A stretch of DNA of 64,000 nucleotides from positions 1,302,001 through 1,366,000 of the forward strand of contig OZ176060.1 in NCBI GenBank assembly GCA_964247055.1. The letters run 5' to 3'. Origin of the DNA: Paragordius varius. Lineage: Eukaryota > Animalia > Nematomorpha. Shown here piece after piece: positions 1-64,000 of the stretch. The first letter of the stretch is position 1; every line of letters starts with the position of its first letter. The notes under the pieces were generated by a model. The model had not been told where the DNA came from and made no database searches. It saw nothing but the letters and a program-made list of their open reading frames with translations. A program made the position numbers and the translations under genes.

Positions 1-422
1 CGAATGATCAATCTAAAAATTATTACGAGTTTAGAAAACTCTATATATTAAATAAGATACGTGCCAGTGAGTTTAAAAAACTTCAATAAATGCATATTGT
101 ATTTATTGTTTATCTTTTTGTGCCTTATTTCATAAATTTTAGATGAAAATGATCAAAAAAGTTTCCATAAAATTCGAATTGGGTGGCAAAAAACTGTTAC
201 ATTCATAAGCAAAAGACTTGACTTAAGTGTTTTTTTTATCACCGATCATCAAGTGTACACTTGCTGGCTTAAGTAATCTTGCTCAACTTGCCACGCTTGG
301 CTTACAAGTCAAGTGCGACTTTTTTATCACCCGACCCACGGTTAAAACCCTAAAGATATTATAAAAAACTATTTCTATATAATTTAATGATGCTGAAAAG
401 TTCTATCGCTTCAGAATTTTAA

Positions 423-1477
423 CACTTGGAAACAACACACTCAGTTTAGTCCTTCTATACAAATTGGGGTATTGGCTACGCCAGGTCTGTTTACAAATAC
501 TTTAAAAAGTGTCAAAGAAATCACACCATGGCTAATTTTTCACTTACATAACATTATTAAACCGAAATAAATAAAAATATTTATTCACGCGTCAACGTAA
601 CATGTGTGGAATGGTATATTTATAAATAATGCAAAAAAACCGCTTTTTCTATTTCGTTTATTTGATTCAAATTGGGGTATCTAAATACCCCAGACTAAAT
701 TTGAGTTAAGATTTTTAAGAAAGGACTGAAAACGGTCCCAATTTAAATTTATGCATCTATCTAAATAAAAATTATATAAATATGCCAAAATATCTAAATA
801 AAATTTTGTTTTATAAAAAAAGTTCCAGGTCAAACTACTTCGCCGCCATTTTTTTTACAAAATTTTTGCAAAATATCGTCTCATTCGATTTTAAGAGTAA
901 AATTAAGGCTAACATTTTATTTAAATTACATATAACATTGTAAGAAATGGAAGTGGTTTCTTTTGCATAATTTTTTGATTTTACTTGCACACATGTCACG
1001 TTGACTAAATTTTCACCTTTCGGTTTTTGCTTAAAATAAGTAATATCAAGTATTTTTAAATAAATTTTTTTATATATTTTGGTTTAATGATGTTATATAA
1101 GTGCAAAATTTTGCCACGGTTTTGAACAAGCCTGGGGTATTTACTACCCCAATTCGAAACGTAGGACTAAAATGAATGTGTTGTATCTAAGTGTTAATGT
1201 TAAATGTAATTCAAATAAAATTAGCTCTAAATTTACCCTTAAAATTAAATAAAGGAATTTTTTTAAAAAATATTTAAAAATAAAAATGGCGTCGAAGTAG
1301 TTAGACGTGGCACTTTTTTTCAAATAAATTTTACTGAGATATTTTGGCATATTTATATAATTCATTTTAGGATAGAAGTTTAAATGTAAATTGTGACCGT
1401 TTCCTTCAGGAGTTTTCTAAAAATATTAATTTAAATTTAGTCTGAGGTATTTGGATACCCCAATTTAAATCGAGGTG
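423..1477 (+). mobile_element. piggyBac-like TTAA MITE, older copy interrupted by a nested copy
   Basis: TTAA|CACTTGGAAACAAC at 423 and CGAGGTG|TTAA ending 1477. The internal sequence breaks at about 660 and resumes at about 1198. Confidence 0.75.
661..1193 (-). mobile_element. piggyBac-like TTAA MITE nested in reverse orientation
   Basis: Begins TTTGATTCAAATTGGGGTATCTAAATACCCC (terminal bases eroded) and ends GTATCTAAGTG|TTAA (TTAA 1194-1197). Confidence 0.75.
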
Positions 1478-2671
1478 TTAATTTAAGGGTTTGTTCTTTT
1501 ATTTTTTGGTATTTTGTAAAAATAATTTGTATTTAAAATGAAATAAAACATAAATGAGAATTAAATATGAGATGTTAGAGATGTAATTTAAAAATTTTTT
1601 GCGCAATGCCGTTTTTATGTTTAAACAACTAGCCCATTTTAAAAGAGCGTAACAATTTGTTTGAAGCCACATATAAAAATTATAATTATTTTATCATTTT
1701 TTTTTTATATGTAATTGATAATATATTTAAATGATATTTTTTGTGATGCATTTAGCTTTAACCAAAACAAAATTCTTTAAAAATTATGTCCAAATGTCAC
1801 ATTTTGTGTCATATAGCACTGTTTTTTTAGTTTCATATCTCATAAAATATTTTTACTTTATAATTTAAATTTTAGTTTATATTTTAATTTTATTTTTACG
1901 TTTGACAAAGATTACTTGTAGTAATCGAAATATAATAAATTTATATAATTTTTGCTGAATAATTCCATATATAGTAATAGCACTTATTTAATTTGAGTCA
2001 CACTAAAATATATATATTTTCCAATCAGAACCTATTAGATTATTTTAATCGTGCACACTGTACATATTATTATAATATTTTAAAATTGAAGCATTTAGAT
2101 TTTACAAAAAAATTATTTATTATAATGTGTGCTATTTCCATTTTATGATATGGGGCATTTACCAAAAAATTTTAAATAACCTTTAACTCAAAAGACTTAA
2201 AAATAAAAGCACCACATATTTCTAATCATTTTCTATTAAAGTATATAAATCATATTAAGGTTTCCCCCCCCCGATTTGGCGCGCTATATATATATATATA
2301 TATATGGAAAAAGAACCCTTACCATATGGTTTAAAATACCCGGCTGCGACATTCGCGAAAATTAAATTGAAACATTATGCATTTTAGCTCGATATCTTAC
2401 GTTATACTTTGTTTTTTGTTAGATTGAAATCTGGCTAGAGGTCTACGTCTATATTGATATAATTAAAAATATTATTTACTGAAAATTAGAATTGTCAGTC
2501 GCAATTGTTGTATATCTCATATATTTGGTAACGTGTATTTTGTTGTGAGTATCCAAATTAACACTTCATTTCAAATTAGGGTATATAAATACCCCATACT
2601 GTATTTAAGTTGATATTTTTTAAAACTACCGTCCTTATTTAAATTTCTCTATCCTAATAAATTTTATTAAA

Positions 2672-3232
2672 AACTTGGATACAACACACTCATTTTAGTC
2701 CTTCGATTCAAATTGGGGTAGTTGGATACCCCAGGCCTGTTTAAAATCGAATACTTTAAAAAGTATGCAAGGCATCGAAACCATGGCAAAATTTTGCACT
2801 TATATAATATTAATAAACCGATATAAATAAAAAATTTATTTAAAAATACGATATTACTTATTTTAAGCTAAAACCAAAGGGTAAAAATTTCGTCAACCTA
2901 ACATGTGTAAAATGGTAAAATTCAAAATACTAAATAAACCGCTTTTTCTATTTTTATCAATGTTAGATGTAATTTATATTCAAAATTAGCTTTAGTTTTA
3001 CCATTAAAAAAAATGAAGATGATATTTTGCAAAAATTTAGTAAAATAAAAATGGCGTCGAAGTAGTAGATGAAATTTTTTTCAAAACAAAATTTTATCAC
3101 GATATATTGGCATATTTATACAATTTTTATCAGAATAGAAGCATAAATTTAAATTAAGACCGTTTTCTTTAGTAGTTTTTTAAAAATTAATTTAGTCTGG
3201 GGTATTTAGATACCCCAATTTGAATCGAAGTG
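2672..3232 (+). mobile_element. piggyBac-like TTAA MITE (nested)
   Basis: AACTTGGATACAACACAC...GAATCGAAGTG|TTAA; about 560 bp. Confidence 0.8.
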
Positions 3233-3333
3233 TTAATATGACGAAATTAAAGTTTTGTAAAAACGTTCCATATCAAACTACCTCGACGCCATTTTTCTTT
3301 TAATACATTTTGGCAAAAATCGTGTTTACTTAA

Positions 3334-3895
3334 CACTTGGATACAACACATTCATTTTAGTCCTTCGATTCAAATTGGGGTAGTTAAATACCCCAGGCCT
3401 GTTTAAAATTAAATTCTTTAAAAAAACCATGGCAAAATATTGCACTTATATAACATTAATAAACCTAAATATATAAAAAATTTTATTCGAAAATACTTGA
3501 TATTACTTATTTTAAGCTAAAACCGAAAGATAAAAATTTAGTCAACGTGACATGTGTGCAATGGTAAAATTGAAAAAAAATATAAAATGACAGCTTTTTC
3601 TTTTTCTATCAATGTTAAATGTAATTTATAAAAAAATTAGCTTTAATTTTACCCTCAAAATTAAATGAAGACGATATTTTGCAAAAATTTTGTAAAATAA
3701 AAATGGCGTCGAAGTAGTTTGACATGAAACTTTTTTTTTCAAAACAAAATTTTATTTAGATATTTTGGCATAATTAAATGATTTTTATTAGGATAGAAGC
3801 ATAAATTTAAATTGGGACCGTTTCCTTCAGTTGTTTTTTGATATTAATTTAAATTTAGTCTGGGGTATTTAGATACCCCAATTTGAATCGAAGTG
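3334..3895 (+). mobile_element. piggyBac-like TTAA MITE (nested)
   Basis: CTAA|CACTTGGATACAAC...GAATCGAAGTG|TTAA; 562 bp. Confidence 0.8.
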
Positions 3896-4312
3896 TTAAT
3901 TGCCAAAATTACAGCTAATTTTTTATTATCACATCTAACATACAGAAAAAGTAATTTTTTTGTATTATTTTATTTAGCTAATGCAATATTGTCATGTTGA
4001 CTAAATTTTGCCCTTTTTACCTTAAATTAAGTGATATCAAAAATGAATTTTTTTATATTTCGGTTCATTAATATATAAGTGCTAACTTTTGCCATGGTTT
4101 CGATTCCTTTCATATTAAAGTAGTTAATTTCAAACAGGCGTGGGGTGTCTAACTATCTCAATTTAAATATAAGGACTGAAATGAATCTATTGCATCCAAG
4201 TGCTAATATTTTAAGAGTTTTAATTTTTAAAAATTATATTTTAAAAAAGTTTACAAAAAAATATAACATCGCGTTTCCATGCATTTTCAAACCGTTTAAT
4301 ACATTTGTTTAA

Positions 4313-4873
4313 CACTTGGATACAACACAGTCATTTTAGTCCTTCGATTCAAATTGGGGTAGTTGGATACCCCAGGCCTGTTTAAAATCAAATACTTTAA
4401 AAAGTATGGAAGCAATCCAAATTATGGCAAAATTTTTCACTTATATAACATTAATAAACCTAAATATATAAAAAATTTTATTCAATATTTGATATTACAT
4501 ATTTTAAGCTAAAACCGAAAGGTTAAAATTTCGACAACGTGACATGTTTCAAATGGTAAAATTAAAAAACAATACAAAATAAACCGCCTTTTCTATCTCT
4601 ATCATTGTTAGATGTAATTTATATTAAAAATTAGCTTTAGTTTTATCCTTAAAATTAAATGAAGACGATATTTTGCAAAAATAAATGGCGTCGAAGTAGA
4701 TTGAGATGGAACTTTATTTCAAAACAAAATTTTATCAAGATATTTTGGCATATTTATATAATTTATATTAGGATAGAAGCATAAAATTGGGACCGTTTCC
4801 TTAAGTAGTTTTTTAAAAATCCTAACTTAAATTTAGTTTAGGGTATTTAGATACTCCAATTTGAATCGAAGTG
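4313..4873 (+). mobile_element. piggyBac-like TTAA MITE, intact, just upstream of ARL1
   Basis: TTAA (4309-4312) CACTTGGATAC...TTGAATCGAAGTG TTAA (4874-4877); 561 bp. Confidence 0.85.
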
Positions 4874-5059
4874 TTAATCATAATAAGTAGTTTATAGTAT
4901 ATTCCGTTTTATTATCAAAACTATTTTTTAAATAAAAGTTATAATTATACTATACTCGGATCTAATATAACACAATACATAAATCATGTGAATCGGACAA
5001 TTGACCGTATTACTCATACGTTTTATAGCGTGTGTGTGTGTTTGAGTTTTCAAAACGAA

Positions 5060-5602
5060 ATGGGTAGTTTTATGAGTATATTCCGTCGTTTGTTTGGGAC
5101 ACGTGAAATGCGTATTCTTATTTTGGGGCTCGATGGAGCTGGAAAAACTACAATTTTATATAAATTGCAAGTCGGTGAAGTGGTTACCACAATTCCAACC
5201 ATCGGTTTTAATGTCGAACAGGTGGTGTACAAAAATATTCGATTCCAGGTATGGGATTTGGGTGGTCAAACTAGTATTCGTCCATATTGGAGATGTTATT
5301 ATGCCAATACAGATGCCATAATTTATGTGGTGGATAGTGCAGATCGTGATCGTATGGGAATTTCAAAGCAAGAACTCTCGAGTATGCTTGAAGAGGACGA
5401 ACTTAAAAACGCACTTTTGTTGGTTCTGGCCAATAAACAGGATATCGAAGGTGCCCTCAAGCTAAGTCAAGTCGCAGAGGCTTTGGGCCTTAGTAATCTC
5501 AGAAACCGAACATATCAAATTTGTAAAACATCTGCTATAAAGGGTGAAGGTTTGACTGAAGCCATGGATTGGCTTGTGAACGCACTCCAAAATGTTAAAT
5601 AA
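5060..5602 (+). CDS. ARL1: ADP-ribosylation factor-like protein 1 (Arf-family small GTPase), 180 aa, single exon; true start is the ATG at 5060, not the GTG at 4988
   Basis: [31 protein letters not shown]...[17 protein letters not shown]...NKQD...TSA. Gly2 myristoylation site, P-loop, ARL1-type [14 protein letters not shown] switch II. TAA stop at 5600-5602. Confidence 0.97.
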
Positions 5603-5829
5603 TTTTTTTTTTATCCCCCCAAACGATTAAAAAGTTGTTGGGTCTTGTCACGTATTTTATTCAAAATGGAAAAACGGTTTTGTATAATATAAATGAATAT
5701 TTATATTTAAATATTATTTACAATGTATAAATAAATATTTGAAAGAATTAAAGATGATATTAATGGTCAATTTTGTTTAATGCGAAAAATTTTTAGGTTT
5801 TCTAAAAATGGAAGTTTTAATTCACATTA

Positions 5830-7097
5830 CAGTAAAAATTGCAACTATATTCGGACAAAACGTGATAATATAAAGGCAACCTATACTTTTTAATCTTGAT
5901 TTTATTTAATATAAGTCATTGTTTTTAATTATAAGGTATAATAAAGAAATGTAAATTGGTAACACAATCAATTAAGTATTTTACCATTGTGTAAATTAAT
6001 GTTTTTTATAGGAAAATAAATTTAGGTTTAAAAAAGTATGGGGTTGTCATTTGACAAAAAATTTTGTCTTTATATTTTTACATTTTGTCCACCGTATAAT
6101 TTCAATTTTTACTGTAAAAATAATTACGATTTTGACATTAGCTATATACAGTATGCCTTTTAATGGTTTTTATTTCTACTTAAGCAATTTGCCATATAAC
6201 AACAGTAGTGTATGGAAAAAACAACAAAATGTTGAATAAACTCTTGTTTCCTTTCTTCTTTTCCATACACTACTGTTGTGTTGCAAATTGTCCTACTATA
6301 TAGTTTGAAATAAAAACCATTAAAATTACATTACATTCTCTACTATTATTGGTCATTTGAGTACTTTAATTGTTTAACAGAACTAATTTACAGTAAAAAT
6401 TGAAAGTATACAGAAGGACAAAACGTAAAAATAAAAAGACAAATATTTTTTTCAAAAAGACAACAACCTCATACGTTTTAAAACCTCAATTTTACCTATA
6501 GAAGAAGCTATTTAGTTACAATTGTAAATTATATAAGACTTGAATGTATTAATAATATATATCTTTATTACACACTTTGTCATTTTAAACAATGAGATAT
6601 ATTTACATAAATTAATGTTTAAAAAATATGGGTGTCTTTTAGAACAAAATACGGTTGTTTTTATATTTTAACGTTTTGTCGTATAATTTCAGTTTCTGTA
6701 TATATGTATTGCTATTGATGAGATTTTTTATTTATTTAGTTAATAATATACAGAATTATTTTAAAGCAACTGTATCCATTTTTAACCACAATTTACATTA
6801 CAGGAACTGAAATTATACTATGGACAAAACGTGAAAATATAAAGACATATATTTTTTTCTTAAAGACAACCAACATACTTTTTAAATCTTGATCTATATC
6901 AATATAACTCATTGTTTTAAAGGGCAAAGCGTGAAATAGAGATATATATTACTAACACAATCAATTACATTACTAGTGCAACAAAATGGCTTACACGAGA
7001 AGGTTCTAAAAAGTATGGTGGGGTTGTCTTTTAGATAAAATTATGGTTGTCTTTATATTTTTACCTTTTGTCCATAGTATAATTTCAGTTTTTACTG
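5830..7097. mobile_element. Three Tc1/mariner-like MITEs of about 290-310 bp (5830-6114, 6391-6698, 6801-7097)
   Basis: TA|CAGTAAAAAYTGAAATTATAC...GTATAATTTCARTTTTTACTG|TA long imperfect TIRs with TA flanks. TA+CAGT termini are typical of Tc1/mariner. Confidence 0.65.
6144..6303. mobile_element. Short palindromic MITE family; relatives at about 9520-9655, 17130-17320 and 59408-59557
   Basis: Inverted arms CAATTTGC...CAGTAGTGTATGGAAAA / TTTTCCATACACTACTG...GCAAATTG around a shared AAACAACAAAATGTTGAA core. Confidence 0.5.
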
Positions 7098-7141
7098 TAA
7101 AACTAGAATAAATTTGGTACAATTTTAAGCATATTCTACAG

Positions 7142-9403
7142 CAGTGATACTTAAGAGCGCTTTAAAATTGCCCTATGACCATATTGATACTTTAATTCTT
7201 TTTTTTTTATTGATGAATTTTTAAAATATACATAATCGGATTTTCGATTATTTCAATATTAATTTATTTTATTTAGATTTAATTTTAATAATTCCATTTT
7301 TACCCAATTTGAAATGTTGTATAAAGATTTCCCTACATTAAGATGATTTTTAAAATTTTGGCACACATTGTTTTTGTTTCTGCATTCTATTTTCTTTTCT
7401 ATTTTTGTAGCATTCTTTTTTTGTATTTAAGCAAGCTTTTCACCCAAACTTGCATATACATTTTTTCATAGCTATCCTGCATCATTTTTTATAACTCATT
7501 CCTATAAAATATTTTTCAAAACAACATCATTTAATTTCGACCTATTTATAGCATAATGCATATTGTATTCCTTTTTTAAAAAAAATACCATACTATTTTA
7601 ACACAAATTCAAAGGATGACATCTAATTTAATTAAGGTTTTGCTTATGAATTAAGCAGTGAAAGGATAAAATATTTTGCAAATATTTGTTTTTCGAAAGA
7701 GGAATAAATCCTTTGTTTATTCCAATCATAGAGGGACAGCCATCTGTGCAGATCAAAACCAATTTTTTTATAGATATATTATTTTTATAGAAAAAAGTGC
7801 TTCGTATGAAATTTGCTATATTTTTAGGAAAAAATATGAAACCGTTTACTGGATGCCAACTGATAAAAGAATATCTAATAAATGGTTGCTTTTTTTATTT
7901 GATAAATTCCATAGTATGGATCAGATCATGAGGCAAATTAAAAAACTTCAACTTTCTGATTCAACATGTACTCGACGCATTGCGGATATGTCTAAATATA
8001 TATTTAACAATACATTATTGGCTCTGAAAAACTGCAAATATTTTAGTATTGCTATTGATTGTAGCACTGATATTAGTTCAGCTCCTCAGTGTGCGCTCTT
8101 CGTGAAATTTTGCAACGACAACATAAACAATGAGGAAAATTTTAAAAAAACTCCAATAAATAATACGACGAAATTGATTTTCTTGAAATAATTAGCACTT
8201 TTTTCTATAAAAATGATATATCTATAAAAAAATTGGTTTTGATCTGCACAGATGGCTGTCCCTCTATGATTGGAATGAATAAACAAAGGATTTATTCCTC
8301 TTTCGAAAAACAAATATTTGCAGCATATTTTATCCTTTCACTGCTTAATTCATAAGCAAAACCTGGTTTCGCGTGTAAAAGATGAATACTCAATTCAGTA
8401 ATTAAAACGGTTGTGGATATAGTAAACCACAGGGGCAGAGAATTTAAGCCAAAATCAAAAACCTTCTGAAAGATATCCACAGTGAGTTTGATGATATTCT
8501 TTTGTATACCGGTCTAAGATGGTTAAGCCTTAGCTAAATAGATTTTTTAAGACATGAAATATTATTTATAAATGATAACAGAAAGTTTGATGAGGAAATT
8601 AAAAGTGACAAACTTAGTATCTTAAATACACTTCGGGAGCAAAATAATAACCAAATATAATCAAATATTTTCTGAAGAAAAATCAATAATATATAAACAA
8701 TATTTTATAAATAAAACACTCCTATATTTTCCAACACTTAAAACAATTCATTAAGAGAATATAAAATTTACCGCGGAGATTAAGTTAATAATAGACAACT
8801 ATTTAACATTTTTTATCAAATGAAATGAAGTTCAGATTTCAAGAATAAGAAATATTAAAAATTGCTTAAAACTCGTTGAAATCCATGACATATGAATATA
8901 TCCAATATTAAATTTGAGCATTTCGGTTTTGAGGCGCATATCATTGGAGAATTCGTAGATTTTAATTTGGAGGCCATATTCAAGGAGAATCGTAGAGAAG
9001 AAAGATATGTAGAGTTTTTGCAAGATGTGCCAAATAAATATGAAAATATAAAAAATGTGCTCAAGATATCCTACCTAACTGTTTTTCCCCTAACTTACAC
9101 GTTTGAGACGGCATATCAAGAATACATACAGAAATTATGGATGACGTATTAAGATTGGCATGTCATTAGGCGAAACCAAATTTGTTTTAAAAATTATTGG
9201 TTAATATCAAAAATAATGTTGTTATCAAAATATTTTTTTAAACTAAATGGTGTGCAAAACAAATTTTTATTGTTGATATTAAGTATATAAAATGTGCATA
9301 ATTGTCATATAGCTATGGGATAATTGCCATTATAAGGTTCATGGCCCTTGAAAAAAAAATATATTTTATTTGGCCCGTCAAATTTTTTTGGTGAGTACCA
9401 CTG
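7142..9403 (+). mobile_element. hAT Buster/SPIN-like DNA transposon with a decayed transposase
   Basis: TIRs CAGTGATACTTA and (revcomp) CAGTGGTACTCA. 8-bp TSD TTCTACAG at 7134-7141 and 9406-9413 (extra TG between), with central TA as in Buster-type nnnTAnnn sites. Confidence 0.8.
7860..9185 (+). pseudogene. hAT (Buster/SPIN/GTF2IRD2-like) transposase remnant with frameshifts and stops
   Basis: Fragments LSDSTCTRRIADMS, FSIAIDCSTDISSAPQCALFVKF, ICTDGCPSMIG, DIHSEFDDILLYTGLRWLS (RW motif), FPLTYTFET (dimerisation region). Confidence 0.8.
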
Positions 9404-10029
9404 TGTTCTACAGTAACGACTGATATTAAAACTAAAGGGTAAATTTTGAAAATAAATTCAAAGTTTATTAAACAACATCCATACACCTCCTATATTATTA
9501 TTCAATTCTGACATGAATACACAGTAGGGTATGAGAAAAAACAACAAAATGTTGAAAATAAACAAACCTTTTTACCTATCCTACCACATTAATTTGTACA
9601 TTTTGTTTTATTTTTCCATACCCTACTGTGTTTTACCAATTAACACCAACTATAGTGGTGAATGAGCCAGGAATATACTGTTTTAAGCGTGTTACCAATT
9701 TACAATAAAAACAAAATTCAAAATGTAAAAATATAAATACAAATTGTTTTTCCAAAAAACAACCAACCATACATTTTTAAACCGTAATTTTTTATTATAA
9801 AATACAATCGTAAAATATATAATTTATTGTGTTTTATCAATTTACGTTTCTATTTTATGCTTTGTATAGTTTAAAACATCGAGAGTTATATAAAAAAAAT
9901 CAAAATTAAAAAATGGATTATCTTTTTGAATAAATATTTGTCTTTATATTAATGTACACATTCCTTAGTCTGCAAAGTACAACAAAGAGTTATATTTGAG
10001 AAAAATCAAGGTTTAAATATATATATATG

Positions 10030-10300
10030 CAGTAAAAACTGAAATTCTACAGACAAAACATAAAATGAAGTCAAATATTTTTTTTAAAAGACAACCCCAT
10101 ACTTTTTTAAATCTAGATTTATATCAATAAATAACTCAATGTTTAAAATGGTAAAGTGTGAAAGAGAGATATATATATAGAACTAAAACAATCAATTTTA
10201 TATTACGATTGTAACTAAGTAGCTTATTTGAAGGACATCAAGGTATAAAAAGTTTGGTTCTGTCTTTTAGAAAATATTTGTCTTTATATTTTTACTTTCG
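10030..10300. mobile_element. Tc1/mariner-like CAGTAAAAA MITE, right end truncated; further partial copies at about 9700-9960, 12907-13160 and 17369-17400
   Basis: Same left TIR and internal blocks as 5830-6114. Confidence 0.55.
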
Positions 10301-11030
10301 GTTTAATATGCTATTTGGCAATAATTAATAATTTAATAAAATGTGTACTTAGTCATATTTATAATTGGCTAAATTTAAACTATTTTTTAGAACTCATTAA
10401 AATTAATTCATAAAATATCATAGTAAATATTTGGTATATGATTGATTTATTTATTACTAATATAGCTAACAACAGAATTTTTCATATATTATACAGATCG
10501 AAATTTTGTGTGAACACTAATTATAACATATATGCGTGCAATATATTACAAAAAACATAATTTATAATAAAATTTTAAATAAATTAAACAGCGATGATAT
10601 TATCGGTTATTAAGGAAGTTTAAATTGTTAACAAGAAAAGTTTCTTGAGTTAAGGCATATGTACAATTTATTTTAATATTACTGACAATAGACATTCAAA
10701 TTTTCCCTATTAACCATTTAAACTGTCCTTATAACCAATAATAAAGCTAATTACTATGCTATGAAATATCACATTTGAATATATTATGAAGAAGCATGAA
10801 ATATATTTTAAACAAATGCGTTTTCTAAATTTCTAAATTCTCCTTTTAAGAAAAAATACCCCGTTTAAACAATTTCTAATGTTTTTCAAGTTTTCAAAAA
10901 TCTGAGGCTTGTGGAAATTTGAGTTTTTTAAACATTTTTTTTCAACATTATTTATGCCAAATTCTAATTCTAAAATTACAAAGTATATTTAAAGTAGTTT
11001 TCTAAAGTAAGCATGAAAAAACTATAAAAT

Positions 11031-12290
11031 CTAATAAACAGGAGGTATATAAGGGCGACGAGTAGTAATTGGTGGTCTTCGAGTAGTACGTCGAGTAGGT
11101 CGCCTTGTCCGACGAGTAGGAGGTCGGGTAGGACGAGTACGCCTCGTTATAGGTGGCGGATTACATTCACACAGCGGGCAACCGAACTCATCCAAAACGT
11201 TTCCATATTCACAGAATATAAGGCAAACTGGTCCACACGTTGGTCTATAAACTAAACGAATGAGTAAAAAACAGTAAGAATCGAAAAATGTAAAGAATTT
11301 CCGAAATTTAATAAGGTTTTTTTATAATCTAAACGAATGAGTAAAAAATGCAAAGAAAATGTAAACTACAGAATCGAAAAATGTAAAGAATTTCCGAAAT
11401 TTAATAAGGTTTTTTTATAAACTAAACACGCGAAAGAAAAAGTACACTAAAGAATTGAAAAATGTAAAGAAATTATTGAAGTCGTAATTTTTGAAAAAAG
11501 TATTAAATAAAATCCGGTGATGAAATAAAATATTTTCTAAGATAATGACATTAATATTACCCTGATTTTTATGCCATTAATATATTAATGGGAAATGGTT
11601 TAAGTAGTTTTCAGTCGATTAGAGTTTAATACTTCAACGCTTTTGAGAAAAAAGAATGATGTAAAAATGTTAAATATTTAAAAGCTTAGCAGGCCATATA
11701 TTTGATAAAATAAATTAAGCAGAAAACTATTTAAAAAAAACAAAAAAGGAGTATTTTTAACGGATAACCGAAATTTTATCATTGTGCAGACGATATGTAC
11801 ACGCAATTACTATTAATAAAATATATTTTATTTATAATTTGGGCAAAAATATATTGATAAAAAAAATTATATTAATTTATATTTAAGTTTGACAAAGATG
11901 ACTTGTAGTGTAATCGAAAATTCACTTTAATAAATCCATATAATTATTGCTGAATTATAATAAATCCCATTACAAATTTTATAAAAATTAAGATTAGAGA
12001 TGGAAATTTTTATAAAAAGTAACGAATAGAGATAAAAATTATTAAATACACTCAATCATATTATTTTAAATTGTAATATGGGTATGCAAGAAATATCAAG
12101 TTTTTAAAATAATTTTGCGTTAATTAATTTGTATCTTTTGTTTGTTTGTTTACAATTAATTTTATCTAAAATTTAAACTAAATTATAATTTTTTAAAGTC
12201 ATCAAAGTTAATTTATATATCTAAACTTGTTCGGGCCGTTATAGAATTGGCAGCAAGAACCAGGAAAAAAATAATCAAGATATTCCGCAT
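11031..12290 (-). CDS. Small secreted protein, 94 aa: signal peptide + antistasin-like 6-Cys module + Arg/Pro/Thr-rich tail. Exons 12290-12227 and 11251-11031
   Basis: Exon 1 MRNILIIFFLVLAANSITART ends in phase 1 before GTTTAG. Acceptor TTTTTTACTCATTCGTTTAG rejoins in frame to (I)YRPTCGPVCLIFCEYGNVLDEFGCPLCECNPPPITRRTRPTRPPTRRTRRPTRRTTRRPPITTRRPYIPPVY*. Both exons are GC-richer islands in AT-rich DNA. Confidence 0.8.
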
Positions 12291-13380
12291 ATTTAAGATT
12301 TTTTGAAAGGATTTTTATTGCACTGGTGAAGAAAAAATAGGAATAGAAAAGGTTTTAAACAATCAGTTGTGTTATTTAAAGTAAGTTTATGTAAAATAAT
12401 TATATACTTTACAAGAAAAATATTAAATAAGAGAACAAAATAATTTTTTTGATGTACAATTAACAGTAAGTCAGTCCTTTATATACCTTTTCGACAATGT
12501 CAAAAACGGTCAAAAAAGGTCAAAAACTTTTAAAAGTTGATAATTGGTTAATTTGAATATGTCGACGCATAGGTTAAAACCTATTTAATTCTTCTTTTTT
12601 TCGTTCAATTTAAAATTTAACCGTGCCTCTGGTTTTTTAATTGAGTTACTTTTTAACAGAAAAAAATTTAAATACCTAAAGTTTTTTTGAAAAAAAGTAT
12701 CCTTTGGAAAGGTCAAAACCAATTAACAAGTCTAATTATAATAAGTTTAAAATATAATTTATATTTTATATTAAGGTAACCAATTTAGTATCCATTTATA
12801 TTATAAAATATATCTCATAAAACTATTAAAATAAATGTTTTATACTAAAAACTTTAAAGAGACTGATGAAAATTATTACCCGAATTCTTTAATCAAATTT
12901 AATTTACAGTAAAAATGAAATTATACGGTTAAAACGTGTAAATATAAAGACAAATATTTTTTTCTAAAAGACAACCCCATATAGTCCTATTTTTTTTTAA
13001 AAATAAAACTCTCATTGTTTTAAAGCAGGAAATAAAGATATAAATTGATTAAACAACAAGCAATTTATGTAGTATTTGAATTGTATTTAAATTATTTTAA
13101 TTGAATGAATTTTAAGGTTTAAAAAAGTATCATAGAAAAATGTGTCTATATATTTTTACACCCGCTGTCATAGTTGAAAAGGCGCCTGTCAGAATTTTTT
13201 AAAAAAATTTTAATTTTGTTTTTTTAAAAAATAGGTATTCAAAGTTATATATGTATTATATTAAATAATACATAATGATATTACCCATTTTTATGAGTGG
13301 TCTCATAACCAAGCAAGTAGTTTAAATTTGATCATTTCTTTAAAATCAGGCAAAGGAATGCTTGGATGGAAAATAAGGCG

Positions 13381-16300
13381 CCATCACGAATAATTCACCC
13401 TCGAACAGAATTCAAATTCACCCTTAAACCATTTAAATTTATCCTAAAAAAATCAAAATCATCCAAGTTTACCCTTGAATAGAATTAAAATTCACCCTTA
13501 AACCATATAAATTGATCCTCACAATATTGAAAATCACCCTTAAATCATTTAAATTCACCCTTGAACAGAATTCAAATTCACCCTTATAGCCTTTAAATTC
13601 ACCCTTGAACAGAATTCAAATTCACCCTTAAACCATTTAAATTTATCCTAAAAAAATCAAAATCATCCAAGTTTACCCTTGAATAGAATTAAAATTCACC
13701 CTTAAACCATATAAATTGATCCTCACAAAATTGAAAATCACCCTTAAATCATTTAAATACACCCTTTAACAGAATTTAAATTCACCCTTATAGCCTTTAA
13801 ATTCACCCTTGAACAGAATTCAAAATCACCCTTAAACCATTTAAATTTATCCTTAAAAAAATCAAAATCATCCAAGTTTACCCTTGAATAGAATTAAAAT
13901 TCACCCTTAAACCATATAAATTGATCCTCACAATATTGAAAATCACCCTTAAATCATTTAAATTCACCCTTTAACAGAATTCAAATTGACCCTTATAGCC
14001 TTTAAATTCATCCTTAAACAGAATTCAAATTCACCCTTAAACCATTTAAATTTATCTAAAAAAATCAAAATCATCCAAGTTTACCCTTGAATAGAATTAA
14101 AATTCAGCCTTAAACCATGTAAATTGATCCTCACAAAATTGAAAATCACCCTTGAACGATTCAATATCACCCTTTAACAGAATTCAAATTTACCCTTATA
14201 GCCTTTAAATTCACCCTTGAACAGAATTCAAATTCACCCTTAAACCATTTAAATTTATCCTTAAAAAAATCAAAATCATCCAAGTTTACCCTTGAATAGA
14301 ATTAAAATTCACCCTTAAACCATATAAATTGATCATCCTCACAAAATTTAAAATTACCCTTAAATCATTTAAATTCACCCTTTAACAGAATTCAAATTGA
14401 CCCTTATAGCCTTTAAATTCACCCTTGAACAGAATTCAAAATCACCCTTAAACCATTTAAATTTATCCTTAAAAAAATCAAAATCATCCAAGTTTACCCT
14501 TGAATAGAATTAAAATTCACCCTTAAGCCATATAAATTGATCATCCTCACAAAATTGAAAATCACCCTTAAATCATTTAAATTCACCCTTTAACAGAATT
14601 CAAATTCACCCTTGAACAGAATTCAAATTCACCATTAAACCATTTAAATTTATCCTTAAAAAAATCAAAATCATCCAAGTTTACCCTTGAATAGAATTAA
14701 AATTCAGCCTTAAACCATGTAAATTGATCCTCACGAAATTGAAAATCACCCTTAAATCATTTAAATTCACCCTTGAACAGAATTCAAAATCACCCTTAAA
14801 CCATTTAAATTTATCCTTAAAAAAATCAAAATCATCCAAGTTTACCCTTGAATAGAATTAAAATTCAGCCTTAAACCATGTAAATTGATCCTCACAAAAT
14901 CGAAAATCACCCTTAAATCATTTAAATTCACCCTTGAACAGAATTCAAAATCACCCTTAAACCATTTAAATTTATCCTTAAAAAAATCAAAATCATCCAA
15001 GTTTACCCTTGAATAGAATTAAAATTCAGCCTTAAACCATGTAAATTGATCCTCACGAAATTGAAAATCACCCTTAAATCATTTAAATTCACCCTTGAAC
15101 AGAATTCAAAATCACCCTTAAACCATTTAAATTTATCCTTAAAAAAATCAAAATCATCCAAGTTTACCCTTGAATAGAATTAAAATTCAGCCTTAAACCA
15201 TGTAAATTGATCCTCACAAAATTGAAAATCACCCTTAAATCATTTAAATTCACCCTTGAACAGAATTCAAAATCACCCTTAAACCATTTAAATTTATCCT
15301 TAAAAAAATCAAAATCATCCAAGTTTACCCTTGAATAGAATTAAAATTCAGCCTTAAACCATGTAAATTGATCCTCACGAAATTGAAAATCACCCTTAAA
15401 TCATTTAAATTCACCCTTGAACAGAATTCAAAATCACCCTTAAACCATTTAAATTTATCCTTAAAAAAATCAAAATCATCCAAGTTTACCCTTGAATAGA
15501 ATTAAAATTCAGCCTTAAACCATGTAAATTGATCCTCACAAAATTGAAAATCACCCTTAAATCATTTAAATTCACCCTTGAACAGAATTCAAAATACCCT
15601 TAAACCATTTAAATTTATCCTTAAAAAAATCAAAATCATCCAAGTTTACCCTTGAATAGAATTAAAATTCACCCTTAAACCATATAAATTGATCATCCTC
15701 ACGAAATTGAAAATCACCCTTAAATCATTTAAATTCACCCTTTAACAGAATTCAAATTGACCCTTATAGCCTTTAAATTTACCCTTTAACAGAATTCAAA
15801 ATCACCCTTAAACCATTTAAATTTATCCTTAAAAAAATCAAAATCATCCAAGTTTACCCTTGAATAGAATTAAAATTCACCCTTAAACCATATAAATTGA
15901 TCATCCTCACAAAATTTAAAATCACCCTTGAATAATTCAAATTGACCCTTGAACAGAATTCAAATTCACCCTTATAGCCTTTAAATTCACCCTTTAACAA
16001 TTCAATTCACCCTTAAACCATATGAATTTATCCTAACAAAATTTAAAATCACCCTTAAATCAATTAAATTCACCCTTAAACCATATGAATTTATCCTAAC
16101 AAAATTTAAAATCACCCTTAAACCATTTAAATTTATCCTCAGAAAATTCAAAATCACCCTAATTTAAAATCACCCTCACAAAATTTAAATTCACCCTTAA
16201 ACCATTTAAATTTACCCTTGAACTGAATTCAAAATCACCATTAAACCAAAATCACCCTTGAACAGAATTTTTATTCACCCTTGAACCATTTAAATTTACC

Positions 16301-16890
16301 CTTAAATTTAAATTCACCCTTGAACTGAATTCAAAATCCCTTAAACCATTTATATTTATCCTCAGAAAATTTAAAATCACCCTTGAACAAATCAAATTTA
16401 CCCTTAAACAATTCAAAATCACCCACAATCAAATTTATCTAACAGTCTTTGAACTTAACCTTAAACCATTTAAAATCACCCTGAACAATTTAAAATCTCT
16501 CTTAAACCATTTAAATTTATCCTCACAAAATTCAAATCACCCCTGAACAATTCAAATTAATCCTCAAAAAATTCGAAATCACCCTTGAAAAATTCAAGTT
16601 TACCCTTAAATGAAATTAAAACTCACCCTTTAACCATATAAATTCATCCTCACAAAATTCAAATTTACCCTTAAAGCCTTTAAATTCACCCGTGAACAGA
16701 ATTTTATATCACCCTTAAATTTAAATTTACCCTCAAAAAATTCAAAATCACCCTTAAACCATTCAAATTTACCCTTAAACCATTTAAAACCACCCTTAAA
16801 TATTCAAATTCACCCTTAAACCATTTAAATTTAGCCTCATGGAATTCAACATCACCCTTAAACAATACCCTGGAAATAATTCACCCTCAA
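13381..16890. repeat. Satellite of about 20-22-bp monomers (AATTCAAATTCACCCTTAAAC-like) with higher-order repeats of about 204-209 bp, then 161 bp
   Basis: Marker AATCATCCAAG recurs at about 13457, 13661, 13866, 14069, 14274, then 14830, 14991, 15152, 15313, 15474 (161-bp period). The array decays toward 16890. Confidence 0.9.
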
Positions 16891-17092
16891 TCAAAATATA
16901 TGTTGTTTAAGATTAAAAAATGTTGTTATATAATTTTAAATGATATAAATTTTGTTTTAAATTAAAATAATACTAAAAAAAATATTAAATTATGTCGTAA
17001 AATATATGTCAGATGAATGATGAGTATATTAGCACCCCAAAAACATATAATTTATTTTTAGGGGGAATATTAATTATACAAAGGTAAATTTA

Positions 17093-17134
<42 letters not shown>

Positions 17135-17524
17135 TATGCATGTTAATGCTGTTTGATTTATAACATAGTTGTCAATAACACAGTAGTGTAGAAAAAAGTA
17201 ACAAAATGGTGAAAATAAACTAAACCTCCATTTTTGATTATCTTACATTACTTTGTTTAAATCATTATGGACGAAGTTTTTTTAGTAACCCATGTTAGTG
17301 TGCTACAAATTGACCAAAATTAATACCCATTTAAATGGCCATAAAAATTAAGAAAAATTTTAATTATACAGTAAAAATTGAAATTATGCTACGGATAAAA
17401 CAACGAGCTAGTCCTCATTAACCAAATAAAAAAATACCGGGATTTCGCTATAAAGTTTTTGAATAAAAGCTAAATTGTTTTTAGAAAATACTTGCAATAA
17501 ATACTTTATCAAAAACATGATTAA

Positions 17525-18091
17525 AACTTCGATTCAAATTGGGGCATCTAAATACCCCAATTGTTAGTACTTTTAAAATGCTACTGAAAGGAGCGTTCGC
17601 AATTTAAATTTATGCTACTCTCCTAATAAAAATTATATAAATATGCCAAAATATCCAAATAAAATTTTGTTTTGAAAAAATATTCCATGTCAAACTGCTT
17701 CAACGCCATTTTTATTTACAAAATTTTTGTAAAATATAATCTTCATTTAATTTTAAGGGTAAATTAAAGTTATATTTTTTAATTTAAATTACATCTAACA
17801 TTAATAGAAATATAAAAAGCGGTTTACATTGTATTATTTTTCAATTTTATCAATAAACACATGTCACATTCAAAAATTTTTATTCGGTTTTAGCTTAAAA
17901 TAAGTAATATCAAGAATTATTGAATAAAATTTTTTATATATTTCGGTTTATTAATGTTATATAAGTGCAAAATTTTGCCATGGTTTCGATTCCTTCCATA
18001 TTTTTTAAAGAATTAATTTTAAACAGTCCTGAGGTAATCAACTTCCGCAATTTGATGCGAAGGACTAAAATGAATGTATTGTATCCAAGTG
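17525..18091 (-). mobile_element. piggyBac-like TTAA MITE
   Basis: TTAA|AACTTCGATTCAAATTGGGG...GTATCCAAGTG|TTAA. Confidence 0.8.
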
Positions 18092-19276
18092 TTAATAGCA
18101 AAATATTGTTATGCGTACTCCCTACTATTTTTAGGTGTGATAGACACAGTCGCTTTTAGATATTTGCAAAAACACTTTTTATATATAGCTGTAATGACGT
18201 TTTTACCGTTTCAAAATTTTTATTTAAATGTTGAGCTCTGCCCTTGTTGTATTTTTTTAAAAAGACAATTGAGGCGAGCGGATATTTTATAATAAAAATT
18301 CTGAGGTGATATGTTTAGCATGGAATTTAAATAAAGTGTTTACGTAGGGTATTTATACCGTTTCTATCATGCGCAATGAAATACGCTTGAACAAACTAAA
18401 AATAGTTTTGAAAAAAGTTGGACACTTTTAAAATACTTTTAACTGATATCGAAATTTATATTTTTGAAATATCGCGCAATCCTGGCATTTTTGCGTTTGC
18501 CCATTTTAGAAGAGAAAACAAGTTTAAGACTTTCGGAGCCCCTAATTAAAAATTAAAATTTTTCGAAGATAATGTTTTGCTTTTTATATGTAGTTTTTAA
18601 TATATTTTAGTGATATTCTTTGGAATAAAGACTATAGCTTACATAAATAAATTTATTTAAAATAATTTGGTCAAATTTTGTCATTTTCCTATATGGAGCA
18701 CGTATCACAAAAGTGTAATTTTCTTTCTAAAATTATTCGTAAGAATCAAAATCAAAATCACTATTATAATCCTGATAGATTATTTTATCAGAAGGGAGGT
18801 TGTGTATAGATATTTCTGCTATATATCAATTTATTTTGGCTTAACTTTATATTATTTTAGAATAGAAGCATATATTTAAAATGGAACTGTGTTCTTCAGG
18901 AGTTATAAATACTATCAATCTATTTATATATGGCCCTGGTTAACCGGTTACTTAGTTAATATCGAGGTTTCAAAACTCTGTAAAATTACTATATCATTAT
19001 TATTTAATATAGAAGTTTAAAACAGTTGCTTGTTTAATTCCAATGCTCTACACTAGAAAGTTACCCACAACATGTTGGGGCGTAAAAAATGTATTGAAAT
19101 AAGTGTTGATATTTAATTTAAAGAAAAAAATTATAATAGAGAAAATATTTTTGTAAATTTTGCTTGAAGTTTTGATTGATATGCCTTTGTTATAAATATT
19201 TTCGATAAATATACTAATAACCGACACTGCTATCTTGCCTTTATAAAAAATTACCACAGTAAATAAATCCTGTTAA

Positions 19277-19857
19277 CACTTGGATACAACACACTCATTT
19301 TAGTCCCTCGATTCAAATTGGGGTAGTTGGATACCCCAGACCTGTTTAAAATCAAATAGTTTAAAAAGTATGGAAGCAATCGAAACCATGGCAAAATTTT
19401 GCACTTATATAACATAAATAACCGAAATATATAAAAAATTTTATTCAAAAATACTTGATATTACTTATTTTAAGCAAAAACTGAAAGGTAAAAATTTAGT
19501 CAACGTGACATGTGTCAAATTGTAAAATTAAAAAATAATACAAAATAAACCGCTTTTTCTATTTCTATCAATGTTAGATGTAATTTATATAAAAAATAAG
19601 CTTTAGTTTTACCCTTAAAATTGAATGAAGACGATATTTTGCAAAATTTTTGTAAAATAAAAATGGCGTCGAAGTAGTTTGAGGTGGAACTTTTTTTTTA
19701 AAACAAATTTTTATCAAGATATTTTGGCATATTTATATAATATTTATCAGGATAGAAGCATTAATTTAAATTGGGACCGTTTCCTTCAGTAGTTTTTTAA
19801 AAAATTTAATTTAAATTTAGTCTGGGGTATTTAAATACCCCAATTTGAATCGAAGTG
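19277..19857 (+). mobile_element. piggyBac-like TTAA MITE, intact, upstream of RPL6
   Basis: TTAA (19273-19276) CACTTGGATAC...GAATCGAAGTG TTAA (19858-19861); 581 bp. Confidence 0.85.
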
Positions 19858-20117
19858 TTAATAAAGTTTTCTGGATGATTTTAATTAAAAAGCATTTTCG
19901 TTACTTTTTTACACGCATCTTATATTTTCATTTTTTTAATCACTCTCAAATACTTTATCAAATATCTAAATATTTGTAGAAAACATTTTGCTATCTATAA
20001 TTCAAATACCTTAAAAAAAGTATTTAATTTTAAAAGTATATTTTATTAAATATTTTTAAGGCTCTTTCAAAATTTTTATTGAACCACGCTTCACATTACA
20101 CTGTAAGGTTGTTTTTA

Positions 20118-20139
20118 CCTTTCATCTGTTGCCTTTTCT
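20118..20139 (+). promoter_or_regulatory. Candidate TCT/5'TOP pyrimidine initiator of RPL6
   Basis: CCTTTCATCTGTTGCCTTTTCT, 35-57 nt upstream of the ATG at 20175. Confidence 0.35.
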
Positions 20140-20174
20140 ACACATTTCCTGTTATAAAGTTCAACACATCCCAA

Positions 20175-20944
20175 ATGGAAGTTGATTTGAATAAACGAAC
20201 TAAAACCGGAAAGTTACTGAGGAATTATGAAATTAGTAAAGGAATCATGAGATATTCCAAATCTGCCATATTTCATCGAAGACGTCTTTTTGAAGATGGG
20301 GTTGTTCATAGTTCTCGACGTAAAGCTGATTGGGCTAAGCATCAACAAAAGCTGAAGGAAAAAACTGAAGCTGAGCAGAAAAAAGTGGTCAAAAAACCGA
20401 TTGGCGGAGAAAAAAATGGGAAAGAACGCGTTATTCATAAGAAACAGGTTTTTTACATCAAAATTAATGATTATTATACTTTGATACTTGATTTTTTATA
20501 CATTTGTTTAATTTATACTTTATTCTGTTACCTATTCACATATTTAAGAACCTCTTTGTCCAACTTTATTCCATTCAAATTTTGTAACCAATTTTTTAAA
20601 CAAACTTTTTTTTATCGCTATTACAAGTTTGTTAAAAACAACTAAGAAAGAAATTTAAAATATATTGTTTTATTATAATAAAAATGGATTTATTAATGAA
20701 TTCCATTTCAATACAAAATGTTAAATTCTAGGAATTTTTAAACTATTCTTTTGCCGGATAAGACAAAATTATTTGTTTAAAATTATTTTTTTCTTTTTGT
20801 AATCACTTTAAACAAAAAAAATTTTACATTATTTTTTTATAAAAATAAATTTAATTTTATTAACATTATTAATATTATCTAATTCTTTCTGAAAAATCAT
20901 TTTCACTCCAAATTAAAAATTAGAAACTATATGATTTTTTTAGT

Positions 20945-20988
<44 letters not shown>

Positions 20989-23900
20989 CTTTTGATAAAA
21001 TAACTTATTATTTTTTTACAATTAATTTTTATAAAAATAAATTTAATTAAAATTAAGAAACCATTTTAAAGTATAAAATATATGGTTTTTTACAATTGAT
21101 ATATATATTATATTTATATATTTTATATTTACTTTTGTATAATAATTCATATTTAATTATATTAATATTTTTTTTAAAAAAATCAATTAATTTATATTAA
21201 TATTTTTTAAAATTTAATTTTTTATTAATATTATTAAAAATTTTTTTATTAATATTATTTTTTAGCCACGTTCAATATCAACCGCACTGAAAAAGACGAA
21301 TTACATGAAAAGACTTAATCGAAAAAAATCTCAAATTAAGAAATTAAAACCCCTAAGATCCTCCTTGATTCCTGGAAAGATTTTAATTGTTTTGGCTGGT
21401 CCATATCGCGGAAAAGTTAGTTTTTTACAGTTTTTTTTTTTGAAAAATTTATGAAAAAGTTTAAAATTTATTTAAAAAAAGTTTTAAATTTATCTTTATA
21501 TTGATATAAAATTCAAAAAAATGGTTTAAAACTATAAAATTTGATAAAAAAGAAGAAATTGAAACCTCTAAGATCATCTCTGATTCCTGGAAAGATTTTA
21601 ATTGTTTTGGCTGGTCCGTATCGCGGAAAAGTTAGTTTTTTAATGTTTTTTTTTTTGAAAAAATTTATGAAAAAGTTTAAAATTTATTTAAAAAAGTTTT
21701 AAATTTATCTTAATTTATGAAAAAAATTCAAAAAAATGGTTTAAAACTATAAAATTTGATAAAATCAAGAAATTGAAACCTCTAAGATCATCTCTGATTC
21801 CTGGAAAGATTTTGATTGTTTTGGCTGGTCCGTATCGCGGAAAAGTTAGTTTTTTACAGTTTTTTTTTGAAAAATTTATGAAAAAGTTTAAAATTTATTT
21901 AAAAAAAGTTTTAAATTTATCTTAATTTATGAAAAAATTTCAAAAAAATGGTTTAAAACTATAAAATTTGATAAAAAATCAAGAAATTTAAACCTTTAAG
22001 ATCATCTCTGATTCCTGGGAAGATTTTAATTGTTTTGGCTGGTCCGTATCGCGGAAAAGTTAGTTTTTTACAGTTTTTTTTTATGAAAAAATTTATGAAA
22101 AAGTTTAAAATTTATTTAAAAAAAGTTTTAAATTTATCTTAATTTATGAAAAAAATTCCAAAAAATGGTTTAAAACTATAAAATTTGATAAAAAAGAAGA
22201 AATTGAAACCTCTAAGATCATCTCTGATTCCTGGAAAGATTTTAATTGTTTTGGCTGGTCCGTATCGCGGAAAAGTTAGTTTTTTAATGTTTTTTTTTTT
22301 GAAAAAATTTATGAAAAAGTTTAAAATTTATTTAAAAAAGTTTTAAATTTATCTTAATTTATGAAAAAAATTCAAAAAAATGGTTTAAAACTATAAAATT
22401 TGATAAAATCAAGAAATTGAAACCTCTAAGATCATCTCTGATTCCTGGAAAGATTTTGATTGTTTTGGCTGGTCCGTATCGCGGAAAAGTTAGTTTTTTA
22501 CAGTTTTTTTTTGAAAAATTTATGAAAAAGTTTAAAATTTATTTAAAAAAAGTTTTAAATTTATCTTAATTTATGAAAAAATTTCAAAAAAATGGTTTAA
22601 AACTATAAAATTTGATAAAATCAAGAAATTGAAACCTCTAAGATCATCTCTGATTCCTGGAAAGATTTTGATTGTTTTGGCTGGTCCGTATCGCGGAAAA
22701 GTTAGTTTTTTACAGTTTTTTTTTGAAAAATTTATGAAAAAGTTTAAAATTTATTTAAAAAAAGTTTTAAATTTATCTTAATTTATGAAAAAATTTCAAA
22801 AAAATGGTTTAAAACTATAAAATTTGATAAAAAATCAAGAAATTTAAACCTTTAAGATCATCTCTGATTCCTGGAAAGATTTTAATTGTTTTGGCTGGTC
22901 CGTATCGCGGAAAAGTTAGTTTTTTAAAGTTTTTTTTTGAAAAATATTATGAAAAAGTTTAAAATTTATTTAAAAAAAGTCTTAAATTTATCTTAATTTA
23001 TGAAAAAAATTCAAAAAAATGGTTTAAAACTATAAAATTTGATAAAAAGAAACAAATTGAAACCTCTAAGATCATCTCTGATTCCTGGAAAGATTTTAAT
23101 TGTTTTGGCTGGTCCGTATCGCGGAAAAGTTAGTTTTTTACAGTTTTTTTTTTGAAAAATTTATGAAAAAGTTTAAAATTTATTTAAAAAAAGTTTTAAA
23201 TTTATCTTAATTTATGAAAAAAATTCAAAAAAATGGTTTAAAACTATAAAATTTGATAAAATCAAGAAATTGAAACTTTCAAGATTTTTACAAGATTCCT
23301 GGAAAGATTTTAATTGTTTTGGCTGGTCCGTATCGCGGAAAAGTTAGTTTTTTAAAGTTTTTTTTTTTGAAAAAATTTATGAAAAAGTTTAAAATTTATT
23401 TAAAAAAAGTTTTAAATTTATCTTAATTTATGAAAAAAATTCAAAAAAATTGGTTTAAAACTATAAAATTTGATAAAAAGGTCCCTATCGAAAAAAAGTT
23501 AGTTTGCTTAAGTTTTTTTTGTAAAATGTTTAAAGTTAATTTTATCACAAAAAAGTTCAAAATTTATCTTTATGATATATAAAATTCAAAAAAATTGGTT
23601 TAAAACTATAAATTTGATAAAAAGAAACAAATTGAAACCTCTAAGATCATCTCTGATTCCTGGAAAGATTTTAATTGTTTTGGCTGGTCCGTATCGCGGA
23701 AAAGTTAGTTTTTTACAGTTTTTTTTTGAAAAATTTATGAAAAAGTTTAAAATTTATTTAAAAAAAGTTTTAAATTTATCTTAATTTATGAAAAAATTTC
23801 AAAAAAATGGTTTAAAACTATAAAATTTGATAAAAAATCAAGAAATTTAAACCTTTAAGATCATCTCTGATTCCTGGGAAGATTTTAATTGTTTTGGCTG

Positions 23901-26900
23901 GTCCGTATCGCGGAAAAGTTAGTTTTTTACAGTTTTTTTTTATGAAAAAATTTATGAAAAAGTTTAAAATTTATTTAAAAAAAGTTTTAAATTTATCTTA
24001 ATTTATGAAAAAAATTCAAAAAAATTGGTTTAAAACTATAAAATTTGATAAAAAGGTCCCTATCGAAAAAAAGTTAGTTTGCTTAAGTTTTTTTTGTAAA
24101 ATGTTTAAAGTTAATTTTATCACAAAAAAGTTCAAAATTTATCTTTATGATATATAAAATTCAAAAAAATTGGTTTAAAACTATAAATTTGATAAAAAGA
24201 AACAAATTGAAACCTCTAAGATCATCTCTGATTCCTGGAAAGATTTTAATTGTTTTGGCTGGTCCGTATCGCGGAAAAGTTAGTTTTTTAAAGTTTTTTT
24301 TTTGAAAAAATTTATGGAAAAAGTTTAAAAATTTATCTTAATTTAACTAAAATTGAAGAAATTATCTTAATTATTAAAAAATCCCAAAAAATTATCCTAA
24401 TTATTAAAAAATTCCAAAAAATTGTTTAAAACTATAAAATTTGATAAAAAGGAAGGTCCGTATCGCGGGAAAGTTAGTTTTTTTTTAACTTTTTGTGTGT
24501 TTAAAAAGGTAATTTTAGCAAAAAATTGATTTTATTATTATACTATAAAATTTGGAATATATATATATATATATTGATTTTTTTATTCGAAAAAAATTAG
24601 TTTCTAACTAATACCTAATTTTTTTTTCATCATAAGATTTTATCTAATTAATTCCCTTTTTGGACATTTTAAGATTAAGAAGAAAAAAAAAAACCAAAAA
24701 AATTACCCTCCTATATTTTTTTTTTACAATAAAATAAAAATATAAATGGTTAGAGGGGGCGCTTTTTTTCGTGGTATAAAAAGGCGTTTTCAATATTTAT
24801 CTATATATATATATATATATATATATACCATTTTTAGTTTAAATTCACCTTTAATAAAGAATTCAAATTCACCCTTAAACAATTCAAATTCACCCTCGAA
24901 CAATTCAAATTCACCCTTAAACAATTCAAATTCACCCTTAAACAATTCAAATTCACCCTTAAACAATTCAAATTCACCTTTAAAGAATTCAAAAATTCAA
25001 TCAAATAATAAATTATGAAGTTTCGGTTTGATTTAACTAACTCTCATCATTATAAATATGAAATATATAGTTTTATGGATAAAAGTTTATTATTATGTTT
25101 TCAGTATAATTTTGATTATATATACAAAGTGTTTCTTTTTTTTTGAAAATATATAATCTTAAAAATTATTACTTAATCTATTTTAGGGTAAATTCGGATT
25201 GTTTAAGGGTGATGAATTTGAATTGTTTAAGGGTGAATTTGAATTGTAATGGTATATAAATTTTTTTCAGTTATATTTATATTTATAAAAATATATTAAA
25301 ATATAGGTAATTTTTTATATTAAAATATAGGTAATTTTTAATCTTAAAAATTATTACTTAATCTATTTTAGGGTAAATTTGAATTGTTTAAGGGTGATGA
25401 ATTTGAACTGTAAATGGTAGTATATAATCATTTTATGTAAAAATACCGCCCTCTATTAAGTTGAGCAATAAAAATGTTTGAAAGAATTTTAAACCATGGT
25501 GTTAATTAAAAAAAAAGCTGTTTTTTTGAAAAAATTGCTGGTAATTTTTTTTTTGTCGAACAGAAATAATAAAATTTTATTGTTTTCACAACTAATAATA
25601 TATTTTTTTTAAAAAAAATATAAATTAAATGTTTAATGTTTAAATATGCTTTTTTAACAATATATTGTTATTAAACATGCATCGTTATAACATTAGATTT
25701 AACAGTTATTTCTGAAAACCATTAAACACATTTTATAAATGGAATGGATATTTCAATAACGAAAGAAACTATAGATTAAATTTTATTTGAAATATCCACA
25801 GTAGTATAATTAAAGTTCCATCCATGTGTATTTTAAGATTTTTTTCAAAAAATTTATTTAAACACAACAAAATTGTTGATTGATTGATTTAAAATATTTG
25901 TATAAATAATAATAATTACTATTACAAAAAATTTAAACTTTTTAGATATACCATTTACAATTCAAATTCACCCTCGAAAAATAAATTATGAAATTTTGGA
26001 TAGCTAATATAACTACAACTCATCATTATGATTTAATATATCTTTATGGCAAAGATTATTATTTAGTACCTTTTAGTATTATATTTAAATTTAAAACAAA
26101 TGTATATATTTTTTTTAAAATATATATAAGTAATCTTTATATAACATGATTTTATTTAAGGGTGAATTTTCTAATGTTCAAGGGTGAATTCGAATTGTTT
26201 AAGGATAGGGTGAATATGAATTGTTTAAGGGTAAAATTGAATTGTTCGAGGGTGAATTTTCTAATGTTTAAAAATTTAATTACAATTATTCAAAAGGTTG
26301 TTTAAGGATTAATTTTAATAATTCAAGGTTTAATTACAATTGTTTAAGGTTGTTTGTTAAGGATTAATTAATTTTAATTGTACGCGAGAGTAAATTTTAA
26401 TTATTCAAGGAAGGGTGAATTTCAATTATTCAAAAAATTTATATATGGAAATTTATACCCTTTCCTTAATTAATTATAAACTAAACTAAAATAATTTTAA
26501 TTTATTCCTTGATAACATTATTAATAACCAATATTAATCTTTATTAATTATCATTTTTTATTTTATTTGAAGGAGAATTTCAATTGTTCAAGAGTGAATT
26601 TTGAATCGTTCAAATGTGTTAAATCCAATTGTTTAAGGATGAATTTGAATTTTTTAAGGGTGAATTTGAATTATTCAATGGTTTAAATTGTTTAAGGGTG
26701 AATATGAATTGTTTGAGGGTGAATTTGAATTGTTTTAGGGTGAATTTCGAATCGTTCAGGTTGATTTTGAATTGTAAATGATATATATATATATATATAT
26801 ATATATTTATTTATAACTCTAAAAAAATCTTTATTAAACACATTATTAACCAATATTTAAACTTTTTTTTATTTGAATGTAAACTTCAATTGTTTAAGGA

Positions 26901-29900
26901 TGAATTTGAATTTTTTCAAGGAATATGAATTTTAATTGTTTAAGTTGAATTCCTTGATTATAAATTCAAAATAATCTTTATTGACTATCATTATTTTTAA
27001 GATTATTACTAATTTTTAATCTAAATATATATATTTTTCGAAATAATTGGCATATCAATATTAATACCCTTTTGCCCAAATTCCTTGATTATAAATGCAA
27101 AATAATCTAATTTACATTTTTTTCAACTTTTATTTTATTAATCTTAAAGAAACATGTAATTTATTGAAAAGTTCAATTATATAAGAGTGAATTGTAAATG
27201 ATAAATATATATTTATATTTATAAACTAAAATAATCTTTATAAACTAAAATTTAATCTTATTTCTTTATTATTTAAACCTTTTTTTTTTCAACACTTTAT
27301 ATTTTTTATTTTAGCGGGTCGTTTTCCTAGATCGTCTGCCCTCAGGATTATTACTCGTAACCGGTCCTTACCGGCTTAACGGGTGTCCCCTACGTCGGGT
27401 TCATCCTACCCGAGTTATAGCTACCACAGAGCATATACCCGGTTTCGAGCGGTCAGCTGTTTTTAGCGGTATTTTTAGCGGTCCCGAACAGCTGACCGAA
27501 TCAGCTGATGCTGAACGAGCCTTTTTCATGAGAAACGGCGGGGGAGGGGGAGACCGGAAAAAGACAAAGGGTAGACAAGAAGAAGATATCTTTGAAACAG
27601 CTGATGGGAAAAAGGTCAGTTATAGCGGAAAGCTTTTAAGAAATTTAATGAGTTTTTTTTGGGGGGGGGGAATTTTATAAACATATAATTTAAATAAATT
27701 TTGATTATTTTAAGAAATGATTAGAGAACGTTTATTAAGAAATTTAAGATTTTTTAAAGATTTTTTAGTCTTTTTTTAAAAAATTAAAGATTGATTATTT
27801 GTTTTTTAGTTTTCATTAGATTTTTTAATTTAAATAATTTTTGATTTTTTTAAGAATTGATTAAATAATCATAAATCATTTTTCAAAAAAATGATTCATA
27901 TATATATTTGAAACAGCTGATGAAAAAAAGGTCAGTTATAGCGGAAAGCTTTTTTTAGAAGTTTAAAGAAATCTAATGAGTTTAAAGAAAAAAAAGTTTT
28001 TTATAATTTATTTTATTTAGCTTATAAGAGAGGTTTTTTTTATATTTTTTTAATTTTTTTAAGCAATCATTAAATATTGAAGAATTTTTTGATTTAGTAA
28101 CTATAAGAGAGCGTTTTTTATAAAATTTAGATTTTTAGCTATAATTTTATAGTTTTTATACATAAAGATTGGTTTTTAAGAAATTAATGGTTTATTAAAG
28201 ATTTTTTAGTTTTCATAAGAGCGTTTTTTTAAGAAATTAAGATTTAGTTATAATTTTTGGGAAAATTTTTAAAAAATTTAATGAGTTTTTTTTTGGGGGG
28301 GGGGAATTTAGTAATTATCTAGATTAAGTTTAAGATTTTTTTATAATTTTTTAATTTTTTTAAGCAATGATTAAATATTAAATATTTTTTTGATTTAGTA
28401 ACTATAAGAGAACGTTTTTTTAAGAAATTAAAGATTAATTACACATTTTTTAGTTTTTATAATTACTTTTTAAACAAGAAGAAGATATCTTTGAAACAGC
28501 TGATGGAAAAAAGGTCAGTTATAGCGGAAAGTTTTTAAGGAATTTAATGAGTTTAAAGAAAAAAAAATTTTTGTTAGTATTTGTAATTTTTTTTGATTTT
28601 TGATTTATATAAAAACTTTTTTTAAGAAATTTAAGATTGAATAAAGATTTTTTCTATAATTTTTGTAAATTTAAAAAATTTAATGAGTTTTTTGGGGGGA
28701 ATTTAGATTTTTAATTTAAATATTTTTTTTAGTAAATATAAGATAGCGTTTTTTAAGGAATTTTAATAGATTAAACATTTTTTAGTTTTTATACATAAAG
28801 ATTGGTTTTTAAGAAATATAGTTTTTTATGAAATTTAAAAGATTTTTTGATTTAGTAACTATAAGAGAGCGTTTTGTAAGAAATTTAAATTTTTTGATTT
28901 AGTAAATATAAGAGAGCGTTTTTGTAAGGAATTTTAATTGATTAAACATTTTTTAGTTTTTATACATAAAGATTGGTTTTTAAGAAATATAGTTTTTTAT
29001 GAAATTTAAAAGATTTTTTGATTTAGTAACTATAAGAGAGCGTTTTTTAAGAAATTTAAAGATTGATTAAATAATTTTTGATTTAGTAACTTTAAGAGAG
29101 CGTTTTTGTAAGAAATTTTAATTGATTAAACATTTTTTAGTTTTTATACATAAAGATTGGTTTTTAAGAAATATAGTTTTTTATGAAATTTTAAAGATTT
29201 TTTGATTTAGTAACTATAAGAGAGCGTTTTTAAGAAATTTAAATTAAATCCAAATTTTAAAAGTTTTTTACGAAAATTAGATTTTTAGCTATAATTTTTT
29301 TAATTTAGTAAATAAATGGAGCGTTTTTCTAAGAAATTTAAATTTTTTAAAGATTTTTTAGTTTTTATAAATAAGTGAGAGCGTTTTTTAAGAATTTTTA
29401 AAGATTTTTTAGTTTTAAAAGTTTTTTACGAAAATTAGATTTTTAGCTATAATTTTTTGATTTAGTAACTATAAGAGAGCCTTTTTTTAAGAAATTTAAA
29501 GATTGATTAAATAATTTTTGATTTAATAACTTTAAGAGAGCGTTTTTGTAAGAAATTTTAATTGATTAAACATTTTTTAGTTTTTATACATAAAGATTGG
29601 TTTTTAAGAAATATAGTTTTTTATGAAATTTAAAAGATTTTTTGATTTAGTAACTATAAGAGAGCGTTTTGTAAGAAATTTAAATTTTTTGATTTAGTAA
29701 ATATAAGAGAGCGTTTTTGTAAGGAATTTTAATTGATTAAACATTTTTTAGTTTTTATACATAAAGATTGGTTTTTAAGAAATATAGTTTTTTATGAAAT
29801 TTAAAAGATTTTTTGATTTAGTAACTATAAGAGAGCGTTTTTTAAGAAATTTAAAGATTGATTAAATAATTTTTGATTTAGTAACTTTAAGAGAGCGTTT

Positions 29901-32447
29901 TTGTAAGAAATTTTAATTGATTAAACATTTTTTAGTTTTTATACATAAAGATTGGTTTTTAAGAAATATAGTTTTTTATGAAATTTTAAAGATTTTTTGA
30001 TTTAGTAACTATAAGAGAGCGTTTTTAAGAAATTTAAATTAAATCCAAATTTTAAAAGTTTTTTACGAAAATTAGATTTTTAGCTATAATTTTTTTAATT
30101 TAGTAAATAAATGGAGCGTTTTTCTAAGAAATTTAAATTTTTTAAAGATTTTTTAGTTTTTATAAATAAGTGAGAGCGTTTTTTAAGAATTTTTAAAGAT
30201 TTTTTAGTTTTAAAAGTTTTTTACGAAAATTAGATTTTTAGCTATAATTTTTTGATTTAGTAACTATAAGAGAGCCTTTTTTTAAGAAATTTAAAGATTG
30301 ATTAAATAATTTTTGATTTAGTAACTTTAAGAGAGCGTTTTTGTAAGAAATTTTAATTGATTAAACATTTTTTAGTTTTTATACATAAAGATTGGTTTTT
30401 AAGAAATATAGTTTTTTATGAAATTTAAAAGATTTTTTGATTTAGTAACTATAAGAGAGCGTTTTGTAAGAAATTTAAATTTTTTGATTTAGTAAATATA
30501 AGAGAGCGTTTTTGTAAGGAATTTTAATTGATTAAACATTTTTTAGTTTTTATACATAAAGATTGGTTTTTAAGAAATATAGTTTTTTATGAAATTTAAA
30601 AGATTTTTTGATTTAGTAACTATAAGAGAGCGTTTTTTAAGAAATTTAAAGATTGATTAAATAATTTTTGATTTAGTAACTTTAAGAGAGCGTTTTTGTA
30701 AGAAATTTTAATTGATTAAACATTTTTTAGTTTTTATACATAAAGATTGGTTTTTAAGAAATATAGTTTTTTATGAAATTTTAAAGATTTTTTGATTTAG
30801 TAACTATAAGAGAGCGTTTTTAAGAAATTTAAATTAAATCCAAATTTTAAAAGTTTTTTACGAAAATTAGATTTTTAGCTATAATTTTTTTAATTTAGTA
30901 AATAAATGGAGCGTTTTTCTAAGAAATTTAAATTTTTTAAAGATTTTTTAGTTTTTATAAATAAGTGAGAGCGTTTTTTAAGAATTTTTAAAGATTTTTT
31001 AGTTTTAAAAGTTTTTTACGAAAATTAGATTTTTAGCTATAATTTTTTGATTTAGTAACTATAAGAGAGCCTTTTTTTAAGAAATTTAAATTGATTAAAC
31101 ATTTTTAGTATGCATAAATAAAGATTGGTTTATATTTTACCTTATTATATTTATAACAAAAAATGTAAATTTTTAAGAGTAAGATTTATTTTAAACGATG
31201 GAATTGAATTACGATATTTTTAACACTCCAGGTGTTAATAAAAAAAGATTAGTTATTTGGGAAATTTTTAATAAATTTAATAAGTTTACGAATTTTATAA
31301 ACATTTAATTTAAATGGTTTTTTGATTTTTTTAAGACAGAAAGAATTATGTAGTTGATATATATATATATTTAATTTTGTTTTATTTAGTTATATTTTGA
31401 TTATATTATATTATGAGAATTATATATTTTATTTTATATTTCAAATTTTTAATAATAAAGATTTATTTAATAAATTAAAGTTGAAATAATATATGTGAGG
31501 GGTTGATTATTTAGGAAATTTTATTTTTAGGATGAATCATGATTTATTGAAATTTCATAAACAATTAATTTAAATGGTTGATTTTTTTAAGACAGAAAGA
31601 ATTATATTATTTGTTAAATTTAGTTATATTTTGATGTATATTATATGTTTCATAACTTAAATTTTTTAATAAAAAATTCATTAAATAGGTCGGAATACTA
31701 TATATAAGGTGTTGATTATTTTAGGAAATTTTATTTTTAGGATGAATCATGAATTTACTTTTTGTTATGTTAAAATTTATGACAATTGTCATTTATATTA
31801 TAATAATTTTAGTCGACAATTTTTAAAAAAAAAAATTTAAAAATTTTAAATATAATTATAAATATTATAAACTTTTTATCGAAACTTTTTTATTTTATTC
31901 ATATATGCACACAGAATTCATTATATATATAAAACTTAGGAAAATTAATAATTACTATATTTATAAATTTTGTAAAAACTTAAACTTATTTAATTTCATT
32001 TTTATATTTCAAAAAAATCAAAAAAGTTAATAAATTTTAAACACAATAAATTACATTTTTAAATTTAAAAAGTAATTACTATTTTCTTCATATTATGAAA
32101 ATTATTACTACCTCCATATTTAAATATTTCAAAAAAATTATAAAATTTTAAATATTATTTGAAAAAATTCAAAAAATTTTAAAAAAATTTAAAAAATTTC
32201 AAATATATTTCAAAAAAAAATAATTATAAATATTAAAAACTTTTTTTTTTATTCCACATACACACAGAATAAGGAACCGCTCCCAGAAGCCAGAAAAGAA
32301 ATTCAAAAAGTTATTGATAACCGAATCTTAGATCTTATAAATGGCGCTATAACGGAAAACCCCATGGATAGTCAATTTTTAAAGCGATACCTTAGCTTAC
32401 CTTTTGCCCTAAAGAATGGACAATACCCACATACCATGGTCTTTTGA
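20175..32447 (+). CDS. RPL6: 60S ribosomal protein L6 (eL6), 300 aa. Exons 20175-20447, 21266-21415, 27315-27614, 32268-32447
   Basis: All introns GT-AG, phase 0. Motifs [45 protein letters not shown]|[29 protein letters not shown], and C-terminal [19 protein letters not shown] match eL6. Confidence 0.95.
21416..24480 (+). repeat. Tandem array (about 214-bp unit) of the RPL6 exon-2 3' end + donor + intron start; 12 full and 3 partial copies
   Basis: GCTGGTCCGTATCGCGGAAAA|GTTAG ends at 21630, 21844, 22058, 22274, 22488, 22700, 22914, 23128, 23342, 23703, about 23918, 24278. Confidence 0.95.
24828..26781. mobile_element. TA-flanked MITE family with CCATTTACAATTCAAATTCACCC termini and variable 21-bp subterminal repeats (24828-25252, extra right end at 25417, 25951-26781); also 34113-34439, 36017-36283, 45173-45377 and partial arms at about 38090-38190 and 39320-39750
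   Basis: TATATA|CCATTTACA...TGTAAATGG|TATATA, inverted arms made of AATTCAAATTCACCCTTRAAC repeats around a shared AT-rich spacer. Confidence 0.7.
28790..31090. repeat. Intronic satellite in RPL6 intron 3: TAAGAGAGCGTTTTT subunits in a 795-bp higher-order repeat (about 3 copies)
   Basis: CCAAATTTTAAAAGTTTTTTACGAAAATTAG at 29250, 30045 and 30840. Confidence 0.85.
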
Positions 32448-33013
32448 AATTTAAGAAATGGAATGGAAAATTTTGAATTCTTATGAAAAAATTTGGAATA
32501 AAATTAATAAATACTACTATCTTATTGCATAATTTAATTAATTTTATTGGTTTTGATGTGTTTTTGATAAAAACTGCAAAATTTTGAATAATTTTCGTAT
32601 TTTATTGGTTTTGATGTGTTTTTCGTTAAAAAAACTGCAAATTTGAAACACTTTTTTTTATTAGAAAATTAATAAATACTTTAACTAATTTTGCATAATT
32701 TGATGAATATTGTTGGTTTTCATGTGTTTTTGAAAAAAAACTGCAAAATTTAGAATAATTTTCGAATTTTATTGGTTTTGATGTGTTTTTGATAAAAAAA
32801 ACTGTAAAATTTTGAATAATTTTTAAATTTTTTGGTTTTGAAGTGTTTTTGAAATTCTTCTGTTTAAAATTGACATTTTTTACCTTGAACGGTTTAAATT
32901 TTAGACTTTTTCTCATATATGAAAAACAAATATTTTAATAAATTTATTATTTAACCTTCTATTTTTCCAGAGTCTTTATATAAATGTTTTAAATTTAAAT
33001 AAAACTGAAAATA

Positions 33014-36000
33014 AATCCATTAGATAGTTAATTTTTAAAGCGTTACCTTAGCTTACCATTTGCCCTAAAGAATGGACAATACCCACATACCATGGTCTTT
33101 TAAAATGAAAATGAATGGAAATTTTGAAAAACTAATAAATACTACTATCTAATTACATAATTTGATGAATTTTATTCGTTTTGAAGTTTTTTTTTAAAAA
33201 AATTCAGTTTAAAATATAAATTTTTACCTTGAACGGTTTAAATTTTAGGCTTTTTCGTGAAAAAACTGAAAATTTTGAATAAAATTTATTATTTAACTTT
33301 TTTTACTTCGGTTTAAATAAATGTTATAAATTTAAATAAAACTGAAAATAAATCCATTGGATAGTCAATTTTTAAAGCGTTACCTTAGCTTACCATTTGC
33401 CCTAAAGAATGGACAATACCCACATACCATGGTCTTTTAAAACTGAATGGAAAAATTTTGAATTCTTATGAGAAAATTTTATATTCCATTAGAAAAATTT
33501 TGAATATTTTGAGTAAATTTGAATAAATAACTAATGTAAATATCATTTAATGAATTTTATTGGTTATGAAGTGTTTTGATGTGTTTTTGATAAAAAACTG
33601 CAAATTTTGAGTAATTTTCGAATTTTATTGGTTTGAGGTGTTTTTGATTAAAAACGGAAAATTGAAAAATTTTCATTAGAAAATTTGAATAAAATTAATA
33701 AATCCTTTAACTAATTACATAGTTTTATTGGTTTTAAAGTGTTTTTATGTGTTTTTTGAATGATTTTTTATGAAATCATAGCATGGTCTTTTAAAATTGA
33801 ATGGAAAATTTTGAATTCCTATGAGAAAATTTTGAATTAAATAATAAATACTTTAACTGATTGCAGATATAATTTGATAAATTTTATTGGTTTTGATGAG
33901 TTTTTTGAACGATTTTTATGAAATCATAGCATGGTCTTTTGAAATTGAATGGAAATGGAAAATTTTGAAAAATAAATGAAAATTTTGAAAAATTAATAAT
34001 TAATTTATCTATAATTGCATAATTTGATGAATTTTATTCGTTTTGAAGTGTTTTTGATAAAAAACTGCAAAATTTTGAAATTGAATGGATATTTTGAATT
34101 TCATTATATATACCATTTACAGTTTAAAATTACCCTTGAACAATTCAAAATCACCCTTGAACAATTCAAATTCACCCTTGAACAATTCAAATTCACCCTA
34201 AAAATAAATTATGTATTTTCGAACTAACATAACTCATTATTAATATGAAATAATGTTTATGTTAAAGTTTATTATTTTTTCAGTATTATTTTAATTTAAA
34301 CAAAATTTTTATGTTTTTAAAATATATAAAAATATTGGTAATTTTTAATATTAAAAAACATATATTTTATTTGAGGGTGAATTTGAATTGTTCAAGGGTG
34401 AATTTGAATTGTTTAAGGGTGAAATTGAATTGTAAATGGTATATATATTATATATATATAATTTAATGAATTTTATTGGTCGAAGTGTTTTTATGTGTTT
34501 TTTTTATGATTTTTTATGAAATCATAGCATGGTCTTTTAAAATTGATTGGAAATTAAAAAATAAATGAAAATTTTGAATAATTTTGAATAAAATTAATTA
34601 ACTGATTGCATATATAATTTGATGAATTTTATTCGTTTTGAAGTGTTTTTGATAAAAAACTGCAAAATTTTGAAAATTATGATAAATTTTGAATAAAATT
34701 AATAAATACTTTAACTAATTGCATAATTTGATGAATATTATTGGTTTTGAAGTGTTTTTGAAATCTGTTCAAAATTGACATTTTTTACCTTGAACGGTTT
34801 AAATTTTAGGCTTTTTCTCATATATGAAAAACAAATATTTTAAATTTTTTATTTATATAAAATTAATAAATACTTTATCTAATGGCATAATTTTCTAATT
34901 TTATATTTTATTGGTTTTGATGTGTTTTTGATAAAAAACGGAAAATCTTTGAATAATTTTCATTAAAAAATTAATAAATACTTTAACTTGCAGATATCAA
35001 AAATATATATCTATATATAGTTATATATGTATATAATTTTCGAATTTTATTGGTTTTGATGTGTTTTTGAAAAAACAGACATTTTTTACCTTGAGCGGTT
35101 TAAATTTTAGCCTTTCGTGAAAAAACTGCAAAATTTTGAATAAAATTATTATTTAACCTTCTATTTTATCCAGGGTGTTTAAATAAATGCTTTAAATATA
35201 AAACTGAAAATCCATTAAATAGTGAATTTTTAAAGCGTTATCTAAGCCTACCTTTTGCCCTAAAAAATGGACAATATTTTAAAATTGAAGAAATGTTGAA
35301 TTCCATTATAAAATTTTAAAAAAATTTGAATAAAATAATAAATACTATTTTGTATAAATAACTAATGTGATATATTGGATGAATATTATTGGTTTTAATG
35401 AGTTTTTGATAAAAAAATTGCAAAATTTTGAATAATTTTTGAATTTTATTGGTTTTGATGTGTTTTCGATAAAAAACTGCAAAATTTTGTATAATTTTTC
35501 CCATTATAAAATTAATAAATATAATTTAATGAATTTTATTGGTTTTGAAGTGTTTAGATGTGTTTTATGTGTTTTTTAAATGATTTTATATGAAATCATA
35601 ACATGGTTTAAAATTGAATGAAAAATTTTGAATAAATTTGAATAATAATAAATATTTTAAGATATATATCATTGAATATATATATATATATATATATAAA
35701 TTGATGAATTTTATTGGTTTTGATGTGTTTTTGAAAAAATTTTTAGCTTAAAAATGGATTTTATACCTTGAGAAGTTTAAATTTTAGGCTTTTCCTGTCA
35801 AAAACTGAAAATTTTGAATAAAATTTATTATTTAACCTTCTTTTCCAGAGTGTTTAAATAAATGTTTTAAATTTATAACGGAAATCATTAGATAGTCAAT
35901 TTTTAAAGCGGTATCTTTCCTTGAAAAATATATGAAATGAATAATTTTTTTTACATTAGAAAATTAATAAATAATATCATTATATATATATATTAATATC

Positions 36001-36630
36001 TAATTGCAAATATATACCATTTACAATTCAAATTCCCCCCTTAAACAATTCAAATTGAATAATCACTCTAAAAATAAATTATGTGTTTTCGGACAGCTCT
36101 AATAAAACTCTCATAATTAATATGAAATATATATCTTTATGGCGGCACATACTTTATTTATTTTACAATATAATATTAGTTTTAAAACAAATTTTTTTTA
36201 AAATATAGGATTAATTCTAAAAAAACCCATAATATTTGAGGGTAAATTTGTATTATTCAAAGGTGAATTTAAGTTGTAAATGGTATATATATGTATATAT
36301 ATATATATATAAATATTATGAGTATTTCCTTAAAAATCGACAGTTTTTATCTTGAGTGGTTCAAATTTTGGATATTTTGTAAAAAACGAATATTTTAAAT
36401 TATATAAATCTTTATTTCGGAGGGGGGATGTTTTCATTAAAAATGGAGACCTTTTTAACTCTGTAACGATTCAAAAATTTTGATTTTTTGGAAAAAAATA
36501 AAAATAGGTATATTATAAATCTGTTTTTTTTATCTTTAATAATCAAAAGTTGTTTTAAATTTAACTATAAATTGCCTGAAGCTAAAATTTTAAAATGGTA
36601 TTTTAGCTTACCTTTTGCCCTAAAAAATGG
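33014..36630 (+). repeat. Downstream copies of the 3' end of the RPL6 terminal exon (33014-33103, 33351-33440, 35209-35277, about 35883-35923, about 36597-36630, plus ATGGTCTTTT remnants)
   Basis: Match to 32358-32447 ([29 protein letters not shown]). Confidence 0.9.
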
Positions 36631-36696
36631 TTTAATTTAATAGAAAATTTAATTTCTAAATGAATTTAATGATATATATATATATATATATATATA

Positions 36697-39000
36697 CAGT
36701 AAAAACTGAAATTATACGGTCAAAACGTGTAAAAATATAAAGACAATCATATTTTTTTCTAAAAGGCAACCAACCATACTTTTTAAATCTTGAAATATAT
36801 TTTTAATGTTTTAAGCAAATTAAATTGATATCTATATTGGTGACACAAATAATTAAATGATTTTATAGGAGATAAATCAAAAGTTTAAAATTTGGGGTTG
36901 TCTTTTGAAAAAAAAATTGTCTTTATATTTTTCATTTCAGTTTTTAGTATATCAGATCAGGAATCAAATATATATATATAGATATATAAATAATTTTATG
37001 ATTGAATAAGAATTGTATAATATTTTCCCTTTTAATAACGAGAATAGTATAAACTTTTAATTTATTGGTCAGAAAATAACTTCTATGGGATAGGTAAAAT
37101 GAATATTTTTAAAGGATTTCTTTCATAAGTTTTATTTAATATACAACAGTAAAAACTGAAATTATACGGATAAAACATTTAAAAATATAAAGACAACCAT
37201 ACATTTTTTCTAAAAGACAAATACTTTTTTAAACCTTAATTTTTCTATTATAAATTACAGTAATTATTAAAACTATATGGACAAAACATAAAAATATAAA
37301 GACAAAACTTTTTTAAATGATAATTACTTTTTAAACCTTAATTTTTTGAACCTTAAGTTTTATTTAAAATACAACAGTAAAAACTGAAATTATACTATGG
37401 ACAAAACGTTCAAAAATATAAAGACAGCCATATTTTTTTTAAAAGACAGCCATACTTTTTTGAACCTTAATTTTTCTTAAAAAAATTATAGTAAATAAAT
37501 AAATTTGTAAAATATATAATTTATTGTGTTATCAATATTCATATTAATTTTTATATAATGAAGTCAGTAAAAATTAAAATTATACGGACAAAACGTGAAA
37601 ATATGACAAATATTTTTATCTAAAAGACAACCATACTTTTATAATCTTGATTTTTTAAAATATAATCATTGTTTAAAATTACAAAGTATAATATTGAAAT
37701 GTAAATTGTTAACATAATCAATTATTTATGATTGATTAAAAGTTTTTATAGGGGTTTAAAAAACATAATAGTTTTTTTTTCAAAAAATTTTGCCTTTATA
37801 TTTTTATGTTTTGTCCGTATATAATTTCAGTTTTGAATTACAAAACTATGTGGGTTGTTTTTTAGAAAAAAAATTTTTGCCTTTATATTTTTATGTTTTG
37901 TCGGTATATAATTTCAGTTTTTACTGTTGAGTTTTTTTGTGTAAAGTGATCAAATTTAACCATTTTTTGTTTAAACTGTGGTTAGATTAGCGTAAAAATA
38001 TTTTTTAATCTGTGATGATTTTGTAATTAAAAGTTTTTTTGGATAAATTGTTTGCCTTTTAAACCAAGAAAGTTTTCCAAGAGTCGCCTAGAGGGTAATT
38101 GTTCAAGGGTGAGAATTTGAATTGTTCAAGGTAATTGAATTGCTCAAGGATGTATTTGAATTCAAAGGTGAGAATTTGAATTATAAATGGTATATATACA
38201 TATAATCATATATAAATGTGAAGTACAATTTTAGATAACCAACAAAATAACTATAGAGTAAGTAAAAATATTATATATGTCGGTCTTTTGTTATACATTC
38301 GAGGTCGACTTTTTGCAATATTTTGTGCAAATTTTAGTTTTCATTTTAATGTTGAATTCTGCCAAGGTTTTTACATGAGTTTCTTGTTGAATATTTTAAA
38401 TCCTTCAAAGATTTTTCTAGTAAATTGAATCATAATTAGAAAGTAGTAAGATAGTTTGATTCAAATAGTTATTTCAAGTAATGACATGTCCGGATTTTAT
38501 TTTCAAAATTCGTGCATTGTTAGTTAATTTATCCGTGCATTTTTACAGTAAAAATTGGAATTATTATACGGACAAAATGTAAAAATATAAAGACAACCAT
38601 ATTTTTTTCTAAAAGACAATCTCAACCATATTTTTTTAAATTCGATTCATTCAAAAATTTCTTATTGTTTTAAACTACAAAGTATGAAATAAAGATGTAT
38701 ATTGATAACAATATCAATTCTATATTTTCCAATTGTAATTAAATAGTTATGATAAATTAAGGTTATAAAGGTTGTCTTTTTGAAAAAAAATATGTCTTTA
38801 TATATTTTGAACCCGATTATTCAAATTCACTGTAATCTCAAAAATCAGTTAATAATTTTATTCTCTTTATTCATTTCAAAATTTATTAATTTTTTAAGTA
38901 TGAAATATAGATGTATATTGGTAACACAATCAATTATATTATTTATATGGTTATCTTTTGAAAAAAAAATTTTGTCTTTATATATTTCAAACCAGATTAT
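36697..39000. mobile_element. Cluster of whole and partial Tc1/mariner-like CAGTAAAAA MITEs between the convergent RPL6 and RPS5 3' ends
   Basis: Left TIRs at about 36697, 37147, 37375, 37564 and 38546; right TIRs at about 36950, 37835 and 37925. Confidence 0.6.
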
Positions 39001-39159
39001 TCAAATTCACTGCACATCAAAATATTTCCAAAACATAGCATAATATCAGCTATTATCAAATAATTTTATTTCCTATATTATTCATTTCAAAATTTATTTT
39101 TAATTTTATTTTTTCAAAAATAAAAAAAAAATAAATTTAATAATTTTCTGCTGAGTCAT

Positions 39160-42100
39160 TTATCTATTGGATTTTGCCACGCGTTCCAATTCATCTTTCT
39201 TCTTGATGGCATACGAATTGGAAGATCCCTAAAGCATATACAAATATATATATATATAGAAATTGAAAAAACTTAAAAAAAAAATTATTGTCAAGTAATA
39301 ACTAATATATAGTATTTGCAATTGAAATTTACCCTTGAACAATTGAATTTTACGCTTTAACAGTTTAAATTCACCCTTGAACACAATTCAAATTCACTCT
39401 TGAACAATTGAAAAACACCCTTAAATAGTTCAAATTCCCCCTTAAACAATTCAAAATCACCTTTAAATAGTTCAAATTCTCCCTTAATCAATAGGAATTC
39501 ACCCTTATATACTTAAAACCCTTAAATAATTTAAATATACCCTTAAACAATTAAAATTTACCGTTAAATAATTTAAATTCACCCTTAAACAATTCAAATC
39601 ACCCTTGAACACAATAGAAATTAACCCTCGAAAAATAAAAATTCACCCTAAACAATTGAAATTCACTCTAGAACAATTCAAATTAACCCTTGAACAATTC
39701 AAATTCACCCTTAAATACTTCAAAACCCTCTTAAACAATTTAAATCAAAATCAACCAAAATTATTATATTGTGTAGTGTTTTTGAATATCAAAAATTTCC
39801 TAAATTTTTTTATAAAAGTAAGAATACTATGTGTATAACAAAAAAATTATAATTAATGCTGCCATAAAGAAATACTTTATTATATTAATGAAAAAGAGTT
39901 ACATATTAACACATCAATCAAATAATGATATATTTTTCAAAGAGTAAATCAAATAATTAATTAATGGTAATAATATTTTAATAAACCCCAAAGCACCCCC
40001 CTGGAAAATTATTGTTTCTGAAGAAAGGAGACCCCTATTCTGAAAAAAAAACCATTTAAACAATATAAACACCTATTTTTTGTCATTAAAAATACTGAAA
40101 ATTTTTCACTGATAGGATGATACTTAAAACGACTAAAAAACTTGTAAAAGCATCAAACTCACTTTAGAAAAACCCAGAAAATCCTATAAAAAACTAAATT
40201 TGTTTTAGAGACAACCGCCGTAAACATAATCCATATGTATATATATATTCAAAAAAACCCAAAACAAATATTCTAGATTATTATACAATGGATAAGTTTT
40301 GAACAGTAAAAACTTTTCTAGACAACTAAAAACGCTTCAAACACCACTATAGATGTCAAAATCACTTTAGAAAAACTTTGGAAATCGCTCTAGAAAAGGC
40401 CCAAAAATTTTTGATGTTGAAACCATCGCCGTAAAATTATTTTTGGCATATAATAGCTAATCTTTTTAAGATATTCCTTTGCGACATTAACTTTCCAGAG
40501 TTCTAAGAAAACCTTTTTTGTCATCAAAAAGTTATAAAAACGACTCAACAACGACGCAAACACTACTATATAGACGTTAAAAATGCTCGGAAATCCTGAA
40601 TAAAAAATTTTGATGTTAAAACCATCGCCGTAAAATTATTTTTTTATAATTTCCAATTCTTTTTAAGATATTCGTTCTTGCGATATTAACTCTCCAAAGT
40701 ACTAAGAATACCTAGTTGTCACCAAAAACCTCTATTATAAAGCTTCAAACACTACTATGGACGTCAAAAATGCTCTAAAACCCAGAAAATCGCTCTAGAA
40801 AGGTCCACCCAAAAAATTTTTTTAAACCATCGCCGTAAAATTTTTTTGGCATATAATTTCTATGAGGCATGCAAATAAAACAATCACCTTAACTTTTGCC
40901 GTATATTAAACTATAATGAACTTTCCAGAATATTAAGAAAACCTTGTTGTCACAAAATACTTCTTTAGACAACTAAAAACGACTTAAACACTACTATAGA
41001 CGTCAAAATCACTCCAGAAAAACCCTGGAAATCGCTCTAGAAAAGGCCCAAAAAAATTTATTGAAACCTTCTTAGTAAACAAAATGAATACACATATCTG
41101 CCCACAAAATTAATGTAAAATCTAGTCTCGAACAGTAAAAACTTCTCTATTAAAACTACCGACTTAAACATTCGTAAAAATTATCATAAATGCTCTAAAA
41201 CCCTGGAAATCGCTCTAGAAAAGGCCCAAAAATTTTTGTTAAAGCCATCGCTGTAAAATTCTTAATCCATGTAAAATTTCTAATTTTTTTTGTTCGATCT
41301 CCATACCTTTGCCGCATTTATAAGTTCATCGGCCAAGCATTCAGCAATACTTTTTTTATTACGAAAAGCTGATTCACGCGCCTAAATAAATGCCTTAAAG
41401 CAATAAAAACCTTCTAATTTTGCATAGTTTTCTTTAAAACGAAGAAAGATTCTCTAGAAAAACGCTAAAAACACTTCAAAAACTACTATATAAGTAAAAA
41501 ATGCTCTAAAACCCTGGAAATCGCTCTAAAAGTCTTAAATTTAACCGCCGTAAACGAAATCAATACACATATCTATAAAATACACAAAAGATTCTTGAGT
41601 AATAAAAAATTTAGTCTCGAACAGTAAAAACTTCTCTCTAGAACTAAAAACGCTTCAAACACTACTATAGACGTCAAAAATGCTATAAAACACTATAAAT
41701 GCTCTAAAACCCAGAAATTCACTCTAGAATAGGCCTAAAAATTTTTTGTTGAACCATCGCCGTAAAATTCATTTTTGGCATATTATTTCATATTCCTTCA
41801 TCATACCTTTGCCGCATTTATAAGTTCGTCGGCCAAGCATTCCGCAATAGTTTTTATATTACGAAAAGCAGATTCACGCGCCCCCGTAATGTAAATTGCC
41901 ACATTAACTCTCCAGAGTACTAAGAAAACCTTGTTGTCACCAAAAACTTCTATTAGAACTAAAAACGACGCTTCAAACACTACTATATAAGTAAAAAATG
42001 CTCTAAAACCCTGGAAATCGCTCTAAAAAACGTCAAGTTTTTGTAGAGACAGCCGCTTTAAACAAAATCCATATCTATACAAAACCAGAACAAAAGATTC

Positions 42101-45039
42101 TTGATTAGTATACTATCTAGTCTCGAACAGTAAAAACTTCTTTCTCTAGACAATTGAAAACACTTCAAAAACATTTAAAGACATCAAAAATGTTCTAAAA
42201 TCCTGGAAATCGCCCCAGAAAAGCCCGCCCAAAAATTTTTGTTAAACAATCGCCGTAAAATTTTTTTCCACATAAAATTCACCATACCTTTGCCGCATTT
42301 ATAAGTTCATCGGCCAAGCATTCCGCAATAGTTTTTATATCACGAAAAGCTGACTCCCGGGCGCCAGTAACCAGCATATAAATTGCGACATTAACTCTCC
42401 TCAGGGGGGAAACATCGAAAATTTCTCTAGAAAAAGAACTAAAAACGCTTCAAGAACTACTTAAGACGTCGAAAATGCTCTAAAACCCAGGAAATTGCTC
42501 TAGAAAAGCCCGCCCAAAAAATTTTGTTAAACCATCGCCGTAAAATTTTTCTTCATAATCTTTTTTGATTCAAATACCTTTGCCGCATTTATAAGTTCAT
42601 CGGCCAAGCATTCAGCAATAGTTTTTATGTTACAAAAAGCAGATTCTCGCGCCCCTGTACGCAGCATATAAATGGAGACATTAACTCTCTTTCAGTGTAA
42701 AATTTCAAAAATTTCTCTAGAAAAAAACTAAAAACCCTTCAAAAACTACTATTGATGTCAAAAATGCTCAAAAACCCTGAAAATCGCTCTAGAAAGGCTC
42801 GCCCAAAAATTGTTTAACCATCGCCGTAAACATAATCAATACACATGTCTAAAAAGAACCTAGAACAAAAGATTCTTGATTATTATGCAATCAATCTTGA
42901 ACAGTAAAAACTACTATATAAACCTCAAAAATCTCTAAAACCCTGGAAATCGGTCTAGAAAAAGCCCAAATATTTTTGTTAAACCATCGCCTTAAAATTT
43001 ATTTCATATAATTTCCAATCTCCATAACTTTGCCGCATTTATAAGTTCGTCGGCCAAGCATTCAGCAATAGTTTTTATGTTTCGAAAAGCTGACTCTCGC
43101 GCCCCTGTAACCAACATGTAAATTGCGACATTAACGCTCCTTCAGTGTAAAATTTCAAAAATTTCTCTAGAAAAAAACTAAAAACGCTTCAAGAACAACT
43201 TAAGACGTCAAAAATGCTTTAAAACACTAAAAATGCTCTAAAACCCAGGAAATCGCTCTGGCCCAAAAATTTTTGTTAAACCATGCCGTAAACGAAATCA
43301 ATACTCATTCTTAAAAACTCAGAACAAAAAATTCTTGATTAATCAATGAGTATTAAACAGTAAAAACCTAGACAACTAAAAACGACTTAAACACTGCTAG
43401 AGACTTTAACCCTGGAAATCCCTCAAGAAAAGGCCCAAAAATTTTTGTTAAACCATCGCCGTAAAATTCTCAATCCACGTGAAATTTTTTCAAATTCTTT
43501 TTTTGATTCAAATACCTTTGCCGCATTTATAAGTTCATCGGCCAAGCATTCCGCAATAGTTTTTATGTTTCTGAAAAGCTGATTCACGCGCGTCTGTAAC
43601 CAGCATGTAAATTGCGACATTAACTCTCCTGAGAACTAAAAAAACCTTGTTGTCACCAAAAACTTCTCTAGACAACTAAAAACGACTCAAAAATTACTAT
43701 AGACGTCAAAAATGCTCTAAAACCCAGGAAATCGCTCTAAAAGTCTTAAATTTAACCGCCGTAAACGAAATCAATACACATATCTATAAAATACACAAAA
43801 GATTCTTGAGTAATAAAAAATTTAGTCTCGAACAGTAAAAACTTCTTTCTAGAATTAAAAACGCTTCAAACACTACTATAGACGTCAAAAATCGCTCTAA
43901 AACACTAAAAAATGCTCTAAAACCCTGGAAATCGCTCTAGAAAAGGCCAAAAACTTTTTGTTTAAACCATCGCCGTAAAATTCATTTTTGGCATATTATT
44001 TCATATTCCTTCATCATACCTTTGCCGCATTTATAAGTTCGTCGGCCAAGCATTCCGCAATAGTTTTTATATTACGAAAAGCAGATTCACGCGCCCCCGT
44101 AATGTAAATTGCCACATTAACTCTCCAGAGTACTAAGAAAACCTTGTTGTCACCAAAAACTTCTATTAGAACTAAAAACGACGCTTCAAACACTACTATA
44201 TAAGTAAAAAATGCTCTAAAACCCTGGAAATCGCTCTAAAAAACGTCAAGTTTTTGTAGAGACAGCCGCTTTAAACAAAATCCATATCTATACAAAACCA
44301 GAACAAAAGATTCTTGATTAGTATACTATCTAGTCTCGAACAGTAAAAACTTCTTTCTCTAGACAATTGAAAACACTTCAAAAACATTTAAAGACATCAA
44401 AAATGTTCTAAAATCCTGGAAATCGCCCCAGAAAAGCCCGCCCAAAAATTTTTGTTAAACAATCGCCGTAAAATTTTTTTCCACATAAAATTCACCATAC
44501 CTTTGCCGCATTTATAAGTTCATCGGCCAAGCATTCCGCAATAGTTTTTATATCACGAAAAGCTGACTCCCGGGCGCCAGTAACCAGCATATAAATTGCG
44601 ACATTAACTCTCCTCAGGGGAGAAACATCGAAAATTTCTCTAGAAAAAAACTAAAAACGCTTCAAGAACTACTTAAGACGTCGAAAATGCTCTAAAACCC
44701 AGGAAATCGCTCTAGAAAAGGCCTAAAAATTTTTGTTAAAGCCATCGCCGTAAAATTCTCAATCCACGTGAAATTATTTTCATGTTCTTATTTGATTCAA
44801 ATACCTTTGCCGCATTTATAAGTTCATCGGCCAAGCATTCAGCAATAGTTTTTATATTACGAAAAGCAGATTCACGCGCGCCTGTAACCAACATGTAAAT
44901 TGCGACATTAACTCTCCTCAGGGGCGAAACATCGACGGCTTGTCGTCTAACAGTTCCAGCTCGTCCAATCCGGGTGGAATCTTCGCGTGGACCACTGTTA
45001 CTAATGGCATCAACCAGAATTTGCAATGGGTTCTAAGGA

Positions 45040-45070
<31 letters not shown>

Positions 45071-48000
45071 AGATTATAAGAAAATTCACCCTTAAACAAT
45101 CAAATTCGTCCTTGAACAATTCAAATTTTATGAATCATTTACAATCAACTTAACCCTAACAATTTAAATTTACCATTTACATTTCAAATACACCTTTAAA
45201 CGATTTAATTTCATTCTCAAACGATTCAAATTCACCCTTAAACAATTCAAATACACCTTTGAACGATTTAATTTCATTCTCAGACGATTCAAATTAACCC
45301 TTAAACAATTCAAATTCACCCCCCTAACTAAAATATATGTTTTTTAAGATTAAAAACTATATTTGAACTGTAAATGGTATATATATATATATACATAAGA
45401 AATTTTATAAATATATTTAAAATTACGCTTGAAATAATTTAAAACCGCAAAAATTATTAAAACAGCCACCAAGATTATCATGAAGCCCCCTTTTTTTAAT
45501 TCTATAAGCAAAAAAAGTATAAGAAAAAAGAGAAAATTGAATAAATATGGCATGGACTTTAAATAAGATATTTATGATAATTTTCGCGTAGCTGCTTTGA
45601 TAATTTTTGGGGTTTTTACTTATTTTGAAAATTTTATAAACCATTTACAGTTCAAATTTCACCCTTGAAAAAATATTTTGAAACGTATGCTCTCAACAAT
45701 GTATACACACCATTAGTTTTTATTTTTTTATAAACTTAAAAATAATAAATTTCGGATATTAAGGTACTATAAAAACAACTTTTTGTTTAAACCCCCTGAG
45801 GTGGCTTAGAACTTCTTCTTGCAATATACCTTACCTTGAAATTAGGTTTTAAACCCAAATAATTAATAAAATATCCAATTTTAAATTTCATGTCAAACAA
45901 TATCAGGAAACTCATGGAGATTTAGTAACAAGCGTAAATTTTTTTACAAAACCCTTGAAATTAGTGTCAGAATCCATAAAGACCCTTTCAAAATTATTGT
46001 TAAAAAAATTTAATTTATGTAAGACTAAAAAATTTATCTTAAAGATCCCAAAAACTTATTTAAATCTTTCAAGGCTTAACTTGTAAGTTATCAAACATAT
46101 ATCAAAGTTAACAGAATAATTTAAAAAGGGTCATATTCAACATTACATAAAACCATTTATAATCATAAACAAATTAATTTGGGAACAACTAAAGTCCTTT
46201 ACAGAAAACTTTAAAATTTATTCAAAACTTTAAGAGAACTTTAAAAAGTTTTAAACTTTCAAAAAAACTAAAAATTTGAAACCTGTCCAGTTAAAAGGAA
46301 TATAATTTCAAACCTGTGTCTTACAATTTAAAACAAATTTAATTAGGGACAACCTAAAGTCTTTAGTGATTGAAAACTTTTAAAGAAATCAAATTTATTC
46401 AAAACTCTAAAAAAACTTTAACAAGTTTGAAACTTTTCAAAAAAACTAAATTTTATTAAAACTCCAGTTAAGAGGAATATAATTTCAAACGTATGTTCCA
46501 CAATTCATAAAGCCATATTTGAAATTAGAAACAAATTTAATTAGGGACAACTAAAGTCTTTAGTGATTGAAAACTTTTAAAGAACTCAAATTTATTCAAA
46601 ACTTTAAAAACTAGCTTTAAATCAAACCTGTCCAAAAAATAATTTAAAAAAAATTTTAAATACCCAAAAAACTTTAAAAAAAGTTAAATTTTGTTGTTTC
46701 AAACACTGCAACTTTAAATGAAAATACAAAATCCTAAAAAAACTCTAAGAGAACTTTAAAAAGTACTAAAATTTTCCAAAATCATTAATTTTTAAACCTG
46801 TCCAGTTAGAAGGAATATAATTTCAAACGTATGTTCCACAATCCGTAAAACCATATTGAAATCAAAAACAAATTTAATTAAGGACAAATAAAGTCTTTAA
46901 TGGTGGAAAACCTCAAATTAATTCAAAACTCTAAGAAAACTTTAACAAGTTTTAAACTTTTCAAAAACTAGCTTTATTAAAAAAAACCTGTCTAGTTAAC
47001 AGAAATAAAATCTGAAACGTATGTTCAACAATTATAAAGCCATATATGAAATCAAAACAAATTTAATAAAGAACAAATAAGGTCTTTTTGATAGAAAACT
47101 ATAAAAAAACTCTAATTTATTCAAAACTCTAAGAGAACTTTAAAAACTTTGAAACTTTTCAAAAATTAAATTTATATAAAACCTGTCCAGTTAGGAGGAA
47201 TAAAATTTCAAACGTATGTTCCACAATTCGTAAGGTCAATTTGTAATCAAAAACATATTAGATTAAGGAAAACTTTGAAAGAACTCATATTTATTCAAAA
47301 CTCTAAGACTTTAAAAAGTTTGAAACTTTTCAAAAAAAACTAAATTTTATAACCTTAAAACCATATTGAAAATCAAAAACAAATTTAACAACAACTAAAG
47401 TTAATGGTGAAAAACTTTGAAAGAACTCAAATTTATTCAAAACTCTAAGTAAATTTTAAACATTTCAAAAACTATCTTATTTAATCAAACATGTCCAGTT
47501 AACAGAAATTTAATTTAAAAAGTATGTTCAACAATTCGTAAAGCCACATTCGAAATCAAAAACAAATTTTATTATAATCTACTAAAGTTTTTTTGTGAAA
47601 AACTTTAAAAGAACCCAAATTTATTCAAAAAAAGAACTTTGAAAAGTTTTAATCAAAAAGTAAAAAATAAACCTGTAAAATTAACAGGAATAATTTCAAA
47701 CATATGTTCCACAATTCATAATTTGAAATCAACAAATTTTAAGAACAATTAAAGTGTTTAATAGTGGAAAACTTTAAAACTCTAAGAGAACTTTAAAAAG
47801 TTTTAAACTTTTCAAAAAATTTAAGTTTTAAAAAAGTTAAAATTAAAAAACTTGTCCAGTTAACAGAAATATAATTTCAAACGTATGTCCCACAATTCAT
47901 AAAGCCAATTTAAAATCAAAAACAAATCTAATTAAGGAAAACTAAAGTGAAACTCTAAAAGATTTAAAACTCTAAAAAAACTTTTTAAAATTTAAATTTT

Positions 48001-48366
48001 AAAAACCTGTCCAGTTAAGAGAAATATAATTTCAAACGTATGTTCAACAATCCGTACAGCCATCAATTTTTTCCCATTATTCCGACCATGCATCATTAGG
48101 GAATTAACCAAGCGTTCAACTATGTGACATTGAGCTTTTCGAAATTTTTTAACCGCATACCTCCCAGCTGTATGAGGCAAATATTTTGCATGCTTATCCT
48201 TGATTGCAATGTAATCTACGAGGCCAAGATCAGAAACTTGAACATCGTAAGGATTCCATTTTCCAAATAGCTTAATTTCTGGTAATTCCGTAGCAGATAA
48301 ACCACCTCCATTGTTTCCAATTTGAATCATATTATCTTCTTCAGTCATAATTTCTTCGTCAGCCAT
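39160..48366 (-). CDS. RPS5: 40S ribosomal protein S5 (uS7), 218 aa. Exons 48366-48007, 45032-44805, 39228-39160
   Basis: EIKLFGKW...[34 protein letters not shown]...LTGQ|[42 protein letters not shown]...ADELINAAK|[26 protein letters not shown], phase 0 introns. Confidence 0.97.
40480..44804 (-). repeat. Array of RPS5 exon-2 3' end + donor copies in intron 2 (8 clear copies plus remnants)
   Basis: ...GAACTTATAAATGCGGCAAAG|GT copies with plus-strand donor edges at 44501, 44020, 43516, 43028, 42578, 42288, 41807 and 41307; remnants at about 40900, 40690 and 40490. Confidence 0.95.
46280..48006 (-). repeat. Array of RPS5 exon-1 3' end + donor copies in intron 1 (8 copies plus fragments)
   Basis: [12 protein letters not shown]|GT-like copies at about 47852, 47673, 47491, 47183, 46988, 46798, 46463 and 46283. 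Confidence 0.9.
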
Positions 48367-48453
48367 TTTGGAATAAAGTTAGGTAAATTTAGAGTTTTTA
48401 AGCAAATAAATGCGTAATTTTAAGAATTATATTAAGTAGGAAATATTTGTGTA

Positions 48454-48461
48454 TGAAAGAG
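48454..48461 (-). promoter_or_regulatory. Candidate TCT/5'TOP initiator of RPS5
   Basis: Minus-strand CTCTTTCA about 90 nt upstream of the ATG; matches the YYCTTTYY ribosomal-protein core promoter consensus at 7 of 8 positions. A short motif in AT-rich DNA, so weak evidence. Confidence 0.4.
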
Positions 48462-50405
48462 TGATGACAGATGTTTATTATATTAGAGAAATGGTGTGCA
48501 TGGTAAAATAAAAAAAAATTTTAAAGATTTATAAATTTATAAATATAATTTATATTAATTTTATGGTTAAATCTAAGAACAAGGAATTATATATATATTT
48601 TTAATAGTTAAATTTAAATTTCTAACAACCATACACAAGAATTTTTTATGTACGATTTATATCACACAGATTGAAGCCATAAAAACTAAAGCTCTGTCTA
48701 GAAAATTATGAAATTTAAACATGATTTTGCATCTATATATATTTAAAATTGGATATCAAACGTCAGCAGCATTAAATAGAGATTATTATAGTTTTAAAGT
48801 GTTAACGTTTGCACAATTCTAAATATAAAATTAAGTTTCGAAAAATTGCCAAATTCAAGGCATTTTATGACCATTTAAGTAGTTTTATATCCCTTTGTGA
48901 TTTAAATTTGATATCAAAAAGCAATTCTATTTCCGGAATAAAAAAGCATTATTTAGCCTAGCGCATAATAAAAAAAATCCAATCTTTTATTACAACTACA
49001 GTTTTGTGTAAACAATTAAATTTTGGGAGAGTTTTATATGTCAGAGCTATGACTCGTAGAAGTTTTGTTTAATAATTATTTTACTTAAATTTAATTAACT
49101 TGGATTGTGTAAAAAACATCCAGATAAACATATATATATTATATGGTTTAATAGGATATTTATGGGATTATGGTGGTTTGGGGCTTGTGATCGCTATGCG
49201 AATTGTGTTTGATTAAAATTTGGTAAAGTTAAAATATTTATTTCATAAATAAAATATCATGTAAGTATAGGTACAATATATTTAAAGGGGCAGTTACTAA
49301 AATGAATTGATGACCTTTTTCACTTTATTTTGTCCATGATATATTGGGGTAAATTTATATCCCAGAGCTTTATCTAATAAATAAACTACTTTTTTTAAGT
49401 TATCAAAGTTTAAATTTAATTATCAAACCTTGTTATCCAGTATTGATTAAAAAAGACTATATTTTTCAGTTTCGAATCTAAAATTGGGAGATAGCGCAAT
49501 ACGATTAAACTAAACAGCTAAATTAAAATCAATAATATCAAGTTTTTGCTAGTAAATGCATGTAGAAAGGTTATAAAATTAATTATTTTCCATTTTTAAT
49601 CATGATACTTTATTTATTTTTCTGTTGTGCATGAGCGAATTAAAAATAAAAGATAAAAATAGCGGGAAAAAAGTTTGAGATGAATATTTTTTGATAATTT
49701 TAGATTTTTTCAAAAAACATTTGTGTATTATGCACCTATAAGGCCAAAAAACGCTTAATTAAATTCAATATATTTTTAAAGATTTTCGGTATAATACTAC
49801 CACAAAAGGTCTGGGCTTCAAAAATCCAAAAGCTTTTGCTTTTCTAAATAAGGCTGGTTTTCTTAGAATAATAGTAAAAATGCCGAGATTTTCCTATAAA
49901 TATATATATTTATATATGCTAAATTATGACATCCAAAATCTTATTTTTTTATAAAAAATGCAGACTTTGTATAAAATCTTTAACAAAGTTTTGTGAAGCG
50001 TACTTCATACTATTTTCAAGGGCAAAGGGGATACAATTTAAACATTTTTTTCTACCTAATTCGATTATGCATAACATTTCCATTATCTTAGGAATTCGAT
50101 TAAAATAATAATGTTAAATATAATCTTTTTATTTTTGATATATATCCAAATTTCAAAAAATAAACTTTTATTTAAATTATCATATAATAAATTCAGAATC
50201 ATTTAAATATAAACGATTGCTATAATTTAAAGTGTTTTTATATCGTTTTAATCATGCTTGAAAATACTGTTAACTCCCTTGACCATAAATTTTTAGTTAC
50301 TTTTTCATTTTTTTAGAAAAATACTTTTTATGATGTCAATATTTACGTTTTTTATGTCGCGTTCTCGATCTGTCGCCTTTATCTAATGAACTTGTCCGTT
50401 ATGGG

Positions 50406-52401
50406 TAAGGTGACCAGACGTCCCGCTTTTGGCGGGACAGTCCCGCTTTTTCACACTTTGTCCCGCTTCCTGTTACGTTTTTAAATGTCCCGCTTTTTCA
50501 CGATTATATAAAAAAAAATTTTTTTTAATACAAATAAATTTTTTTTGTCCGTTTATTTTATCATTAAATATCTTTAAAATCTATTCAATTTTAAATTAAA
50601 ATCTTTTATTTTAAATTTAAAATATTTATTTTTTTCGAATTTATATCATGTGATTATACACTATACTTCCTACTACTACTGTCATTATTATCAAAAAGCC
50701 AAGTTAATACCACAAATCTCAAGATTAAAAGACAAATTGATACCACAAATCGGTACCTTACACGTTTATCACAGAAAATTAAGGTAATATAATATTTATT
50801 ATACTAATAGTAGTTTATAAATATGAGCACAAAAAGAGGTTGTAAATTCAACGATAAATTAATGAAGGATTTTCCTTTTATTAAAAAAACGAAGAATGAA
50901 TCATTTGTTAAATGTCTTATATGCGAGGGGGAATTCACCCTAGCACATGGCGGCAAGTATGATATTACAAAGCATATGGAAACACAGAAACATAAAAAAT
51001 GTTTAGATATGGGGGCATCATCTTGCAAAATGAGCTATTTTTTTTCGAAAAACCACTTTTGGAGAGGAAGAAAAGAATTTGACAGCGTGTTATCTTTTCA
51101 CGCCGTTAATCACAATCATTCCTTTAGATCTATGGATTGTACCTCACAGGTTATTTGCACGTTATTCAATAAAAAATTTACATGTGCCCGTACAAAGGCT
51201 GAAGCCATTGTGTGCAATGTGCTTTCGTCACATGAATTTTCTGAAATACAAAAAAATTTGCTGAAAATTAATTCCATATCGCTATACTCTGATGCATCAA
51301 ATCACCATGAAACAAAATTATTTCCCACTTTGATGAGATATTTGATTCAGAAACCGGAGTAAAAATTAAAATTTTAGATTTAATTTCCCTACCCGGTGAA
51401 AATTCCGAAATAATATTTACTTCAATAATGCAAAAAAATAATTTAAAATACAAAATTATCGTATATTGCGATGACAACACCAATATGAACTTTGGTGGAA
51501 AAGCAAGGAGAGGAAAAAAAAATATTTTTCATAAATTAACAGATAATCTTAATCAAAACATTATTGGCGTTGGGTGTGCAGCGCATATAACACAGTGTGC
51601 AAAATTGGGGGTATTTATTTTCTCAGGATATCATATTAAGCTTAATATGACCGTTGTGACATAGACATCCTAAAAATATAAGGATAAAAAAAATTGTCAA
51701 TGTAGAAAATTTTTTTTTAACTTTTTCCATATATGGATATATTCGGAAAAAATCAATTTATTTGCATAATACTTGATCAAAAATTATAAAACTTATATAT
51801 AATATAAATAATATTAAATAAATATTATTTGCAAATTTTGGCTCATTATGAATGGATAGATTTAAAATAAACGTCAATTTATTAAATCCAACTAAATTTA
51901 GCCCTTTATATTAGTAACATAAAAAATACTTGATGAAAATCAATATAATATGCGCCAAAATTTAAGTTTAACTTTATATGTTAATATAAATATTACTTAT
52001 ATATAATAAAAATTAGGTTTTAACTAAGTTAAAAATTTTTGAAATTTTTTATTTTACTAAAATAAAATTAAATTTTTTTAATATCAACTGTAATATATTC
52101 ATGTCTGGTGATTATAAATATAACCATATGGATTTTTTTACCTGGATTTTTGAATTGTAGATGATATTGACTGTTGCTTTACCCTGATAAGATGGTATAT
52201 TTTATAATAATTATAGATAAATATATTTGGAATTTAGATATAACATTGAAAAACCAATGTAATCCATTGTGAAAATCATATTTTAAAGACAAACTTGCTA
52301 ATCACAAGCATACATCCACCAGAAAATTATATTTTGATACATTATGTTCATTGTGTAATAAATTAGTCCCGCTTTTTCCTTCAAAAAATCTGGTCACCTT
52401 A
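50406..52401 (+). mobile_element. hAT Blackjack-like transposon, internally deleted
   Basis: Perfect 13-bp TIR TAAGGTGACCAGA / TCTGGTCACCTTA, with subterminal GTCCCGCTTTT repeats at both ends. Resembles the TAGGGTGACCA termini of Blackjack-type hATs (from recall). Flanks GTTATGGG / GTTACATA only half match. Confidence 0.8.
50823..51600 (+). pseudogene. hAT transposase N-terminal half (BED-type zinc finger and catalytic start), frameshifted and truncated
   Basis: VKCLICEGEFTLAHGGKYDITKHMETQKH, HNHSFRSMDC, KFTCARTKAEAI, SLYSDASNH, YCDDNTNMNFGG, GVGCAAH (CxxH). Confidence 0.8.
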
Positions 52402-53293
52402 GTTACATACAATTTGAACGAACCTTAATGTGGTCACATGATTTTTTTTTGTAAAAAACATGCATTTTTTAGGAGATTTTATGAAAAAATAATTTATACG
52501 ATTTTATGAAAAAAATAATTTATACGTTTGTATGTAATTTTTAATGCAATTTTAAAATTTATAATGCATTAACTTTGATAAAGCAACTAACAAAAAATTA
52601 TTATTAGCAAAAGTCCAGAAATTAAATGTTAAATTTATGATAGAGCGTTAAGGTATCGTGTAAAGAAAAATATATTTTAATTCAATTACAATAGAAGTAT
52701 AAAAGATGTTTTTTTCTCATTTTTAAGTTAAAAGGCCATAAAATAAATGTTGAGATTTCGATATGTTCAAAAAACGAATGTTTTGAGATTATTTTGTTTT
52801 TTTAAAATAACTACAATTAAATTTTAAAGTCAAAACATGCACGTTTTTTAAAATATGCGTTACTTTTGCAATAATGGCTGTAAATATTAATACTTAAAGC
52901 ACCATAAATGTCCTGATATTTTTAACAAAAATTAAATATGCGTTATGAATAGTACAATTTATAATTTTTTGCGTTTTTTATTTATCTTAACGGGTTTGAT
53001 GTTATATTAATATAATAAATATTTAAATTTATATCATAGGCGTTTTAACATATGCCTTTACTGTATTGTTGTCTCAAAATACATGAACCACATAAATGTT
53101 AACCTAAATTTTTTTATCAAAATAATATGAATTTCATAATAACCAATAACAATTCAATTAACCGGAGCAAATACAGGAAAAACTAAAGATAACGCTACAG
53201 TATTACAATTTTAAGTAAGATACTCAAGTTTTGATTTTACAGACAATAACCATGGTTTGTGCTTTTGATTATTTGTTGAGATTTAATTATTAA

Positions 53294-53810
53294 CACTTCG
53301 ATTCAAATTGGGGGGCTTCTATACCCCAGACTAAATTTAATTTAAAATTTATAGAAACTACAGAAGGCAACGGTCCCATTTTAAATTTATGCTATCCTAA
53401 TTAAAATTATATAAATAAGCTAAATCTTAATAAAATTTAGTTTTGAAAAAAAAATTCCATACAAACTACTACGCCATTTTCGTTTTGCAATGCATAATAT
53501 CCTGTTCATTAATTTTTAAAGGTATAATTGAGGCATTTATTTAAATCACTATAGCATTGATAGAAGGTGAAAAAGTGGTTTATTTTGTATAATTTTTCAA
53601 TCAGTCAATGCCACATGTCACGTTGTTTAATTTTTTATGTTTAAGTTAACCCTAAAATCTAATATCAAGTATTTTTGAATAAGTTTATATATTCCGGTTT
53701 ATCAATGTTATATAAGTGATTTTTTAAAGTATTTAATTTAAACAGGCCTGGGGTATCCAACTACCCCAATTGGAATCAAAGGACTGAAATCAATGTGGTG
53801 TATCCAAGTG
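53294..53810 (-). mobile_element. piggyBac-like TTAA MITE, diverged
   Basis: TTAA|CACTTCGATTCAAATTGGGG...GTATCCAAGTG|TTGA. Confidence 0.75.
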
Positions 53811-55903
53811 TTGAAATGGTATTTTATTTATTGTGGGTTTTTCTTTATTAGCATTTTAATTCATTTAAGCCCTAAATAGACGACCAATAGATAAGCAAGT
53901 ACTACTAAAATCAGTCAGCAGCATTGATTGTAAATAAAAAATATGTGATTAATTTAATATATTATCAATTTTAGCAAAACTTATTAGGTCTATATCACTT
54001 TGCCTACGATCAAAATTTCTAAATTCTAAAGTGGCCTGCATAGTGGATTGTGGCAATATCTTACTTAATAACTATATATAAAATCTAAGGCCTTTTCCTT
54101 AAGCTTGAAGTAGGTTGAAGCTTTGACGGCCAAAATCGTATAAAACTTTTATAAAATAAATGCATTAGGATACCTATAGGTATTTGGATAGATTTAGAAA
54201 TTATTTCAAAAAGTTTTTCCAACTTTATGCGTATTCCCAAAATCGAAAAGCGCAACATTAGGACTCATTATGCTCCATTAGTTTGTTAATCCAAAAATCG
54301 TTTGAAACATATTAGTTAATAAATAAAATATTTATCGCTCCTGTTTGTGTATATTTATGAGATTGCAGATTCATGCGGCCGAATTTATAAAAATACTTTA
54401 ATATAATCTAATGCTAGTGAAGATTTTATTTACCTCAGAATGATAAATAACACATTTTTGCTTTCAATTTTATATTTATTATTTAGAAAAATTTAACGTG
54501 GATAATTTTTAAAAAATTATATACTATGGTTTCGAAAACAAATTTTAGCGCATATCTGGAGCGTATTATAAGGTGTTAAGAAACGGTATTTTATAGGAAT
54601 ATATAAAATTCTATGCGACTAAATATCGAATTTTCATCGCCCTTTTTTTCTAACTTAATTGAATTAAAAATTTATCAACGCATAGAATAAGATAGTGTTT
54701 ATAAAGTTTTATATACCATCTCATCATACTATCAATTATCCTAAATAATTTCGCAAGCTTATTTTTAAAAATTTTTTTACAAATATTTTAATGTATAAAC
54801 TAAAACAACATTTTGCCTAATATATTTAAACAATATTTAAAGGAAGAAATTTAAGTAGGCACTAATTTTGTGATAAAAGCAATTACCAAAATATAACCCT
54901 TTACAACTCGTAAGCCGCGAAAAAACCATGAAAATTTTAACGATACCATAACATATATCTTTTTTTGAATCCCCCGACTGTTTTAATTCTGCAAAAAATG
55001 CAAAATTTAAAAAAAATGCATTTAATCGCTAAATAATGTGTGTATTTTTAATTTAATATTATTTTTATATTAGGTTTATACACAAAAAAGATATATAAGA
55101 ATTATATGTTAATATATTATTCATGGTAAAAAAATTATTATGTGCAATAAATTAATAAAAAAATCAATTCATATCCATTGAATGAAAAATATGTCTAATG
55201 GGTGAGTGCTGCTTTAGTTAAAATAAAAAAATAATTATAAATATATAATTATATGTAAAATGGAATTATACATAGCCATATATTCAATAATAAAAATTAT
55301 TGAAAGTAAGTTTATCCAAAAAATTGATAAATTTCCAAAATAATTTATTAAGTGGTAAATTTTTAACCATTATTAATGGGGGTCTTTTCGTTATATGTCT
55401 TGTGATAGTATAATGAAAATGATATATTTAAATCTTAAAGCCGCAAAAAATAACTTATTAAATACGGTGAAGACATGTAAGTGTTTTAAAGCAAACATAA
55501 GTATTATATAATAATAGGGTATATGTTTTGCGTTAACATCCAATGATTTTATGTTTGAGCTAGGTTGGATTAATAAAATGTAAAAAAATAATTTTAAAAT
55601 GAAAAAACATAAATAGTAAAAGACCAATATTTATGCAGAAGTGAAACCATATATCTTGATACCTTATTTATTTCATAAAGCCTATAGGTTACAATTCTGA
55701 AATAAAAAGTCTGGATATTAATTTCATTCGTCTATGCTCTCTATTTCAACTCGAAACCATAGACCGGTAAAAAAACCAAGTTTTATATTAATATTCTATT
55801 TTATAAAAATGCTTCTTGGCCTTTTATATTCTAATTTATATGTTTTTTCTCTTTAAAATTTTACTTTTTCACTCATATAAAAAATAAATTATAGAGTTTA
55901 ATA

Positions 55904-63173
<7,270 letters not shown>

Positions 63174-63509
63174 ACCTGAAATGTGTACCGATTAATTTTT
63201 TGAAAGCATGTTGGCCCGTGTAAAACAATGCACGAGGAAAAATAATGTAACTCATCAAAATAATTTTTTAAATAATATTCGTAAGCTTAACAGTTGGTTT
63301 TATATTACAATTGGTTGTCCCAGGTAACTTAAAAAATATATATTATTTACAAATTAAGAGCTAAGTTTTATGCTTTAAATAATAATAATAAACTATATAA
63401 TTTAGATAAAATTTATTTAGGATAAAACATTCGCAATCAAACTTGGTAGCCATTTTAATTTAAGAACTTTTGGAAAATCAGAAATACGAAACATATATAT
63501 GTAAATAAT

Positions 63510-64000
63510 AACTTACTACAACACATTTTCAGTGTTTTAATTCAAATTGGGGTGGTTCGATACGCGCTTGTTAAAATTAAATATATTAATTAAATCATGG
63601 CATTATATTATTAATAAATCGTAATATGATTCAAAAATACTTGATATTATTTGCTGAGAAGTAAAAACCAAAGGTAAAAACTTAGACATGACATGTGCAA
63701 AAACTAAATATAATAATAATGCAAAATATACCTTTTTGTTTATATTAATGTTAAATGTGATTTTAATAAAATAATAAACTTAATTTTAAGCATAGAATCC
63801 AATAGACACGATATTTGGCAAACATGTTGTAAAAAAATGGCGTCCAAGTAGTTGATATGGTACTTTTTTTCCAAAACTGAATATTATTTAAATATTTTAT
63901 TTATATATAATAAAATAGAAGCATATATTGGAACCGTTTCTTTCAGCATCTTTTTAAAAATCAAATAATATTGCTTGAGGTATTTAGGTTCCATTTGAAT
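63510..64000 (+). mobile_element. piggyBac-like MITE, highly degenerate, running to the window edge
   Basis: Retains ATTCAAATTGGGGT, AAAATGGCGTCCAAGTAG and GAAGCATA..GGAACCGTTTC blocks of the family. Confidence 0.6.

Follow-up and report, generated by a model that had tools for sequence, protein, structure and literature searches.

Tandem copies of ribosomal-protein exon ends in the nematomorph Paragordius varius differ from their exons mostly by silent changes

Several exons of the RPL6 and RPS5 genes of Paragordius varius (Nematomorpha) are trailed by tandem copies of their own 3′ ends, and the differences between copies and exons are mostly silent, a bias that is real and far beyond chance. 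The bias follows the genetic code, variants shared among copies differ in kind from private ones, tracts common to exon and copy run across the exon boundary, and the arrays are absent from Gordionus. We found no description of this phenomenon in the literature. Tentatively, and at a little short of an even chance, we propose that lineage-specific tandem duplications spanning the exon junction swap tracts with the functional exon, which sieves for silent variants.

Results

The window analyzed here is a 64,000-nt stretch of contig OZ176060.1 in which RPL6 lies on the (+) strand and RPS5 on the (–) strand (Table 1). Using the last 150 nt of each exon as a BLAST query, we found 39 same-strand exon-end copies in the window downstream of RPL6 exons 2-4 (15, 2, and 5 copies, respectively) and RPS5 exons 1 and 2 (9 and 8 copies), bearing out a sequence-only reading that had reported about 35 copies after five exons. 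The copies cover only the 3′ 18-135 nt of their exons, and GT is retained in 31 of the 34 that include a donor. Units are arranged head to tail at a constant period, each consisting of an exon end and the adjoining non-exon sequence, with the real exon as the first unit; this is the structure of a junction-spanning tandem duplication array. Most of the older copy classes are nonetheless individually defective, with a frameshift, a GT>TT donor, stops, deletions, and two or three replacements among the defects, and sharp 5′ boundaries separate the intact from the decayed parts of units.

Table 1. Exons and exon-end copies of RPL6 and RPS5 in the window
Feature	Position	Strand	Details
RPL6 exon 1	20175-20447	+	ATG to AAACAG/GT; Pfam Ribosomal_L6e_N 2.2e-09; no copies (BLAST returned the self-match only)
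RPL6 exon 2 (functional)	21266-21415	+	Acceptor ttttag/, donor AAAA/GTTAGT; 50 in-frame codons; repeated part is the last ~83 nt
RPL6 exon-2 array (exon end, donor, first ~130 nt of intron 2)	21333-24480	+	TRF, BLAST; 12 long and 3 short copies
RPL6 exon 3	27315-27614	+	48% GC; Pfam Ribosomal_L6e
RPL6 exon-3 copies (exon end, donor GTCAGT, start of intron 3), n = 2	27902-27969, 28471-28554	+	BLAST 88%, 95%; donors retained
RPL6 exon 4, terminal	32268-32447	+	Stop TGA 32445-32447; Pfam Ribosomal_L6e 2.4e-09
RPL6 exon-4 end copies, n = 5	33023-33106, 33350-33442, 35199-35276, 35874-35917, 36585-36630	+	BLAST; stop present in the first two (TGA>TAA)
RPS5 exon 3, terminal	39228-39160	–	From translation; no copies found by BLAST in the window
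RPS5 exon-2 copies in intron 2, n = 8 (six distinct classes)	41303-44635	–	BLAST, alignment; last 25-44 codons and donor
RPS5 exon 2 (functional)	45032-44805	–	76 codons; acceptor ccttag/, donor AAG/GTATTT
RPS5 exon-1 end and donor copies in intron 1, n = 9	45669-47907	–	TRF period ~195, BLAST
RPS5 exon 1	48366-48007	–	120 codons; donor CAG/GTTTTT; PF00177 matches, the closest being Gordionus (95%)

In the RPL6 exon-2 array, TRF identified a 214-bp period repeated 10 times (10+ units, 94% matches) at 21333-23479, and partial or decayed units lie at 23259, 23480, 24055, and 24455. The RPS5 introns, which are 3-5.5 kb long here versus about 45 nt in a related genus, carry tandem periods of 290 bp and ~195 bp. 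The RPS5 exon-1 array is older and more decayed (real exon versus copy pS 0.32, pN 0.073), and RPS5 intron 2 includes a ~670-nt duplicated segment, with 44670-43997 nearly identical to about 42460-41790.

Pooled over all copies, codon differences from the exons number 181 silent to 57 replacement. Because many copies are recent duplicates of one another, we also counted each distinct variant once, which gave 61-63 silent to 48-50 replacement (P = 6e-12 against an expected 25% silent). The silent excess of the sequence-only reading still holds; its hand counts of 6:0, 9:1, 7:1, and 5:1 were reproduced, and the RPL6 exon-2 consensus copy differs from the real exon by six silent and no replacement changes. 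When unique variants were scored in each reading frame, the true frame gave 63 silent to 50 replacement, while the other two yielded 26:83 and 18:92. Third positions show 10 transitions and 24 transversions at four-fold codons versus 14 transitions and 4 transversions at two-fold codons (P = 0.0013), and this contrast together with the wrong-frame controls rules out third-position hypermutability. Replacement differences run strongly from G/C to A/T (28:5, P = 7e-5), the direction in which decaying copies should change, whereas silent differences are symmetric (22:25), ruling out A/T-biased decay as their origin. GC-biased conversion, CpG decay, and RIP-like mutation are likewise rejected on the spectrum of changes; moreover, if conversion were common enough to repair replacement sites, it should also wipe out the silent differences.

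Variants present in at least two copy classes are 23 silent to 6 replacement, compared to 35:44 for private variants (Fisher P = 0.002), and the shared variants of RPS5 exon 2 alone are 10 silent to 0 replacement. Such a contrast speaks against selection acting uniformly on the copies. In the 3′ half of the copies, differences of every kind are about half as frequent (36, 40, 17, and 20 by quartile), and silent and replacement differences are distributed alike along the copies (P = 0.25 and 0.77), with no silent-versus-replacement gradient. The earlier suggestion that amino-acid changes lie preferentially far from the donor was thus not upheld.

Divergence of the copies amounts to Ks 0.23-0.28 and Ka 0.017-0.033, with omega between 0.07 (copy versus exon) and 0.12 (copy versus copy). 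Among the RPS5 intron 2 units, silent-site divergence is 0.28 compared to an intron divergence of 0.21 plus 17% gap columns, replacement-site divergence is 0.03, and the exon part shows an approximately 20-fold deficit of indels. On its own, this pattern would suggest that the copies themselves have long been under purifying selection. If the real exon had evolved faster at silent sites, for example to escape homology, intron divergence should lie well below Ks, unlike what is seen in RPS5 intron 2, and homology escape is also contradicted by surviving perfect matches of 36-51 nt between exon and copies. We considered a test based on a 1.35-kb recent internal duplication, whose exon parts seemed less diverged than its flanks; a sliding window showed one ~670-nt segment to be identical throughout, and the test is therefore void. 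Polarizing changes with Gordionus was uninformative because the two are too diverged. Looking up the window's ORFs by exact match gave nothing in other assemblies of P. varius, and no protein from this species was returned by protein searches.

Tracts common to the real unit and single copies continue through the donor into the intron. Two RPS5 exon-2 copies (at 43515 and 42577) have the exon 3′ end and the first 20-130 nt of intron in common with the real unit, whereas the other classes diverge immediately past GTAT. From codon 16 through the intron, the RPL6 exon-2 real unit is near-identical to the array, whereas five of the eight codons 24-17 differ from it, each by a silent change, which places an apparent breakpoint near codon 16/17. 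No copy of this haplotype has the silent states (TTA, CCC, TCC, TCC, TTG) that RPL6 exon 2 carries in the window. Among informative site pairs, 22 of 28 failed the four-gamete test, and a run-length permutation for conversion tracts was non-significant (global P = 0.5).

In a contig from DNA run X1 that matches 21177-21375, the unique 5′ portion of RPL6 exon 2 is continuous with an array-type state. One of its differences from the window is explicit (21337 T>C, giving the array-type ATC); five further mismatches, not individually listed, must fall within 30 nt of a contig end, where the five array-type states sit. X1 thus appears to hold a real RPL6 exon-2 allele with at least one array-type silent state and probably six, and X1 contigs just upstream have zero mismatches. 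Together with the donor-spanning tracts and the apparent breakpoint near codon 16, this supports the earlier proposal that recombination between exon and copy produces chimeric in-frame exons. Unique intron DNA differs by only ~0.65-0.8% among three haplotypes (the window and runs X1 and X4). Real-exon alleles therefore probably differ by blocks of silent changes, and since the intron beside them shows either no difference or one of about 0.7%, their divergence would stem from exchange with the array and not from old haplotypes. A 21-bp satellite dominated one of the read mappings.

Discussion

We suggest that duplications spanning the 3′ boundary of an exon make the arrays, each unit comprising the tail of the exon, its donor or stop, and the first part of the sequence beyond. 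These copies would be by-products, not expressed coding sequence, and would decay under the A/T-biased mutation of the genome. Unequal crossing-over or gene conversion would trade short tracts between the copies and the single functional exon, where every incoming tract would be screened by selection on the ribosomal protein, so that only silent variants would pass through to other copies and alleles while replacement changes would remain confined to the copy in which they arose. The array would thus store silent variants while the exon sieves them, and the copies would come to appear synonymously recoded while real-exon alleles differ by silent blocks. The direction and rates of this exchange, as well as the sufficiency of the sieve alone, are matters that we infer.

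Simulated exchange through a selected hub with 15-30 reservoir units gave Ks 0.2-0.33, Ka of about 0.025, and omega 0.08-0.24, close to the values observed for the copies, and with seven units shared variants were about 5:1 silent to replacement, compared to the observed 3.8:1. With the 7-8 units actually present, however, omega was 0.23-0.6, two to four times too high. The model also fits only when copy-exon exchange far exceeds copy-copy exchange: with the latter at one tenth of the former, shared replacement variants became as common as shared silent ones. We know of no mechanism that favors copy-exon over copy-copy exchange in this way. All-against-all conversion with a selected exon was rejected, since it produced a simulated omega of 0.6-1.

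Alternatively, unequal crossing-over may have brought in the units from a functional allele, homeolog, or paralog that had diverged deeply, and the units may then have decayed briefly. A Ks about equal to intron divergence with a much lower Ka is what one sees between functional genes, and the private changes resemble decay. We nevertheless consider this unlikely. The three haplotypes barely differ in their unique intron DNA, the probable X1 allele is a short exon tract beside identical upstream intron and so looks like a tract rather than an old haplotype, and RPS5 exon 2 alone would require at least six distinct deep lineages, a requirement that recurs for every array. Of the earlier idea that unequal crossover captures divergent alleles, what survives is that exon alleles probably differ by silent blocks; the near-identity of the flanking intron speaks against the capture itself.

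It is also improbable, and slightly more so, that the copies are used directly. Deletion between exon and copy in the soma or at a particular life stage could yield expressed chimeric exons, or the copies could serve as repair templates, exposing coding capacity, donor, and stop to purifying selection in each generation while the germline arrays stay unhomogenized. Copy sequence would enter the expressed gene by somatic or stage-specific "intron shortening" or by repair of a fragile, heavily transcribed exon end with a copy as template, routes to which we give the same low probability. Such use would separate exposure to selection from germline homogenization, which is hard for models of exchange. 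It would agree with the RPS5 exon-2 divergences, in which silent sites (0.28) resemble the intron (at least 0.21) and both replacements (0.03) and indels are kept out of the exon part, with the silent bias of copy-to-copy comparisons (omega 0.12), and with the retention of GT in most copies and of the stop, as TAA, in two terminal-exon copies. Against it, most older copy classes are broken, private changes are near neutral and A/T-directed, and array depth is not depleted relative to unique intron DNA in X1 and X4, for which the source tissue is unspecified. These points, with the lack of a positional gradient, run counter to the sequence-only reading's proposal that the copies are constrained by use, most strongly near the donor. 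Among the papers available to us, none dealt with DNA elimination in Nematomorpha.

One-way overwriting of copy parts by the exon followed by neutral decay, with the silent differences reflecting later evolution of the exon, would explain the sharp 5′ boundaries within units. As a sole cause it is rejected by omega, intron divergence, and simulations, and we regard it as very unlikely. By derivation it predicts a copy-exon omega of at least 0.5 and a higher copy-copy value, compared to the observed 0.07 and 0.12; star simulations with weak copy-to-exon flow gave 0.4-0.66. Under this model, silent sites should also be much less diverged than the intron, contrary to what RPS5 intron 2 shows.

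We give an equally small chance to germline exchange that exposes the copies enough for their replacement alleles to be purged population-wide. Ribosomal-protein genes are dosage-sensitive, which favors such purging, and chimeric exon alleles probably exist, but private replacement changes are not depleted. With Ks of about 0.25, the exchange rate g would be on the order of mu/Ks, so that Ne*g ~ theta/(4*Ks) ~ 0.01, taking theta as the ~0.7% by which haplotypes differ in unique intron DNA. Exchange this rare would be far too weak for selection, and constraint by use in its germline form would fail for the same reason.

Splicing that includes the copies in mRNA, whether as cassettes or as alternative ends of exons, and hence their translation, appears highly improbable from the sequence. 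Donors are mostly intact, and some RPS5 exon-2 copies keep an open frame and possess an in-frame AG preceded by 14 nt of which 8-9 are pyrimidines. Yet a strong in-frame acceptor was found in 0 of 32 copies, so the earlier suggestion that copies are spliced in gains no sequence support. No copy amounts to a whole exon whose acceptor and donor are usable and in compatible phase: the copies lack the 5′ part of the exon, no AGGT lies where a seamless swap would need it and the real exon has no internal donor at the homologous point, inclusion would repeat 25-50 residues within a conserved ribosomal protein or reach stops, and the terminal-exon copies have no donor. Least probable of all is an assembly artefact in which haplotypes or reads were stacked in tandem, since, although such repeats are hard to assemble and array content differs between runs X1 and X4, stacking errors would not obey the genetic code and independent X1 short-read contigs match units exactly (41320-41490, 41996-42213, and 43230-43451; 0 other letters).

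Genes with nearby partial or pseudogene copies evolve in concert through conversion and unequal crossing-over, as do human CYP21A2/CYP21A1P and GBA1/GBAP1. In CYP21A2/CYP21A1P-type pairs, as we propose for the arrays, non-functional cis copies trade short tracts with the functional gene, alleles carry copy-derived blocks, and harmful transfers are removed by selection. The Paragordius copies differ in being fragments of a single exon and its boundary, in up to 15 units, within the gene's own intron, and in that what one sees is silent variants held in reserve rather than disease alleles. Silent donor cassettes for directed conversion are found in chicken immunoglobulin pseudo-V arrays, Neisseria pilS, and trypanosome VSG genes; they too are promoterless partial coding copies near an expressed gene that have open coding sequence and, as we propose here, donate tracts. 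Those systems are programmed and diversify a protein, whereas no program is apparent here and the well-kept copies encode the same amino acids and add no diversity.

Mutually exclusive exons that arise by tandem exon duplication also place head-to-tail exon sequence with donors in one gene, but the units described here have no exon 5′ part and no matching acceptor/donor pair and so cannot replace the exon. Internal tandem duplication across exon-intron boundaries underlies Rogers-type intron creation, or internal gene duplication. There, as here, one breakpoint lies in the exon and the other in the adjacent intron, and use of the first donor leaves the mRNA unaltered; that model deals with one-off events by which introns are created or lengthened and does not address arrays or silent-biased divergence. 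Recursive splice sites and RS-exons likewise put donor-like sequences deep within long introns. In the arrays, however, coding sequence, not a polypyrimidine tract and AG, lies directly against each GT, and the constraint has the periodicity of codons rather than the form of a splice-site motif.

With as many as 15 identical donors behind a single exon, these genes will be mis-annotated by gene finders and RNA-seq aligners. The arrays also illustrate how the RPS5 introns expanded from the length seen in the related genus. If the copies were used directly, they would represent a new kind of animal genome rearrangement and a case of partial intronic exon copies under direct protein-level selection. 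If instead the exon acts as a sieve, intronic exon-tail arrays would store silent variants and feed them continually into essential genes, giving exon alleles ~20% different over 30 nt beside identical intron. Estimates of Ks, codon usage, and polymorphism would then be distorted in this phylum, and the arrays would offer a natural case in which selection at one site shapes many unexpressed sites via recombination alone.

Exon-tail arrays in RPL6 and RPS5

A BLAST search with the final 150 nt of each exon showed that five exons have copies downstream on the same strand, 39 in all. Each copy begins within the exon, passes the donor (for RPL6 exon 4, the stop) and extends into homologous downstream sequence, and 31 of the 34 donor-bearing copies have an exon-like end followed by GT. 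The RPL6 exon 2 copies form a regular tandem array with a 214-bp period. We ruled out assembly error as the source of the arrays because independent short-read contigs from DNA sequencing run X1 matched array units exactly. Throughout the five arrays (21333-47907) it is exon 3' ends that were copied and placed downstream; no copy of any exon 5' edge was found in its upstream intron in this region, possibly because splicing to a pseudo-acceptor upstream would disrupt the mRNA, while downstream pseudo-donors are tolerated. Array content varies between individuals over 41200-44757: a second DNA run, X4, gave no contigs over 43727-44323, and its mismatches were 2-5% in other array parts versus about 0.8% in unique intron, suggesting fast array turnover.

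With 17-34% GC, the window is strongly A/T-rich. RPS5 exon 1 shares 95% protein identity with the horsehair worm Gordionus sp. m RMFG-2023, the sole database match to the RPL6 N-terminus. RPL6 exon 3 has 48% GC in surroundings of 17-24% (38% in Gordionus exon 3), and its product contains a five-Gly run and an unusual insert. RPL6 and RPS5 introns also carry a 21-bp satellite, CAATTCAAATTCACCCTTAAA; its word depth climbs to about 2.4-3 million in these two runs versus about 300-400 in single-copy DNA, so we consider it a major satellite of the genome. Beside a block of three tandem repeats in RPL6 intron 3, the intron start (27627-27693) is partly copied without exon sequence at 28260-28327, 28670-28722 and 31242-31315. 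No partial copies were found around the intronless Arf-family gene.

Features of the window, defects of individual copies (named by window position) and the Gordionus genes
Feature	Position	Strand	Remark
RPL6 exon 1	20175-20447	+	
RPL6 exon 2	21266-21415	+	
RPL6 exon 3	27315-27614	+	
RPL6 exon 4	32268-32447	+	
RPS5 exon 1	48366-48007	-	
RPS5 exon 2	45032-44805	-	
RPS5 exon 3	39228-39160	-	
RPS5 exon 2 tail copy	43515		frameshift
RPS5 exon 2 tail copy	43027		donor GT>TT
RPS5 exon 2 tail copy	44019		6-nt deletion
RPS5 exon 2 tail copy	42577		three replacements
RPS5 exon 1 copies			stops
21-bp satellite	39319-39745; 24855-24993; 26575-26775; 34119-34199; 34374-34433; 45082-45321	both	
RPL6 intron 3 repeats	28713-31106		three of ~795 bp, made of 60/171/184-bp subunits
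Arf-family GTPase gene	5060-5602	+	Pfam Arf 7.5e-77; ARL1-like, judged by eye
Gordionus RPS5	L001:10001-10758		
Gordionus RPL6	L002:6001-11696		

Silent bias of the copies

The sequence-only reading had described the copies as mostly synonymously recoded, with amino-acid changes in most of them far from the donor. Its silent:replacement counts were reproduced, confirming the recoding. Since many copies are recent duplicates of each other, we counted each distinct variant once and obtained 61-63 silent and 48-50 replacement variants (P = 6e-12 vs 25% silent); when these differences were scored in the other two, incorrect frames, the counts were 26:83 and 18:92. Third-position changes comprised 10 transitions and 24 transversions in four-fold codons versus 14 and 4 in two-fold codons (P = 0.0013). 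The wrong-frame counts and this contrast indicate that the filter follows the genetic code, and they rule out a merely mutable third position. The claimed gradient did not hold up: silent and replacement changes were positioned alike (P = 0.25 and 0.77), and differences of every kind were about twice as rare in the copies' 3' half, an identity gradient rather than a constraint gradient.

For RPS5 exon 2, real-copy comparison gave pS 0.23, pN 0.017 and omega 0.07, and copies were also silent-biased relative to each other (pS 0.28, pN 0.033, omega 0.12). The first 75 nt of intron in these units showed a divergence of 0.21 and 17% gap columns; the exon part had 0.8% gap columns. If the real exon were simply evolving faster at silent sites, the intron should have diverged far less than Ks, contrary to these intron data. 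Open frames on the + strand (42531-42668, 43391-43579, 44740-44895), antisense to the exon 2 tail and its copies, are probably a side effect of the biased codon usage of a conserved gene.

Variants present in at least two copy classes (distinct types after pooling recent duplicates) were 23 silent to 6 replacement (10:0 in RPS5 exon 2), as against 35:44 for singletons (Fisher P = 0.002). At replacement differences, G/C in the exon was matched by A/T in the copy 28 times and the reverse held 5 times (P = 7e-5), the mark that decay without a filter leaves where the genome is A/T-biased; silent differences were symmetric (22:25). Most older copy classes carry defects. From the shared/private contrast, the A/T skew and the defects, we conclude that the copies decay like dead DNA, with a large protein-filtered silent pool in addition.

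Probable exchange with the functional exon

Copies 43515 and 42577 agree with the real RPS5 exon 2 unit at the exon 3' end and over the first 20-130 nt of the intron, and the remaining classes depart from it immediately after GTAT. From codon 16 onward and on into the intron, the real RPL6 exon 2 unit matches its array except for a silent CCA/CCG difference and one small complex intron change; five of the eight codons 24-17 differ, every one silently, making the codon 16/17 transition a sharp breakpoint. The four-gamete test failed for 22 of 28 informative site pairs in RPS5 exon 2; a run-length test was not significant.

A 199-nt X1 contig (21177-21375) spans upstream intron, the unique part of RPL6 exon 2 and the start of its repeated part, with six mismatches to the window. 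Only 21337 T>C, the array state ATC, is listed; the other five must be no more than 30 nt from a contig end, where the five array-type states lie. Contigs immediately upstream have zero mismatches, and unique intron DNA in the window differs from X1 and X4 by only about 0.65-0.8%. Given these mismatches and the low intron difference, real-exon alleles probably differ by a silent block that they share with the array or acquired from it, within otherwise near-identical haplotypes. Chimeric exons, as the sequence-only reading had proposed, are thus likely from the shared tracts, the breakpoint and the X1 contig; its corollary, constraint of the copies through use, is unsupported, given the missing gradient and the near-neutral private changes.

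Models for the silent pool

We assessed models by our own derivations and simulations. Our best reading, held tentatively and at slightly under even chances, casts the arrays as a reservoir for silent variants, with the functional exon as a sieve: copies would exchange with the real exon, which would reject tracts bearing replacements. Simulations of this hub model gave shared silent:replacement of about 5:1 with seven units, and Ks 0.2-0.33, Ka about 0.025 and omega 0.08-0.24 with 15-30 reservoir units, near the data; among the models compared it fits best. It has real weaknesses: copies would have to exchange with one another far less often than with the exon, and this haplotype contains fewer units than the model needs.

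That the copies derive from deep divergent alleles is unlikely, given the near-identity of unique intron and the X1 exon block lying beside mismatch-free contigs. If the copies were selected directly, for instance where somatic deletion fused exon and copy, this would explain a Ks close to intron divergence together with a far smaller Ka, but such selection fits poorly with broken copies and near-neutral private changes, and we regard it as quite improbable. One-way stamping is very unlikely, as copies overwritten by the exon and then decaying neutrally should show an omega of 0.5 or more, unlike those of RPS5 exon 2. All-against-all conversion with a selected exon was rejected at a simulated omega of 0.6-1. 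Exposure of the copies to selection through germline exchange is very unlikely and fails on its rate: for units that differ at Ks of about 0.25, exchange would proceed at about mu/Ks, and Ne x this rate comes to about theta/(4*Ks), roughly 0.01, far too little for selection to act. Splicing of copies into mRNA, also suggested earlier, finds no support in the sequence and is extremely improbable, as the copies lack the 5' part of the exon, have no AGGT at homologous points and no strong in-frame acceptor (0/32), and would, if included, repeat 25-50 residues within a conserved protein.

Origin of the arrays

A literature search found no published description of silently recoded exon-tail arrays. 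Gordionus RPS5 and RPL6 have introns at the same positions as the window genes (RPS5 with one extra), of ~45 nt in RPS5 and ~0.2, 1.65 and 2.9 kb in RPL6, and contain no exon-end copies. Because the same introns lack such copies there, we conclude that the arrays arose in the Paragordius lineage, where much of the increase in intron length is due to them.
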